Of a stretch of 64,000 bases of DNA, positions 1 through 64,000 are shown one piece after another. This DNA comes from Candidatus Brocadiia bacterium (GTDB lineage: Bacteria; Planctomycetota; Brocadiia; CAIUPP01), in the NCBI GenBank assembly GCA_050015075.1, contig JBEKCB010000018.1, positions 1 to 64,000 on the forward strand, written 5' to 3'. The notes below the pieces were generated by a model, which was not told the origin of the DNA, searched no databases, and saw nothing but the letters and a program-made list of their open reading frames with translations. Positions within the stretch are counted from its first letter, which is position 1. Each line of letters opens with the position of its first letter. The translations under genes were made by a program, and so were the position numbers.

Positions 1-357
1 ATCGAGGTAGTCCACGTTGAGGCGCTTGAGGCTCCCGTTCAAGGCTTCCATCATGTGCTTGCGATGATTGCCGCCGGCATTGGGATCGCCCGGATTGCTG
101 CAGAACGAATATTTGCTGGCGATGACGAAGCGCCGGCGGTCAGCCTTGACGAATTCGCCGACCATCTTTTCGCTCGTGCCGCCGGTATAGCCGTCGGCGG
201 TGTCAATGAAATTGCCGCCGGCCGCCGCAAAGGCGTCGAACATCCTGTGACTTTCGCTTTGGTCCGCGCCAAAACCCGTCTCAGTGCCGAAAGTCCAGGC
301 GCCGAGCGCCAGTTCAGAGACGCGAAGTCCGGATTTTCCGAGAAGCTTGTAGTTCAT
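1..357 (-). CDS. Aldo/keto reductase (5' part; runs off window start)
   Basis: Manual translation from ATG 357: MNYKLLGKSGLRVSELALGAWTFG...GGNFIDTADGYTGGTSEKMVG, a typical AKR N-terminus. Absent from the ORF track because the stop lies outside the window. Confidence 0.9.
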   Translation of the reverse strand, partial: MNYKLLGKSGLRVSELALGAWTFGTETGFGADQSESHRMFDAFAAAGGNFIDTADGYTGGTSEKMVGEFVKADRRRFVIASKYSFCSNPGDPNAGGNHRKHMMEALNGSLKRLNVDYLD

Positions 358-407
358 GCTTTTTCCTTTCGTCGCCGCGCGCCGATTCGCCCCCATTCCC
401 CAAGCCG

Positions 408-490
408 AATCTATCGGCGCGTGCGTAGGTTGTCAAGGAAAAACAAAGCGCGGAAAACCGCTTGACATATAAGAAATATTCTCGTAGTGT
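408..490. promoter_or_regulatory. Divergent sigma70-like promoters
   Basis: Minus strand: TTGACA(436-431)-17 nt-TAGATT(413-408). Plus strand: TTGACA at 462-467 followed by a weak -10. Confidence 0.55.
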
Positions 491-497
491 GATTTCC

Positions 498-650
498 CGG
501 AAATGAATTGCATAATGTCTGGTGATTCCGAGCGGAGCGAGGAATCTCATACGCGGTTTGTAGTGGCGCCGTCAGGCGCTACGTCGTATGCCCTGACGGG
601 CACACTACAAGCAGCATGACGCGGGCCAGATTTATGTATGTTATTTCCGA
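498..650. repeat. Nested REP-like composite (CGGAAAT..TTGCATAA outer IR / GTCATTCCGAGCG-type arm / GTAG doublet)
   Basis: Shares outer and middle parts with 4558-4700; 521-613 recurs inverted at 24794-24886. Confidence 0.85.
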
Positions 651-706
651 GGCACTACAATAGTCTGCCGCTTGAACAGGAGAGTTATAGCGCCAAGGAA
701 GCCGGC

Positions 707-1708
707 ATGAATAGCCTGGAACGGTATTTGAGCATGCTCAAGGGGGAAGCGGTGGACTTCGTGCCGCGCGTGCCCATTCTCATGCAGTTGGCGGCCGAGA
801 GCATCGGGTCGAATTACGGGGCCTTCGCTTCGGACTATCGCGTGCTGGTGGAGGCGAACCTCCATTGCGCCGAAGTGTTCGGGATGGACCATGTCAGCGC
901 GATCTCCGATCCGTACCGCGAGACGGAGGGCTTCGGCGCGCGGATCATTTTCGAGCGGGACAGCGTGCCGCGCTGCGAGCGTCATCCGCTGGAGGACCGC
1001 CGGGAGTTCTCCGCCCTGCCTCGTCCCGATCCGTTGCGCTCGGTGCGGATGCTCGACCGCGTCAATGCCGTCCGCGCGTACAAGGCGAGCGTCGGCGGCC
1101 GGCGCTCCATTCTCGGGTGGATCGAGGGCCCGGCGGCGGAAGCCGCTGACCTGCGCAACGTGATGAACTTCCTGACGGACCTGATGGACGACGAGGGATA
1201 TTCAGGGGCGCTGATGGACCGGTGCGTGGAAGTGGCGGTTGGGTTCGCCCGGGCGCAGGTGGAGGCCGGCGCTGACACGATCGGCATCGGCGACGCGATC
1301 GCCAGCCAGGTTTCGCCTTCGGTCTACGAGCGGCTGATCCAGCCTCGGGAGAAACTCCTCGTCGGAGAAGTGCGGCGGATGGGCGCCTTCGTGCGCCTGC
1401 ACATTTGCGGGAATATCACCCATCTGCTCCCGGGCATTGCCGACCTGGGCGTGGACGTCCTGGACGTGGACCACATGGTGGACATGCAGCTTGCGCGCCG
1501 GGCGGTCGGCGCGAAGGTCGCCCTCGCCGGGAACATCAATCCCCTGACGGTGCGTTACCGCGCCCCCGAGGAGATTGCATCGGCCATGCGGCAGACCTAC
1601 GAGACGGTCGGCAACCCCTACCTGGTCAACGCCGGCTGCGAAATCCCCGCCGGCACGCCGCGGGAGAACCTGCTGGCCCTCTGCGCGATGCTGCCGTGGC
1701 GCGGCTGA
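707..1708 (+). CDS. Uroporphyrinogen decarboxylase / MtaA-CmuA methyltransferase family protein
   Basis: MNSLER start; motifs GADTIGIGD, LHICG, GNINP, VNAGCEIP..TP.EN. The ORF-track extension upstream of 707 lies partly in the repeat. Confidence 0.85.
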   Translation: MNSLERYLSMLKGEAVDFVPRVPILMQLAAESIGSNYGAFASDYRVLVEANLHCAEVFGMDHVSAISDPYRETEGFGARIIFERDSVPRCERHPLEDRREFSALPRPDPLRSVRMLDRVNAVRAYKASVGGRRSILGWIEGPAAEAADLRNVMNFLTDLMDDEGYSGALMDRCVEVAVGFARAQVEAGADTIGIGDAIASQVSPSVYERLIQPREKLLVGEVRRMGAFVRLHICGNITHLLPGIADLGVDVLDVDHMVDMQLARRAVGAKVALAGNINPLTVRYRAPEEIASAMRQTYETVGNPYLVNAGCEIPAGTPRENLLALCAMLPWRG

Positions 1709-1804
1709 GCCGTCCGCACGAATTCCGGAAGTCCGCCATTCGCGGGGCTTTTCGAGGACACATGACCCATTTCATCCGCCCGCCGCGGCCCGCAGAAATG
1801 CCTC

Positions 1805-1834
1805 TTGACAGCCGCCGCACGGCGTTGATATACT
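1805..1834 (+). promoter_or_regulatory. sigma70-like promoter of argG
   Basis: TTGACA-18 nt-TATACT with an extended -10 TG. Confidence 0.65.
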
Positions 1835-1905
1835 CCGATTCCAATCATGGGGAGGCAGAGCGCCGTCCCAATCCCAGGTTCCCCTAACGCGCGGAGACTG
1901 CAACC

Positions 1906-3195
1906 ATGGCAGACTGGAAAGATGTGTGGAAGAAGGTCGAGGCGTGCCAGGTGCCGAAGGTGACGAAGGTCGCGCTGGCGTATTCGGGCGGGCTGGACTC
2001 GTCGTTGAGCATCGAACTGCTGCGGCGGAAGTACAAGGCGAAGGAAATTTTTCCGATCAACATCGACGTCGGCCAGGGCGAGCAGGAACAGGAGGAGATG
2101 CGGTCGAAGGCGAAGGTGCTCGGCGTGAAGCCGATCGTGATTGACGCGAGGAAGGAGTTCGCCGAGGTGTGGCTGCCGAAGGCGATCCGCGCGAACAGCG
2201 ATTACAACGGGTACCCGGTCTCGACCTCGATGACGCGGCAGCTCGTGGCGCGGATCGTGGCGGAGAAGGCGCTCGAACTCGGCTGCGACGGGCTGATGGA
2301 AGGCTCCACCGGCAAGGGCAACGACCAGTACCGCATGCACAACGTGTTCAAGATGTTCGCCCCGCAGATGGAAGTGCTGGTGCCGGTGCGCGATTTCGAC
2401 ATGACGCGCGCGGAGGAGAAGATGCTGTGCGAGGCGTGGGGCGTCCCGGTCACCGAGCAGATCACCGGCGGCGACGACAAGACGCTCTGGTGCCGCTCGA
2501 TCGCCTCGGGCGCGGTGGACCTGAACCAGGAAATCCCGGACGACATCTGGATGTGGAAGGTGCCGCTCGAGAAAGCGCCGAACCAGCCGACGTTCGTGGA
2601 CATCCAGTTCCGCGCGGGCCTGCCGGCGACCCTGAACGGCAAGAAGATGCCGCTCGACGCGTTGATCAGCGAGCTGAACGTCATCGCCGGCGCGGCGGGC
2701 GTCGGCCTGATTGACATGTTCGAGGACGGGATCATGGACCTGAAGAGCCGCGAGATTTACGAGGCGCCGGCGGCGCATGTCCTGATCAAGCTCCACCGCG
2801 ACCTGGAGCAGTACTGCCTGACGAAAGACGAGATCCAGTTCAAGAAGAGCGTGGACGCGAAGTGGGCGTTCCTGGTCTACCACGGAATGTGGTACACCCC
2901 GCTGAAGAACGCGCTGGACGCGTTCGTCCTCGCGACGCAGGATGTGTGCAACGCGGATTACCGCGTGAAGCTCTACAAGGGCAACATCGTGATCACCCAT
3001 CGGGCCTCGGAGACGAGCCTCTTCTCGCCGGAGATCCGCTCGATCAAGGCAACCGGCTTCGACCAGCGCTGGTGCTCGAACGCCGCCAAGGTCCGCGGGC
3101 TGCCCTTCGAGATCCTCTCCAAGCGCCGCAAAGCCATGGAAAAGTTCCTCCAAAGCCCCGGCGCCGGGATGCCGAAGCCTAAAGCCAAAAAGTGA
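1906..3195 (+). CDS. argG: Argininosuccinate synthase (divergent)
   Basis: AYSGGLDSS, TGKGNDQ and KSREIYEAPA motifs. Confidence 0.9.
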   Translation: MADWKDVWKKVEACQVPKVTKVALAYSGGLDSSLSIELLRRKYKAKEIFPINIDVGQGEQEQEEMRSKAKVLGVKPIVIDARKEFAEVWLPKAIRANSDYNGYPVSTSMTRQLVARIVAEKALELGCDGLMEGSTGKGNDQYRMHNVFKMFAPQMEVLVPVRDFDMTRAEEKMLCEAWGVPVTEQITGGDDKTLWCRSIASGAVDLNQEIPDDIWMWKVPLEKAPNQPTFVDIQFRAGLPATLNGKKMPLDALISELNVIAGAAGVGLIDMFEDGIMDLKSREIYEAPAAHVLIKLHRDLEQYCLTKDEIQFKKSVDAKWAFLVYHGMWYTPLKNALDAFVLATQDVCNADYRVKLYKGNIVITHRASETSLFSPEIRSIKATGFDQRWCSNAAKVRGLPFEILSKRRKAMEKFLQSPGAGMPKPKAKK

Positions 3196-3226
3196 GGGAC
3201 CCGGTCGCGCGCCGGTCGGCGGGATT

Positions 3227-3261
3227 CGAATGGGCAATCTCCGTAAGTGGTTGCCCATTCG
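3227..3261. terminator. Hairpin downstream of argG
   Basis: CGAATGGGCAA...TTGCCCATTCG 11-bp stem; only a weak T-tract follows. Confidence 0.4.
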
Positions 3262-3355
3262 GCGTTTAAGCGCTCAAAATCGCCAGAATTTGACTTTTCT
3301 TCTCACCAATGGCAAACTACTGTCGGGCGCGGAGCCCTAATAGGAGATCTCAAGC

Positions 3356-3589
3356 GTGAATGCGCGTCATTTGCTGAAGCTGGTCGTCGTCCTCGCCGTC
3401 CTGCTCTTCATGGTCATGATGGGCATGTCGAACGGCGACCCGGTCCGTTTCAAGATTCTCTCCTACACGTCCGATCCGATAAAGTCCGCCTTCATGTATT
3501 TCACCTTCTTCGCCGTCGGCGCCTTCACCGGCCTGGTCCTTGCCGTCGGCACCGGCGGCGGCCACTCGTCCGCTTCGAAAGGCAAGTGA
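3356..3589 (+). CDS. LapA-like (DUF1049-type) small membrane protein
   Basis: Two hydrophobic segments around 'N.DPV.F', a GGAG RBS, and a position directly upstream of pyrF. Confidence 0.6.
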   Translation: MNARHLLKLVVVLAVLLFMVMMGMSNGDPVRFKILSYTSDPIKSAFMYFTFFAVGAFTGLVLAVGTGGGHSSASKGK

Positions 3590-3650
3590 ACCGGCGGCCG
3601 GCCGGCGCCCGAGCGGCCGCGCGCGCCGCGGGACCTCGGCTCGAACCAAC

Positions 3651-4541
3651 ATGAAAAACTTTGCCGACCGCCTGATCGAGACCGTCGAGTGCAAGCGGAC
3701 CTGCGTGGTCGTCGGGCTCGATCCGCAGCTCGACTCGCTCCCGTCCGATCTCCGAGAGAAAGCCCGCCGCTCGACCGCCGACGCGGCCGACGCGGTGATG
3801 GAATTCAACCGCCGCGTCCTCGCCGCCGTCGCCGATCACGCCGCCGCCGTCAAACCTCAGTCGGCCTTTTACGAGGCGCTCGGCTGGGAAGGCGTGCGCG
3901 CGCTGGCCGGCACGGTCCGCGCCGCGCACGACTGCGGCCTGCTGGTCATCGCCGACGTCAAGCGCGGCGACATCGGCTCCACCGCCGAAGCCTACGCGCA
4001 AGGCCATCTCGACCTGCTCCAGGCGGACGCCGTCACGGTGAACCCGTACCTGGGCATTGACGGCGTCGCGCCGTTCCTCAAGCGCGCCCGGGATGGAAAG
4101 GGGATTTTCGTCCTCGTCAAGACCTCGAACCCGTCCTCGGTGGACCTGCAGGATCTCGACGCCTCCGGCGCGAAGCTGTACGAGAAAGTCGCCGAACTCG
4201 TCGAGCGCTGGGGCGGCGAATGCCGCGGGGAATGCGGCTACAGCGCCGTCGGCGCCGTCGTCGGCGCCACGTTCCCGGCCGCCGCGGAGAAACTGCGCCG
4301 GCTCATGCCGCACGCGCTCTTCCTCGTCCCCGGTTACGGCGCGCAGGGCGCAACGGCCGAGGACTGCCGCCCGTGCTTCGACGCCCAGGGCCGCGGCGCG
4401 GTCGTCAATTCTTCGCGCGGCATCATCTTCGCCTATCGCCGGCCCGACCAGCCGCAGGCGCCGCCGGATTGGGATTCCGCCGTCGCCGGCGCGGCGATAA
4501 AAATGAAAGAGGAACTCGAGCGCGTCCGCCGGCGCGCTTGA
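3651..4541 (+). CDS. pyrF: Orotidine-5'-phosphate decarboxylase
   Basis: VGLDP, DVKRGDIGST, LVKTSNP, LVPGYGAQG and NSSRGI motifs. Confidence 0.95.
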   Translation: MKNFADRLIETVECKRTCVVVGLDPQLDSLPSDLREKARRSTADAADAVMEFNRRVLAAVADHAAAVKPQSAFYEALGWEGVRALAGTVRAAHDCGLLVIADVKRGDIGSTAEAYAQGHLDLLQADAVTVNPYLGIDGVAPFLKRARDGKGIFVLVKTSNPSSVDLQDLDASGAKLYEKVAELVERWGGECRGECGYSAVGAVVGATFPAAAEKLRRLMPHALFLVPGYGAQGATAEDCRPCFDAQGRGAVVNSSRGIIFAYRRPDQPQAPPDWDSAVAGAAIKMKEELERVRRRA

Positions 4542-4557
4542 CGCAAGCGTTGCGTTG

Positions 4558-4700
4558 CGGAAATTAGTTGCATAATGCCTGTCATTCCGAGCGCATCGAG
4601 GAATCTCATACGCAGCGCACCGGCAACGGCTTAGGGTATGAGATGCTTCGCTGCGCTCAGCATGACGCAGGCTGGACTTACGTGCGCTATTCACGGAACA
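4558..4700. repeat. REP-like palindrome (GTCATTCCGAGCG..GAGGAATCTC / GAGATGCTTCGCTGCGCTCAGCATGAC)
   Basis: Two inverted arms; homologous to 498-650. Confidence 0.85.
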
Positions 4701-4797
4701 GTGTACTAGTTTGACCGGCGACATTCGGGGTTCTGAAATCGAGATTCACAATTCGTCGCGCCCGGTTTCATCGCGCCCCTCTCTGCGGAGGATTTCC

Positions 4798-6840
4798 ATG
4801 TCTCCCGTGCGCCACTGGTGGCTTTGTCTTGCCGCCCTGTTGGTTTTCTGCGGCGCATTCCCGGCCTTCGGCCAGCGGATGAGCAAGAAGCAACTCGGCG
4901 AATGGACGCGCCTGCTCCGCTCCGACGACCCGCAGAAGCGCTCCTCCGCCGCCACCTCGCTCGTCGCGGCCGAGGATGAAGCCGCGCTGAAAGTCCTCCT
5001 CGAAGCCCTTCAGCCCGATCAACCCGAAACGGTCCGCATCAGCGTCATCACCGCCTTCGGCGTCCAGACCGACGACCGCGCCTGCGGCCCGATCATCGCC
5101 GCGCTCGCCGACCCGAGCGAAGGCGTTCGCCAGGCCGCCCGGAGCGCGCTCCAGCAGATCCACACCACCCCGTCCGTGCGCCTGCTCGAACAGGCCGCCG
5201 GCGATCTCAAGCGCCCGCTGGTCATCCGCGTCCAGGCGGTCAGTCTCCTCGGCGACCTCCGCGCCACCGAGGCGCTCCAGGCGCTCATCAAGCTGCTCTC
5301 GGACCCCGACGAAGCCGTCCGCACCGCTTCGCGCGCCGCGCTCGAAACCATCACCCTGCGCCGCTTCAACACCGCCCGCGAATGGCTCGACTGGTGGCGC
5401 CAGAACCCCAACCTCACGCGCGAGGAGATGCTCCAGCACCTCGTGGAGTTCCAGACTGAACGGATCGAGAACCTCAGCCGCGTCCTCGAAAAACTCTATC
5501 TGAAAATCCTCGACGACCCCAAGAACCAGGGCGACTCCGCCGCGTTCATCGAGGCCCTGACGCAGTGCGACCTCGCCTCCGTCAAGAAGCGCGCCATCAA
5601 AGGGATCACGCCGCTGCACGGCCCGGCGGTCCGAACCGCCCTCATCAACGCCCTGGCCGAGACGGATGCCTCCGTGCGGCAGGCCGCCGCCGACGCGCTG
5701 GCCGCCCAGGCGGACGCCTCAACCGCCCCGGCGCTCCTCAAAGCGATGAACGACCCTGAAAGCTCCGTCCGCGCCGCCGCCGCGCATGCGCTCGGCGCCC
5801 TGAAAGCCAAAGACGCCGTGAGCGCGCTGAAGGACATGCTCTCCGACACCGACGTCGAAGCCGCCGTCGCGGCCGCCAACGCCCTGGCCGAACTGGCCGA
5901 TCCGGCCGCTCTCGACAAGCTCATTAGTATCGTGACCGCCGCCGACACCCCGGCGCCGCTCTACGGCGCCGCCGCCAACGCGCTCGCCAAAATCCATGAC
6001 CCGCGCGCCGTCCCGATCCTCGTCAAGCTCCTCGGAAGCCCCAAGGAAGACGTCCGCTGGGCGTCCGCCGACGCCCTCGGCGGACTCGGCGTCGCCGACG
6101 CCGTCAAGCCGCTGGCGAACGTCGCGCTCAAGGACCCGAACCCGCAGAACCGCGAGGTGGCCCTCGCCTCGCTCAGCAGGATCGGCGACCAGTCCCCATC
6201 CACGCTCGACACCCTGGTGGACGCGCTCTCCGACAAAGAGAAGCGCGTGGCCGACCAGGCCTTGCGCTCCCTGACCCAGGTGGCCGACTCCAAAACCGAC
6301 CTCTATGCCTCCGCGCTCGACCGGCTCATGGCGGCGCACAGCTACGCCCTGGCCGCGATCGTCCTGGATGCCGCGGTGCCGCAGCTCGGCCCGAACAACG
6401 CCCAGCCGGCCGCGGGCTTGCGCCAGCGCCTGGCCGCCGGCCTGATGGCCGCCAAAGAATGGGCCCGCGCCCGGACTCAGCTTGAAATCCTCGTCGCGCA
6501 ATCGCCCAAAGAACCCCAGTACGTCAAATCCCTGGATGCCTGCCTCACCGCCCAGGCGGACTATGACGCGCTGCTGGCCCTCCTTCTCCAGACGCGCAAA
6601 GCCGCTCCCGAGCTTGCGGACTACTGCTGGCAGGAAACCGTCCACGTCGTCGAGCAGATCGCCGCCGGCGACCCAAAGAAAGCCGTTGCCGCGGTGAATG
6701 CCCTTGAGAAGGACAGCCCCGATCTGGGCGGCGCCGCCACCGCCGCCAAGCTTCGCGAACTGCGCGCGAAAGCCGGCGGGAACCCGGTCCTGCCCGCCAC
6801 CGCTCCCGCACCCGCATCAAGCAACGCCTCGCCCGGCTGA
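4798..6840 (+). CDS. Exported HEAT-repeat protein with TPR-like C-terminus
   Basis: Signal peptide ending in AFG; many 'L.D.d..VR.aAa.AL' repeats. Confidence 0.85.
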   Translation: MSPVRHWWLCLAALLVFCGAFPAFGQRMSKKQLGEWTRLLRSDDPQKRSSAATSLVAAEDEAALKVLLEALQPDQPETVRISVITAFGVQTDDRACGPIIAALADPSEGVRQAARSALQQIHTTPSVRLLEQAAGDLKRPLVIRVQAVSLLGDLRATEALQALIKLLSDPDEAVRTASRAALETITLRRFNTAREWLDWWRQNPNLTREEMLQHLVEFQTERIENLSRVLEKLYLKILDDPKNQGDSAAFIEALTQCDLASVKKRAIKGITPLHGPAVRTALINALAETDASVRQAAADALAAQADASTAPALLKAMNDPESSVRAAAAHALGALKAKDAVSALKDMLSDTDVEAAVAAANALAELADPAALDKLISIVTAADTPAPLYGAAANALAKIHDPRAVPILVKLLGSPKEDVRWASADALGGLGVADAVKPLANVALKDPNPQNREVALASLSRIGDQSPSTLDTLVDALSDKEKRVADQALRSLTQVADSKTDLYASALDRLMAAHSYALAAIVLDAAVPQLGPNNAQPAAGLRQRLAAGLMAAKEWARARTQLEILVAQSPKEPQYVKSLDACLTAQADYDALLALLLQTRKAAPELADYCWQETVHVVEQIAAGDPKKAVAAVNALEKDSPDLGGAATAAKLRELRAKAGGNPVLPATAPAPASSNASPG

Positions 6841-6977
6841 GAACCGAACTTGATGCCGGCCGTCTGGACTTGTCCGCGCGAGCGCCTATAATTACACTGT
6901 GAGCGCGGGGCGCAGCCGAAACGGGCGCGGTCGCCCGTGCGGGCGAACTCCGGCTGAACGAGGGGCGAGGGCAGCGT

Positions 6978-8072
6978 ATGAGACGCAGGAAAAGTGCTAC
7001 GGTGCGCTCGGCGGAGACGGTCGCCTCATCCGCCGCGGATGAGCGCGTGCGGCGGGTCTTGCAGGTGATCAACGATTCAGGACCGGTCGTCGGCGCACCG
7101 GCTCCGCGCGAGACCAGCGCGGCGGCGCCGGGCGAGGCGGAGGTCCTCGACGCGTATTCGCGCGCGGTGATCTCGGTCATCGAGGCGATGGGGCCGGCAG
7201 TCGTCGGCGTGTCGTTCGGCGACGCGTCGTCGCCCGCACCGGAGCACGTCGGCGCCGGGTCCGGCGTCATCATCGCGCCGGACGGATATGTCCTCACGAA
7301 CCACCATGTCGTCGCCAGCGCCCGCGGGCTCACCGTCACGCTCGCCGACGGGCGGGCGCTCGTCGCGACCGTCGTGGGCGTGGATCCGGCGACGGACTTG
7401 GCGGTGATCCGGGCGGAAGGCTCGGGGCTGGCGCACGCCTCGATCGGCGATTCCGCGTCGCTGCGCGCCGGGCAACTGGTCATCGCCGTCGGGAACCCGT
7501 TCGGCTTCCAGTCCACCGTCTCGACCGGCGTCATCAGCGCGCTCGGCCGCGCGTTCCGCACCCGCGAGGGGCGGCTGATCGAGAACATCATCCAGCACAC
7601 CGCGCCGTTGAACCCGGGGAACTCGGGCGGGCCGCTGGTGGATTCGCGCGGCGCCGTCGTGGGGATCAACACGGCGATCATCCCGCAGGCGCAGGGGATC
7701 GGGTTCGCGATTCCCTCGGCCACGGCGAAGTGGGTCGTGTCGCAACTGCTCGTGCACGGGCGCGTGCGGCGCGGCTCGCTGGGGATCGCCGGCCGGCAGC
7801 GCCCGCTGGACCGGCGGCTGGTGCGGTTCCACAGTCTGAACCATGACCGGGCGGTGGAGGTGCTGGCCGTGGATCCGAACGGCCCCGCGCGGCAGGCGAG
7901 CGTGCAGACCGGCGACCTGATCGTGGCGATCGAGGGGCGCGATGTGGCGAGCGTGGACGATCTGCACCGCGTGCTGGCGGAGTGGCCGATCGGGCAGCCG
8001 GTGGCGCTGGCAATCCTGCGGGGGCGGGAACGTGTGACGATCAGTGTCGTGCCGGTGGAAGCCCTTTCCTGA
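6978..8072 (+). CDS. HtrA/DegP-like S1C serine protease with PDZ domain
   Basis: Catalytic triad motifs TNHHV, DLAV and GNSGGPL; C-terminal PDZ; no signal peptide; start uncertain. Confidence 0.9.
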   Translation: MRRRKSATVRSAETVASSAADERVRRVLQVINDSGPVVGAPAPRETSAAAPGEAEVLDAYSRAVISVIEAMGPAVVGVSFGDASSPAPEHVGAGSGVIIAPDGYVLTNHHVVASARGLTVTLADGRALVATVVGVDPATDLAVIRAEGSGLAHASIGDSASLRAGQLVIAVGNPFGFQSTVSTGVISALGRAFRTREGRLIENIIQHTAPLNPGNSGGPLVDSRGAVVGINTAIIPQAQGIGFAIPSATAKWVVSQLLVHGRVRRGSLGIAGRQRPLDRRLVRFHSLNHDRAVEVLAVDPNGPARQASVQTGDLIVAIEGRDVASVDDLHRVLAEWPIGQPVALAILRGRERVTISVVPVEALS

Positions 8073-8130
8073 TTGCCGAATGCTGATTGCCGAATGCCGA
8101 ATGTTCAATGAACGGGCCGGAGAGCGGAGG

Positions 8131-9930
8131 ATGGCGTCGCGACAGCTATGGCGGCGGACGCGCGTGGCCGGGCGCAAGGTCCTGAGCCGCAAGGAGCCGG
8201 CAACGCGGATCGCGCGCGGCGTGGCGGCGGGCTTCTTCGCGGCCGCCTGCCCGGTGCCGGGCGTTCACGTCGGCATGGGCCTCATCACGGCCTGGATCGT
8301 CCGGGGCAACAAGCTGGCCGCGATCTTCCCGCTGTTCCTGTGGAACCCGGCGACGATGCTGCCGCTGGCCTATGTGCAGTTCCGGATCGGCGTCTGGCTA
8401 TGGCCGGCGCACGCGAGCGGATCGCACCGGATCGCGGGGCTGATGACCGGGTGGGCCTGGAGCGCGCCCTGGGCGTCGGTGAAGGGACTGGCCGCGCTGA
8501 TGGGCGATGCCGGCCTGAGCTTCATGGGGCCGCTGGCGCTCGGGTATCTCGTCACCGGGCTGATCGCCGCGGCGATCTCGTATCCGCTGGCGGTGATCGC
8601 GGTCTGGACGTGGCGCGCGCGGCGGCGGAGCCTGCGGCTCATCCGCAGCCGCAAGAAGGAAGCGCCGCGGACGCTCGAGCTGCCCGGCAGCGATGCGCCG
8701 CCGCCGGCGCCGGCCGACGCACTGGCCCGTTACGCGCGCGCGCCGCAGGAGTTCGAGTGCGCCGAGCGCGTCCGGCTGCTCGTGGACGGCGGCGAGGCGT
8801 TCCCGGAGATGCTGGCGGCCATCGAGGGTGCGCGGCGGACGGTGGACCTTGAGACGTACATGATCCGCGCGGACCGCACCGGCACGCGCTTCCGCGACGC
8901 GCTCGCGGCCGCAGCCGGCCGCGGCGTGCACGTCCGGCTGCTCTACGACCACATCGGCTCACTCGGCCTGCCCGACCGCTTCGTGCAGCCGCTGATCCAT
9001 GCCGGAGTCGCCGTCGCGGTGTACCACCCGCTGGTGATCACGCGTCCGAGTTGGGCGGTGAGCCGGCGCAACCACCGGAAAAATCTCGTGGTGGACGGGC
9101 AGGTCTCGTTCACAGGCGGGCTGAACATCGCCGACGAGTACAATGCGCCGCCGGAATCCGGCGGATGGCGCGATACACACCTTCGGATGGAGGGCCGGGC
9201 GCCGGCCGAGCAGATCGAGGAGCTTTTCGAGTACGCTTGGCAGTCCGCGGCGCCGTACGGCGAGCCGGGGCCTGCCGCGCGGCAACTGGCCAGCGGCGTG
9301 CGCCGGCGGCTGGGCCTACCGCTCGGGCCGGGCGCGCGGCGGCGCGGCCCGGAAGTCTCCGACGCGCTTTGGGCGGGCGGCGGCGTTGCCGTGCGGATCA
9401 TCGGCAATTGGGAATTCCGCCACCGCCAGGACATCCGGCGCGCGTACCTGCACGCCTTCCATAACGCGCGACGCTACATCCTGATCGAGAACGCCTATTT
9501 CATTCCCGACCGCGGCGTTCGCCGCGCGCTGGCCCGTGCGGCGGGGCGCGGTGTGCTCGTCGCCGTCATTCTCTCGCGGAACAGCGACGTGACCACCGCC
9601 GCCTACGCCAGCCGGAGCCTCTACAGCGAATTGCTCGCCTCCGGCGTGCGGCTCTTCGAGTGGCCCTTCGGCATGATGCACGCCAAGACCGCGGCGATTG
9701 ATGATGCGTGGGCGACCGTGGGAAGCTATAATTTCGACCATCGCAGCCTGCTGCATCAGCTCGAATCGGTCGCGGTAGTGGCTGATGCGGCCTTCGCGCG
9801 GCGGCTGCGCGACCAGATGCTGGCCGACCTCGCCAAGTGCCGCGAGATCACCCTGATGGAGCACGAATCACGGCCGTGGCGCCAGATGCTCATGGAATCG
9901 GCCGCGTACCTGGTCCGGCGGTGGCTATAG
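8131..9930 (+). CDS. DUF2062-like membrane domain fused to cardiolipin synthase-like phospholipase D
   Basis: N-terminal 'IARGVAAGFF...P.PG...NP.T' membrane domain; two HKD motifs (HRKNLVVD, HAKTAAID). Confidence 0.8.
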   Translation: MASRQLWRRTRVAGRKVLSRKEPATRIARGVAAGFFAAACPVPGVHVGMGLITAWIVRGNKLAAIFPLFLWNPATMLPLAYVQFRIGVWLWPAHASGSHRIAGLMTGWAWSAPWASVKGLAALMGDAGLSFMGPLALGYLVTGLIAAAISYPLAVIAVWTWRARRRSLRLIRSRKKEAPRTLELPGSDAPPPAPADALARYARAPQEFECAERVRLLVDGGEAFPEMLAAIEGARRTVDLETYMIRADRTGTRFRDALAAAAGRGVHVRLLYDHIGSLGLPDRFVQPLIHAGVAVAVYHPLVITRPSWAVSRRNHRKNLVVDGQVSFTGGLNIADEYNAPPESGGWRDTHLRMEGRAPAEQIEELFEYAWQSAAPYGEPGPAARQLASGVRRRLGLPLGPGARRRGPEVSDALWAGGGVAVRIIGNWEFRHRQDIRRAYLHAFHNARRYILIENAYFIPDRGVRRALARAAGRGVLVAVILSRNSDVTTAAYASRSLYSELLASGVRLFEWPFGMMHAKTAAIDDAWATVGSYNFDHRSLLHQLESVAVVADAAFARRLRDQMLADLAKCREITLMEHESRPWRQMLMESAAYLVRRWL

Positions 9931-10000
9931 CGGCGGAGCGCGGAGCGGGCGACGCCGGCGGAGTCCGATCATCGGCCCACTTTTCGTTCAAGGAAATTCC

Positions 10001-13000
10001 ATGCGGCGTTCATTGACCGAGTGGATCGCCATCGCGGCATGTATCGCGTTCGGATCGGCGGTCGCGCGGCGCGCGGCGGCGATGGATCTCCCGCGCCTCG
10101 CGACAGAGGCCTCGCAGTATCGCGGCGGGCTGCCGTCGCCGGAAACCGCGGACCGGCAGATGGATCTCGCGCGGGAGTACGGATTCTTCCGCGACCTGGA
10201 CGAAAGCGCCGCGACGCCGCGGATCGCCTGGGGCAAGCCGCTCGCCGGCGGCCCGGTGCGCGCACTGATCCTGCATTCGTGGTTCGCCGGACGCGAGGTC
10301 GTCGAGCTCGCGCAGCGGCTCGACCTGAAGTGCACGCACGTGGCGCTCCTGCGCGAGCAGGACTGGCCGCCGCTCGACCGGCATGGCTCGAACCTGTTCG
10401 AGCCGCTGGAGAAGCGCCTGCTGGAAAGCCTCAAGGGCGACGAGCCGGTGATCGCCTTCAGCAGCAGCCCGTGCCCGTGGACCGACCTGCGCGCGCCGAC
10501 GCGGAAGGCGCTTCTGGAGGCCGTGCAATCCGGAAAAGGGCTCGTCTACGCCGGCGATCCGGCGCCGGTGGCGCAGGAGATGGGCCGCGATTTCACCGCC
10601 GATCCGCAAGCCGCTCAAGTGCTGCTCAACGGCATCCCGCCGAATCTGCGCGGCGCCGCGGTCCGCGCCGGGCAATTCGGCAAGGGGCGCGTGGTGTTCC
10701 TCGGCTTCCCGGCGGAGGCCGCAAAGAACAGCCTGCTCTTCAGCCCCACCGGCGGCGGACTGGCCACGCTGAACGACCCGCAGCGCGAGGCCGCGTGCTC
10801 GCTGCTGGCCCAGTCGCTCCTCTGGGCGAGCCGCCGCGCAACGGGCGTGTCGGTATCGCTGCCCGAGAACCTCACGCTCAAGAGCGAGCGGATGCCGGAG
10901 GGCCCCGTCCTGGCCGGGATCAGCGGCCCCGGCGTCCAGTGGATGGACTGGTACGTCCAGCCAGCCGGCGATGCGCCGCCCGTCTCCGAAGGCCGCGAGT
11001 ATTTCAAGGAGCCGGGCACGCAGGCCGAACTCAATCTGCCGCACCTGCCCGCGGGGCAGTACATCCTCCACGCGATTGCGCGCGACGCGGACCGCGCCTC
11101 TCTGGCCTGGACGAGCGCCGCGCTCACGATCACCTGCGACTCGGGGCTCAAAGTCGAATTCAACCAGCCGCAATACGGCCCCGGCGACTCCGCCTCGGTG
11201 ACTGTGGAGGTGACGAAGGCCGCCGGGCACGAGCCGAGCCTCCAGTGCTCGCTGACCGACGCGTCCGGGCGGCTCATGGCCACCGAGACGCGAGCGCTGG
11301 CGGCCGGATCGGGCGCAGAGACGATGCGCTTCACCTTCCCGATGAACCTGGCGGTGGCGAAGACCGCCCTCGCGCGCGCCACGCTGTTCGAGGGAGATAG
11401 AGCCCTCGTCCGCGCGGAGGCCGCCGCCCTCGTCGCCCGTTCCGAAACGCGGAACGGGGCGCAGAATTTTCTCTATTACATCGCCGGCGGAGACTGCTTC
11501 CGCGAGGCGGCGGAGCAGATCGGCATGCCAGCCATGATCGGTCCCGGCCCGCTGGCCGCTCGGCTGGACCTGGAGAGTTGGCGCCGCGATGCGATGCCCG
11601 AGCTCGAGATCACCCAGACCGTCCCGCTCGACCAGCTCGTCCGCAAGCCGTGCCTGGCCGAGGCGGGTTATCTCGAGCGCAGCCAGGACTGGATTCGCGG
11701 GCAGGCGCAAAGCATGGCGCTCACCGGCGAGCTCGGCCTGTTCGTCGCCGATGCGTGGAACTACGCCGGCCGCGGCGCGGTGGTCACGAACCTCTCCCAC
11801 AGCCCCGCGAGCGAGCAGGCGTTCCGCGACCAGGCGCGCGCCGAATTCAGCACGCTCGACCGGCTCAATTCCGAGTGGGGTACGCGCTACGCGAACTGGG
11901 ACAAGGTCGTCGCGCCACTCTGGGAACAGGCCTGCCAGAGTGGAAAATTCTCCGACTGGATTGACAAGCGCCGCTCCGACGAGAGCGTCGTCGCCGAGTT
12001 CTTCAAGAAGTGCGCCGCGGCCGGGAAGGAGGTTTATCCCGGCTTCCGCCTGGCGCTCTCCGGCACGCTCAATCCTTCCGACGTGGCCGGATATGACTGG
12101 TGGAAGTTGATGGGCGCCGTGGACGCGGTCTCGCTGGGCGATGGGCCGCAGGTGCAATTGGCCCGCTCGTTCGCGCGGCCCGGCCAGTTGCTCATGCGCG
12201 CGGTGGCCGACAGTGCGCCCGGCGCCGAGCCGGGCCGGTGCGCGCGGGAAATCTGGGACGCGCTCTTCTGCGGACTCAACGGCGTGATGGACTCCACCGC
12301 CGCCGCAAATTCCCCGCTCTTCTGGCCCGACCTCAGCCTGCGGCCGAACGGCATGGCCGTGGCGCGCGCCGTCCGCGCGCTCCGCGCCGGACCCGCCGAC
12401 CTGGTCGCCGGGGCGACGCGCGAGGACGACGGCGTCGCCATCCTCTACTCGCAACCGAGCCTGCACGCGGCCGCCGCCGAGGGGGCGCGCGGGCGGCCGG
12501 TGGGCGAGGAGACCTATGTGCAAAGCCTTGCAGGATGCGAGGCTCTCCTCGGCGACCTCGGCCTCCAGTTCCGCTATATCGCCGGCGACGAAGTGGCCGC
12601 CGACGCGCTGCGGAAACGCGGCTGCCGCCTGCTCGTGGTCCCGTTCTCGCAGGCGATCTCGCCGGAAGAGATCGGGAAGATCCGCAGTTTCCTCATGGCC
12701 GGCGGCGCGTTGCTCGCCGACCTCTGCCCGGGCGTGACCGACGCGCACGGAAAAGCGTACGACTTCAGCCAGATGGATGAACTCCTCGGCCTGAAGCGCC
12801 AGTACCATCGGCCGCTGTACCGTCCGGGCCGCCTGGTCGTCCAGCCGCAGTCGGAGTACCTGCTGCCCGCGATGGAATTCAATGCCGTGCTCGGCGAGCC
12901 GAGCCTGCGGCTCAACGGCGCCGTCGCGTGGGCGACGTTCGAGGGCGAGGGCGGCGCGCGGGCGCCCGCGGCGACTTTCCACCGCATCGGAGCGGGGCTG

Positions 13001-13690
13001 AGCATGCTGCTGAACTTCAGCCTGGCCGGCTACCGCGCCGCCGAGGGACCGGTTTCGTCCGACACGCAGGTCGGGCGCGCCGAGGCGACGCAGAAACTCG
13101 TGCGGACGTTCCTCGCCGCCGGCCGGATTCAGCCGGCGATCAGCCTTCGCGCCGAGCCGCCCGCCGGTTCCGCGTTCTGCGCCCGTTTCCGCAGCGGTGA
13201 AGCGGTGTACCTGGGCCTCTCGGCGCCGCCGGGCGGCAGCCGCAACGTCTTTATCTCGCTGAATGGACTCGTGCCGGCGAAACGCTTCGTCTACGACGTC
13301 CTCGCGCACAAGTACCTCGGCCGCACCCAGAGTTTCGACTACACCATGAAGGAATCGTACGGCGAACTGCTCGCGCTCATGCCTCGGGAAATCGGCAAGG
13401 TGCGGCTGAGCGCGCCGCAGCGGGCCGACCGCGGCCGCCCCGCGCCGGTCTCCGTCACGCTCAGCGACTGGAAGGCGGACCTGGGGCGCACGGTCTTCCG
13501 CATCGGGGTGTACGGTCCGGACGGGAGCCTGAGCGCGGCGTACACGCGGACTATCGCCTGCGACGGCGGCCGCGCCGAGACGGTCATCCCGTTGGCCCTC
13601 AACGACGCCCCCGGAGAATGGCTCATCCGCGCGACCGAGGTCGTCAGCGGACACAGCGACGAGGCGCGCGTGACGGTGGGCGGCGGCTGA
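10001..13690 (+). CDS. Large exported GH42/beta-galactosidase-like protein with trimerisation-like domain
   Basis: Signal peptide; 'FR....F.TLDRLNSEWGTRY' GH42-like motif; 'VAILYSQPS' and 'FL..GG.LLAD..PG..D.H'. Confidence 0.65.
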   Translation: MRRSLTEWIAIAACIAFGSAVARRAAAMDLPRLATEASQYRGGLPSPETADRQMDLAREYGFFRDLDESAATPRIAWGKPLAGGPVRALILHSWFAGREVVELAQRLDLKCTHVALLREQDWPPLDRHGSNLFEPLEKRLLESLKGDEPVIAFSSSPCPWTDLRAPTRKALLEAVQSGKGLVYAGDPAPVAQEMGRDFTADPQAAQVLLNGIPPNLRGAAVRAGQFGKGRVVFLGFPAEAAKNSLLFSPTGGGLATLNDPQREAACSLLAQSLLWASRRATGVSVSLPENLTLKSERMPEGPVLAGISGPGVQWMDWYVQPAGDAPPVSEGREYFKEPGTQAELNLPHLPAGQYILHAIARDADRASLAWTSAALTITCDSGLKVEFNQPQYGPGDSASVTVEVTKAAGHEPSLQCSLTDASGRLMATETRALAAGSGAETMRFTFPMNLAVAKTALARATLFEGDRALVRAEAAALVARSETRNGAQNFLYYIAGGDCFREAAEQIGMPAMIGPGPLAARLDLESWRRDAMPELEITQTVPLDQLVRKPCLAEAGYLERSQDWIRGQAQSMALTGELGLFVADAWNYAGRGAVVTNLSHSPASEQAFRDQARAEFSTLDRLNSEWGTRYANWDKVVAPLWEQACQSGKFSDWIDKRRSDESVVAEFFKKCAAAGKEVYPGFRLALSGTLNPSDVAGYDWWKLMGAVDAVSLGDGPQVQLARSFARPGQLLMRAVADSAPGAEPGRCAREIWDALFCGLNGVMDSTAAANSPLFWPDLSLRPNGMAVARAVRALRAGPADLVAGATREDDGVAILYSQPSLHAAAAEGARGRPVGEETYVQSLAGCEALLGDLGLQFRYIAGDEVAADALRKRGCRLLVVPFSQAISPEEIGKIRSFLMAGGALLADLCPGVTDAHGKAYDFSQMDELLGLKRQYHRPLYRPGRLVVQPQSEYLLPAMEFNAVLGEPSLRLNGAVAWATFEGEGGARAPAATFHRIGAGLSMLLNFSLAGYRAAEGPVSSDTQVGRAEATQKLVRTFLAAGRIQPAISLRAEPPAGSAFCARFRSGEAVYLGLSAPPGGSRNVFISLNGLVPAKRFVYDVLAHKYLGRTQSFDYTMKESYGELLALMPREIGKVRLSAPQRADRGRPAPVSVTLSDWKADLGRTVFRIGVYGPDGSLSAAYTRTIACDGGRAETVIPLALNDAPGEWLIRATEVVSGHSDEARVTVGGG

Positions 13691-13786
13691 GGCTCACCGC
13701 AGCCGGTGCGCGCGAGGCCGAAAAACGGCTCCTCGACGCGAAAACGGCCTGTAGGAGCGGCTGAATCGAATTTCATTGGTTTTGGC

Positions 13787-13815
13787 TTGACTGGCAAGCG
13801 GGGAGTGCCTATACT
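13787..13815 (+). promoter_or_regulatory. sigma70-like promoter with ~175-nt leader
   Basis: TTGACT-17 nt-TATACT. Confidence 0.65.
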
Positions 13816-13995
13816 TTTGGGAAAGCGGGTCGCGGGGGAGTGTGGCGCAGCCAGTCGAAGACAGACACCAACGTAATTTCAGTTTCGAAAAAGAAAGGAG
13901 GGCGGCGCGTAGACAACTAGTCCGTAACGCCTTTCTAACCCCGCCCTAATGGAGGACGGGGCACATCTTGGGTTTTATTGCGGGGGGAAACATTC

Positions 13996-14604
13996 ATGAA
14001 GCGCATTGTAGCGGGCGTACTGGCGCTGGCTTTGGTGGGCTACCTCGGTTGCAGCGCGAGCGCGGCTGAGATCGTAGCACAGGGCAGCGAGAAGATTGCC
14101 GTCATGGGCGGCGCGAACTACGGCGACGTGGCCGGCGATATCGACGCGTATGCCGCGATGTTCATGGTCGCGGGCGAATACGGCTACATGGTGTGCGACC
14201 AGTTCGAAATGGCGGCGCGGGCGATTGTCGCGCTGGCCCAGATAGGCAGCAACGGCGCAGACGTCCGGATGCAGGCGTATTCGATCGTGTTCGTCCCGAA
14301 ATGGCGCATCCCGATGGAAGGCAACATCTCGCCGTACATCGGCCCTAAGGCCGGCGCGGCGTACGTGACCGCCAGCGGAGCGGGCGCCGTGGCAATCGGC
14401 GGCAAACACGCGGGCAATACCTTCCATGACGCCGTGTTCATCTGGGGCGCAGTCCTGGGCGCGGATATCTTCCTCAGCAAGCAGACCTCGCTCTTCGTCG
14501 AGTACGATTACACCCAGTTCAAGCTGAACGGGAGCGACTTGGGCGGCGGGAGCATCAGGGTCCGCGACAACGGCATCTCCGCAGGCTTGGCATATTGGTG
14601 GTAA
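13996..14604 (+). CDS. Small outer-membrane beta-barrel protein
   Basis: Signal peptide, 'SPYIG', alternating strand pattern, aromatic C-terminus GLAYWW. Confidence 0.8.
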   Translation: MKRIVAGVLALALVGYLGCSASAAEIVAQGSEKIAVMGGANYGDVAGDIDAYAAMFMVAGEYGYMVCDQFEMAARAIVALAQIGSNGADVRMQAYSIVFVPKWRIPMEGNISPYIGPKAGAAYVTASGAGAVAIGGKHAGNTFHDAVFIWGAVLGADIFLSKQTSLFVEYDYTQFKLNGSDLGGGSIRVRDNGISAGLAYWW

Positions 14605-14704
14605 GCGACAGTCGTCCGGAAGGATGGAAGAGAGAGCGTGGCGCAGGCGCGTCACGCTCTCTCTTGTCTTAACCCGCCCCCGCAATCCGCTATGGGTACG
14701 CATC

Positions 14705-16675
14705 GTGCGATTTCAACCTGTCGCTTGGCGATTCGCTCCGGCCACTCTGGCGTTGCTGCTTTCGGCCATCCCGGCCTTCGGCGCCGAAAGCGCCTCGCCC
14801 GCTGAAAAGGCCCCTGAATCCGCCGCAAATACAGCGGACCAGACGCCCGCAAGCACGACGAATGAGCCCCCGGCAAGCGTGGCGGAACCGCCCGCCGCAG
14901 CGCCTTCCCGGCAACTTCCCAACATCGTCTCGCTCCGCTTCGTCGGCAACGAGCATTTCTCCACCGGCTCCCTGAAGCGCGACCTGGATACCAGGGCCAA
15001 CAAACCGGTGGACGTGAAGGTGCTCTCGGCCGACGTGGACAAGATCGTCACGAAATACGAGGACGACGGGTTCCTCGAGGCGAAGGTGAACGTCACCAGC
15101 GAGCACCTCGCGGGCACCACCGATCAGGAACTCCTCTTCACCATCGCCGAGGGCCCACGCTACAAGCTGAGCACCGTGGAGATCGTCGGCAACAAGCTCT
15201 TCTCCACGCTGGAACTGCGCCCGCTGGTGAAGCCGGAGAAGGACGGCTATTTTTCGAAGAGGGCTTTCCTGGACGGCGCGAAGCGCATCTGGGAGCATTA
15301 CGGCGAGGTCGGCCGCCTGACGACGCTGGTGCTGCCGAAGATGGCGCCGCCGCCGGGGCCGAACCTGGCGTCGGTGCAGTACCTCATCACGGAAGGCCCG
15401 CCCGTCACGCTCCAATCGGTCAAGCTGGAATGGGTGAATGAGCGCATCACGGAGGAATGGCTGGTCCGGTGCGAGCTGGATCGGAAACTGCACGAGGGAA
15501 TGGCGCTGACGATCGAGCCGATTGACTTCGTGATCGCCCGGCTCCGAAAATACCGGTGGTTCAAGTCGGTGCAGTATCGGGTGGAGCCGGGCGCCACTGC
15601 CGACCAGGCGATCGTCGTGGTCAGCCTGGAGGAAGGCTCGACCTCGCGCGTCAGCGCTGGAGGGTCGGCCGCCAGCTATTCGGGGCTCGGCGCGACGCTG
15701 ATGTTCCAGGAATCGGACTTCGACTTCACCCGCCCGCCGAAATCCTGGCAGGACTTCTGGGACTGGAACATGTTCCGCGGGCGCGGCGAGCGCCTGACCC
15801 TGACGGCCGCGCCGGGCCAGCGTTTCACGACCATCGGCGGCGGCTTCGAGCAGCCGCACACGTTCGGGACCGACAACACGTTCCTGGCCAACGCCTCGTA
15901 CAGCCGCGAGGAACTGCCCGATTACAACGTGTGGCAGGTCCAGACGCGCATCGGCCTGGCGCGGGACCTTTCCGACCACTGGCGCGTGAGCTTCGGCCCG
16001 ACCGTGGAAGGGACCGAAATGTGGGACCTGTCCCAGCACAATATCCCCGACTACAACGCCGTCACCGGCTACACGCCCGGTTACGGCGCCTGGGGCCGGT
16101 TATCGTACGCCACCACGCCCGACACGGTCATCGTCAACCGCGGGGTGCGCGCCAGCCTGTTCGTCGAACCGATGTACGAGGACACGCCCTTCGTCCACTC
16201 GCTGCTCTCCGCCAGCCAGTTCATCCCGGTGCATGGCGAGGGATTCGACGCGCACGTGCTGGAATTGAGCGCCAATGCCGGCGTCATCGGCGGCAAAGCG
16301 CCGGTCTTCGACCGGTTCTATGCCGGCGGGCTCGGCTCCGTTCGCGGGTTCGACGAGTGGGGCATCTCGCCGCAGTTCGACGGCGTGCCGATCGGGGGCT
16401 ACTGGATGGTCACGGGGACCGCGGAGTACAGTTTCCCGATCGTCCACGTCGGCGAGGAGGTGTACTTCCGCGGCGCGCTGTTCACCGACTACGGCGACGT
16501 GGAGACGACTCCTGCGGAACTCGGCCGCATCCGCATCGGCTCCGGCGTCGGCCTGCGCGCCGTGTTGCCGAAGGCGGATGGATTGACCGCGGGAATCAAC
16601 CTCGGCTGGCCGCTGAGCACGTACCGCGGCGATTCCACCCTGGTGTTCACGTTTTTCATGACCATGGGGCTGTGA
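14705..16675 (+). CDS. Omp85/BamA-TamA family protein
   Basis: POTRA-like repeats (F.GN..FS, I.EGP) and RFYAGGLGSVRGF; start uncertain. Confidence 0.85.
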   Translation: MRFQPVAWRFAPATLALLLSAIPAFGAESASPAEKAPESAANTADQTPASTTNEPPASVAEPPAAAPSRQLPNIVSLRFVGNEHFSTGSLKRDLDTRANKPVDVKVLSADVDKIVTKYEDDGFLEAKVNVTSEHLAGTTDQELLFTIAEGPRYKLSTVEIVGNKLFSTLELRPLVKPEKDGYFSKRAFLDGAKRIWEHYGEVGRLTTLVLPKMAPPPGPNLASVQYLITEGPPVTLQSVKLEWVNERITEEWLVRCELDRKLHEGMALTIEPIDFVIARLRKYRWFKSVQYRVEPGATADQAIVVVSLEEGSTSRVSAGGSAASYSGLGATLMFQESDFDFTRPPKSWQDFWDWNMFRGRGERLTLTAAPGQRFTTIGGGFEQPHTFGTDNTFLANASYSREELPDYNVWQVQTRIGLARDLSDHWRVSFGPTVEGTEMWDLSQHNIPDYNAVTGYTPGYGAWGRLSYATTPDTVIVNRGVRASLFVEPMYEDTPFVHSLLSASQFIPVHGEGFDAHVLELSANAGVIGGKAPVFDRFYAGGLGSVRGFDEWGISPQFDGVPIGGYWMVTGTAEYSFPIVHVGEEVYFRGALFTDYGDVETTPAELGRIRIGSGVGLRAVLPKADGLTAGINLGWPLSTYRGDSTLVFTFFMTMGL

Positions 16676-16782
16676 CCTGTTGATCGGCACGGTTGCATTT
16701 TCCCGCCGGCTGCTTATCATGGTCGGCGCGGCGGGTTTCCATGAGACGGCGCCGCGGAGACCGTGAAGGGAAGGATGACGCC

Positions 16783-18927
16783 TTGGTCCGATTTGCGTTG
16801 ACGATTTTTCTGGGCGCGTTCCTGTTGTTCCAGGTGCAGCCGCTCGTCAGCAAGCGCATCCTGCCGTGGTTCGGCGGCAGCCCGGCGGTGTGGACGACCT
16901 GCATGCTCTTTTTCCAGCTCCTGCTGCTGGGCGGCTATGTGTATGCGCACCTGATCGGCACGCGCCTGGGACAGCGCCGGCAGGTCGTCGTGCACCTGGC
17001 GGTGCTCGGGGCGGCGGTGCTGGCATTGCCGCTGCTTTTCCTGCCGCTCTACATGGGCGGCTCGTGGAAGCCGTCGAGTCCGGATTCGCCGACGTGGCGG
17101 ATCGCGTGGCTGCTGGCGGTGACGGTCGGCCTGCCGTTTTTCGCGCTCAGCTCGACGAGTCCCCTGTTGCAGAAGTGGTTCACGCTCGCGCGGCCGCAGG
17201 GCGCGGTCTACCGGCTGTACGCGCTCTCGAACGTCGGCTCGCTGCTGGCGCTGGTGACTTTCCCGGTGGTCATGGAGCCGCTGCTGAGCGCGCGCACGCT
17301 GGCGATCGCGTGGGCGGCGGGTTTCGCCGGATTCGTCCTGCTGTGCGCGTGGTCGGGCCTAGGTGCGCTGCGGGCCGGCGTGCCTGCGGAGCGCGCCGCC
17401 GGGAGCGACTCCGCCGCGGCAGGCTCGCCGCAGGATGAGCGCGTGCCCGCGCCGGTCTGGCTCCTCTGGCTGCTGCTGCCGGCGTGCGCCTCCATCATGC
17501 TCCTGGCCGTGACCAACGCCATGTGCCAGGACATCGCCGTGGTCCCGTTCCTGTGGGTGCTGCCGCTGGGACTCTATCTGCTGTCGTTCATCATCTGCTT
17601 CGACAGCGAGCGCTGGTACTATCGCCCGGTCTTCTGGCCTCTGATGATCGGCATGATCGTGTACATGTGCTGCGTGCTTCCCGCCGGCGCCGACGCGGAC
17701 CTGGCGGTGCAGATCAGCGGCTTCTCGATGGGGCTGTTCGCCTGCGCAATGGTCTGCCACGGCGAGCTGGTGCGGCTGAGGCCGGGCCCGCGGCGTCTGA
17801 CGGCGTTCTACCTCATGGTCGCCGCCGGCGGCGCCCTCGGCGGCGTGTTCGTCACGCTCGTGGCGCCGCTCATCTTCAAGACGTACGTGGAACTGCACGC
17901 GGGCATCTGGCTTTCGGCGGCCGTGGCGCTGGCGGCGCTCGTGTACAGCCTGCGGTATCGCCTGCCGGACGCGCGGTGGGCGCGTGTGGTCCGTCGCTTC
18001 CCGGCCTGGCTGCGCTGGAGCGGCATTTCGCTCGCCGCGGCCGGGCTGGTCTGGCTGGGCGTGCGCCTGGTGCAGTTCGCGGTCCAGGCGCAGCAGAACA
18101 TACAGGGACAGCAGAAGATTATCTGCACCACGCGCAACTTCTACGGCGTTCTCAGAGTGATCGAAAAGCAGCCGGATGACCCCGAAAAGCACTCCTTCTG
18201 GCTGCAGCACGGCCGGATCACCCACGGCGTACAATATACCGGCAGCCTCCGCCGCACGCCGGTGAGTTACTACGGCAAAGAGACCGGCCTCGGGCTGGCG
18301 CTGGATTATTACCCGCGCCGCGACGGCATCTGCGTCTGGGCGATCGGCATGGGCACCGCGACGCTGGCGGCGTATGGGCAGCCCGGCGACCTCTACCGCT
18401 TCTTCGAGATCAACTCCAACGTCGTGGACCTGACGCAGAACAAGGGATACTTCACCTACTTCACCGACAGCCCCGCGCAGTGCGAGGTGGTCATGGGCGA
18501 CGGGCGCCTCTCCATCGAGCGCGAGCCGCCGGACCAGCGCTTCGACGTCCTCGTCCTCGACGCCTTCAGCAGCGATGCCATCCCGGTGCACCTGCTCACG
18601 CGCGAGGCATTCGAGATCTACCTGCGCCACATGAACCCCGGCGGCATCATCGCCGTCCACATCTCCAATCGGCATCTGAACCTCGAGCCGGTCGTCGTCG
18701 GGCTGGCGGACTGGTTCCACCTGCAGATGGTCTCCCGCGAGACGACGCCCGATGCGTACGACGTCCAGTTCAACACGCAGTGGATACTTCTGACCAACAA
18801 CGAGGAGTTCCTGACCACGCCCGAGGTCCAGGACGGCGCGGAGGAGATCACCGCGCGCCCGTGCTACTGGACGGATGACTTCAGCAACCTCTTCACGATC
18901 ATCCGTTGGCAGCAGGACCGGCGCTGA
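16783..18927 (+). CDS. Fused membrane / spermidine-synthase-like protein
   Basis: FLLFQVQPL, LPWFGGS, LYALSNVGS, HG...HG.Q, GDGRL and DAFSSDAIPVHLLT motifs. Confidence 0.85.
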   Translation: MVRFALTIFLGAFLLFQVQPLVSKRILPWFGGSPAVWTTCMLFFQLLLLGGYVYAHLIGTRLGQRRQVVVHLAVLGAAVLALPLLFLPLYMGGSWKPSSPDSPTWRIAWLLAVTVGLPFFALSSTSPLLQKWFTLARPQGAVYRLYALSNVGSLLALVTFPVVMEPLLSARTLAIAWAAGFAGFVLLCAWSGLGALRAGVPAERAAGSDSAAAGSPQDERVPAPVWLLWLLLPACASIMLLAVTNAMCQDIAVVPFLWVLPLGLYLLSFIICFDSERWYYRPVFWPLMIGMIVYMCCVLPAGADADLAVQISGFSMGLFACAMVCHGELVRLRPGPRRLTAFYLMVAAGGALGGVFVTLVAPLIFKTYVELHAGIWLSAAVALAALVYSLRYRLPDARWARVVRRFPAWLRWSGISLAAAGLVWLGVRLVQFAVQAQQNIQGQQKIICTTRNFYGVLRVIEKQPDDPEKHSFWLQHGRITHGVQYTGSLRRTPVSYYGKETGLGLALDYYPRRDGICVWAIGMGTATLAAYGQPGDLYRFFEINSNVVDLTQNKGYFTYFTDSPAQCEVVMGDGRLSIEREPPDQRFDVLVLDAFSSDAIPVHLLTREAFEIYLRHMNPGGIIAVHISNRHLNLEPVVVGLADWFHLQMVSRETTPDAYDVQFNTQWILLTNNEEFLTTPEVQDGAEEITARPCYWTDDFSNLFTIIRWQQDRR

Positions 18928-18978
18928 CGGCGCGCGGCTTCAACAGTCCTCGGAAGGGTCCGAGCGTCAACGCCGCTT

Positions 18979-19551
18979 TCACCGAAATTTCTTCAGCAAC
19001 CACGCCATATTCTCGCCGAGGGTTTTCATCGTGCCGACGGCTTCGACGTCCTTTTCGACCTCGCCTTTCTCCCGCCCGAGCGCCAGGTTCCAGTAATTGG
19101 AGCCGGGGACGATCATCTCGCTGATCAGGAAAAAGTGATTCATCGTGTCGAAGGCGTGGATCGCGCCGGCCTTGCGCGCCACCGAGATCGCGGCGCCGAC
19201 TTTGCGCCGGAGGAAATTGCCGTTCGCGCGCGCCACGAAGCCGCCGCGGTCCATGAGCGCCTTCGTCTCGGAGGTCACGTCGGCGAAATAGGTCGGCGAG
19301 GCGAGGATGATCCCGTCGGCCTGGCGCATTTTCTCGATGCAGCCATTGACCACGTCGTCCTCCAGCGCGCAGCGACCGTTCTTCCGCTTGAAGCACTCGA
19401 AGCAGGCGATGCAGCCGTGCACCAGGTTCCCGCCGAGCTGCACGATTTCCGTCTCGATGCCCTCCTTCTGCAGCGCGCCGAAGACGTGGTTGATCAGGCA
19501 AAACGTGTTCCCGTCCTTGCGCGGGCTTCCGTTGAATGCGACGACTTTCAT
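18979..19551 (-). CDS. Flavodoxin-family iron-sulfur flavoprotein
   Basis: NGSPRKDGNT, C-X2-C-X2-C and SPTYF motifs. Confidence 0.9.
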   Translation of the reverse strand: MKVVAFNGSPRKDGNTFCLINHVFGALQKEGIETEIVQLGGNLVHGCIACFECFKRKNGRCALEDDVVNGCIEKMRQADGIILASPTYFADVTSETKALMDRGGFVARANGNFLRRKVGAAISVARKAGAIHAFDTMNHFFLISEMIVPGSNYWNLALGREKGEVEKDVEAVGTMKTLGENMAWLLKKFR

Positions 19552-19577
19552 GATTTCCCCTTTCGCCATGAGCCACA

Positions 19578-19655
19578 GGATACGGACGACGATGGACGAT
19601 AGACTATGCAGTATCGTCCATCGTCTATCGTCTATCGTCCATAGTCTATCGTCCT
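19578..19655. repeat. Heptamer-repeat palindrome (GACGATR)n/(YATCGTC)n
   Basis: gacgatggacgatagactatg...atcgtccatcgtctatcgtctatcgtccatagtctatcgtc. Confidence 0.85.
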
Positions 19656-19660
19656 TCCGT

Positions 19661-20638
19661 TCACAGCGGCAGCCGCACGCCGACCTTGCGCTCTAAAGCC
19701 TTCTGGTACAGCGCTTTAGCGGTGACCATGTCGTCCACGGCGATGCCCATGTTCATGGAGAAAATCCGCTCCGTCGCGCTCTCGCGGCCTTTCTTGAGGC
19801 CGGCGGCGAGTTCGCCGAGGTCGGCGTAAATCTTCTCCGGGATGCCGCCGAAATACACGCCGTGCTCGCGGGTGCTCAGGAGCTGGCCGGTATCGTCGGT
19901 GACGAACTTGCCGCACTGCTTCATGGCCGCGCCGGTCCAGGCCGAATCGTAGTCGAGCGAGACGGCGAGTCCGCCGCTCTTGAGCAGGCCGGCGTCGAGC
20001 GGCGGTTCGGGCTTGGTGACGATGGGGATCGCGGAGACGATCACGTCGGCGCCGAGCGCCATCTCCGCCGGGCTGTTGCACGGCGTGAACTTCAGCCGGC
20101 CGAACCGCGCGGACATCTCGCGGATGAACGCATCCGTCGAGGCCGGACGAAGATCGTGACAGCGCACCTCGCGCAGTTTCGGCAGCGTCTCGACCAGCGC
20201 CATGAGGCTGGCGCGCGCCTGGACGCCGCAGCCGATGATCCCTGCGACGGCGCTGTCGGTCCGCGCCAGGTACTTCGCCGAGATGCCGACGCTCGCGCCG
20301 GTCCGCATCGCCGTGATCCACGCGCAGTCCATCACCGCGATCGGGATGCCCGTCTCCGGGTCATTCAGCACCAGCAAGCCGCTGATGTACGGCAGCCCCT
20401 TGGCCATGTTCGGCGGATAGCCGCTCACCCATTTCAAGCCGGCGGCCTCGACCTCGCGCACGTAGGCGGGCATCGCGTGGATGAAGCAGTCCGCGCGCGG
20501 ATGGATCCCCGGCTTCGGCGGCATCTCGGTCCGGCCGAGCCCCTTCAGGCGAAACCCGTTCTCCACCGCCTCAAGCACTTCCGCCATGGTCATGCCGAGG
20601 GACTCGACGGCGCTGCGGCTCAGATAGATGATCTCCAC
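19661..20638 (-). CDS. Ornithine cyclodeaminase / mu-crystallin family protein
   Basis: AMPA, GLKWVS, ITAMRTGA, GIIGCGVQA and G.A..D motifs. Confidence 0.9.
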   Translation of the reverse strand: MEIIYLSRSAVESLGMTMAEVLEAVENGFRLKGLGRTEMPPKPGIHPRADCFIHAMPAYVREVEAAGLKWVSGYPPNMAKGLPYISGLLVLNDPETGIPIAVMDCAWITAMRTGASVGISAKYLARTDSAVAGIIGCGVQARASLMALVETLPKLREVRCHDLRPASTDAFIREMSARFGRLKFTPCNSPAEMALGADVIVSAIPIVTKPEPPLDAGLLKSGGLAVSLDYDSAWTGAAMKQCGKFVTDDTGQLLSTREHGVYFGGIPEKIYADLGELAAGLKKGRESATERIFSMNMGIAVDDMVTAKALYQKALERKVGVRLPL

Positions 20639-20725
20639 GATCGTCCTCCGTTTCCATGGAATCGTCAACGCGACGGCTTCGATTATATCACTCGGAGCGG
20701 CGCACGATAAATGATGGTCCGCGGT

Positions 20726-21676
20726 CTATCGCCAGTCCTCCGCCGGCGGCCTATCGTCCCTCCGTTCAACCACGGAGAACTTGCAGATGACGGCGCCGGC
20801 GATGACCAGCCCGCAACCGAGCCACAGCGCGCGCGTCAGCGGGACGCGCAGATACAGCGAGCTGATGACCGTCGAGAAGAGCGGCAGCAGGTACGAGAAG
20901 GACGCGACGAAGACCATCCGCCCGCGGCGCATGGCGATGTCCCAGAACGGATAGGCCAGGCCGATCGGGAAGATGACATAGAGCGCCATTTTTACGGCGA
21001 TGTCCGGGCTCCAGTGCGGGTGCTCGTGGAAAAAGCAGCGCGCGAGGAGCAGGACCAGCCCGCTCGCGACCATGAACAGATTCATCGCCCCGCCGCCGGC
21101 GTCCGCGGCCCAGCGGCGGCTGAGGTTGGAATAGAGCGCCCAGGCGACCGCCGCCGCGAGCGCGAGCAGATACGGCGCAGCGTTCGCGCGCAGGTCGGCC
21201 GTGAATCCCGACCAGGACAGGACCTGGTTCTGCGCACTGGCGACGAGAGCGATGCCCGCGAAGGCGATCAGCACGCCGGGGACGAGGCCGATGCGCGCGC
21301 GATCGCCCAGGATCGGCATGGCGAGCAAGAGCGTCAGCACCGGCCATAGGTAGTTGATCAAACCGACCTCGACGGCCTGCGCGCGGTCAGCGGCCAGCCC
21401 CACGGCCAGGAAGAAGCAGAGGACGTAGAGTACGACCAGTCCGCCGCAGCCGAACAGGTACGCGCGCGGCAGCCGGAGCATCCGCTGGATGCGTTCCGGC
21501 CGGATGAGCAGCGGAAGACTGCTCAGCACGCCGCCGGCCAGGTAAAGCACGGCGCTCGCCGTCAGCGGTCCCAGGCATTCGACGATGTCCCGCGCGACCG
21601 CCACCGTCGTGCTCCAGAACAGCACCGCCAGGATGCCCGCGACGGTGGGCAGATGTTTGGACGAGGAAGACTGCAT
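20726..21676 (-). CDS. DMT-family exporter, YddG-like
   Basis: About 10 TM segments; AVEVGLINYLWPVLT and SYLLPLFST. Confidence 0.85.
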   Translation of the reverse strand: MQSSSSKHLPTVAGILAVLFWSTTVAVARDIVECLGPLTASAVLYLAGGVLSSLPLLIRPERIQRMLRLPRAYLFGCGGLVVLYVLCFFLAVGLAADRAQAVEVGLINYLWPVLTLLLAMPILGDRARIGLVPGVLIAFAGIALVASAQNQVLSWSGFTADLRANAAPYLLALAAAVAWALYSNLSRRWAADAGGGAMNLFMVASGLVLLLARCFFHEHPHWSPDIAVKMALYVIFPIGLAYPFWDIAMRRGRMVFVASFSYLLPLFSTVISSLYLRVPLTRALWLGCGLVIAGAVICKFSVVERRDDRPPAEDWR

Positions 21677-21804
21677 CCGGCGCTTTCCTTGAGGGCTGAT
21701 GGAAGTTCGAAGGAAAAGACCAGGAACAAAGGCGGCATCTTACATGGACCCGGCGGCTCGGAGCAAGTGCTTCGACGCGCGCCGCCGGACGCCCTGTTCT
21801 CCGA

Positions 21805-22998
21805 TCAGATTGCCCGGAGCGCCCTGACCATCGCCAGCACATTCTCCGCCGGGACGTCCGGTTGGATATTGTGAACCTGCGTAAAGACAAATCCTCCATG
21901 CGCTCCGAAGATCGCCGCGTTTCGGCGCACTTCCCGGCCGACCTGCGCCGCGGAGGCGCGGTTCAACGTGCGCTGGGTGTCGCACCCGCCGCCCCAGAAG
22001 ACGATGTCCTTGCCGAATTCGCGCTTGAGCTGCGCTGGGTCCATGCCGGCCGCCGAAATCTGCACGGGGTTGATCGCCTGCACGCCGCATTCGATCAGGT
22101 CCGGAAGAAACTCCGCGATGGCCCCGCAGGAGTGCAAAAGCAAGACGCCGTCGAAAACTTGCCTGAGATGGCCGAAGAACCGCTTCTGGTACGGCCGGAT
22201 CATTTCCCGGTACGTGCTCAGAGAGATGATCGGCCCGTTCTGCGTTCCGAGATCGTCGTTGACGAGAATGACATCCAGATACGGACCGAGTGTTTTCACA
22301 TAGCGATCGGCGCGGCGCATGTACGCGGCGCAGAGCGCATCGAGGAGCGCGTGGGCCAGCGCCTTCTCGGCCACGAGATCGCACATGAAATTCTCGTAAC
22401 CTCGAAGCGCTTCGCCGGCGGCCAGAAGGTGGCAGGCGAGGTTGCCGACCACGGCGCGACCGGTGGCGTGCAGGCGCCGGGCTCGGGCGGCGCGCTCTTC
22501 CCACGTTTCGTCGGAGAATCCTGGCACGTCGAAGTTCACAATGCAGGGCGCCGCGGGGTCCACCTGCGATGCGGACGTCAAGCTCCTGAGCGGCGCGTCG
22601 CACCACTCAAAATAGAATCCCTCCGCCGGCATGCGCGCCAGCAGGCTTCCGCCGTCACCGCGCACCTCGCGCGAGCCGTCCGGCAAGAACTTCTCGTTCC
22701 AAAGTCCGGGGACTTCGCACGCCGATCCATCGGGCAGGGTTGACCGCTTCCACGTTCTCGGCTCCCAATTCAGCGATACCGCGTCAATCTCCAGCGCGTC
22801 CAGGATGGCGGGTTCGATCAGGGACAATTGCTGGTACGGGTCGTAGATCCTCGGCGCGCCGCCGAGCCCCAGGGCCGCTTTCAGACGGGCATAGGCAATC
22901 CCGGTCATGCCCGAGGAGTCCGTAGCGCCGATGTCGAGGGGGATCCGGTCCGGCGCCTTGTGAGCCAGCGCCGCCTTAACGCGCTCCCGGGAATTCAT
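21805..22998 (-). CDS. Uroporphyrinogen decarboxylase family (methyltransferase-like) protein
   Basis: MNSRERV..AL.H..PDRIP.D, DDLGTQ, HSCG, NPVQ.SA and HNIQ.DVP.EN. Confidence 0.9.
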   Translation of the reverse strand: MNSRERVKAALAHKAPDRIPLDIGATDSSGMTGIAYARLKAALGLGGAPRIYDPYQQLSLIEPAILDALEIDAVSLNWEPRTWKRSTLPDGSACEVPGLWNEKFLPDGSREVRGDGGSLLARMPAEGFYFEWCDAPLRSLTSASQVDPAAPCIVNFDVPGFSDETWEERAARARRLHATGRAVVGNLACHLLAAGEALRGYENFMCDLVAEKALAHALLDALCAAYMRRADRYVKTLGPYLDVILVNDDLGTQNGPIISLSTYREMIRPYQKRFFGHLRQVFDGVLLLHSCGAIAEFLPDLIECGVQAINPVQISAAGMDPAQLKREFGKDIVFWGGGCDTQRTLNRASAAQVGREVRRNAAIFGAHGGFVFTQVHNIQPDVPAENVLAMVRALRAI

Positions 22999-23063
22999 TC
23001 TTGCGCGTGTCCAATGTCCAGTTGTGTGAAGCGTTGCGCTTTCGGCGGCGGCGCATCCGGCCT

Positions 23064-24509
23064 CTATCCGCGTCGCGCCAGCGCCTGGTCCATCGCCCGG
23101 GCTTGACCCCGCGTGAATGCTTGGGGCTGGGCCGTGGACAACACTTCTTGAGCTTTGCGGCGCGCGGCGGCGTCCACCGGCTGACCGCCGGCCGCGGACC
23201 ACGCGTCATGCCGTGAGCGGTCGAAGATCTGCGGATACCACACCTCGCGCCGGAAGTGCTTCACCGTGTGCGGATGGCTCATGAAGTCGCCCTGCGGGCC
23301 GACGGCGTCAATGACGTCCAAAGCCAGGGCCTCGGCATTGATCTCCGTCCCCGCGCGATAGCGTTTGACCATGCCGATGATCTCGTCGGCCAGGACGATG
23401 CTCTCCATCGAGCAGCACAGTCCGGTCTCCAGGTATCCGACGTCGTGAATCAGGTTGCAGCCGTTCAGGGCGCTGACCAGAAGGGAAGCGGCCATCTCCG
23501 CTCCTGCCTGCGCGTCGAGTACTTTGGAATCCGTCGCGCCCGCGATGCAGAAGAAGGGCAGTTGGTAGTGATGGGCCAAGTCCGCGAAGGCGATGTTCAT
23601 CATCTGAAGTTCCGGCGCTCCATAGGAGAAGATCATGGTGCGCATATCCATGATGGACGCATCCGCCCCGAAGATGAACGGCGCGCCGGGGTTCTTCAAC
23701 TGATGGATCACCAGCCCGGAGAGCGCCTCGGCGTTCGCCAGGGCGATGCAGCCGGCCATGGTCACCGGGGCCGACGCCCCCATCATCGGGCTGGCGATAT
23801 AGATCATCGGCATCCGGTGCTCGGCGCAGAACAGCAGCTTGCCCGTTCCGTTCGGAGTGTGGTGCAAGGGACTGACCGGTTCGTTGTAGTGAACGTACCG
23901 CGGCCGCTCCTCCAGGTCCCGGCGCCCGCCCCCGGTTGCAATCTCGGCCAGGGACAGGATGTCGCGCATGTCCTCCGCATCGTGTGCGGTGAACAGGACC
24001 GGTTTAGACGTGTTCCGGACCATGGCGTCGAACTGGTGGACAAAGCTCGTCAGGCGGCTGGCGTCCGATGCGATCCCCATGGACATGCAGAAATCAATGT
24101 TGGCGAGACGGTCGCAGAGGAGGGCCAGGCGGCCCACGTCCGCCTTGGTGCTGGGCCGATGCAGGCCGGTGTCGGCGTCCAGGGCGCTGGGGCAATCGGA
24201 CCCGGTGCCGTAGTAAGAGTTCCAGCCTTCGAGACGCATCGCCGGTTGGCCGGCGCGGTTATAGATCTGAATACTCTTGGGCGCGGTCTTCAGCGCGCGC
24301 TCCACGAGAACGGCCTTCATGCGGACCCGCTCGCCCTCCACCCGCGCGCCCGCCTTCTTGAGCAGGCCCAGCGCCGCCGCATCCTGCACGGCCACGCCGG
24401 TCCGGTCCAGAATTTTCAGCGCGGCCGCGTGAAGGGTCTGAATCTGTTGCTTGCCGAACAGACTCAAGGAAATTTCCGCGTGAGTGCGAAGTTTACGTGG
24501 CGTTATCAC
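23064..24509 (-). CDS. MttB-superfamily (trimethylamine methyltransferase-like) protein, non-pyrrolysine
   Basis: GASAPVTMAG, NAEALSG, TDSK.LDAQAG.E and IHDVGYLE motifs; no in-frame amber; AAGGAAG RBS before GTG 24509. Confidence 0.9.
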   Translation of the reverse strand: MITPRKLRTHAEISLSLFGKQQIQTLHAAALKILDRTGVAVQDAAALGLLKKAGARVEGERVRMKAVLVERALKTAPKSIQIYNRAGQPAMRLEGWNSYYGTGSDCPSALDADTGLHRPSTKADVGRLALLCDRLANIDFCMSMGIASDASRLTSFVHQFDAMVRNTSKPVLFTAHDAEDMRDILSLAEIATGGGRRDLEERPRYVHYNEPVSPLHHTPNGTGKLLFCAEHRMPMIYIASPMMGASAPVTMAGCIALANAEALSGLVIHQLKNPGAPFIFGADASIMDMRTMIFSYGAPELQMMNIAFADLAHHYQLPFFCIAGATDSKVLDAQAGAEMAASLLVSALNGCNLIHDVGYLETGLCCSMESIVLADEIIGMVKRYRAGTEINAEALALDVIDAVGPQGDFMSHPHTVKHFRREVWYPQIFDRSRHDAWSAAGGQPVDAAARRKAQEVLSTAQPQAFTRGQARAMDQALARRG

Positions 24510-24645
24510 AAACTTCCTTTCGCCAAGGGGAAAATGAGCGAGGGTTGCATCCGGCGCGGCCTTGCGCGTTGCCGGGTGTTCGCCGGCAAGGCGATTGAGG
24601 TCGGAGAGCCCATGCGTCCCGCGGCATCGCACGGGGCATAATGAG

Positions 24646-24718
24646 TGGCGGGGGTGGGAGTCGAACCCACACTCTTGTCCTTATGAAGAACCTGCTTTAT
24701 CCCTTAAGCTACCCCGCC
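24646..24718 (-). tRNA. tRNA with CAT anticodon (likely elongator Met; atypical)
   Basis: GGCGGGG/CCCCGCC acceptor, GCTT/AAGC D-stem, TTCATAA loop, GTGGG-TTCGACT-CCCAC T-arm; no encoded CCA. Confidence 0.85.
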
Positions 24719-24793
24719 GTGCGCTCTCGAGCAGCCTGAGCGGCAGGCTTTCAAATTATCAGGCCGGGGCGAAACTGTCAAGCGATTGCGGCT

Positions 24794-24886
24794 GCTCGTA
24801 GTGTGCCCGTCAGGGCATACGAACTAGCGCCTGACGGCGCCACTACAAGCTGCGCATGAGAATCTTCCCTGCACTCGGCATGACGC
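24794..24886. repeat. Inverted copy of the composite REP at 521-613
   Basis: gtagtgtgcccgtcagggcatacg..tagcgcctgacggcgccactacaa. Confidence 0.85.
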
Positions 24887-24937
24887 GACATCAGGCACCA
24901 CTCGCGCAGGCAACGCCGTCCGTTGTAGAATCACGCC

Positions 24938-26227
24938 ATGGAAGACTCCAGCATGAATCCCAATGTTCGCCGCGCGCAAAGCCGGACGTCCCTTGCGGCG
25001 TTCAACTGGAGCGTCGGGCTGCGGAGTTTCTACGACACCACCTGCGGCGGCGGGCTGTTCATCTTTGTCTCGTTCGCGCTCTCGCTGGGCCTGGCCAAGG
25101 AGCGCGTCGGGTTGATCACCTCGGTCGTGAGCTTTGCCTGCCTGCTGCAGGTCGTGAGCATTGCGGTGGTCAATTTCATTCCGGACAAGAAGCGGTTCAT
25201 CCTCTCGGTCGGGCTCTGCGAGCCGCTGGCGCTGATCGTCACGGCGCTGGCGACGCCGTTTCTGCCGGCGGGCCTGCGGCTCTGGGCGCTGGGCGCGGGA
25301 ATTTTTCTGGCGGGCGCCGCCTATCACCTGACGCGTCCCCTGGCGGACGATTGGCTGGTCTCGAGCATCCCGGTGGCCATCCGGCCGAGCTACCTCGGCG
25401 GGCGGTTCCGGGTGATCAGCGCATGCACGATCGTGGCGATGCTGCTGGCGGGCTGCGTGGCTGAGCGGATCGCGAAGTCCGATTCGTTCGGCCTCGGCCT
25501 GGCGCTGGCCGGCGGCGGCGTGTTCGGGGTGCTCTCCATTCTGGCGCTGCGGCGCGCGCCGATGCCGGTCCGGTCGGCGCTCGCGCGCGTCGCCTGGAAG
25601 GATGCGCGCGAGGCGCTCCGCGTCAAACCGTTCCGCAATTACCTGGCCGGGTTCTTCGTCTACAACATTCCGTTCCTGGCGGCCATCCCGTATTACCAGG
25701 TGTTCAATCTCAAAGTGCTTCAGATGAAGGAGAGCCGGATCGCGTACGTGGCCATCGGCTATCTGGGCATGAAGCTGCTCGTGACGGGATTCTGCGCGCG
25801 GGTCATTCGCCGGTACGGGATCCGGCGGGTGCTCTGGGCGTGCGGGCCGCTGTACGCGCTGTTCTTCCTGGCGTACCTCTTCTGCACGCCGGAACGCACC
25901 TGGCCGCTCTATGCGGCGTGGGCGCTGGTCGGCATTGCGGACGCGGCCTTCTCGATCGCCGCGGCGATGGCGCTTTACGATTGCGTGCCGGAGACTCCCG
26001 GGCGGCCGGTCTATTTCGCCATCGCCAACGTGCTGTCCATCGGCATTTTCTGCATCGGCGGCGTCGTGGCGGTCCCGATCCTGGAAGCTCTCCAGGGCGC
26101 GGCCGTTCAGATCGGCCCGCTCACGCTCGGGCAGTTCCACTGCCTCTACGCGATCTGCTTCATCCTGATGATCCCCGCCACGTGCGGCGCGGCGTTTTTC
26201 CCTGCACGTGAAAGGTCCCTCGAGTAG
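24938..26227 (+). CDS. MFS transporter
   Basis: About 12 TM segments; 'W.....P...R..Y.G.R'. Confidence 0.8.
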   Translation: MEDSSMNPNVRRAQSRTSLAAFNWSVGLRSFYDTTCGGGLFIFVSFALSLGLAKERVGLITSVVSFACLLQVVSIAVVNFIPDKKRFILSVGLCEPLALIVTALATPFLPAGLRLWALGAGIFLAGAAYHLTRPLADDWLVSSIPVAIRPSYLGGRFRVISACTIVAMLLAGCVAERIAKSDSFGLGLALAGGGVFGVLSILALRRAPMPVRSALARVAWKDAREALRVKPFRNYLAGFFVYNIPFLAAIPYYQVFNLKVLQMKESRIAYVAIGYLGMKLLVTGFCARVIRRYGIRRVLWACGPLYALFFLAYLFCTPERTWPLYAAWALVGIADAAFSIAAAMALYDCVPETPGRPVYFAIANVLSIGIFCIGGVVAVPILEALQGAAVQIGPLTLGQFHCLYAICFILMIPATCGAAFFPARERSLE

Positions 26228-26242
26228 CCGGACACGTGTACG

Positions 26243-26400
26243 AACCACCGAGACACCAAAGCACCAAGAACGCCAAATGATAATGCAACCACGGAACACA
26301 CGGAAGACACTGAAACTGTTTAGCAAAGCCTTTCGGTGTGCTCCGTGTATTCCGTGGTGGAAGCCGTTGTCTCTTTGTGCCTTGGTGTCTTGGCGGTAAA
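26243..26400. repeat. Nested palindrome: outer 8-mer (CACCAAGR)x3 arms, inner 9-mer (CACGGAANA)x3 arms
   Basis: Directly visible; near-identical inverted copy at 49920-50070. Confidence 0.9.
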
Positions 26401-26408
26401 TGCGGCGC

Positions 26409-27101
26409 TTAGCTTTTCTGCCCGTAATACGCGTCCGGCCCGTGCTTGCGGAGGAAGTGTTTCGCGAGGAGGAACTCCGGGATGGGGCCCGCCGCGCCGT
26501 TGAGCTGCAACGTGCCCAGCGCGGTCTGCGCGACCAGCTCCAGCGCGACGCTGTTCGTCAGCGATTCGGCGGCGGTCCTGCCCCACGTGAACGGGCCATG
26601 ATGCGCGACGAGGACGGCGGGCATCTCGTTCGGGTTGATCTTCTTGAACCGCTCGACGATCGCGCGGCCGGTGTTCTCCTCGTACTTGCCGGCGACCTCT
26701 TTGCGGGTCAGGGCGCGCGTGACGGGAACCTCGCCGTTGAAATGGTCCGCGTGCGTCGTCCCCAGGCACGGAATGCCGCGGCCGGCCTGCGCGAACATTG
26801 TCGCGCAGGGGCTGTGCGTGTGCGTCACGCCGCCGATTCCCGCAAAGGCGCGGTAGAGCGCCAGGTGCGTCGGCGCGTCCGTCGAGGGCTGGAGCCTGCC
26901 CTCCGCGCGCGCTCCGTCCAGGTCCACGAGCACGATGTCGTGCCGCTTCAAAGCGGCATAGCCGACGCCGCTGGGCTTGATCGCCATCATCCCTTTCGCG
27001 CGGTCGAAGCCGCTGACGTTGCCGAACGTCAGCGTCACCAGCCGGCAGCGCTCCAGTTCCCGGTTCGCCCGGCACACTTGTTCTTTCAAGTCCTCAAGCA
27101 T
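26409..27101 (-). CDS. araD: L-ribulose-5-phosphate 4-epimerase
   Basis: TFGNVS, IKPSGV, THTHS, GTTHADHF and HFLRKHGPDAYYGQ. Confidence 0.95.
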   Translation of the reverse strand: MLEDLKEQVCRANRELERCRLVTLTFGNVSGFDRAKGMMAIKPSGVGYAALKRHDIVLVDLDGARAEGRLQPSTDAPTHLALYRAFAGIGGVTHTHSPCATMFAQAGRGIPCLGTTHADHFNGEVPVTRALTRKEVAGKYEENTGRAIVERFKKINPNEMPAVLVAHHGPFTWGRTAAESLTNSVALELVAQTALGTLQLNGAAGPIPEFLLAKHFLRKHGPDAYYGQKS

Positions 27102-27152
27102 GAGTTCCCTTCGATCCCGTTTTATCCTGTAATCCTGTCAAATCCGTTATCA

Positions 27153-28847
27153 TTATCCGCGCTGACGTTCGCGGATGCGGATGAGGTCCTTCATCACGTG
27201 GTCGAGCTTGCCCGACCACTCGCGCGTGCCGAAGGCGTCGTGCAGCGTGCGGTAGAGCGGGTAGAGTTCGGCGTAGACCGCCTGCGCCTTCGGGTTCGGG
27301 CGGTAGAACTTGTCCTTCACGCCGCAGACGGCGCGCTGCGCCTCGGCCGCGTCCGCGAACCCGCCGGCCTCTTTGCCGGCGGCGACCGCGCCGAAGATCG
27401 CCGCGCCGAGCGCGCAGGTCTGGTCGCTGCGCGAGACCTTCATCGGGCGGCCGGTGACGTCGGCGTAGATCTGCATCAGCAGCGGGTTCTTCGCCGCCAG
27501 GCCGCCGCAGTTGACGAACTCCTTCACCGGCACGCCGTACTCCTCGATGCGCTTGGCGATCGTCAGCGCGCCGAACGCGGTCGCCTCGATCAGCGCGCGG
27601 TAAATCTCGTGCGCCTCGGTGTGCAGCGTCTGCCCGAGCAGCAGTCCGCTCAGGCGCACGTCCACCAGGATCGTGCGGTTGCCGTTGTTCCAGTCGAGCG
27701 CCAGCAGGCCGTGCTCGCCGGGCTTCTGCTTCGCGGCGAGCGCGCCAAGCGTCTTGAATTTCTCGTCCGTCGTCCGGCCGAAGCGCTCCGGCACGAGATG
27801 GGCGATGAACCAGAGGAAAATGTCGCCGACGGCGGACTGCCCGGCCTCGATGCCGTAGAACCCGGGCAGGATCGAGCCGTCCACGATCCCGCAGACGCCG
27901 GGGATGTCGGCGAGCTTCTTCGCGTTGGGCATGACCATCATGTCGCAGGTGCTCGTGCCGAGGATTTTCACGAGCGTCCCTTCGCGGACGCCGGCGCCTA
28001 CCGCGCCCATGTGCGCGTCGAACGCGCCGGCGGCGATCGCGATGCCCGGCTTCAGCCCGAGCTTCTTCGCCCATTCCGCCGAGAGTCGCCCCGCCGCGTG
28101 GTCAGCCGGCACCGCCTTCTCGTAGAGCCGCCGGCGCAGCGCGGCCAGAGCCGGGTCGAGCCCGCGCAGGAACTCCTCGTCCGGCAGGCCGCCCCATTCC
28201 GGGCAGTACATCGCCTTGTGGCCGGCGGCGCAGACGCCGCGGACGATTTGCTCCGGCCGCGTGTCGCCGGCGAGCAGCGCGGGCATCCAGTCGCAGTGCT
28301 CGACGAAGCTGTGCGCGGCGGCGAAGACCTTCGGCGCGGCGCGCTTGCAGCGCAGGGCCTTGCTCCAGAACCACTCCGAGGAATAAGTCCCGCCGCATTT
28401 GGCCAGGTACTGCGGCCGGATTTTCCGCGCGCGCGCGGTGATCTCCGCCGCCTCGGCGTGGCCGGTGTGGTCCTTCCAGAGCCAGGCCATCGCATCGAGG
28501 TTCCCCTTGAACTGCGGCAGCATGGCCAGCGGCGTGCCGTCGCGGTCCACCGGCATCGGCGTGCTGCCGGTGGTGTCAATGCCGATGCCGACGATCTGCG
28601 CCGGGTCGAACCGGCGGTCCGCCTTCTTCGCGCGGCGGATCGTCCGCGGCACAACGCCCAGCGCGGCGACGTAGTCCTGCGGATTCTGCCGCGCCAGGTT
28701 CGGCTCGCGCGGATCGAGCAGAATCCCCGCCGCGCCGGACGGAAAATCGAAGACGCAGCTTTCCACCTCGCGCCCGTCGGCCAGGTCCACGATCAGGCAG
28801 CGGCAGGAGTTCGTCCCGTAGTCGAGTCCCAACGCATATCTCTTCAT
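27153..28847 (-). CDS. araB: Ribulokinase
   Basis: LGLDYGTNS, DTTGST, LWKDHT, YSSEWFWSK and LDWNNGNRT. Confidence 0.95.
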   Translation of the reverse strand: MKRYALGLDYGTNSCRCLIVDLADGREVESCVFDFPSGAAGILLDPREPNLARQNPQDYVAALGVVPRTIRRAKKADRRFDPAQIVGIGIDTTGSTPMPVDRDGTPLAMLPQFKGNLDAMAWLWKDHTGHAEAAEITARARKIRPQYLAKCGGTYSSEWFWSKALRCKRAAPKVFAAAHSFVEHCDWMPALLAGDTRPEQIVRGVCAAGHKAMYCPEWGGLPDEEFLRGLDPALAALRRRLYEKAVPADHAAGRLSAEWAKKLGLKPGIAIAAGAFDAHMGAVGAGVREGTLVKILGTSTCDMMVMPNAKKLADIPGVCGIVDGSILPGFYGIEAGQSAVGDIFLWFIAHLVPERFGRTTDEKFKTLGALAAKQKPGEHGLLALDWNNGNRTILVDVRLSGLLLGQTLHTEAHEIYRALIEATAFGALTIAKRIEEYGVPVKEFVNCGGLAAKNPLLMQIYADVTGRPMKVSRSDQTCALGAAIFGAVAAGKEAGGFADAAEAQRAVCGVKDKFYRPNPKAQAVYAELYPLYRTLHDAFGTREWSGKLDHVMKDLIRIRERQRG

Positions 28848-28953
28848 CGCCGGCTCTCCCGGAACATTCTGACATCCAGCAGGCGTCCACCGTTGCACTA
28901 TTATCTCCGAGGCGGCGGTTTTTGCAAGAGCTTTGTGCAAACTGACAGAGGCT

Positions 28954-29124
28954 CGCCCGTTTGACGTCGCGACCCTGCTCGCGATATGCTGCGCGAGCCG
29001 TCGGAACGGATCGTCCTCGTCTTCGAACTCGTCCTCGTCCTCGGCTGTTCGTAACGGCCGTTCGAGGACGGGGACGAGGACGACGACGAGGACGCTTGGC
29101 TAATGGGCGACTCGCCACGAAGAG
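28954..29124 (+). repeat. Direct repeat copy 1: promoter + (CTCGTC)n/(GACGAG)n palindrome
   Basis: Aligns with 29728-29896; contains TTGACG-18 nt-TATGCT. Confidence 0.9.
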
Positions 29125-29193
29125 GCAAGTCGCACGCAACGGGTGCGATACAGTCCGCGCGCAAGGACGGCGGCTCCCGGTGGAGGAAAATCC

Positions 29194-29595
29194 ATGGCTG
29201 ATGCGCTTCCGAAAGAGGAAAGTCCCGGAATCTCTGAGGAGGTTAAGCGTGTTGCAGGCGGTCTCGCACTCTGGATGCGGGTAGTGGCCATCATGGGCTT
29301 TCTCGGCGTACTCTACCAGTGGGGTAGGATGTTGCCGCAAGCAAAATTCGCCTCGGCATCCGAATTCGTTTTCGCCGTCATCAGCGGACTAATAGAATGC
29401 TTCGCGCTATTCTATTTATGGCAAAGCGCCGGCTCCTTTCGCCGGCTAGCAAGAGTTGAGCAGAGCGACGGCCGGCCACTGGAGCATGCGCTCCGGCAAC
29501 TGAAGACGTACTTCTGCTTCGCGACGATTCTGACCGTGATCGAATTTGCGGCATTCTTTTGGCTTACCCGCTGGGTCGGCGCGGGAACGCGTTGA
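29194..29595 (+). CDS. Small three-TM hypothetical membrane protein (DUF5362-like)
   Basis: GGAGG RBS; 'WMRVVAIMGF' and 'LE.AL..LK.YF' pattern; family call tentative. Confidence 0.7.
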   Translation: MADALPKEESPGISEEVKRVAGGLALWMRVVAIMGFLGVLYQWGRMLPQAKFASASEFVFAVISGLIECFALFYLWQSAGSFRRLARVEQSDGRPLEHALRQLKTYFCFATILTVIEFAAFFWLTRWVGAGTR

Positions 29596-29727
29596 GTGAC
29601 GCCGCAATGCAACAGATACTTGATGCAGTCAAGAAAGCCAACACGGAAAGCCTTCACCAATGAGTTTCGCGGCCCGAGCAGGTGGGGCCTGGCCGCTCTA
29701 ACACCTGACTCCAAACCGATATAGGTC

Positions 29728-29896
29728 CGCCCGTTTGACGTCGCGACCCTGCGCGCGATATGCTGCGCCATTTGTTGGAATGGATCGTCCTCGTCCTCGA
29801 ACTCGTCCTCGGCCGTTTTCTAACGGCCGTTCGAGGACGAGGACGAGGACGGGGACGAGGACGATTGGCTTATGGGGAGACTCACGAGTGAAGAGA
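29728..29896 (+). repeat. Direct repeat copy 2 (fba promoter/5'UTR)
   Basis: Aligns with copy 1 at 28954-29124. Confidence 0.9.
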
Positions 29897-30796
29897 CCCT
29901 CTGTCGCCACAATGATGCAGGCGGCGTGCGAGAAGCAGATCCTGATCCCGGCGTTCAACATCGCCTACCTGCCGATGACGCGGCCGGTGGCGCGGACGCT
30001 CGAACGGCTCGGGACGTTCGGGCTGGCCGAGGTGGCGATGCCGGACGTGACGCGCTTCGGCGCGAAGAGTTTCGACGCGGTCGCCGCCGAGTACCGCAAG
30101 GAGGCGAACCCGGAGTTCGTGGCGCTCCACCTCGACCACGTGCCGGTGATTGACGAGGAACACAAGCGCCTGGATTGGGAAGCGCTGATCCGCAAGGGAC
30201 TGGATCTCCGGTTCGAGTCGGTGATGCTCGACGGCTCGCGCCTGCCGCTGGAGGAGAACATCGCGGCGGTGCGTCAGGTCGTAGAGATGTGCCACCCCAG
30301 GGTCGCCGTCGAGGCGGAGCTCGGCGCGGTGCTCGGACACGAGGCCGGGCCGATCCCGCCGTACGAGGAACTCTTCCGGACGAAGAGAGGATTCACCGAC
30401 CCGGACGAGGCGCGGCGGTTCGTGAAGGAGACCGGCGTGGACTGGCTCAGCGTGGCCGTCGGCAGCATCCACGGCGCGATCACCGGCGCGGGCAAGGACC
30501 AGGCGAAAGTCGCCGCACGGCTGCACAGCGAGCATCTGCGCACGCTCCGCAAGGCCACCGGCGTGCCGCTGGTGCTCCACGGCGGATCGGGCGTGCAGAA
30601 GGAATCCGTCCTTGAGGGCATCCGCAACGGCATCGCTAAGATCAATATCGGAACCGAGATACGACAGGCTTACGAGAAGCCGCTGGCCGCCGGCAAGGGC
30701 GAGAAGGCCGCGCAGGAGGCGGTCGCCGCGAAGGTCGAGGAACTCATCGTCGAGGTTTACGGCATCGCCGGCTCGCGGGCGAAGCTGTGCGGATGA
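29888..30796 (+). CDS. fba: Class II fructose/tagatose-bisphosphate aldolase
   Basis: PAFN, LHLDH, VEAELG, VGSIHG, VLHGGSG and KINIGT. Confidence 0.88.
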   Translation: MKRPSVATMMQAACEKQILIPAFNIAYLPMTRPVARTLERLGTFGLAEVAMPDVTRFGAKSFDAVAAEYRKEANPEFVALHLDHVPVIDEEHKRLDWEALIRKGLDLRFESVMLDGSRLPLEENIAAVRQVVEMCHPRVAVEAELGAVLGHEAGPIPPYEELFRTKRGFTDPDEARRFVKETGVDWLSVAVGSIHGAITGAGKDQAKVAARLHSEHLRTLRKATGVPLVLHGGSGVQKESVLEGIRNGIAKINIGTEIRQAYEKPLAAGKGEKAAQEAVAAKVEELIVEVYGIAGSRAKLCG

Positions 30797-30800
30797 ACTC

Positions 30801-30886
30801 CCAATCGTCCTCGTCCTCGCTCTCGTCCTCGTCCTCGAACGGTAGGTCATAACGGCCGAGGCGGAGGACGACGACGAGGACGATCG
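30801..30886. repeat. (CTCGTC)n palindrome, inverted relative to 29783-29869
   Basis: ccaatcgtcctcgtcctcg...gaggacgacgacgaggacgatc. Confidence 0.85.
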
Positions 30887-30906
30887 AGGCGCAATCGGCG
30901 TTATAG

Positions 30907-32505
30907 ATGCCTGAAAAACACGACATTCTTCCCGGCATGCTCAAGACCGGCGCGGGGACATTGGCCAGCCGGATTCTGGGGCTTCTGCGCGAGGTGTTCA
31001 CCACGCGCTTTTTCGGCGCCGGCCCCGCGTTCGATATGTTCGTCATCGCCTTCCGCGTGCCGAACCTCTTTCGTGCGCTCTTCGGCGAGGGCGCGTTGAA
31101 CGCGTCGTTCATCCCGGTCTTCACGCGCGAGGGGCTCGATCCGGCGGGCGATGCGCGGCGGCTGCTCAACGCCGTCATGACGGCGCTCGCCGCGCTGCTG
31201 ATGGGCATCACCTGCCTGGGCTGGCTGATCTGCGGCATCGCCCTGCTCTCCGGCCGCCTGCCGCCCAACGGCAAGCTGTTCTGCCTGCTGCTGATGATCC
31301 TGCTGCCGTACCTTCCGCTCATCTGCCTCACCGCGCTGCAGGGCGCCGCGCTGAACGTGAAAGGGCATTTCCTCCGGCCCGCGTTCGCGCCGACGATCAT
31401 GAACATCTGCTGGATCGGCGCGATTGTCCTGCTGCGGTTTTGGCACGTCAAGGACTTGAGCCTGGGCGCCACCGCGCTCGCGGTCGGAGTGCTGATTTCG
31501 GGCGGGCTCCAGTTCGCCTATCAGGCGATGATGCTGCGCCGCTGCAAGCTCCATTTTCGGCTGGTCTGGGACCTGGCGCATCCGGGCCTGCGGCAGATCG
31601 TTCACCTGACGCTCCCGGTGGCGCTGGGAGTGGGCGTCATCCAGGTCAACACGTTCGTGGATTCGCTCTTTGCGCAGTTCTGCGTGCGGGATGCGGGCGC
31701 CAACAGCGCGCTGTGGTATGGCAACAACCTGATGCAATTTCCGCTGGGCGTGCTGGGTACCGCGCTGGCGACGGCGGTGCTTCCGGCGCTGGCGCACCAC
31801 GAGGCCGTGGGCGACCGCAAGTCGTTCGTGGACGCCATCGGCCTGTCGCTCCGGACGGCGTTCTTCGTCTCGCTTCCCTGCGTCGCCGCCACGGTCGCGC
31901 TCAGCGCGCCGATCGTGCGGGTGCTCTATGAGGGCGGGCGGTTTACGCCTGAATCCACGGCGCGGACGGCGGCGGTCTTCCTCTGTTTCACCGCGGGCCT
32001 GTGGGCGTTCTGCGCCATCCAGGTGCTGGCGCGCGCGTTCTACGCTCAGCAGGACGTGCGCGCGCCCAGGCGGATTGCGGTCATGATGGTCGGCGCAAAC
32101 TTCGTCCTGAACGCGATTTTGGTCTGGCCGATGCGCGAGGCGGGACTGGCGCTGTCGAGCAGCATCTGCGGGGTCGGGAACATGGTGCTGCTGTGGATAC
32201 ACCTGAGAAAGAAGATCGGTCCGATCGGCGGGCGCGCTGTGGCGGCCAGCGCGGTGAAGTCCGCCGTCGCCGCCGCGATCGCAGGGCTCGCCGGGTACGG
32301 CGCATTTTACGGAACTCTGCGAGCGGCCGGCGGGCCGGCGATGACCTCGCCGCGGGCCTGGCCTCAACTCCTGGCGCTCTCGTGCGGCCTGGCCGCCGTG
32401 TGCGCGGTCTTCCTGCTGGCGGCGTGGGCGCTGCGCGCGACGGAACTGAGCGAGTTCCTCCAGTCCCTCCGCCGGAAGAAAGACCGGGCGCCTTCGGACG
32501 GCTGA
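30907..32505 (+). CDS. murJ: Lipid II flippase
   Basis: SRILGLLRE, AFRVPNLFRALFGEGAL, QFPLGV and RAFYA. Confidence 0.95.
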   Translation: MPEKHDILPGMLKTGAGTLASRILGLLREVFTTRFFGAGPAFDMFVIAFRVPNLFRALFGEGALNASFIPVFTREGLDPAGDARRLLNAVMTALAALLMGITCLGWLICGIALLSGRLPPNGKLFCLLLMILLPYLPLICLTALQGAALNVKGHFLRPAFAPTIMNICWIGAIVLLRFWHVKDLSLGATALAVGVLISGGLQFAYQAMMLRRCKLHFRLVWDLAHPGLRQIVHLTLPVALGVGVIQVNTFVDSLFAQFCVRDAGANSALWYGNNLMQFPLGVLGTALATAVLPALAHHEAVGDRKSFVDAIGLSLRTAFFVSLPCVAATVALSAPIVRVLYEGGRFTPESTARTAAVFLCFTAGLWAFCAIQVLARAFYAQQDVRAPRRIAVMMVGANFVLNAILVWPMREAGLALSSSICGVGNMVLLWIHLRKKIGPIGGRAVAASAVKSAVAAAIAGLAGYGAFYGTLRAAGGPAMTSPRAWPQLLALSCGLAAVCAVFLLAAWALRATELSEFLQSLRRKKDRAPSDG

Positions 32506-32545
32506 GCGATTGCGGGTCGGAAAATCTGATGGAGAGGAGATGACC

Positions 32546-33556
32546 ATGAAGCGAACCCTGCTCACGACCGCGGCCGCCGCGTGGGTCGCCGTCTCCCTTG
32601 CCGCATGCCGGACCGCGCCGAGCCACCCGCCTTCGTTCAAGGAGTTGCTCGGGTTGACGGCGGTGAAAGGCTCGCAGCTTCCGGCCGCGGCGAAAATGAA
32701 GATGTTGCAGGAGCTTCACCAGGCCATACAGTTCACGCCGGCGGAACTGCGGAAAATTCAGGACAGCGGCGATGTCCGCCTGATGGCCGGAGCGCTCGCG
32801 GTCACCGACGGCGAGAACCTGCTCGCGCCGGCGCTTCTGAGCCTGGCCCTTTCGAAAGCGCCGGACGATCCCGCGCTGCTGGCCGTTCTTGCGTACCGGG
32901 CGACTTTTTTTCAGCAGCAGCGGGAAATGCCCGAATCGGAGTTTCTGGATGCCCTGGACCGATGGCGGAAACTGGAGCCGGAAAACTCAGTCCCTTATTA
33001 CCTCGAGGCGGCGTGGCGGGTGAATGAAAAGAAGTTCGGGGACGCCGCCCGGGCGCTGGCCGAGGCGAGCCGCCATCCGAAATTCGACTCGTACTGCGCG
33101 GCGCTGCGACTGGACGTCGTCGCCGCGGGCGATTTCGCCGACTATCCGAAATTCACCGCGCGCTACCTGGCCCTCACTTTTCCCGGCGAGGCGCCTTTCG
33201 CCAATGCCGCCTGGCGTTGCCTGGATTGGCAAGGCGCGAACGAGCAGGTGGCGCGCGACTGCATCGTCCTCGGCAAGCGCCTGGAGGCCGAAAAAACGCT
33301 CCTGGTCGGCGAGTTGATGGGCCTGACGCTGCAGTCGGCGGCCATGACGAGATTCGCTCAAACCGGCAGCGCGGCGGAGTTGAAACGCGTCCTGGAACGC
33401 GCGAAACGGATCAGGGAGATCGGCGACCGGATGAACGCCCTGTCAGAGCGCATACCCGAGAAGCGCTTCGTCGCGTTCCTGGACGAAGGGCTTGCCGGAT
33501 CCGAGGCCGCGGCGGACGAGAAGCTCATTGCGGAATATGGAGATTCCTCGAAGTGA
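32546..33556 (+). CDS. Hypothetical lipoprotein, helical/TPR-like
   Basis: LAAC lipobox; 'EPENSVPYYLEA'. Confidence 0.7.
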   Translation: MKRTLLTTAAAAWVAVSLAACRTAPSHPPSFKELLGLTAVKGSQLPAAAKMKMLQELHQAIQFTPAELRKIQDSGDVRLMAGALAVTDGENLLAPALLSLALSKAPDDPALLAVLAYRATFFQQQREMPESEFLDALDRWRKLEPENSVPYYLEAAWRVNEKKFGDAARALAEASRHPKFDSYCAALRLDVVAAGDFADYPKFTARYLALTFPGEAPFANAAWRCLDWQGANEQVARDCIVLGKRLEAEKTLLVGELMGLTLQSAAMTRFAQTGSAAELKRVLERAKRIREIGDRMNALSERIPEKRFVAFLDEGLAGSEAAADEKLIAEYGDSSK

Positions 33557-33703
33557 CCGGGACTCGCCGGGCCCGGCCGCGCGGCGCGCCGACACGAGGA
33601 GCGTCGGCCGGTTCCTGGGCGCGGACTGGTTCCGGGAACCGGCGCTCGGTCGCGATGGGGTGTGCCGTGGACGAAGCGGGATTGTGTCGTTCGAGGGAGA
33701 GCG

Positions 33704-33904
33704 TTACTCGGCTTCGATCATGGCCGCCTGATCGGGTTCGGACTCCATGTCCATTTCCAGGTCGTTCTCTTCCTGGAAACTCTCCAGCAGTTCCTTCTCG
33801 ATCTCCTGCCGCTGCTTCAGAATGAGCTTCTGGTAGCGCTCCTTCAGAAGCGGCAGCCGCGCGGTCCTCGATCTCTTGTTCGACATCTGAGCCTTCGCGA
33901 TCAT
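33704..33904 (-). CDS. Small hypothetical protein (basic N-terminus, acidic C-terminus)
   Basis: AAGGAG RBS, GC-rich third codon positions and its own consensus promoter. Confidence 0.7.
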   Translation of the reverse strand: MIAKAQMSNKRSRTARLPLLKERYQKLILKQRQEIEKELLESFQEENDLEMDMESEPDQAAMIEAE

Positions 33905-33980
33905 GCTTGCGCCTTCTCCTTCAATAGGGCTGTCCGGGTTAGAGCCATCCGCGGTGCAACTGCAGGCATCAAAGGGGCGA

Positions 33981-34008
33981 ATTATACCATCGGAAACTGC
34001 CTTGTCAA
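33981..34008 (-). promoter_or_regulatory. Consensus sigma70 promoter
   Basis: TTGACA-16 nt-TATAAT with an extended TG. Confidence 0.75.
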
Positions 34009-34047
34009 CCCTAATTCGACAGAATTTTGAAAATATTCAGCGGCCCG

Positions 34048-34093
34048 CCCGTTCGACCATGCTCAGGGCGGCCCTGAGCGAAAGTCGAAGGGC
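34048..34093. repeat. REP-like palindrome (TTCGAC..GCTCAGGGC/GCCCTGAGC..GTCGAA)
   Basis: cccgttcgaccatgctcagggcggccctgagcgaaagtcgaaggg. Confidence 0.7.
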
Positions 34094-34233
34094 CGCCCGC
34101 GCCGCCGCCGGTTGTCTCGGTTTTCGCGCCGTGCTATGATTGCGTTCGACCTGATATCACAAGGGCGGGACGCGTTTGAAGAGGCATTCCAGCCGGGCGC
34201 CGGCGGACTGAAACAGGCACAGGAGCTCGCACC

Positions 34234-35259
34234 ATGAAACTGACCGTCGCGGAAGTGAGCCGCCTTGTAGGCGGCGAGTTGATCGGACCGGGCGAAGCGA
34301 TCGTCGAGCGCGTGGCCGGCCTGTCGCAGGCCGGGCCGGGCGACATCACCTTCGCGAAGCGCGAGAACCTCAAGGCGGCGGCCGCCAGCCGCGCGACCGC
34401 CGTGCTGGTCCCGGAGCGCGTCGCCGGAATGGCCGCGGCGCAGATCGTCGTCGCGAACCCGCACTTCGCCTTCGGGGTGCTGCTCGCCCTCGTGGAGAAG
34501 GAGCAGCGCGCGCACCCGGCCGGCATTCACCCGTCGGCGGTCCTCGGAGCGGGCGTCCGGCTGGGGAAGGACGTCGGGCTCGGCGCGCACGCGGTCCTCG
34601 GCGACGGCTGCGTTCTCGGCGACCGGACCGTCATTTATCCGAACAGCACCCTGGGCGCGCATTGCTCCGTCGGGTCGGATTCGATCATTTACTCCAACGT
34701 CGCCATCCGCGAGTGCGTGAGCCTCGGGAGCCGGACGATCATCCACAGCGGCTGCTCGATCGGCGGCGACGGCTTCGGCTACCTCCAGGTCGAAGGCCGC
34801 CACGTGAAGGTGCCGCAGGTGGGCACGGTCGAGATCGGCGACGACGTCGAGATCGGCTGCAACTGCACCGTGGACCGCGCGACGATGGACAAGACGATCA
34901 TCGAGAACGGCGTGAAGATAGACAACCACAGCCACATCGCGCACAATTGCCGGATCGGGGCGAACTCGATGCTGATCGCCTACGCGCGCATGGGCGGCAG
35001 CACGGTGCTGGGCCGGAACGTGCTGCTCGCCGAGGACGTGGGACTCACGAACGGGATTACGCTCGGCGACCGCTGCATTGTCGGGGCCTGCTCCAAGGTC
35101 TCCCGTTCCTGGCCGGCCGACTCCGTCATCCTCGGCGCGCCCGCGCAGCGCATACAGGACGAGAAACGCCAGATCGTGATGATCAAGAAACTCTCGCGGC
35201 TCTACGAGATGATGCGGGAGTTGAAGAGAAGCGTTCAGGGCGGGAAAACGGAAGACTGA
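34234..35259 (+). CDS. lpxD: UDP-3-O-acylglucosamine N-acyltransferase
   Basis: Hexapeptide repeats, IGGDGFGY, KVPQVG.V, KIDN...IAHNC.IG. Confidence 0.95.
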   Translation: MKLTVAEVSRLVGGELIGPGEAIVERVAGLSQAGPGDITFAKRENLKAAAASRATAVLVPERVAGMAAAQIVVANPHFAFGVLLALVEKEQRAHPAGIHPSAVLGAGVRLGKDVGLGAHAVLGDGCVLGDRTVIYPNSTLGAHCSVGSDSIIYSNVAIRECVSLGSRTIIHSGCSIGGDGFGYLQVEGRHVKVPQVGTVEIGDDVEIGCNCTVDRATMDKTIIENGVKIDNHSHIAHNCRIGANSMLIAYARMGGSTVLGRNVLLAEDVGLTNGITLGDRCIVGACSKVSRSWPADSVILGAPAQRIQDEKRQIVMIKKLSRLYEMMRELKRSVQGGKTED

Positions 35260-35333
35260 CCCTTACGAATTGCGGATTGGGGAATGCGGACTGCGGATTA
35301 GCGTGCCGGCTTTCGCCGTCCACTCCGCACTCC

Positions 35334-35843
35334 CTAGTCCGGTCCCTTCATCCCGCGCTGCTTCATCTCCAGCTCCAGCGCGGCGACGAACGGGCGGAAG
35401 ATCTCCTCGTTGCGGTCGTTGATCTTCATCAGGTGCTCGTGCGCGGCATGGACGCACGCCAGGCGTTCCTTTTCGCCGCGTTGTTCCTCGAGCCGGACGA
35501 ATTCCAGCGCCGGCGTCTCGAACGGCTCCGACTCGACGAAAATCAACTCCGTGAGCCCCACATTTTTCAACAGTTGCAGCAGCGGCGCGGAGACGTTGAC
35601 CGCGGCGATACCGGGCGTCTTGTCGTTCTGCTCGAAGGTGGCCGCGCCGGCGAGCACGCCCATGAACGTGCTGTCCATGCCGGTGCAATCGCCCAGGTCC
35701 ACGACGATGAAACTCCGTCCCGCGGCGAGCAGGCCTTCCATGAAGGTGCGCAGGCACAGGCAGTTGCTCATCGTCGCCAGTCCGTGCACGCGCACATAGA
35801 CGGCGCGCGTGCCGGTGGCGACTTCGTAATACCCGCCTTGCAT
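35334..35843 (-). CDS. STAS-domain (anti-sigma antagonist-like) protein
   Basis: VDL.DC..MDSTFMG phospho-Ser motif; C-terminal AH..LM..N..N...F. Confidence 0.85.
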   Translation of the reverse strand: MQGGYYEVATGTRAVYVRVHGLATMSNCLCLRTFMEGLLAAGRSFIVVDLGDCTGMDSTFMGVLAGAATFEQNDKTPGIAAVNVSAPLLQLLKNVGLTELIFVESEPFETPALEFVRLEEQRGEKERLACVHAAHEHLMKINDRNEEIFRPFVAALELEMKQRGMKGPD

Positions 35844-35886
35844 CACAACCAAATCCGAATCTCCGCAAACGCCGAGCCAGCAGGCG

Positions 35887-36207
35887 CTATGAGACGCGAG
35901 AACCGGGCGCCGCCTGGCCATCCGGCCGGAGCACCAGCACCTTCGGCCCGTCCTGCGCCGCCAGCAGCATGCCCTGGCTCTCCACTCCGCGCAGCACGGC
36001 CGGTTCCAGGTTCGCCACGACGACGATCGTCGAGCCCAGGAGCTGCTCGGGCGTGTAATACGCCCGCAGACCGGCGACGATCTGCCGCTCCGTGCCCCCC
36101 AGATCAATTTTGAGCACGTACAGCTTGTCGGCGTTAGGATGGTTCTCGACGGAAAGGACCTTCGCGACGCGGAGGTCCAGCTTTTGAAATTCTGCGAATG
36201 GGATCAT
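35887..36207 (-). CDS. Stand-alone MetRS C-terminal / Trbp111-like tRNA-binding protein
   Basis: F.KLDLRV, HPNADKL, RQIVAG and NL.P..LRG.ESQGM. Confidence 0.9.
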   Translation of the reverse strand: MIPFAEFQKLDLRVAKVLSVENHPNADKLYVLKIDLGGTERQIVAGLRAYYTPEQLLGSTIVVVANLEPAVLRGVESQGMLLAAQDGPKVLVLRPDGQAAPGSRVS

Positions 36208-36354
36208 TTTGCTCCCCTCCGAACGCGCGCGACCAAGCGAATCGGAATCAGCCTACCAGAAACGCCGCCGCCTTCGCAACGCAGAACAGCGCGCAATTTC
36301 CCACTCTCCGCGGCGCCGGGCGCAGCGCTGTAAACCGTGCAAGGCTGGCTGACC

Positions 36355-37704
36355 TCAGCGCGGATTCCGCTTCGGCCCGCCGACGAGGAACAGGTACAAG
36401 TCCATGACGTTCGTGCCGGTCGGCCCGGTCATCAGCAGGTCGCCGAGCGGCTGGAAGAAATGGTACGAGTCGTTGCGGGCCAGGAAATCCGCCGCGCTGA
36501 GGCCGAGTCCAGCGGCGCGGTCGCACGTCGCGCCGTCGGCCAGGGCGCCGGCCGCGTCGGTCGGGCCGTCGGTCCCGTCGGTGCCGCCGGCGAGGATGGC
36601 CACGCCTTCCAGCCCGCGCGCGGCGAGGGCGGCGGCGAGCGCGAACTCCTGGTTTCGGCCGCCGAGCCCGCTCCCGCGGAGCGTGACGGTGGTCTCGCCG
36701 CCGGCGATCAGGCAGGCCGGCGGCGCGACGGGCCGGCCGCTCGCCAGCGACTCGCGCGCGATGGCCACGCACACGCGCGCCACTTCGCGGGCCTCGCCCT
36801 CGATCGTGGACGAGAGCACCAGCGGGCGATAGCCGAGTTCGCGGGCCTTCCGGGCGCAGGCGGCGACGGAGGCGGCGTTGTTCGCGATGAGCAGGTTGCG
36901 GACCTTCGCGAAGATCGGGTCGCCGGGCTTCGGCGTCTCGGGTTTCGCACCGGCCGCGCCGGCGCGCAGATGCTCCAGCACGCCTCGCGGCGCGCGGGAC
37001 TCGATGCCGTACTTGCTCAACACGGCCAGCGCGTCGGCGAAGGTGGTGCTGTCCGGCGCCGACGGCCCCGACGCGATGGCGTCGAGCGGGTCGCCGACGA
37101 CGTCGGAGAGGATCAGCGCGACGACCTCGGCCGGCTGCGCCGCTTGCGCGAATCGCCCGCCCTTCAACTGCGACAGATGCTTGCGCACGGTGTTGATTTC
37201 GCGGATGTCCGCGCCGCACGCCAGGAGCGCCTGCGTGACCGCCTGCTTGTCCGCCAGCGACACGCCTTCAACCGGCAGCGGCATCAGCGCCGAGCCGCCG
37301 CCGCTCAGGCACAGCAGCACCAGGTCGCCTGCGCCGGCCGATTCGAGGATCTTGACGATCTCGCGCGCGCCGCCCAGTCCGGCTTCGTCCGGCACCGGAT
37401 GCCCGGCCTCATGGACATGAATCCGCCGCAGCGGTTTCTCCGCGGCGGCCGACTTGACGTTGATCCAGCCGCCGGCGATTCGGTCGCCGAGGATTTCCTC
37501 CAGCGCGCCGGCCATCCGCGCCGACGCCTTGCCCGCGCCGACGACAAAAATATTCCGCACCTTCGTCAGGTCCCAGGAGTAATCGCCGAGCCGCAGCTTC
37601 CGCCCGCGCCGGACCACGTGGCGCCGGACCGCGTCAACCGGGTCGGCCGCCGCGAGCCCGGCCTTGAAGATTGCGAGGATATCCCTGCGCGCGCGCTTGT
37701 CCAT
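36355..37704 (-). CDS. Glycerate 2-kinase (MOFRL family)
   Basis: GAGKAS, SGGGSAL, RKHLS..KGG, GGRNQE and TGTNVMD. Confidence 0.92.
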   Translation of the reverse strand: MDKRARRDILAIFKAGLAAADPVDAVRRHVVRRGRKLRLGDYSWDLTKVRNIFVVGAGKASARMAGALEEILGDRIAGGWINVKSAAAEKPLRRIHVHEAGHPVPDEAGLGGAREIVKILESAGAGDLVLLCLSGGGSALMPLPVEGVSLADKQAVTQALLACGADIREINTVRKHLSQLKGGRFAQAAQPAEVVALILSDVVGDPLDAIASGPSAPDSTTFADALAVLSKYGIESRAPRGVLEHLRAGAAGAKPETPKPGDPIFAKVRNLLIANNAASVAACARKARELGYRPLVLSSTIEGEAREVARVCVAIARESLASGRPVAPPACLIAGGETTVTLRGSGLGGRNQEFALAAALAARGLEGVAILAGGTDGTDGPTDAAGALADGATCDRAAGLGLSAADFLARNDSYHFFQPLGDLLMTGPTGTNVMDLYLFLVGGPKRNPR

Positions 37705-37839
37705 TGCCCGCCTCTCTCCATTTCGCCCAGGATTATAGGTGCACCGCGTCCGGCCGGTCAAACGATGGACAAGACGGAAACGACGTGTTACGATCCGTCA
37801 TCGTGATCATGATTGAGGCCGCACATGAGGAGGAACGCC

Positions 37840-39501
<1,662 letters not shown>

Positions 39502-39624
39502 TGAATGATGAGCGGCGGGGAAAGCGGCGCTGGTCCGGCGCGGCACAGACGGCGTCAAATATGGTATGATGCGATCGGGAGGAGTTTCAGAGAACCTCCT
39601 CGCGGCGAGGCGAAAGGATCGAGA

Positions 39625-40005
39625 ATGGGCCTGACCAATGTGACGGCCGAGGTGGCGAATCCGTTTGACTTGAAGCGGAAAAAGATGCTGACCTTTCTTG
39701 TGGATTCCGGGGCGGTCTACTCGGTGATCCCGTCTGCGCAACTCAAGGCGCTGGGCATTGCCAGCACCGGCCAGCGGACGTTCTTTCTCGCCAACGGGCA
39801 GCCTGTCAAGCGCCGCACGGGAGAAGCGCGCATCAAACTGAACGCGGACTCGGCCACCTGCGTGGTGCTCTTCGGCGAGAAAGGCGACAGCACTCTTCTC
39901 GGTGTGACCACGCTGGAGAACCTCGGGTTGATATTCGATCCCATCCGCCAGAAACTCATGTCTCTGCCGATGCTCATAGCCGATGTGCGGAGATACTTCC
40001 GCTGA
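39625..40005 (+). CDS. Clan AA aspartic protease-like protein
   Basis: FLVDSGA and LLG..TLE..GL..DP. Confidence 0.85.
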   Translation: MGLTNVTAEVANPFDLKRKKMLTFLVDSGAVYSVIPSAQLKALGIASTGQRTFFLANGQPVKRRTGEARIKLNADSATCVVLFGEKGDSTLLGVTTLENLGLIFDPIRQKLMSLPMLIADVRRYFR

Positions 40006-40054
40006 CGGCCAGGAAGCGGTGAAGCTTCTTTGTCCCTCGTCATGCCTGAAACAC

Positions 40055-40630
40055 ATGAAAAACCGATGCGAATGGGGCGTCAGCGATCCGCTGTATGTGA
40101 AGTACCACGACCGCGAATGGGGAACGCCTCTGCATGACGATCACGGGCTTTTCGAGTTCCTGGTTCTGGAGGGCGCGCAAGCGGGGCTGAGCTGGCTGAC
40201 CATCCTCCGGAAACGCGACAACTATCGCAAGGCGTTCGACCGGTTCGATCCGCAGAAGGTCGCGCGCTATTCGGCGGCGGATGTCCGGCGCCTTCGTGCC
40301 GACCCCGGCATTGTGCGCAATCGCCTGAAGATCGAATCGGCCATTCGAAACGCGCGGTGCGCGCTCGCCGCCGCTGACGAGTTCGGCTCCTTCGACTCCT
40401 TCATCTGGCGCTACGTGGACCACCAGCCTCGGCAGAATGCCTGGCGCACGCTGGCCGAACTGCCGGCCAGAACCGCGCTCTCCGACAGGATGAGTAAAGA
40501 GTTGAAGAAGCGGGGATTCAGCTTCGCGGGCTCGACGATCTGCTACGCCTTCATGCAGGCGGTCGGGATGGTGAACGACCACGTCGTGGGCTGCTTCCGG
40601 CATGAGGAACTGAAGAAGATGGCCCGATAA
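40055..40630 (+). CDS. tag: DNA-3-methyladenine glycosylase I
   Basis: RC.W, YHD.EWG, LEGAQAGLSW, IVRNRLKI and NDH...C. Confidence 0.95.
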   Translation: MKNRCEWGVSDPLYVKYHDREWGTPLHDDHGLFEFLVLEGAQAGLSWLTILRKRDNYRKAFDRFDPQKVARYSAADVRRLRADPGIVRNRLKIESAIRNARCALAAADEFGSFDSFIWRYVDHQPRQNAWRTLAELPARTALSDRMSKELKKRGFSFAGSTICYAFMQAVGMVNDHVVGCFRHEELKKMAR

Positions 40631-40708
40631 GGCAAAACGAGCATTTCCCTTTCGTACAATTCCTGGCACAGCAACGATTAATGATTCGCCCGCACAGCTA
40701 GCGGATTA

Positions 40709-41521
40709 TTACGTCGAAGAAGGGTTAGTTTCGATTTCCGTCTCTACTATCGCATCGGGTATTCCAACCTTATCAATCCAATCACGAAGACGTGCGGCGT
40801 TCTCAGGCGTTAGCTCATTCCAGTCCTTGAGATGAACATGTAGGACGACAGACATAGCTACCGCGTGTTTCTGCTGAACGCACACATCACCTTTCACTTG
40901 TGTTGCGACTGCCGCCATCTGTTCAATGTTTGGAGTGGGAGTTTGCGCCGGTACTTCAACTTCATCGAGGTTCCCCTTTGTGAGCGTACCGGCGTCATCT
41001 GCCAACACTAGCCCGGTGTACAGGATGAAATCGATGAGTCGGTCCAAAGCGGATGAATCGCCCTCGGTCGCCCCCGCCTTGATTGCTAGTGATTTCTTCA
41101 TCTCGGACCTGGACAACGAAGGACGCAAAGCAAAGTTCTGAACTACGACCTGTCCATACCAGCACCGAGCTACGAGCCTACGAAGATAAGATTTCGCCTT
41201 CTCCTCATCCCACGCCGCTTCGCGAGCAAACCGAACAGCCTCTTGGCTGGGAACATAATACCCGTACTTGGGCGATACCAGAATCTGGGACTCCGACAAG
41301 AAATTGTTGTTGGCACTAACCGTAGACTGCCCCAAACCAGTAGCGCTTGCCACATCGCTGTACTTGACCGGAGACTCTCCGCCATTCGAGGCAACGACAT
41401 AACCCTTTATTACTCTGACAAGTACGTCCGCTCCAGAAAGGGGAAGCGCTTTCTCTGCTGTAAGCTTCGGCAGTTTTGTCTTTATTTGTTGCTCGACTTT
41501 TTGTTCCTCATCTTTACTCAT
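40709..41521 (-). CDS. Hypothetical protein, putative tandem winged-helix
   Basis: 270-aa ORF in low-GC islet; HTH-like 'YSDVASATGLGQSTVS'; ATGA overlap with the upstream ATPase. Confidence 0.75.
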   Translation of the reverse strand: MSKDEEQKVEQQIKTKLPKLTAEKALPLSGADVLVRVIKGYVVASNGGESPVKYSDVASATGLGQSTVSANNNFLSESQILVSPKYGYYVPSQEAVRFAREAAWDEEKAKSYLRRLVARCWYGQVVVQNFALRPSLSRSEMKKSLAIKAGATEGDSSALDRLIDFILYTGLVLADDAGTLTKGNLDEVEVPAQTPTPNIEQMAAVATQVKGDVCVQQKHAVAMSVVLHVHLKDWNELTPENAARLRDWIDKVGIPDAIVETEIETNPSST

Positions 41522-42882
41522 GACGCGCCTCCAATCTTTAGGGCCAAGGCATAAAGGTAAGGAATCTCAAACGAATCAGATTGATTGACCGCCTTCCTGT
41601 CTTTTACGGCCACAGCACCAATCCTGACAAGATCGGATATGACCAACTTGGCGTCTAGATCAGCCTTACCAAGAGCAGCAGATAGTTGCTTCCGGTTGAA
41701 AGTCCGCGAGTTGTGCCCGCTCAACTGTTTATATGTTTGGCTGTAGTTTGGAAAAACCTGAAGGAAATCGTTCAGCTTATCCGCAGCGGTAAGATCTATT
41801 GCCTGTCGAATTGCCTCAGCGGAAATCAAACACGTCGGCTTGTTTACACCCTGGCGGTTGAAAGTTAACTGCGATTTCTGAGCCTCGATGCAGAAATTTA
41901 CAAAATCGCGCGGAAGTGCATCGCCATTTCCGTCCTTGAAGCGTTCATACAGCACTTCAAACCCGCCCGCGTAAGGCTCTTCCCAATCGAAAACTTCATC
42001 GAGCCACTTTTGGGCAACGGGATAGATGATGTCGTCATTATGCTCTGGATGTAAGACAGCGAGACGGTGGGCGAGAAGAATCCCTATGTCCTCCTTAGTC
42101 CACTTCAAAGTCAATTTCAACGCGCTGAAATGGTCTTTGTTGACATAGCCGAGTTCGTCATAAATGTCAGACCGGAAAAACAGCTTAAACTTCAATCTCC
42201 TGAGTCGTATCAAGTCGCTGACAGCCGTCATTAGGCTGCTGAGGAGCTCGGCGATTTCATCTTCCTTACTGCCGTTCAGCCGGACCTCGTCCAGACTGTC
42301 GAGGCAAATCCACAAGTCTGCTCCTTGCTCATCCAACCATGAACTTGCCAGATGGATAACCTGATCGCATTCCGTCATCGCAAGGGGTATCTTCGGCGGT
42401 ATCTCTGTAGTCACATACTCACCGATCCCGACCTTGAACTTCAAAGTCCTCAACGACTGCCACGGCGTAGGAACTATCCCGACCAGTCCCCAACGCACTA
42501 AGAATCGCTCGAACGTCTTTCTTGTCGTCTCGGCCAGACGGTCTTCATTGATGAGAAGCCCCGCGATGAGTGACGCGATATGAAAACGCCATAACCCAAC
42601 CTTCGATGATGAAACAGCCGGATGCAAAGTGGCCCAGTGTTGTTGAAGTTGCGGCTCTTCACCGAGCCAAAGGTTCGGTTTCTTGAAAATCGGGATCTTG
42701 TCTTCCCACTCGCGCAACATTTGGTAAATGGCGCTTTTACCGGCGCCCTTTGCTCCGAGAACGAGGTAAATCCTATCGGAGCATGTCAAATCAAAAGCAA
42801 CCGACTTATAGAAATAGTGCTTCAGATTGGTATCATGCTGCGCAGCACCGAAGCCAAAATCAATCTTTTCGAGTGCGTTCAT
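41518..42882 (-). CDS. P-loop ATPase (Sll1717-like)
   Basis: Walker A GAKGAGKS, Walker B ICLDSLDE, 'FFRSDIYD' and 'PRD' motifs. Confidence 0.8.
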   Translation of the reverse strand: MNALEKIDFGFGAAQHDTNLKHYFYKSVAFDLTCSDRIYLVLGAKGAGKSAIYQMLREWEDKIPIFKKPNLWLGEEPQLQQHWATLHPAVSSSKVGLWRFHIASLIAGLLINEDRLAETTRKTFERFLVRWGLVGIVPTPWQSLRTLKFKVGIGEYVTTEIPPKIPLAMTECDQVIHLASSWLDEQGADLWICLDSLDEVRLNGSKEDEIAELLSSLMTAVSDLIRLRRLKFKLFFRSDIYDELGYVNKDHFSALKLTLKWTKEDIGILLAHRLAVLHPEHNDDIIYPVAQKWLDEVFDWEEPYAGGFEVLYERFKDGNGDALPRDFVNFCIEAQKSQLTFNRQGVNKPTCLISAEAIRQAIDLTAADKLNDFLQVFPNYSQTYKQLSGHNSRTFNRKQLSAALGKADLDAKLVISDLVRIGAVAVKDRKAVNQSDSFEIPYLYALALKIGGAS

Positions 42883-43094
42883 TGATGTTCAAGGCCATCC
42901 GCAGGGTAAACGCTTCTGACAAGACGTCCACGTAATACGTTGACCGTTCGCATCCGTTGCCTTGGAGTATACCAACGTGAGGCGTTTCGCGCCAGCACGC
43001 TGTGAGACCCTTTAGCCTCTCGTTTAACGGACCCGCCGACGCGAAGGAGCACAGCGCGAACGTGACGTGTCTTGGCGGACGGCCAATCGCTCAT
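42879..43094 (-). pseudogene. hicA: Truncated/chimeric HicA-family toxin
   Basis: MSDWPS.K...V...LLR.G..VKR...GSH..L.R matches a HicA N-half; similarity is lost after ~42985. Confidence 0.65.
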
Positions 43095-43291
43095 ACCGGC
43101 ATCGCGAAAAGTTCGTCCAGTTCCGGAATCGCTTCACCGTGCTCCAGGCGGTCAGCGATGACACGCAGAGCCAATGCCTCGGCTTTGCAAACCGCCTCTT
43201 TCCGGGTCTTGCCATACGCCATAACTCCCGGCAGATCCGGCACTTCGGCGATCCAGCGGCCATCCGTTTCGCGCTCGATTTCAATCTTCAT
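43091..43291 (-). CDS. hicB: HicB-family antitoxin (short, no obvious DNA-binding domain)
   Basis: E.E.DGRWIAEVPDLPGV.AYG.T..EA. Confidence 0.9.
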   Translation of the reverse strand: MKIEIERETDGRWIAEVPDLPGVMAYGKTRKEAVCKAEALALRVIADRLEHGEAIPELDELFAMPV

Positions 43292-43350
43292 CCAGGTAGC
43301 CTCCGTCGCATACGATATCACACGCCTCCGAACTGAGCAAGTTTTTCCCG

Positions 43351-45687
43351 TCACTCTTGCGTGTAAATCACAATCCGGTCATGGATGAGCAGCACGATGT
43401 CGGGCTTGCCGCCGGTGACGGCGCCGATGGCGAACTCGCGCGGTTCCGACGAGGCCGCCGGCGCCGGACCCATGCGGCCGCCGACGAACGCCTTGGCTTC
43501 GAAGACCGGCCAGGCGAGCACGCGCTCGATGCGCGGCTCTTCTTTCCGCCACGTCAGCAGTTCCATCAACTGCTTCGTCCCCTCGGTGACGATGATCTGC
43601 GGCCGGCCGTCGCCGCGGAGGTCGCCGACCTCGACGTTCTCCAGCCGCCCGTTGCGCACCGGCGATTCGTACGAGGCGATCGAGCGCAGCGCCACGCGCG
43701 GCAGGCCCGGGCGCAGGATGTGGAAATCGTCCTGCCCGGCCAGGATGACGGCCGGCTTGCCGCTTCCATCCAGGTCCGCGACGTGCAGCCGCTCGAGGTT
43801 GACCGCGCCGGTCTGGAGTTTGTCCGCGACTTCGTACACGCCGGTCTTGTTCGCCCGGAGCACGGTCAGGCAATGGTTCGCCGCGTCCGCGAGGAGGATG
43901 TCCGTGGTCGAACTTCCGTTGAGCCGGACAGCGGAGGCCGCGACGATCTGGCTGGTCGGCGCCACGCCGTTGAACTGCTCGACGATCTCGATCCGGTCCT
44001 TGTCGTCGAGCCGCAGCGCGCGCGCGAAGCTCTTCGCGGCGACGAGGATCGTCGGCTTGCCGTCACCCTTGAGGTCGGCGATCGAGACGGCCCGCCGCGT
44101 GACGCCCTGCACGAGCCCCTTGCCGTAATCCGGCCCGCGCGAGACGTCAACGAATTGCGCGTCGGCCGTCTGCTTGAAGATGCGCATCTCCTGGTACGGC
44201 GTGAAGAGCAGGATGTCCGGCCGGCCGTCCTGGTTCGCGTCGGCCACGAGCAGGCCGTCGGGATCGGTGCGCGCGTCCTCGATCGGGATGCGCAGGGACT
44301 CGACGAAGGTCGCGCCCGGCCCGATGGTCAGCACGCGAATGGACTTGTCGCGTGCCTGGGAGGAGACGTAGAGGATCTCGCGTTTGCCGTCGGCGAAGAG
44401 GTCGGCGACGCACATGCAGGTCGGCTTGCCGACGATCGGCAGCGACCGCGGGAAGGTCAGGCGGCCCTGCGCGTCGAGGCGCATCAGGCCCAGCATCGGT
44501 TCATCGGGGCTGAGGACGAGCACCGCCGGGGCGCCGTCCACTTCGAGCACGGCGACGTCCGTCACTCCCTGCAGGCACGGGAAGGCCGCCTGCCGGTCCC
44601 ACTGGCCGGACTGGTTCTGGCGGAAGAGTTCGATCTCGGCCGCGTCGGGGTCAGCGACGACGATGTCCATCCGTCTCGGATCGGTCAACGGGCCGAAAGC
44701 GAGCGGGTGCGCGCGCCGCGAGCCGGTCCCGCGCAGCGCGTAACGCTCGAACGGCCCGTCGAGGAGCACGCCCGGATCCGCCGGCTCCGTGCCGACCTTG
44801 TAAACCACCAGCCGGCCCTGTGACCGCTCAATCGCGACCAGTTCGGTGCAGCCGTCCTTGTCGAGGTCGCCGAGGGCTACGCTGCTCATCGGCGGCGCCT
44901 TGCAGCGCACTTCGGGGCCGAGCCGCCCTTCGGCGTTCTGGAACCGGAAGCAGAACGGCGCGGCCTCGTCGCTGCAGAAGTAGAGCAGGTCCTTCCGGCC
45001 GTTGCCGTCGAAATCGGCGATGGCGATGCCGACGGCGCCCTCGGGCAGGCCCGATTCCTTGATCGGCGCTTCGAGCTGGCCGGCGGCGTTCTGGTGGAAG
45101 AAGTAGGTGCCGTCCGTGCCGAGGAGGACCAGGTCGTTCCGGCCGCTCTTGCGCAGGTCGCCGATCGCCAGGGCGTTCATCTGCGTGGAGCCGTCGGCGA
45201 TGTCAAACGTCCGGCGCGGTCCCCATTGCCCGTTCTTGTCCTGGTAGACCACGACGAGTTCGCGCGGATCGCCGTAGTACGCCATGTCCGTCCGGCCGTC
45301 GCCGTTGAGGTCGCCAAGCTCCAGGCTGTAGACGTGCTTCTCGGTCAGATAGGGCCGGCTGTCGAACTGCGCGTCGTTGGGAACCTCGTTCGGCTCCGCG
45401 TCCGCCGGCTTCGCCGCCGGGGCCTTCGCAGCGCCGGCCGTTTTCGGGCGCTGCAGCAGGCACTCGATCCGCGCGCGCGCGTTGTTCACCACGACGATGT
45501 CGGTCAGCCCGTCGCCGTTGACGTCGGCGAGGCGCAGGTTGCTCGTGTCCCAGTCGAGCTTGTACATCTCCATACCGGAGAAGCCGAAAGATTCCGTCGC
45601 CGGCTTCGTTTCGCCGGACGCCGGCAATGAGAGCACGCCCAGGCATAACGCGGCGAAGACCAGACGAATCACCGGTGGATTTCGCAT
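43351..45687 (-). CDS. Exported FG-GAP/VCBS repeat protein
   Basis: Signal peptide; repeated D.NGDG..D motifs. Confidence 0.88.
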   Translation of the reverse strand: MRNPPVIRLVFAALCLGVLSLPASGETKPATESFGFSGMEMYKLDWDTSNLRLADVNGDGLTDIVVVNNARARIECLLQRPKTAGAAKAPAAKPADAEPNEVPNDAQFDSRPYLTEKHVYSLELGDLNGDGRTDMAYYGDPRELVVVYQDKNGQWGPRRTFDIADGSTQMNALAIGDLRKSGRNDLVLLGTDGTYFFHQNAAGQLEAPIKESGLPEGAVGIAIADFDGNGRKDLLYFCSDEAAPFCFRFQNAEGRLGPEVRCKAPPMSSVALGDLDKDGCTELVAIERSQGRLVVYKVGTEPADPGVLLDGPFERYALRGTGSRRAHPLAFGPLTDPRRMDIVVADPDAAEIELFRQNQSGQWDRQAAFPCLQGVTDVAVLEVDGAPAVLVLSPDEPMLGLMRLDAQGRLTFPRSLPIVGKPTCMCVADLFADGKREILYVSSQARDKSIRVLTIGPGATFVESLRIPIEDARTDPDGLLVADANQDGRPDILLFTPYQEMRIFKQTADAQFVDVSRGPDYGKGLVQGVTRRAVSIADLKGDGKPTILVAAKSFARALRLDDKDRIEIVEQFNGVAPTSQIVAASAVRLNGSSTTDILLADAANHCLTVLRANKTGVYEVADKLQTGAVNLERLHVADLDGSGKPAVILAGQDDFHILRPGLPRVALRSIASYESPVRNGRLENVEVGDLRGDGRPQIIVTEGTKQLMELLTWRKEEPRIERVLAWPVFEAKAFVGGRMGPAPAASSEPREFAIGAVTGGKPDIVLLIHDRIVIYTQE

Positions 45688-45723
45688 CGTTCCGCGCGCC
45701 TCCTCTATCACGAACTCAGGACG

Positions 45724-45752
45724 CCTGGATTCCCGCTTTCGCGGCAATGACG
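45724..45752. repeat. REP-like half element CTGGATTCCCGCTTTCGCGG(C)AATGAC
   Basis: Short imperfect hairpin of a widespread REP type. Confidence 0.6.
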
Positions 45753-45861
45753 TAAGGTGTTTTCAGCACAGTGTTTGCTGCAAATTGGATTCGTTTTTTC
45801 AAATCGCATTTTCAGCTTCATATCCTTGCCTGCCAATAACTTACGGCATCTCGAGGCTTGG

Positions 45862-45890
45862 ATTATACAATAAGTTTTCTGATATGTCAA
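45862..45890 (-). promoter_or_regulatory. Perfect sigma70 promoter for the FG-GAP gene
   Basis: TTGACA-17 nt-TATAAT. Confidence 0.8.
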
Positions 45891-46127
45891 GGGCCGCGCT
45901 GCTGTTTTAATGGTGCCATGCATACAGATTATAATCATAACAGATTATAGCTACGGTGCTTACGGCTTATCTCTCCGATAACAACGTTTCCGTTTTTCCG
46001 GTTTTCAGCCCTTCGGCCGTGAGAGGAGCCGAACGGGTCAGCGCCGAACGGCTGAAAACAACCGACCAAGCATATTGCAGTCTAGCGGTTTTGCAAGAGG
46101 CGTTCAATGGGTGGCGGCCATCAATCC

Positions 46128-47474
46128 TCAACCGCCGATCGTCGGCCGCAAATCGCCGGCCGGCGCTTGGCTGCCGGCGAGCGTGAGCGGCGTGGCGGAC
46201 TCGACGCGGACGCGGACGAGTTCGCCGGCGAGCGCCTCCGGACCCTCGAAGACGACGATCTGGTTGGTGCGCAGGCGGCCGGTCAGGCGCGAGGCGTCGC
46301 GGTGGCTGCGCCCTTCGACGAGGACTTCCACCTCCTGCCCGATGAACTTGCGGTTCTCCTCGAGCTGGACCGCTGACTGAATCTCCAGCAGCGCCAGGTT
46401 TCGGCGGCGCTTCTCTTCCCAGGGCACGTCGTCGGCGAGTTTCGCGGCGGCGGTGCCGGGGCGCGTTGAGTACTTGAAGACAAAGGAGTTCTGGAAGCGA
46501 AGGTCGCGGACGAGCGCGGCGGTCTCGTCGAATTCCGCCTCCGTCTCGCCGGGGAAGCCGACGATGAAGTCGCTGGCGATGGCGATGCCCGGCACGAGTT
46601 CGCGCGCGAGGGCGACGAGGTCGCGGTAACCGCGCGCGGTGTAGCTGCGGTTCATCGCGGCCAGGACGCGGTCGCTCCCGGACTGCGCAGGCATGTGCAG
46701 ATGCTCGCAGACCGCCGGCAGGTCGCGCACGGCCTCGAGGATTTCGCGCGACATGTCCTTCGGATGCGAGGTGACGAAACGCACTCGCGCCAGCCCGGCG
46801 ATCCGGTCCAGCCGCGCGAGCAGGTCCGCCAGCGCGTGCGCCGGCGGGTCGAACGACTTCCCATAGCTGTTGACGTTCTGGCCGAGCAGCGTGATCTCGC
46901 GGCAGCCGTCATCGGCGAGGCGATGCGCCTCGTCCACGACTTCGGTGATGGGCCGGCTGATTTCAGGCCCGCGCACGTACGGCACCACGCAGTAGGCGCA
47001 GTAGTTGTCGCAGCCGCGCATGATGCCGAGGAACGCGCGGCGGCGGTCCGGCCGGACCGAGATCTCGCGCGCCTCCGAGACCGCCGCGGCCTCGCTGCAC
47101 GCCAGCACGCGGTCCGCGCGGCGCGCCTCCTCGATCAGCTCGGCGATGCGCGGGAACTCGCGCGTGCCGCAGACGAGGTCCACGTGCGGCAGCCGCTCGA
47201 AGATTTTCTCGCCGTCCTTCTGAGCCATGCAGCCGAGGATGCCGATGATCAGGCGGGGCTTGCGGCGTTTCAGGCTCTTGAGCTTGCCGACGTTGCTGTA
47301 CACGCGCTCCTCGGCGTGCGCGCGCACCGAGCAGGTGTTGTAGAGCACCACGTCAGCCTCGTCGGGCGTGGCGGCCTCTTCGTAGCCGGCGCGCCGAAGC
47401 GCGGAGAGCGCCAGTTCGGCGTCCAGCTTGTTCATCTGGCAGCCGAAGGCGTGGATGAAGACTTTATGCGGCAC
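46128..47474 (-). CDS. miaB: tRNA methylthiotransferase MiaB
   Basis: FGCQMN, NTCSVR, GC...C.YC.VP, SDFIVGFPGETE and a TRAM domain. Confidence 0.95.
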   Translation of the reverse strand: MPHKVFIHAFGCQMNKLDAELALSALRRAGYEEAATPDEADVVLYNTCSVRAHAEERVYSNVGKLKSLKRRKPRLIIGILGCMAQKDGEKIFERLPHVDLVCGTREFPRIAELIEEARRADRVLACSEAAAVSEAREISVRPDRRRAFLGIMRGCDNYCAYCVVPYVRGPEISRPITEVVDEAHRLADDGCREITLLGQNVNSYGKSFDPPAHALADLLARLDRIAGLARVRFVTSHPKDMSREILEAVRDLPAVCEHLHMPAQSGSDRVLAAMNRSYTARGYRDLVALARELVPGIAIASDFIVGFPGETEAEFDETAALVRDLRFQNSFVFKYSTRPGTAAAKLADDVPWEEKRRRNLALLEIQSAVQLEENRKFIGQEVEVLVEGRSHRDASRLTGRLRTNQIVVFEGPEALAGELVRVRVESATPLTLAGSQAPAGDLRPTIGG

Positions 47475-47550
47475 TCTGCGGTCCTCAGTTCGATGGGAGG
47501 AATGGGGAATGCCGGGAGGTATGGACGAGCGGATTGCTCGTCTGCACTCC

Positions 47551-48960
47551 TCACTCGGCATTCCTGGTCAGCCTGGCCATGAACAGCCCGTCTCCACCGT
47601 CGTGCGCCGGCAGGAATTCCTCCTGCGCTTCGAGCCGGAAGCCCGGCGCGGAGCGCAGCGCCGCGGCGACGACGTGCGCGTTCTCGTCCGGCTCCACGCT
47701 GCACGTGCTGTAAACCAGCGTGCCGCCGGGGCGGAGGCAATGCAGCGCGGCCTCGAGCAGCGCGCGCTGCTGCGCGGTCAGTTCGGCCAGGCCCGCGTCG
47801 GAGAAACGCCAGCGCGCCTCCACGCGCCGGCGCAGGACGCCGGTGTTCGAGCAGGGCGCGTCGAGCAGCACGCGGTCGAACTTGCCCGGATGCTGCCGCG
47901 CGAAGTTCGCGCCTTCCGACTCGACCGTCGCGATGATCCGCAGGTCCAGGCGCTGCACGTTCTCGACCAGCCGCTTGAGCCGCCGCGCCGAGTCGTCCAC
48001 CGCGGCGATCATGCCCCGGTTCTGCATCCGCTCGGCCATGTGGCACGCCTTGCCGCCCGGCGCGGCGCAGAGGTCGAGGACGTTCTCGCCCGGCTGCGGC
48101 CCGACGAACGGCGCGACCGCGGCACTGGAATCGTCCTGCACCTGGAAGAGCCCCTCGCGGAAGGCGCGCAGCCGCGACACCTGCGTTCCCGGCGGCAGCA
48201 GCAGCGTACGGCCGGTCGCCGACGGGCGGGCTTCCACCTGCTCGGCGAGAAGGCTCGCGATGAGCTGCTCCGGCGAAGTCCGCAGCGCGTTCGGCCGAAT
48301 GAAAAGCGGCGGCGGCTCGTTCGCCAGCCGGCAGAGCTCGCACGCGCGCGACGTGCCGAACCGCGCCAGCCAGCGCCGCATCAGCCCGACCGGGAACGAG
48401 AGCGCGGCGGCCAGGTGCGCCGCGGATTCCGCGGGCGGCGGCAGGACTTTTTTCCCGAGCACGCAGGCACGGCCCGGCCGAACCTCGAAGGAACATTGCG
48501 GCTGGGCGAGATCGGGCTCGGCGGCGAAGCGCAGGTCGCGGCCGATGGAGCGCAGGACGGCGTTGACGAAACCGGTCGCGCGCGATTTTCCCGTCGCGCG
48601 CGCCAGCCGAACCGATTCGTCCACGATCGCGTGCTGCGGGACGCGCTCGAGGAAGAGCATCTGGTAGACGCCCAGCCGCAGCGCCTGCCGGACCACCGGG
48701 TCGAGTTCGTCCAGCGGCCGCGCCGAATACGCCGCGAGCACCGCATCGAGCGTGGCCAACCGCCGAATGACGCCATACGTCAGGTCCGCCGCCAAGCGCC
48801 GGTCCTCGGGTTTCATCGGCGCGCCCGAGAACCGCTCGTCGAGCAGCTCGCGGGCGAACGCTTTGCCGGTCGGCGACAGCGCCTGGCTGATGACCTCGAG
48901 CGCGCAGCGCCGCGGATTGGGCGAGAAGCCGCGCGGTTCGTCGCCGGTTTCACGCGCCAT
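47551..48960 (-). CDS. rsmB: 16S rRNA m5C967 methyltransferase with NusB-like domain
   Basis: QD.SS, DLCAAPGGK, LDAPCS and YSTCS. Confidence 0.92.
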   Translation of the reverse strand: MARETGDEPRGFSPNPRRCALEVISQALSPTGKAFARELLDERFSGAPMKPEDRRLAADLTYGVIRRLATLDAVLAAYSARPLDELDPVVRQALRLGVYQMLFLERVPQHAIVDESVRLARATGKSRATGFVNAVLRSIGRDLRFAAEPDLAQPQCSFEVRPGRACVLGKKVLPPPAESAAHLAAALSFPVGLMRRWLARFGTSRACELCRLANEPPPLFIRPNALRTSPEQLIASLLAEQVEARPSATGRTLLLPPGTQVSRLRAFREGLFQVQDDSSAAVAPFVGPQPGENVLDLCAAPGGKACHMAERMQNRGMIAAVDDSARRLKRLVENVQRLDLRIIATVESEGANFARQHPGKFDRVLLDAPCSNTGVLRRRVEARWRFSDAGLAELTAQQRALLEAALHCLRPGGTLVYSTCSVEPDENAHVVAAALRSAPGFRLEAQEEFLPAHDGGDGLFMARLTRNAE

Positions 48961-49897
48961 GGAGAAGGTCTCCGGGTTTGACAACGTGGCCGCGCAGGTA
49001 CGCGGCGGCGTCCATCGGCTTGCGGCCTTCGGGCTGGACGCGCAATACGGTGACGCATCCACGCCCGGTCCCGACGATGAGCCGATCCTCGGCGCGGAGG
49101 ACCTGTCCGGGCGTCGCCGCCGCGCCCGCATCGTCAGCCGGACGCGCGGCCAGCAGGATCAGCCGCTCGCGCCGCTCGCCGCAGAGGTAGAACGTGAACG
49201 CGCCCGGCCAGGGCGTCATGCCGCGGATGAAATTGCAGACGCCGCGCGCATCGAGGCGCCAAGGAACCAGGCCGTCGTTTTTCCGCAGGCTCGGCGCCTC
49301 GGTCGCCCGCGCGGCATCCTGCGGCTGCTCGACGGCCGCGCCGGACTCGACCGCGTCGAGCAGCGGCGCGATCATCTCGGCCGCCAGCACCGCGAGACGC
49401 ACGGAAAGCTCGCCGGCGGTCTCCTCGTCGCCGATGCGCAGCGCGCGCTGGACGAGAATTGCGCCGGCGTCCAGCTCGGGCGCCATGCGCTGGATGGTGA
49501 CGCCGGTCTCCGATTCGCCGCACAGGATCGCGCGCTCGATCGGCGCGGCGCCGCGGTACTTCGGCAGGAGCGAGGCATGCGCGTTGAAGCAGCCGAGCCG
49601 CGGCAGCGCCAGCACGCGCCGCCCCAGGCGCTTGCCGTACGCGGTGACGACGATCGCGTCCGGCGCGGCGGCGCGCAGCGACTGCACCGCCTCGGGCCGG
49701 TTGATGCTCTCCGGCTGGATCACCGGCACGCCCCGCGATTGGGCGACCTGCTTGACCGGCGGTGCCCACGGCACGCGCCCGCGCCCGCGCGGCTTGTCCG
49801 GCTGCGTGACGACCAGGCAGACCGCGTGGCGGCTGCGCAGCAGCGCCTCCAGCGTCGGGACGGCGAAATCGGGGGTTCCGGCGAAACAGATCTTCAC
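48950..49897 (-). CDS. fmt: Methionyl-tRNA formyltransferase
   Basis: GTPDFA, TQPD, HASLLPKYRGAAP and LDAG. Confidence 0.95.
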   Translation of the reverse strand: MKICFAGTPDFAVPTLEALLRSRHAVCLVVTQPDKPRGRGRVPWAPPVKQVAQSRGVPVIQPESINRPEAVQSLRAAAPDAIVVTAYGKRLGRRVLALPRLGCFNAHASLLPKYRGAAPIERAILCGESETGVTIQRMAPELDAGAILVQRALRIGDEETAGELSVRLAVLAAEMIAPLLDAVESGAAVEQPQDAARATEAPSLRKNDGLVPWRLDARGVCNFIRGMTPWPGAFTFYLCGERRERLILLAARPADDAGAAATPGQVLRAEDRLIVGTGRGCVTVLRVQPEGRKPMDAAAYLRGHVVKPGDLLHGA

Positions 49898-49919
49898 TCG
49901 GCGTTTTCCGTTAACCCGA

Positions 49920-50070
49920 ATTTACCACTAAGTTACCAAGGCTCAAAGAGACAACGGCTTCCACCACGGAATACACGGAGCACACCGAATGACTTTCCTG
50001 AACAGCTTCAGTGTCTTCCGTGTGTTCCGTGGTTGCAATATCAGTTGGCGTTTTTGACGCCTTGGTGGTT
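49920..50070. repeat. Inverted copy of the nested palindrome at 26243-26400
   Basis: Shares the spacer aaagagacaacggcttccaccacggaatacacggagcacaccgaa; one 8-mer unit is lost. Confidence 0.9.
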
Positions 50071-50075
50071 CAACA

Positions 50076-50624
50076 CTAACGTTGGTCGTCAGACGAGGGC
50101 GGGCCGGACGCCTGACGTTCAGCCATCTCCTGGAGCTTCGGCTCGATGATGAGCTTGGCGGTCGGGGTGAGGCGGTCCACGAAGAGCGTGCCGTCGAGGT
50201 GGTCCAACTCGTGCTGCCACGCGCGCGCGACCAGGCCCTGCGCCTCCATCTCGACCGTCTCGCCGGACGGGAGCATCGCGCGGACGGTGACGATCTCCGC
50301 GCGGCGCACTTTGGCGAAGACGCCGGGCACGCTCAGGCAGCCTTCCTCCTCGAAGAGCTTTCCGCGCTTGGACAGGATCACCGGATTGATGAACGTCTCG
50401 ACCTTTCCCGGCTCCGAGGTCGTGTTGATGAGCATGAACCGGAACGGCCAGCCGACCTGCGTAGCGGCCAGCCCGACGCCCTTCTCCTGGTGCATCAGTT
50501 CCGCCATGCGTTCGGACATCTCGCGGAGGAAACTGTTGATTTCCTTGATGCGATCCGCGTGCGCGCGCAGCGCCGGCGCCGGATAACGGAGGACGTGCAG
50601 CGTCTTCAGATCGGGATATTGCAC
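50076..50624 (-). CDS. def: Peptide deformylase
   Basis: GVGLAATQVG, EGCLS and QHELDHLDG. Confidence 0.95.
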   Translation of the reverse strand: MQYPDLKTLHVLRYPAPALRAHADRIKEINSFLREMSERMAELMHQEKGVGLAATQVGWPFRFMLINTTSEPGKVETFINPVILSKRGKLFEEEGCLSVPGVFAKVRRAEIVTVRAMLPSGETVEMEAQGLVARAWQHELDHLDGTLFVDRLTPTAKLIIEPKLQEMAERQASGPPSSDDQR

Positions 50625-50747
50625 AGGTTTCAATCCACGCCCTGCCGGCCGCAGGCGGGGCAACCAGAGGTCCGCGGCAGATGCAGCCGCCGTACGACCC
50701 CAGCAAAGAACGCGGGCGGCGAGTTGACTTCCTGCAGAACCGTCCGC

Positions 50748-51029
50748 CTATTCCGCCGCTTTCGCCGCGCCGCCGTTGAGCTTGGAGTCGATCAGGGTGA
50801 TCAGGTCGCCGACGGTGCGGAGTTTCATGGCTTCGTCGTCGGCGATCTTGACATTGAGCCGCTCCTCGATCTCGAACAGGAGCTCGGTGAGCTGCAGCGA
50901 GTCGAACCCCAGTCCCTCGCGCATGACGGTTTCTTCCTGCACCTGCACGCGCTTGAGGAGCTGATCGTCCACGATGTTCAGAATTTTTTCCAGCTCGGCC
51001 TTGATCTGCTGTCTGTCCATTGGCTTCAT
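50748..51029 (-). CDS. Acyl carrier protein
   Basis: LGFDSL phosphopantetheine site; TVGD. Confidence 0.85.
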   Translation of the reverse strand: MKPMDRQQIKAELEKILNIVDDQLLKRVQVQEETVMREGLGFDSLQLTELLFEIEERLNVKIADDEAMKLRTVGDLITLIDSKLNGGAAKAAE

Positions 51030-52288
51030 CCCTCGTAGGCTCGGACGGCGAGAACGGCGTTGGATCCTCCGAACGCGAACGAATTGCTGAGCGCGGCGCG
51101 GATGCGGGCGGGCCGCGCGACATTGGGGACGTAATCCAGGTCGCACTCCGGGTCGGGCTCATCGAGGTTGACCGTCGGCGGCATGACCTGATGCCGGATG
51201 GCGAGGATGGTGGCGATGAGCTCCAGCGCGCCGCTGGCGCCCAGGGCGTGTCCGACGACGGACTTGGTGGAGCTGATGCCGACGCGCCGCGCGTGTGCGC
51301 CGAGCGCCAGCTTGATCGCCTGCGTCTCGGTGCTGTCGTTGAGGAGCGTGCTGGTGCCGTGGGCGTTGATGTAGTCCACGTCTTCGGCGGCCAGGCCGGT
51401 GACGCGCAGCGCGTGGCGGATGGCGCTGGCCTGGCCTTCGGGGCTGGGCTTGGTGATGTGCGTGGCGTCGCTGGAGGAGCCGCTGCCGAGGATCTCGGCG
51501 TAGATGTGAGCGCCGCGGCGCACGGCGTGCTCGGCCTCTTCGAAGACGAGCATGGCGGAGCCCTCGGCGAGGACCAGGCCGTCGCGCCGGCGGTCGAACG
51601 GGCGGCAGGCCTTGGCCGGGTCCGGGTTCTTGGAGAGGACGCGCAGGTTGATCCACGCGCCGAACATGCTCTGGATGATCGGCGAATCGCACCCGCCGGT
51701 GACGACCATGTCCTCGCGGCCGGTCTGGATCCATTCGCAGGCGTCGGCCATGGCGAGCGCGCCGCTGGCGCAGGCGGCGGCGACGACGTGATGACCGCCG
51801 AGGAGGTGGCATTCCATGGAGATGTGGCTGGCGATGACGTTGTACATCGAGCGCGGGACGGTGGTCGGCCGGACGCCCTGCCAGCCGCGCGCGTTGTAGA
51901 GGGCGTAGGATTCGGTGACCGTCTCGCACGGGCCGAGGCCGGAGCCGATCAGGAGTCCGATGCGCGCGCCGTTGCGCGCGGCCTCCGCCAACGCAGCATC
52001 CTCCAGGGCGCGCCGCGCGGCAATGAGCCCGAGCAGCGCGCTGCGGTCGGTGCGCTCGATGGCGCTCGCCGGCACGGCTTTGAGCAGGTCCGCCTGGTCC
52101 ACCTCGCCGGCGCTGTGGATGGGCATTTCGCTGCTGTCGAAATTGCGGATGGCGCGGACGGCGGAACGGCCGCAGGTAAGGCCGGCCCAATACGCGTCGA
52201 GGTCGCACCCGGCCGGGCTGAGAAGCCCCATGCCGGTGACGACGACGCGGCGCTGCGGGTGAGCACGGCCGGCGGACTCCACCATCAT
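51026..52288 (-). CDS. fabF: Beta-ketoacyl-ACP synthase II family
   Basis: RRVVVTG, AACASG, INAHGTST, KS..GH and SNSFAFGG. Confidence 0.88.
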   Translation of the reverse strand: MMVESAGRAHPQRRVVVTGMGLLSPAGCDLDAYWAGLTCGRSAVRAIRNFDSSEMPIHSAGEVDQADLLKAVPASAIERTDRSALLGLIAARRALEDAALAEAARNGARIGLLIGSGLGPCETVTESYALYNARGWQGVRPTTVPRSMYNVIASHISMECHLLGGHHVVAAACASGALAMADACEWIQTGREDMVVTGGCDSPIIQSMFGAWINLRVLSKNPDPAKACRPFDRRRDGLVLAEGSAMLVFEEAEHAVRRGAHIYAEILGSGSSSDATHITKPSPEGQASAIRHALRVTGLAAEDVDYINAHGTSTLLNDSTETQAIKLALGAHARRVGISSTKSVVGHALGASGALELIATILAIRHQVMPPTVNLDEPDPECDLDYVPNVARPARIRAALSNSFAFGGSNAVLAVRAYEG

Positions 52289-53289
52289 CCTCGCTTCCTG
52301 AGTTTCTTTTGCGCGGAGGCCATCTCGCGGAAGACCAGGGCGACGGCGTCGCGCGCGTCTTCCGCGGTGGCGGTCTCGGGCGCGCGGCCGGCTTTCAAGC
52401 AGTCCACGAAGTATTTCACCTCGTTGAAGTAACCGCCGAGGCTGCTGATGTTGCCGCCGGCCTGGACTTCTCCGGCCTTCACTTGGGGCACACTGACCAG
52501 CGCCGGGGGCTTGCCTTTTTCGTAACGGGCGAGCGGCTGACTCTTCGAGGAGTAGCTGAGCACGCCCTTCGCGAAGACGGCGCGGAAAGCCATCTCGAAC
52601 GGCTCGGGTGCGTCGCACCAGCCGCCCTGGGCGGTGACGGCGACGGCCGGGTAGTGATAGTGCGTCGCGATCTGGTTCCACGCGCCGCCCTGGCACACGC
52701 CGACGCTGTCGAGGCCCTTCGGCTTGCCCAACAGGTACAGCGCGTAGTCCACGTCGTGGATGTGCAGGTCGAGCGCGGCGCCGCCGCTGAGGGCCGGCTT
52801 GCGGAACCACCCTTTCCAGCCGACGGGCATTTCGCCGAAGCGCCGCATCTCGAGCGAGACGAGCGGACCGAGCGTTTTCTGCTCGGTGTACTGCTTCAGG
52901 AGCTGATACTCCGGCCAGAAGCGGAGGACGTGGCCGACCATGAATTTGATTTTCGCGTCGCGGATGGCCTTGACCATGCGGTTGGCCTGGGCCGGATCGC
53001 GCGCGATGGGTTTTTCGCAAAGGCAATCCAGGCCGCGCTTTGCGGCAAGGAGCGCCGCCTCGCAATGCAGGTAGGTCGGCAGGCAGATGTCCACGAGGTC
53101 TACCGGCGCGCGGGTGATGAGTTCGCGCGCGGTGGAGAAGACGGCGGCGCCGTGTTTCGCGGCGAGCGGCTGCGCGTTCTCCGCCTGGTCATCGGCGATG
53201 GCGACGATTCGGACATCAGGGATCGCGGCGTAACAGGCCGCGTGCATTCTTCCCATGAAGCCGACGCCGCAGAGACCGACTTTGATCAT
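52285..53289 (-). CDS. Gfo/Idh/MocA oxidoreductase
   Basis: G.G.MG, CEKP and DLHIHD. Confidence 0.9.
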   Translation of the reverse strand: MIKVGLCGVGFMGRMHAACYAAIPDVRIVAIADDQAENAQPLAAKHGAAVFSTARELITRAPVDLVDICLPTYLHCEAALLAAKRGLDCLCEKPIARDPAQANRMVKAIRDAKIKFMVGHVLRFWPEYQLLKQYTEQKTLGPLVSLEMRRFGEMPVGWKGWFRKPALSGGAALDLHIHDVDYALYLLGKPKGLDSVGVCQGGAWNQIATHYHYPAVAVTAQGGWCDAPEPFEMAFRAVFAKGVLSYSSKSQPLARYEKGKPPALVSVPQVKAGEVQAGGNISSLGGYFNEVKYFVDCLKAGRAPETATAEDARDAVALVFREMASAQKKLRKRG

Positions 53290-53322
53290 GACCGCTCCTA
53301 TCGCGCAGGAAGGCGACGACTC

Positions 53323-54174
53323 TCACATCGCCAGGATGGCGTCCATGGCGTTCGAGGTGTTCTGGATCCGCACCATGGGGCCCGTCCTGTAGGCCGGGAC
53401 CATCTCGGCGGTGCAGAAGCCATCATATCCGACGGCCTTCAACGCCTTGACGACCTCCGGCCAGTTCACGTCGCCTTCGAGCAGGTCGCAGAACCCGTCC
53501 GCGCCGCCGGCGGAGGCCTTGTAATCCTTGAAATGCACGCGCTTGATGCGCTTGCCGAGGATGCGGATCCAGTGCTGCGGGTATCCGAACGCCACGACGT
53601 TGCCGACGTCGAAGTACGCCGCGACGAACTCGCTGTCGAACCCGTCAATGAAGTCGCGCATCTCGATCGGGCTGAGGAGAAACTTGTTCCAGACGTTCTC
53701 GACGCACAGGACGACCTTGCACTGCTCGGCGGTGCGGAGCAGCCGCTGCGTGCCTTCCTTGGCGCGCGCGAAGAGGATGTCGTACGGGATCACCTCCGCC
53801 GCCGGATTGAAGAACACGTCCACCGCGCCCGGGATGAAGAGCAGCGCGTCCGTCCCGAGCCATTGCGCGATTTGCAGCATCTTCTTCGCGGCCTGCTCGG
53901 CGCGGTTGCGGTCGGTGACCTTGTCGCCGCCGAGGCTGTACGACCAGTAGATGCCGCTGGCGAGCGAGGCGATTTTCACACCGGTCTTCTCGGCCTTCGC
54001 GCGGATGTCGGAGCATTCCTTCAGCGTCGTCTTGAGCGTCAACGGCCCCGACTCGGCGCAGCACAGTTCAACTGCGGGGAAGCCGGCGGCTTTGGCCTCG
54101 GCGAAAAACTCGCTGAGACTCTTCTTCGCTTCCAGTCCGCCCGGAAACGACCAGTAGTTGATGCTCTTCTGCAT
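53323..54174 (-). CDS. Sugar phosphate isomerase/epimerase
   Basis: ENVWNKFLLSP, YFDVGN and VHFKD. Confidence 0.9.
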   Translation of the reverse strand: MQKSINYWSFPGGLEAKKSLSEFFAEAKAAGFPAVELCCAESGPLTLKTTLKECSDIRAKAEKTGVKIASLASGIYWSYSLGGDKVTDRNRAEQAAKKMLQIAQWLGTDALLFIPGAVDVFFNPAAEVIPYDILFARAKEGTQRLLRTAEQCKVVLCVENVWNKFLLSPIEMRDFIDGFDSEFVAAYFDVGNVVAFGYPQHWIRILGKRIKRVHFKDYKASAGGADGFCDLLEGDVNWPEVVKALKAVGYDGFCTAEMVPAYRTGPMVRIQNTSNAMDAILAM

Positions 54175-54320
54175 GCACCGACTCCTTGCAAGGCAAAGCT
54201 TCTGCGCTCGCGCTGATGCGCGTTTTCAACCCCAGGCAGTGACGAAAGATTCTACCAGAGTGCTTCGGCGGAAAACAACCGGGTCCGGCGGGAGGCGCCG
54301 GAGCGCGTATCGCAACTCGT

Positions 54321-55133
54321 TCAGGCGCTTGGGGTAGCGTTGCGAACGATCGCCATCGCCCGCAGGTATGCGTCCGCCGGCGCGAAAAACTCGAACGTCA
54401 GCGGCCCGCGATAGCCTTCCCCGGCGATGCGCGGCAAAATCTCGCCCCACCGGATCGCTCCATCGCCCAGCGGCAGGTGCTGGTCCTCCGCGCCGAGGTT
54501 GTCGTGCAGGTGGATGTTGAACACGCGGTCGAACGGCTGGCGGAGGAATTCCTCGAGCTGGTTGTTGATGTGCGCGTGCCCGAGGTCGAGCGTGCGCCCG
54601 ATCCGCGGCGAGGGAAGTTCGGCCATGACCTGTTCGAAATCCTCCGGCCGATCGCCGAGCGCGTCGGTGATGATGGCCTTCGTGTGGTTCTCGAGCGCGA
54701 GGCGCATTCGCCGCCGCTCGAGTTCCGGAACCGCCAGGCGGATTCCCGCGGCGACGTTGCCGAGCGCCGCGGCGCGGCCGGTCCCGGCCGGGCAGGAGCC
54801 GAGATGCAGCGTGACGAGCGACGCCTCCAGGCGCTGCGCGCGGTCGAGGATCGTCGAGATCGTCGCCGCGATGGCCTGCGGCGGGCGCAGCGTTTCGCCG
54901 GCGCGCGAGAGGTCGAACGGCGCTTCGTATGGCCCGTGATACTGCGGCGCCAGCTTGTGCCGCTTGTCCAGCGCGCACAACTGAGGCGCCGTCTCGGTCC
55001 CGGACCACGGATCCGCGCTGCCGGGCTCGAACCACTCGACGCGCGCGAACCCGACCTGCGCGATTGCCTCGACGAGCGCGTCGAGGCTCGAAAACGGATT
55101 CCGGTCCACGCAGACGGCAATAGGGTTATCCAT
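54321..55133 (-). CDS. Sugar phosphate isomerase/epimerase (TIM barrel)
   Basis: LENH, LDLGHA and HLHDN.G..DQHL.LGDG. Confidence 0.85.
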   Translation of the reverse strand: MDNPIAVCVDRNPFSSLDALVEAIAQVGFARVEWFEPGSADPWSGTETAPQLCALDKRHKLAPQYHGPYEAPFDLSRAGETLRPPQAIAATISTILDRAQRLEASLVTLHLGSCPAGTGRAAALGNVAAGIRLAVPELERRRMRLALENHTKAIITDALGDRPEDFEQVMAELPSPRIGRTLDLGHAHINNQLEEFLRQPFDRVFNIHLHDNLGAEDQHLPLGDGAIRWGEILPRIAGEGYRGPLTFEFFAPADAYLRAMAIVRNATPSA

Positions 55134-55185
55134 CGGGCAGTCCCTGATGATGGCGGACGGGCACGGGCCGAGCGGTCTTCGCCGG

Positions 55186-56154
55186 CTACGACGTCAGGTA
55201 CAACTCGCGCCGCAGCTCCGCGTAAGCGCCGCCGGATTCTTCCTTCACCTCGGCGCCGAAAGCGCGCGAGATCCCGTCGCGCTCCTCGGCGGTAAGTTCG
55301 AAATCGGACGCCTTGAGGCTGTCTTCGAGTTGATCGAGCCGGCTGGCGCCCACGATCGGGCAGGTGACCGCGGGGCAGGAGGAAACCCACGCGATGGCCA
55401 CATGCACGGGCGAAACGCCGCGCCGCGCGGCCAGTTCCAGGAGGAAGCGCATGCCGCTGGTGTAGCGATCGAGCCAGTCGGTGATGCGCTCGTCCGTCTC
55501 CGCGCGCGAGTCCTTGGGAATCGGCCCGCCCGGCTGATATTTCCCGGCCAGCAGCCCGATCAGCAGCGTGCGGTAAATGGTGATGGCGCTCCCTTCCGCG
55601 AGCGCCTGCGGCAGCACTTCGACCTCGACGCCGCGCTCGATCGGGTTGTACGGCACCTGGTTGCAGACGAGTTCCGTCCAGCCGTGGAGCCTGGAGATCG
55701 CGTTCGAGTAGCAGAACAGCCAGGCCGGGTAGTTGCAGCAGCCGACGAAGCGCGCCTTGCCGGACTTCACGACGCGGTCCAGCGCCTCCATCACCTCCAT
55801 CGGCTTCATGCCTTTCTTCGGCCAGTGGATCATGTAGAGATCCACGAAGTCCGTCTGGAGGCGGCGCAGGCTCTCCTCGATGCTCTGGGTGATCGCCTCG
55901 GCGTCAATGCCGCGGTGCACCTTCGTCGCCAGGAAGACTTTCTTGCGCGCGGGCTTGAGGATGCGGCCCAGGAGTTCCTCGGCGGCGCCTTCGCCGTACA
56001 TCGCGGCGGTGTCCACGAAATTCACGCCCGCGTCGAGCGCCGCGGAGATGATGCGGCTCGCCTCGGCCTCGTCGGTGCGCCGGCCGAACATCATCGTGCC
56101 GAGGCACAGGTGCGAGACTTTGACGCCGGTCTTCCCGAAGGTGACTTGCTTCAT
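55186..56154 (-). CDS. Aldo/keto reductase
   Basis: LCLGTMMFG, DTA..Y, ATK and SLRRLQTD..DLY..HWP. Confidence 0.92.
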   Translation of the reverse strand: MKQVTFGKTGVKVSHLCLGTMMFGRRTDEAEASRIISAALDAGVNFVDTAAMYGEGAAEELLGRILKPARKKVFLATKVHRGIDAEAITQSIEESLRRLQTDFVDLYMIHWPKKGMKPMEVMEALDRVVKSGKARFVGCCNYPAWLFCYSNAISRLHGWTELVCNQVPYNPIERGVEVEVLPQALAEGSAITIYRTLLIGLLAGKYQPGGPIPKDSRAETDERITDWLDRYTSGMRFLLELAARRGVSPVHVAIAWVSSCPAVTCPIVGASRLDQLEDSLKASDFELTAEERDGISRAFGAEVKEESGGAYAELRRELYLTS

Positions 56155-56361
56155 CAGGTTCGTTCCGATCCGTTGAGGTTGCGTTCAAGTTGCGTTCAGA
56201 AACGATGACGGCGATGAGAACACCCGTCCCCGCACGACTGAGCGGTGCCCGTATTGACCCTGCTACGGCGAGGCAGTATATCACATGTGCGACTTTGAGA
56301 CAAGTTTTTTCGACGCGGCGGGTTCAAGGCCGTCCTGATTGGCCGAACGGCGGGGTTCTCC

Positions 56362-56389
56362 TTGACAGGCCGCGCCCTGCGACTATAAT
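56362..56389 (+). promoter_or_regulatory. sigma70 promoter of the his cluster
   Basis: TTGACA-16 nt-TATAAT. Confidence 0.7.
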
Positions 56390-56423
56390 GCACGAACGGG
56401 TTGGAATTCAGAAGGAGCATGCG

Positions 56424-56882
56424 ATGGCCGAACTGCTGCAAAGCCAGGTGGCGCAGATCCTGTCGGACAAGTACATCGTCATCGCCGTCGGCGCGCTCGC
56501 CGGCGCGAAGGTTGGGATGACCTTCGTCGTCCTCATGCAGGGCGAAGAGGTGAAGGATCCCGCCACCGGCGCGGTGCTCGGCCGGTGGGAACTGCCGAAG
56601 GGCTACCTGCGCGCGACGCACGTGCAGGAGCGGATGACCACGTGCGAGGGCATTCCGGCGCCGGGGCAGGACTCGCGCTCGACCGACGAGACCGGCGTGC
56701 TCTCGGCCACCATGATCTCCGATTCCCTGCGGCCGGAAACCTGGGGCGGCGCCGGCGACCGGCTCAACGTGAACCGCGCGCAGGTCGCCGGTATCCCACG
56801 CGTCGGCCCCATCTCCGTCGGCGACGTCGTCCGCGAATGCAAACTGGATTCGCCGGCCGACCCGAAGGCCCCTCGGCCATGA
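56424..56882 (+). CDS. Hypothetical protein (FlgT C-terminal-like beta domain)
   Basis: AAGGAG RBS; 'G...G.K.G..F.V...GEE..DP.TG..LG'; ATGA overlap with hisD. Confidence 0.65.
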   Translation: MAELLQSQVAQILSDKYIVIAVGALAGAKVGMTFVVLMQGEEVKDPATGAVLGRWELPKGYLRATHVQERMTTCEGIPAPGQDSRSTDETGVLSATMISDSLRPETWGGAGDRLNVNRAQVAGIPRVGPISVGDVVRECKLDSPADPKAPRP

Positions 56883-58234
56883 AGATTCTCCGCGCCGGAG
56901 AAACCGATCTCTCGGCCGCGCTCCGGGAACTCTCGTCGAAGCTGGGACTCGGCGGCGGCATGGTCTCCGAGAGCAGCCGCCGGAAGACGCTGGAAATCTT
57001 CGGCGAGGCGCTCACGCCGCTCGAGGTCGTGCGGAGGATCCTGCGCGACGTGCGCGCGCGCGGGGACGAGGCGATCTCCGAATACGCGCGCAAGCTCGAC
57101 GGCGCGACGCTGCCGCCGAAAAAGTTCCTTGTCACGCGCAGGGAGATGGACGCCGCTTGGCGCTCCGTGCCGGCGCGTTTCCGGAAGAGCCTCGCGCGGG
57201 CGAGCGCCAACATCCGCCGCTTCCAGGAGCGCATCAAGCTCAAGGCGCCCGCGCCGCTGTGGAACCGCGAAGGAGGCCGGGTCGCGGTGGAGTACCGGCC
57301 GCTGGCGCGCGTCGGCCTCTGCGTGCCCGGCGGCCGCGCCGCGTATCCGTCCTCGGTGCTGATGACGGCCATCCCGGCGCAGGTCGCCGGCGTGGACGAG
57401 ATCGCGATGGTCACGCCGTGCCGGCCCGACGGGACCGTCTGGCCGCAGACGCTCGCCGCGGCGCGCGTGGCGGAGCTGACCGAAGTCTATCGCATCAGCG
57501 GCGCGCCGGCGGTCGCCGCGCTCGCCTACGGGACGAAGACCATCCGCCGCGTGGACAAGATCGTCGGCCCCGGAAGCATTTTCGTCACGCTGGCCAAGCG
57601 CGAGGTGTACGGCGAAGTCGCCCTCGACATGCTTGCCGGGCCGAGCGAGGTGCTGATCATCGCCGACGCGAAGGCCGATCCGCGTTTCGCGGCCGCCGAT
57701 CTGCTCAGCCAGGCCGAGCACGACCCGGCCGCGGCCGTGCTGCTGACGCCCGATGAACGCGTGGCGCGCGAGACGCTCGCGGAGATCGAGCGGCAACTGC
57801 CGAAGCTCTCGCGCGAGAAGGCCGCGCGCGACGGCCTCGAGCGATATGGTTTGATCGCCGTCACGCGCGATCTGGACCAGGCCGTCGTCCTGGCGAACCA
57901 GTTCGCGCCGGAGCACCTTGAACTCGCGGTCGAGAAGCCGGACGCTCTGCTCGGAAGAATCCGGTCCGCCGGCGCGGTCTTCATGGGCGCCTATACGCCC
58001 GAACCGGTCGGCGATTACCTGGCCGGCCCGTCGCACGTGCTGCCGACCGGCGGCACCGCGCGGTTCTTCAGCGGACTGAGCGTGAACGATTTCCTCCGCC
58101 GCATCAGCGTGCTGCGCTACACGAAAGCGGCGCTCAGGAAGAGCGTCGCCGACATCGACACGCTCGCCCGAGCCGAGGGCCTCGACGCGCACGCGCGGGC
58201 GGCCACGATACGGTTTGAAGACGAGGGACAATAG
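56879..58234 (+). CDS. hisD: Histidinol dehydrogenase
   Basis: VPGG.AAYPSS, AGPSE, QAEH, APEHL and GDY.AGPSHVLPT. Confidence 0.95.
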   Translation: MKILRAGETDLSAALRELSSKLGLGGGMVSESSRRKTLEIFGEALTPLEVVRRILRDVRARGDEAISEYARKLDGATLPPKKFLVTRREMDAAWRSVPARFRKSLARASANIRRFQERIKLKAPAPLWNREGGRVAVEYRPLARVGLCVPGGRAAYPSSVLMTAIPAQVAGVDEIAMVTPCRPDGTVWPQTLAAARVAELTEVYRISGAPAVAALAYGTKTIRRVDKIVGPGSIFVTLAKREVYGEVALDMLAGPSEVLIIADAKADPRFAAADLLSQAEHDPAAAVLLTPDERVARETLAEIERQLPKLSREKAARDGLERYGLIAVTRDLDQAVVLANQFAPEHLELAVEKPDALLGRIRSAGAVFMGAYTPEPVGDYLAGPSHVLPTGGTARFFSGLSVNDFLRRISVLRYTKAALRKSVADIDTLARAEGLDAHARAATIRFEDEGQ

Positions 58235-58286
58235 ACTACCGGTTTCGTTCCATCGTCCATCGTCTGCAGTTCTTCTAAGGTGCAAC

Positions 58287-59363
58287 ATGAGTTACTTCCG
58301 CCGCAACATCCAGCGCATGACCGGCTACGTGCCGGGCGAGCAACCGCAGGAGAAAGGGTTTATCAAGCTCAACACGAACGAGTCGCCGTATCCGCCATCG
58401 CGGAAGGTGCTCCGCGCGGTCCGGGCGGCGGTGAACGCGGACGTGCGGCTCTACCCCGACCCGATGGCCAACGCGCTCCGGCGCAGGGCGGCGGAACTCT
58501 TCGGGACTCGGCCGGAATGCGTGCTGGCGGGGAACGGGTCGGATGAGCTGCTCACGATCGTTGTGCGCGCGTTCGCCGGGCCGAAGCGCGTCGTGGCGTA
58601 TCCGACGCCGACCTATTCGCTCTATCCGACGCTCGCCGCCATCGAGGACGCGCGCACGCGCCCGGTCCCGTACCCGCGCGATTTCTCGCTGCCCGCCGGG
58701 CTTTTCCGCAAGGGCGCGGCGGTGACGATCGTGGCGAACCCGAACAGCCCGACCGGCACCGCGGCGTTGCCGAAAGAACTCGCGCGGCTGGCGCGCGCGG
58801 TCAGCGGCGTGCTGGTGATTGACGAGGCGTACGTGGATTTCGCGGACCTCGACTGCATGGAACTCGCGAGACGCCACAGCAACGTGATCGTGCTGCGGAC
58901 GTTCTCGAAGTCGTTTTCGCTCTGCGGCCTCCGGCTCGGCCTGGCCGTCGCCGACGAGAAGCTCATCGAGGGCATGGCCAAGGTCAAGGACAGCTACAAC
59001 GTCAACCGGCTGGCGATCGTGGCGGGCGCGGCGGCGCTCGACGACATCGGCTCGATGCGGGCGAACGCGGAGAAAATCCGCCGGACGCGCGCGCGGCTGA
59101 CGGCGGCGCTGGAATCGCGCGGCTGGTTCGTTTATCCTTCGCAGAGCAACTTCATCTTCGCGCGTGTGCCGCCGCCGCTCTCGGCGCGCCGGATTTACCA
59201 GGAGCTGAAGCGCCGGAAAATCCTCGTCCGCTATTTCGACGCGCCCGGTCTCGACGACGGGCTGCGCATCACCATCGGCAGCGACCGCGAGATCAGCGCA
59301 TTGATCCGCGGCCTGCGAAGCATCGAGGAACAAAGAATTTTAACCACAGATGGACACAGATGA
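58287..59363 (+). CDS. hisC: Histidinol-phosphate aminotransferase
   Basis: KLNTNE, GNGSDE, NPNSPTG, DEAY and RTFSK. Confidence 0.95.
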   Translation: MSYFRRNIQRMTGYVPGEQPQEKGFIKLNTNESPYPPSRKVLRAVRAAVNADVRLYPDPMANALRRRAAELFGTRPECVLAGNGSDELLTIVVRAFAGPKRVVAYPTPTYSLYPTLAAIEDARTRPVPYPRDFSLPAGLFRKGAAVTIVANPNSPTGTAALPKELARLARAVSGVLVIDEAYVDFADLDCMELARRHSNVIVLRTFSKSFSLCGLRLGLAVADEKLIEGMAKVKDSYNVNRLAIVAGAAALDDIGSMRANAEKIRRTRARLTAALESRGWFVYPSQSNFIFARVPPPLSARRIYQELKRRKILVRYFDAPGLDDGLRITIGSDREISALIRGLRSIEEQRILTTDGHR

Positions 59364-59423
59364 ACACAGATACGCAATAACTTTCTTGTCCACATCTGTG
59401 CTCATCTGTGTCCATCTGTGGTT
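59343..59423. repeat. Palindrome with 10-mer (CACAGATGRA)x3 arms
   Basis: aaccacagatggacacagatgaacacagat...atctgtgctcatctgtgtccatctgtggtt; contains the hisC stop. Confidence 0.9.
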
Positions 59424-59446
59424 TCAAAATGAATTAAACTGAGGAG

Positions 59447-60043
59447 ATGAACATGGCATCCCGCAAGTCCGAGGTCCGCCGCAAGACGAAGGAGACGGAC
59501 GTGACGCTCTCGCTGGTGCTCGACGGCGGCGGCGCGGGCGCGATTTCCACCGGAGTCGGGTTCCTCGATCACATGCTCGACCTGCTGGCGCGGCACGGGC
59601 TGCTGGACCTGACCGTGAAGGCGACGGGCGATACGCACGTGGACGCGCACCACACCGTCGAGGACGTCGGCATCTGCTTCGGCCAGGCGCTGAAGGAGGC
59701 GCTCGGCGACCGCAGGGGCATCCGCCGGTTCGGCGATTGCGCCGTGCCGATGGAGGACTCGCTGGCGCAGGTGGCGCTGGACCTCGGCGGCCGCGGCGCG
59801 CTCGTCTTCAACGTCGCGTTCCCGACTCCGAAGACCGGCGATTTCGACGTGGTCCTCGTCGAGGAATTCTTCCGCGCCGTCGCGGGCAACTCCGGCATGA
59901 ACCTGCACGTCAACGTCCCGTACGGCAAGAACAGCCACCACGTCGCCGAAGCGGTCTTCAAGTCCTTCGCCCGCGCGCTGGACCAGGCGATGCAGCTCGA
60001 TCCGCGGATCAAGGGCGTGCCGTCAACGAAAGGTATGATTTAG
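59447..60043 (+). CDS. hisB: Imidazoleglycerol-phosphate dehydratase
   Basis: FLDHML, HHTVED, N.HH..EA.FK and PSTKG. Confidence 0.95.
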   Translation: MNMASRKSEVRRKTKETDVTLSLVLDGGGAGAISTGVGFLDHMLDLLARHGLLDLTVKATGDTHVDAHHTVEDVGICFGQALKEALGDRRGIRRFGDCAVPMEDSLAQVALDLGGRGALVFNVAFPTPKTGDFDVVLVEEFFRAVAGNSGMNLHVNVPYGKNSHHVAEAVFKSFARALDQAMQLDPRIKGVPSTKGMI

Positions 60044-60054
60044 GGAATAACCAA

Positions 60055-60132
60055 ACTCGTAATCGTAATCGCCGTTTTACCTACAGCCGGACGAACGGAC
60101 GAGTACGATTAGGAGCAAGATTACGATTACGA
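60055..60132. repeat. Hexamer palindrome (TCGTAA)n/(TTACGA)n
   Basis: ctcgtaatcgtaatcg...gagtacgattaggagcaagattacgattacga. Confidence 0.7.
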
Positions 60133-60184
60133 AAAGTAGGCGCTCCTGGTTTTCTCGGCTCTTAGGTTTTGTCGTTGGAACCCC

Positions 60185-61324
60185 ATGCCTCGCCCCACGA
60201 TCGTGGAAATTGATCTCTCCGCCATCCGCGACAACCTGCGCGCGATACGGGCGCTGGTTGGGCCGGCGGTGGAGATCATCGGCATGGTCAAGGCCGACGC
60301 GTACGGCCATGGCGCGGCGGCGGTCGGCCGGACGCTGGCGGCGGAGGACGTGAAGCGGTTCGGCGTGGCGCTGGTCGAGGAAGGCGCGGCGCTGCGCGCA
60401 GCGGGGATCCCCGGAGAAGTGCTCGTCCTCGGCGCGCTGCTGCCGGAGGACGCGCCGGAGATCGTCGAGAATGGGTTCGAGGCGGCGCTGAGCGACCTGG
60501 ATTTCGCCCGCCGGCTGGACGAAGTTTCCCGCCGGCGGCACGGTCCGCCGGTCGGCGTCCACGTGAAGCTCGATACCGGCATGGGCCGGTTTGGATTCCC
60601 GCTGAAGCGGGCGCTGGACGTCATCTGCGAACTGGCCGGCCTGCGCGGTCTGAGGCTGGTCGGCGCGATGACGCATTTTCCCTCGGCGGATGAAGCCGGG
60701 CCGCCGGGCCGCGGGAGCGACGGCGTGGAGTTCACGCGCGGGCAGATCGGCGCGTTCCTGAAAATCCGCGAGGCGGTCGCGGCGGCGGGAATCCGGCTGC
60801 CGCTCTGGCACGCGGCGAATTCGGCGGGCATCCTGCTGCATCCCGAGTCGCGCCTGGACGCGGTGCGGCCCGGGCTGGCGCTCTACGGCGGGTTCCCGGC
60901 GGCGCAGGTGCCGCCTCCGGCGAAGCTGCGCCAGGCGATGACGCTCAAGACACGGATCGTGCTCGTCCGCGAGTTCCCGGCCGGCGCGACGCTGGGCTAC
61001 GGGCGGACCTTCCGGACCGCACGCGCCTCGCGCATCGCGGCGCTGCCGATCGGCTATGCGGACGGATTCAGCCGCGCGCACTCGAACAAGGGGCAGGCGC
61101 TGGTCCGCGGGCGGCGCGCGCCGATCGTCGGGCGGGTGTCCATGGACACGGTGCTGGTGGACGTGACCGACGTGGCGGGCGCGCAAGCCGGCGACGAGGC
61201 GGTGCTCTACGGCCGGCAGGGCGCGGCGGAGATCTCCATCGTCGAAGCGGCCGAGACGCTCGGCACGATCCCCTACGAACTGATGACCTCGCTCACAGCC
61301 CGCGTGCCGAGGGTCTGGCGCTAA
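60185..61324 (+). CDS. alr: Alanine racemase
   Basis: VKADAYGHG, DTGMGRFG, VRPGLALYG, GYADG and GRVSMD. Confidence 0.95.
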   Translation: MPRPTIVEIDLSAIRDNLRAIRALVGPAVEIIGMVKADAYGHGAAAVGRTLAAEDVKRFGVALVEEGAALRAAGIPGEVLVLGALLPEDAPEIVENGFEAALSDLDFARRLDEVSRRRHGPPVGVHVKLDTGMGRFGFPLKRALDVICELAGLRGLRLVGAMTHFPSADEAGPPGRGSDGVEFTRGQIGAFLKIREAVAAAGIRLPLWHAANSAGILLHPESRLDAVRPGLALYGGFPAAQVPPPAKLRQAMTLKTRIVLVREFPAGATLGYGRTFRTARASRIAALPIGYADGFSRAHSNKGQALVRGRRAPIVGRVSMDTVLVDVTDVAGAQAGDEAVLYGRQGAAEISIVEAAETLGTIPYELMTSLTARVPRVWR

Positions 61325-61333
61325 ACGGTTCTA

Positions 61334-61505
61334 TTAACCACCAAGACACCAAGGCACCAAGGACGACGGCAGTTTTCGGAACCACAGATGAACACAGATG
61401 AGCACAGATACGAATTTCGTTTTGGCCCCATCTGTGTTTATCTGTGTTCATCTGTGGTTCCTAAATCCGTCATCGTCCTTGGTGCCTTGGCGTCTTGGTG
61501 GTTAA
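61334..61505. repeat. Nested palindrome: outer 8-mer arms, inner 10-mer arms
   Basis: ttaaccaccaagacaccaaggcaccaag...aaccacagatgaacacagat...atctgtggtt...cttggtgccttggcgtcttggtggttaa. Confidence 0.92.
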
Positions 61506-61509
61506 GTTC

Positions 61510-62868
61510 TCAGTCCGCCGCAGCCGCTCCGATCCGGTAGGCGTGGAAGCCGATCTTCGCCAGCGCGTCGTGGTCCAGGAAATTCCAGCCGTCGAAGAGG
61601 AAGGCGGGCTTCTCCATCGCGTCGAAGATGCGGCGGAAGTCCAGGTCGCGGTACTCCGGCCAGGCGGTCAGCAGCGCGATGGCATGCGCGCCGCGCGCGG
61701 CTTCGTAGGGGTCGGCGGTGAAACTGCACTCGGCGGCGGCTTTCAGGTCCTCCTGCGCGCTCTCGAGCGCGCGCGGGTCGCTGATCGCCAGCCGGGCGCG
61801 CTCGTCGAGCAGCAGCTTGCAGACCGCCAGCGCCGGCGAATCGCGCGTGTCGCTCGTGCCGGGCTTGAAAGCGAAGCCGAGGACGGCGATGCGTTTCCCG
61901 GCCAGCGTGTTGAACATCGTGTGGACCATCGTCTTGACGAAGCGCTCCTTCTGGTCTTCGTTCATCCGGAGCACCTCTTCCCAGTAGCGCGCCGCCTCGG
62001 GCAGGCCGTTGGATTCGCAGAGGTAGGCGAGGTGGAGGATGTCTTTGCGGAAGCAGGAGCCGCCGAAGCCCAGTCCGGCGCGGAGGAACTCGGCCCCGAT
62101 GCGGTGGTCCATGCCGACGGCGCGGCTGACCTCGGCGATGTTGGCGCCGGTGCGCTCGCAGAGGGCGGCGACGGCGTTGATCGAGCTGACGCGCTGGGCG
62201 AGCATGGCGTTGGCGGCCAGCTTGGCCAGTTCACTCGACCAGAGGCCGGTGGTAAGGATGCGGTCGCGCGGGACCCAGTGCGCGTAGATGTCCACGAGGT
62301 CCTGCTGGGCCTGGCGCCCGGTCGGCGTCGAGTGGGCGCCGATCAGCACGCGGTCGGGGTGCTCCAGGTCGCTCAGCGCGCTGCCCTCGGCGAGGAACTC
62401 GGGGTTGGAGACGACCTCGAAATGGACGCGGCCGCCGCTGCCGGAGAGGATGGCCTCCATCGCCTCGGCGGTGCGCACCGGCAGGGTGCTCTTCTCGACG
62501 ACGATTTTCGGGCGCGTGCTGCGGCGGGCGATGAGGCGGGCGGTCTGTTCCCAGTACTGCAGGTCGGCGGCTCGGCCGGCTCCCTGGCCGAAGGTCTTCG
62601 TCGGCGTGTTGACGCTCACGAAGACGATGTCCGCGCGGTCAATGCGGTCCTCGACGTCGGTGTAGAAGAAGAGGTTGCGGCCGCGCGCGAGCCGGATCGT
62701 CTCGAGCAGCCCCGGCTCGAAGATCGGCAGCCGGTCGGTCTGCCAGGCCGCGATGCGCTCCGCGTTGATGTCCACGATCTCCACGCGGTGCTCGGGGCAG
62801 TGCTTGGCGATCACGGCCATCGTCGGGCCGCCGACGTATCCGGCGCCGATGCACAGGATATTCTTCAT
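61510..62868 (-). CDS. ugd: UDP-glucose 6-dehydrogenase
   Basis: IGAGYVG, KST.P, NPEFLAEG, GFGGSCF.KD and FK..T.D.RDS. Confidence 0.95.
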   Translation of the reverse strand: MKNILCIGAGYVGGPTMAVIAKHCPEHRVEIVDINAERIAAWQTDRLPIFEPGLLETIRLARGRNLFFYTDVEDRIDRADIVFVSVNTPTKTFGQGAGRAADLQYWEQTARLIARRSTRPKIVVEKSTLPVRTAEAMEAILSGSGGRVHFEVVSNPEFLAEGSALSDLEHPDRVLIGAHSTPTGRQAQQDLVDIYAHWVPRDRILTTGLWSSELAKLAANAMLAQRVSSINAVAALCERTGANIAEVSRAVGMDHRIGAEFLRAGLGFGGSCFRKDILHLAYLCESNGLPEAARYWEEVLRMNEDQKERFVKTMVHTMFNTLAGKRIAVLGFAFKPGTSDTRDSPALAVCKLLLDERARLAISDPRALESAQEDLKAAAECSFTADPYEAARGAHAIALLTAWPEYRDLDFRRIFDAMEKPAFLFDGWNFLDHDALAKIGFHAYRIGAAAAD

Positions 62869-62997
62869 GTCCACCTCGGCGATGAAGAAAGCGCGAGATT
62901 CCACCGGCCGCGCTAACACTATACCGGTCTCGCGCGCGCGGTTCAATCGGTCTCGCGTCATTCTCCGGCGCGCGAGGGTTAATAGCGCGTCAAGTTA

Positions 62998-63026
62998 TTG
63001 ACACACGGCGCCTAACCCGATAAACT
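62998..63026 (+). promoter_or_regulatory. sigma70-like promoter
   Basis: TTGACA-17 nt-TAAACT. Confidence 0.6.
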
Positions 63027-63132
63027 CCTCCCGCATGCGTTGAAAGGCTCCCGCGGCCGCGGGCTTCCGCCTTCTCCACCGGGGACAAGACGGTTTCTTC
63101 GCCTGCCGACGGGTTCATTGCGTGGAGGCCTG

Positions 63133-63894
63133 ATGATGCCGAGCCGGACGCTCCTGGGACCAGGTCAACGGAAGCAGACCGCGACTCGGGCGCTGGTCCT
63201 CTTTTCCGGCTTTTTCGGCGACGTGTCCAACTGGGCTGCGACGGTCGAGCGCTTCCAGGAGCGGTACCGCGTCCTGCCGATGGCGTTCCAGCTCTACCGG
63301 CGCGACGCCCCCTATCACACCGTGGCCAGCCTGACGCGCACGGTGTGCGAGGAGATGGACCGGCTGGGCCTGGCGCAGGCGGTGCTCTTCGGGAACTCGA
63401 TGGGCGGGCAGATCGCCCTGAACGTGGCGCTCGAGCAGCCGCATCGCGTGGCCGGGCTGGTGCTCACCGGCTCGGCGGGGCTGATGGAGCGGAACCTGGC
63501 CGAGTACCCGCCGCTGGACCCGCCGCGAGAATACATCCGCGGCAAAGTCGAGCAGGTCTTCTTCGATCCGCGCCACGCGACCGACCAGATCGTGGACGAG
63601 GTCCAGAGCATCCTCCGCGACAACCGCAACAAGCTGCGGCTGGTGAAGCTGGCGCGGTCGGTGCGCGAGTTCAACCTGCACGACCGCCTGCCGGCGATCA
63701 CCGCGCCGACGCTGCTGGTGTGGGGAAAGCAGGACTCGATCACGCCGGTGGAGGTAGGAGAGATCTTCGCCCAGCGCCTGCCCCAGGCGCGGATGTTCGT
63801 GCTCGACCGCTGCGGCCACGCGCCGAACATCGAGCAGCCCGACGAGCTCAACCGCCTGGCCGATGAGTTCCTGGCCGAGATCGGATATGTATGA
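63133..63894 (+). CDS. Alpha/beta hydrolase
   Basis: GNSMGG nucleophile elbow, WG..D..TP and CGHAP. Confidence 0.9.
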   Translation: MMPSRTLLGPGQRKQTATRALVLFSGFFGDVSNWAATVERFQERYRVLPMAFQLYRRDAPYHTVASLTRTVCEEMDRLGLAQAVLFGNSMGGQIALNVALEQPHRVAGLVLTGSAGLMERNLAEYPPLDPPREYIRGKVEQVFFDPRHATDQIVDEVQSILRDNRNKLRLVKLARSVREFNLHDRLPAITAPTLLVWGKQDSITPVEVGEIFAQRLPQARMFVLDRCGHAPNIEQPDELNRLADEFLAEIGYV

Positions 63895-63899
63895 GAGGC

Positions 63900-64000
63900 G
63901 TGATCGGTAAGGTCTTCCGGGGCCTGTCCGGTCCTCGGATGCGGACCGTCGCGGAATGGCAGCGCGACCCGGCGCCGACCCAGAAAGCCCTGCTCGACCA
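63900..64000 (+). CDS. 5' end of a CDS (possibly GH3-family)
   Basis: GAGG RBS and GTG; MIGKVFRGLSGPRMRTVAEWQRDPAPTQKALLD stays open to the window edge; family call weak. Confidence 0.4.
   Translation, partial: MIGKVFRGLSGPRMRTVAEWQRDPAPTQKALLD

Follow-up and report, generated by a model that had tools for sequence, protein, structure and literature searches.

Nested palindromic elements with three-word arms in a Brocadiia genome resemble rRNA intervening sequences

A 64,000-nt stretch of the genome of a Candidatus Brocadiia bacterium (hereafter the window) carries intergenic palindromes lying one inside another, and this arrangement raises the question of what these elements are and how they came to be nested. 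We found that the four elements E1–E4 (Table 1) lack genes and belong to a very widespread family of palindromic cassettes, of which two kinds are nested. Each arm comprises three short words repeated at a fixed period of 7–10 nt, and the loop of full-length members houses a small gene, which encodes either a nuclease of the GxxExxY PD-(D/E)XK type or an S23p-type protein with a four-helix bundle. In kind, the cassettes most likely match the intervening sequences (IVSs) of 23S rRNA. We assign a probability of about 0.6 to the reading that they are mobile IVS-like cassettes, which invade or replace resident palindromes and are probably served in trans by the GxxExxY nuclease.

Palindromic elements in the window and the genome

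All four elements were recovered where the original prediction had placed them, with three-unit arms at periods of 8, 9 and 10 nt. The nesting of 9- and 10-mer hairpins inside 8-mer shells was read directly in E1, E2 and E4, and E3 stands alone. In the inverted-repeat search, the arms of E3 and E4 were 97% complementary over 30 nt and 89% complementary over 76 nt, respectively; the stop codon of hisC (59361-59363) falls within the left arm of E3. The half-element suspected between araD and araB was also confirmed, but we regard it only as an orphan half-arm because no fold was detected there in the shuffle test. The GACGATR hairpin, the three TCGTCC hairpins and the two orphan arms at 8069 and 39493 had been absent from the original list.

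Table 1. Periodic palindromes and orphan arms in the window (fold energies from DNA parameters; z against 100 dinucleotide shuffles)
Feature	Positions	Strand	Build	Setting	Fold energy	z
CCGAWTG-family orphan arm	8069-8103	+	five units; partner arm not seen in sequence read			
7-mer GACGATR-family hairpin	19587-19657	.		between two same-strand genes	-16.7	-4.0
E1, composite	26243-26400	.	8-mer shell CACCAAGR x3 per arm (~26243-26270, 26373-26400) around 9-mer hairpin CACGGAANA x3 (26287-26315, 26331-26359)	between convergent stops of uncharacterised gene (24938-26227, +) and araD (26409-27101, -)	-40.2	-6.6
Orphan half-arm	27120-27148	-	2-3 ATCCTGT-like units, no partner arm	between araD and araB	-0.4	0.3
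Period-6 TCGTCC-family hairpin, copy 1 of 3	29012-29094	.			-37.2	-7.9
Period-6 TCGTCC-family hairpin, copy 2	29784-29865	.			-37.5	-9.4
Period-6 TCGTCC-family hairpin, copy 3	30804-30884	.			-27.6	-4.1
GATGAGT-family orphan arm	39493-39513	+	three units; partner arm not seen in sequence read			
E2, composite	49920-50070	.	E1-type on opposite strand; left shell arm decayed; inner 9-mer arms 49965-49989, 50007-50031	within def-fmt operon, def stop (50076) to fmt start (49897)	-33.3	-6.3
E3, solo 10-mer hairpin	59342-59423	.	arms 59342-59371, 59394-59423	between hisC and hisB	-30.7	-10.3
E4, composite	61334-61505	.	8-mer shell (61334-61363, 61476-61505) around 10-mer hairpin CACAGATGRA x3 (61378-61409, 61430-61461)	between convergent stops of alr (61324) and ugd (61510)	-75.2	-17.5

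Throughout the genome, 154 of 3758 periodic tracts had a reverse-complement partner within 300 nt, as opposed to 8 in the plain-reverse control and 4 in the complement control; for tracts with GC below 0.6, the corresponding numbers were 118 of 962, 0 and 0. About 20 arm families, named by eye, were distinguished. With three units as the detection floor, exactly three were counted in 46/46 arms of the 8-mer family, 108/110 of the 9-mer family and 72/73 of the 10-mer family.

E1 and E2 align at 89% identity over 148-152 nt on opposite strands, and BLAST within this genome recovered 35 copies of the 8/9-mer composite including the query (86-100% identity), all alike in internal order and spacers. 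As had been proposed, therefore, one composite spread as a unit, and most nested copies do not represent separate nesting events. The role of shell is confined in this genome to the CACCAAG and CGCGAAA families, and that of inner element to the 9- and 10-mer families; the 10-mer element occurs in two shell types as well as solo. No nested copies of the abundant GGGAGATT and GACGAT families were found in this genome.

As RNA, the stems are predicted to be highly stable (z -6 to -17), and of 135 hairpin loci, 87 separate genes on the same strand, 21 convergent genes and only 9 divergent genes. Together with the cleavage of the Coxiella IVS stem by RNase III (PMC4990558), these observations would suit hairpins selected as RNA structures, namely RNase III sites, stabilisers or terminators, the turnover of which reflects repeated recruitment. 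We nevertheless consider this explanation highly improbable, as (i) no T-run follows the E1–E4 stems in the sequence read, (ii) relatives have empty sites without visible harm, (iii) the loops house genes, (iv) the same arm words, among them the exact 10-mer arm, recur across many phyla and on viral contigs, and (v) variable positions show little arm-to-arm covariation. Among 62 10-mer elements from many genomes, left-right agreement at five variable spacer positions was 0.62, against 0.52 for shuffled partners; the words are thus conserved rather than their pairing.

Gain, loss and replacement between sister species

We compared the genome with the only other one available from the same genus, a sister species (G001) with 91-94% identity; both are metagenome assemblies broken at repeats. 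The E1 site is empty in G001, where the convergent stop codons abut (11 nt against 196 nt here). The E2 site is occupied by a GGGAGATT-family hairpin and the E4 site by a GATGAGT-family hairpin, and E3 is present with its loop orientation inverted. A CACGACG-type element (151 nt) and a TCGTCC-type element (152 nt) occur here but not in G001, and a CACGAAG-type element (134 nt) in G001 but not here; outside the window, TCGTCC-family members differ in presence between the two genomes. The suggested non-autonomous mobile system is supported in so far as the elements are non-coding and polymorphic between two species of one genus. In the other genera read, def and fmt are adjacent or overlapping (the spacer of ~100 nt in G003 lacks a clear periodic hairpin), and none of the six showed a periodic element at the hisC-hisB junction.

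In the compared regions, 17 of 28 strictly defined hairpin loci were spanned by one G001 alignment and 11 were not. Twelve of 114 intergenic sites (141 kb) carried different families in the two species against an expected overlap of 2.1-5.6 (hypergeometric P 1e-10 to 4e-5), in regions picked for their richness in elements here and with site classes assigned by eye. Whole-family replacement at the same intergenic spot is commoner than entry into a loop. Loops of CACCAAG-type shells are nevertheless exchangeable slots: one shell (C1:48535) encloses a 9-mer hairpin here and a GGGAGATT hairpin in G001, two others (C1:58894 and C13:69335) enclose four and six tandem 9-mer units here and a bare loop in G001, and a fourth (C15:81401) encloses a GGGAGATT hairpin here and a GxxExxY gene in G001. 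The idea that members target one another's loops therefore holds for 8-mer shells, whose orthologous copies differ in content, but has to be revised more generally: most nested copies stem from the single composite, nesting is family-specific and replacement prevails.

The cassettes are therefore mobile at the DNA level; they are gained, are lost cleanly and, in most cases, take one another's place at a given intergenic spot. The comparison of filled and empty sites proposed earlier revealed turnover at def-fmt and alr-ugd but no target duplications; neither target-site duplication, excision footprint nor intermediate was seen at the compared sites or the composite copies.

Ordinary miniature transposons (MITE- or REPIN-like), mobilised by a conventional transposase whose gene lies elsewhere (Y1 HUH, DDE or other), would likewise be intergenic, have inverted arms, reach high copy numbers and differ in presence between relatives. 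The genome has two Y1_Tnp genes, and insertion sequences targeting REP palindromes have been described (PMC1525189). We regard this origin as improbable: besides the lack of target duplication at the compared sites, both Y1 genes are flanked by non-periodic repeats of their own and not by periodic arms, about 20 arm families would demand as many transposase specificities, and the gene-bearing forms seen carry a GxxExxY or four-helix-bundle gene in every case, never a transposase.

MITEs are likewise small elements with terminal inverted repeats and no coding sequence; they vary between relatives and are sometimes nested. The cassettes, however, have arms of tandem words, and no transposase-bearing parent insertion sequence was found. 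REP/REPIN sequences are short intergenic palindromes in many copies, accompanied by a single-copy RAYT gene with the same flanking repeats, and their gene-less copies are presumed to move in trans (PMC3116915, PMC3333891, PMC3733652). Their GC-rich stems with a GTAG or CGTC tag differ from arms of three tandem words, the Y1 HUH protein differs from a PD-(D/E)XK nuclease or four-helix bundle, and the Y1 genes of this genome have distinct repeats. IS1397, ISPpu9 and their relatives enter existing palindromic repeats and create nested structures (PMC1525189, PMC12288879); here, however, neither host nor guest is more than a small palindrome, neither has a transposase, and in many cases the guest takes the place of the entire loop or of the entire resident element.

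Genes within the arms

Such repeats had been said to flank GxxExxY genes, and periodic inverted arms indeed flank all five GxxExxY genes of this genome, none of them in the window, and at least two of its three four-helix-bundle genes. No nuclease is present in the cassettes that house a four-helix-bundle gene. In G001, GxxExxY genes are 8-mer-, 10-mer- and ACAGGAT-armed, the last arm type being comparable to the orphan half-arm near araD. No 8-mer- or 10-mer-armed GxxExxY gene was found in the present assembly, which is 93.6% complete.

G001 and G002, a member of another genus, share an orthologous GxxExxY cassette with 10-mer arms between their pdhA- and pdhB-like genes; one blastn alignment (75.9%) runs through it, and its protein is 65% identical, compared with 82-83% for the flanking proteins. 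This cassette is missing from our genome, which has a 39-nt spacer instead. Among 125 sampled 10-mer-arm loci of other phyla, five had the partner arm more than 200 nt away, and all five enclosed a GxxExxY ORF. In 29 viral-contig stretches with the 10-mer arm, neither a GxxExxY nor a four-helix ORF was found within 700 nt.

Proteins within 10-mer arms and those within arms of the one-letter relative CGCMGATGAA are 47-68% identical, the 8-mer-armed and CGCCAAGA-armed proteins 50%, and the 9-mer-armed and CGCGAAAGG-armed proteins 67%; the remaining GxxExxY pairs range from 30 to 53%. Arm type thus appears to track the protein clade, as simple co-inheritance would also predict. The GxxExxY model (pLDDT 96.1) has a predicted restriction-endonuclease-like fold; the E, D and ExK residues are nearly invariant, and tandem double-domain forms exist.

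In Coxiella, the 23S rRNA IVS has a terminal stem of 28 bp, an S23p ORF and three GACAGAT heptamers in tandem, and IVSs are regarded as selfish elements of unknown origin (PMC4990558). The cassettes share with IVSs (Coxiella, Leptospira, Salmonella) a long terminal inverted-repeat stem with a small ORF in the loop; the heptamer given for Coxiella is one letter off the core of the 10-mer family, and the S23p/four-helix-bundle ORF has its counterpart in the four-helix-bundle genes within periodic arms. IVSs reside in rRNA, whereas the window copies lie between protein genes, lack an ORF and are nested, and their gene-bearing relatives mostly carry a GxxExxY nuclease. Beyond rRNA IVSs, no description of these elements was found in our literature searches.

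A possible mode of movement

Whereas the mobility was observed, the responsible enzyme and mechanism are what we infer. The three words of an arm may be binding sites for protomers of the cognate protein, and the GxxExxY nuclease of a gene-bearing copy could serve gene-less copies with its arm type in trans. Entry would occur at DNA that is already palindromic, as a hairpin or cruciform; survival of the outer arms would yield nesting, and their loss replacement. Loop swaps between arm-sharing copies may use break repair with the arms as homology. Within operons, RNase III probably cleaves the transcribed stems, as it does in rRNA.

Copy numbers give mixed evidence on mobilisation in trans. The 9-mer arm pattern has 61 matches in this genome, which possesses a 9-mer-armed GxxExxY gene, against 5 in G001, where the best homologue is 41-42% identical. 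Against the trans model, 8-mer counts are equal (36 in each species), and the 10-mer pattern is the more frequent here (54 matches against 36), even though it is G001 that has the 10-mer-armed gene. The four-helix-bundle cassettes lacking a nuclease and the viral 10-mer arms lacking either ORF also speak against the proposed reading. A further point against it is that the most recent insertions here are composites with 8-mer shells, yet no GxxExxY gene with 8-mer or 10-mer arms was found in this assembly. The overall interpretation of the original prediction is supported in part.

If no dedicated enzyme is involved, the palindromes might be driven by the host through SbcCD-type hairpin cleavage, template switching and gene conversion by arm homology, with the GxxExxY and four-helix genes as cargo or as selfish genes settling in loops. 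Whole loops swapped between unchanged arms without a remnant of the old loop, a single position occupied by two unrelated gene types, and active-looking families without a cognate gene in this genome all agree with this scenario, and the inner units found in tandem arrays point to recombination or slippage. We still find it unlikely, because it leaves unexplained how elements arrive at sites without homologous arms, why an arm has a fixed three words, why the exact word is kept across many phyla while spacers drift, and why arm type tracks the protein clade.

Partial parallels exist elsewhere. In Drosophila, the inverted arms of foldback elements consist of short tandem repeats, and a coding loop may be present or absent. 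The ends of Mu and Tn7 contain several transposase-binding sites, and TnsA of Tn7 is a PD-(D/E)XK, restriction-enzyme-like nuclease. Neither is a 100-200-nt hairpin, however; foldback elements are eukaryotic, and Mu and Tn7 are large, with DDE transposases and binding sites of ~22 bp. Two kinds of cyanobacterial repeat, the STRR heptamers and the 'very small mobile repeated elements', show tandem heptamers between genes as well as small insertions nested in one another, and may be comparable to the cassettes; the 10-mer arm itself was found in Scytonema, Nostoc and Nodularia records.

Anatomy and census of the periodic-arm palindromes

Direct reading of all five spots confirmed the nested and solo palindromes that the original prediction had placed in the window (see the table below), but the ACAGGAT half-element predicted at ~27120-27148, although it does comprise two to three units, has neither a partner arm nor a fold. 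The four elements E1-E4 end in inverted repeats with arms of 30-76 nt that are 89-97% complementary, their loops are 15-22 nt long, and their DNA fold energies lie 6 to 17 SD under those of dinucleotide shuffles. Coding repeats were ruled out, as the window elements lie outside long ORFs. E1 and E4 are situated between convergent stops, E2 inside def-fmt and E3 inside hisC-hisB, where its left 10-mer arm supplies the stop codon of hisC (59361-59363). The final codons of hisC beside E3 differ between the source genome (G000) and the sister species of the same genus (G001), so the C-terminus of hisC was reshaped by the insertion.

Elements of the window, third-tier palindromes and GxxExxY genes enclosed by periodic arms
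Feature	Location	Description
E1	window 26243-26400	outer arms 3x CACCAAGR (period 8), spacer, inner arms 3x CACGGAANA (period 9), loop ~18 nt
E2	window 49920-50070	same 8/9-mer composite as E1, opposite strand
E3	window 59342-59423	solo 10-mer hairpin; 30-nt arms, 97% complementary
E4	window 61334-61505	CACCAAGR outer arms as in E1, enclosing 3x CACAGATGRA (period 10); 76-nt arms at 89% (repeat search)
~34-nt palindrome	G000 C13:73422	in 10-mer left arm
~34-nt palindrome	G000 C3:103961	in 10-mer left arm
~34-nt palindrome	G000 C4:140520	in 10-mer left arm
~34-nt palindrome	G000 C13:25357	in 10-mer left arm
GxxExxY gene	G000 C41:198-545	9-mer arms
GxxExxY gene	G001 C36:12333-12635	8-mer arms
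GxxExxY gene	G001 C84:29218-29547	10-mer arms; also on C148 of G002 (another genus) and at five loci in other phyla

A simple intrinsic terminator was rejected: reading alone shows no T-run of at least four after the right arms, and operons contain two of the elements. At Rfam gathering thresholds, the window matched a single tRNA gene (24646-24718, minus strand) and nothing else. Two period-6 TCGTCC hairpins at 29012 and 29784 may reside in 5' untranslated regions, since a repeated stretch of ~45 nt with promoter-like hexamers (28950-29000 and 29727-29775) precedes them.

The assembly holding the window (contig C18) comprises 4.64 Mb in 66 contigs at 64.7% GC. It contains 3758 periodic tracts with lengths of 19-60 nt. 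For 154 of them a reverse-complement partner lies no more than 300 nt away, against 8 and 4 in sequence controls; restricted to tracts under 60% GC, the tally is 118 of 962, with none in either control. These pairing controls rule out a chance origin of the hairpins. Grouped by eye, the arms fall into about 20 families with periods of 6-10, and their GC content (0.43-0.58) makes them AT-richer than the genome (0.65). With a detector minimum of three units, exactly three per arm were counted in 46/46 arms of the 8-mer family, 108/110 of the 9-mer, 72/73 of the 10-mer and 28/28 of the CGCGAAA family, while under the same minimum the GGGAGATT family has 3-8 units, mostly four. By our own crude ORF caller (3644 ORFs), 87 of 135 hairpin loci lie between same-strand genes, 21 between convergent and 9 between divergent genes, 17 inside a called ORF and one at a contig end.

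The 8/9-mer composite has 35 copies in the genome at 86-100% identity by BLAST, all with an identical order of parts and the same two spacers, and therefore spread as a unit, as the original prediction had proposed from two copies. Tandem arrays of 2, 2, 4 and 6 units occur at four composite loci. Shells, namely the outer arms that enclose another hairpin, belong in this genome to the CACCAAG and CGCGAAA families only, and the enclosed guests to the 9-mer and 10-mer families only. The 10-mer element is found in CACCAAG shells at ~3 loci, in CGCGAAA shells at ~10 and alone at ~7; no nested copy of the abundant GGGAGATT (18 solo) or GACGAT (11 solo) elements was detected in this genome. A third tier of nesting is formed by a GC-rich palindrome of ~34 nt that sits at one fixed point of the 10-mer left arm at four loci, in both shell types. 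The extra flanks of E1 (27 nt and 12 nt) occur once each in the genome, in which no donor copy was found.

The arms are not restricted to this lineage. An estimated 10,000 stretches in the species collection match the three-unit 10-mer pattern, and the 125 loci shown span Acidobacteriota, Bacteroidota, cyanobacteria, Proteobacteria, spirochaetes, Planctomycetota, Verrucomicrobiota, Chloroflexota, NC10 and others. A partner arm was found for 64 of these 125 loci, with loops of 4-555 nt. Among the loci shown, all five loops longer than 200 nt contain a GxxExxY ORF, which may point either way; two of these five ORFs look decayed. No gene was found in the loop or nearby in 29 viral-contig stretches with a 10-mer arm. 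Hybrid hairpins in a Nodularia record (L109) and three viral contigs (L226, L249 and L250) pair only partly, because their arms come from different but related word families.

Turnover at intergenic sites between sister species

G001, the one same-genus genome available for comparison, has flanks 91-94% identical to those of G000. The comparison took in the four sites of the window plus seven more regions, together 141 kb with 114 intergenic sites; the regions are a non-random set picked for their richness in elements in G000, the site classes were assigned by eye, and both genomes are metagenome bins. Under a strict definition these regions contain 28 hairpin loci, of which 17 are each spanned by one G001 alignment and 11 are not.

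The original prediction had looked to relatives for filled and empty sites. The E1 site is empty in G001, where two stop codons abut; the def-fmt and alr-ugd sites are occupied there by other families. A 151-nt CACGACG-type and a 152-nt TCGTCC-type element are present in G000 only, whereas G001 alone has three more, one of them a CACGAAG-type element of 134 nt. At 12 sites, as judged by eye, a different family stands at the same spot: E2 faces GGGAGATT in G001, E4 faces GATGAGT and three more composites face GGGAGATT or GATGAGT; one GGGAGATT faces TCGTCC, CACGAAG faces TCGTAAT, a four-helix-bundle cassette faces another with different arms, and four further sites complete the set. Given 16 differing sites in one genome and 15 in the other, the expected overlap is 2.1 for 114 sites or 5.6 if no more than 43 sites are permissive (P 1e-10 to 4e-5).

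Exchange also occurs within shells. At C1:48535, the same shell encloses a 9-mer hairpin in G000 and a GGGAGATT hairpin in G001, and at C1:58894 and C13:69335 the same shells hold 4 and 6 tandem 9-mer units in G000 and a bare loop in G001. In the closely alignable shell pair, the shell keeps its own inner stem and the 15-nt loop alone is replaced. E3 is common to both species, with its loop inverted between them. No target-site duplication was seen at three filled/empty pairs or at the ends of the 35 composite copies; the palindrome itself runs 2-4 nt past the arms and could mask a short one. Nor was any intermediate of movement observed. In the genomes read from other genera, the def-fmt and hisC-hisB gene pairs adjoin, overlap or have spacers without a clear periodic hairpin, as in the ~100-nt def-fmt spacer of G003; one other-genus genome has an unrelated palindrome at hisC-hisB.

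Several other differences were noticed alongside. Four-helix-bundle cassettes with different arm words occupy the same site in G000 (C11:11778-12244) and G001 (C65), their proteins being much more diverged than the flanking DNA (~92% identical). Absent from G001 are two non-periodic REP-like palindromic inserts of 115-138 nt (G000 C1:49801-49940 and C1:53548-53664) and a 393-nt in-frame coding insertion with mini-intein-like ends (C1:56330-56724). A 607-nt insertion with two small ORFs (C1:51558-52166), replaced by 27 nt in G001, adjoins a GACGAT-type hairpin. The 24 sequencing runs are all DNA (23 peat metagenomes and one wetland metagenome); contigs from four DNA runs break at the elements, the joints having come from other community copies and being uninformative on these loci.

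Genes enclosed by the arms

The G000 genome carries five TIGR04256 (GxxExxY) and three TIGR02436 (four-helix-bundle) genes, none of them on C18. Periodic inverted arms flank all five GxxExxY genes, bearing out the statement in the original prediction that such repeats flank genes of this family, which it had also noted to be missing from the window; at least two of the three four-helix-bundle genes have such arms as well. G001 has six GxxExxY matches, among them 8-mer-, 10-mer- and ACAGGAT-armed genes, the last with arms of the family of the window half-element. No transposase was found in gene-bearing forms with the same arms, which carry GxxExxY instead.

Where G001 has the 8-mer-armed gene, G000 has the same shell with a GGGAGATT hairpin, and a GGGAGATT hairpin also stands in G000 at the site of the ACAGGAT-armed gene. 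The 10-mer-armed cassette is absent from G000, which has a 39-nt spacer instead; as the cassette is collinear in G001 and G002 (a single through-alignment at 75.9%), the sequences point to its clean loss in the G000 lineage. Its protein is 65% identical between G001 and G002, and the flanking proteins 82-83%.

A search of 1.84 billion representatives returned 17,738 clusters of the GxxExxY family (E up to 0.001). The protein, whose catalytic residues are nearly invariant, is modelled as a compact nuclease of restriction-enzyme-like fold (pLDDT 96.1). A sequence search of solved structures yielded no chain and Foldseek with the model no match at E up to 0.001. A wide fold search gave restriction-enzyme-like (type II) domains and Cas4, with a best Z of 8.3, and the resolvase Hjc at Z 7.0. 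Such matches show a generic PD-(D/E)XK core and are compatible with a structure-specific enzyme as well as with one that is not. A 2012 survey of the superfamily entered the family as 'Unknown', and a published passage on 'GxxExxY' does not concern repeats.

Known systems and a possible mode of movement

The closest described system is the 23S rRNA intervening sequence (IVS); REP/RAYT, MITEs and REP-targeting insertion sequences match in single features. To our knowledge, the origin of rRNA IVSs has been unexplained since 1990. Literature searches yielded nothing on palindromes with periodic arms beyond rRNA, on such elements nesting in or replacing one another, or on what GxxExxY proteins do. 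The Coxiella IVS is described as having a 28-bp terminal stem and three tandem GACAGAT heptamers ahead of an S23p ORF; the heptamer varies in copy number, and RNase III cuts at the first repeat (PMC4990558). The 10-mer family has the same architecture and a near-identical word, and long-stem terminal inverted repeats with three tandem units are common to both systems. The window copies differ in lying between protein genes (araD, def/fmt, hisC/hisB and alr/ugd) rather than in 23S rRNA helix 25 or 45, and no S23p/four-helix-bundle ORF is present in their loops.

REP/REPIN elements are GC-rich palindromes of 20-40 bp with a GTAG or CGTC tag, whereas the arms here are AT-richer and made of tandem words, and they flank GxxExxY or four-helix genes rather than the Y1 HUH (RAYT) gene; the two PF01797 (Y1_Tnp) genes, at C26:67017 and C44:10217, are each flanked by their own non-periodic repeats. 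Terminal inverted repeats recall MITEs, but no transposase-bearing parent with these ends was found. With the GxxExxY cassettes, the window elements share inverted arms of tandem units, and each of their arm types (8-, 9- and 10-mer) encloses a TIGR04256 gene elsewhere.

At the DNA level, elements are shown to be gained and cleanly lost, to exchange loops and to replace one another, and the composite is shown to spread. How they come about can be sketched conditionally. Across 62 independent 10-mer elements, both arms conserve the words, but agreement of the spacers between arms is only slightly above chance (0.62 against 0.52). Recognition of the words by a protein accounts for this pattern better than selection for pairing does. 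In three cases, the type of arm goes with the protein clade. In the proposed model, the three words in an arm would each be bound by protomers, the nuclease would cut at the arms or at extruded palindromes, and a copy would enter where the DNA forms a palindrome beforehand. Where copies have the same arms, loops could be swapped through break repair on the template of another copy, the arms serving as homology. A simple model in which each armed gene acts in trans on its cognate elements fits the 9-mer family, with 61 pattern matches in G000, where the 9-mer-armed gene is present, against 5 in G001, where an orthologue is absent. Nevertheless, it does not fit the 8-mer and 10-mer families (36/36 and 54/36 matches in G000/G001), whose armed genes were found in G001 only, and four-helix-bundle cassettes without a nuclease also count against it.

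On the broader reading, rRNA IVSs and the intergenic hairpins would belong together in a single selfish-DNA class found across bacteria. Small GxxExxY PD-(D/E)XK nucleases would move its members by recognising three tandem 7-nt words in each arm, and the elements would home to DNA that is palindromic beforehand, so that they nest inside or evict each other. We hold this tentatively, at roughly one chance in three (0.35). If it is correct, elements would transpose or home by a mode that involves no known transposase family, a very large uncharacterised protein family of ~17,700 clusters at 50% identity would gain a role, hence a testable job, and rRNA IVSs would be a special case of a general element. 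Many 'odd' intergenic repeats across phyla could then be annotated. Eviction at fixed spots is unusual among bacterial repeats. With elements lying within def-fmt and hisC-hisB, and one of them providing the hisC stop codon, it would bear on how operons evolve. The elements are fast strain markers, and a nuclease reading short tandem words would be of interest as a tool. GxxExxY domains also occur fused in tandem, in some cases with one of the active sites decayed; P0001, P0008 and P0020 are such double-domain proteins of 250-269 aa, and in two of the three one domain is without the catalytic lysine motif.
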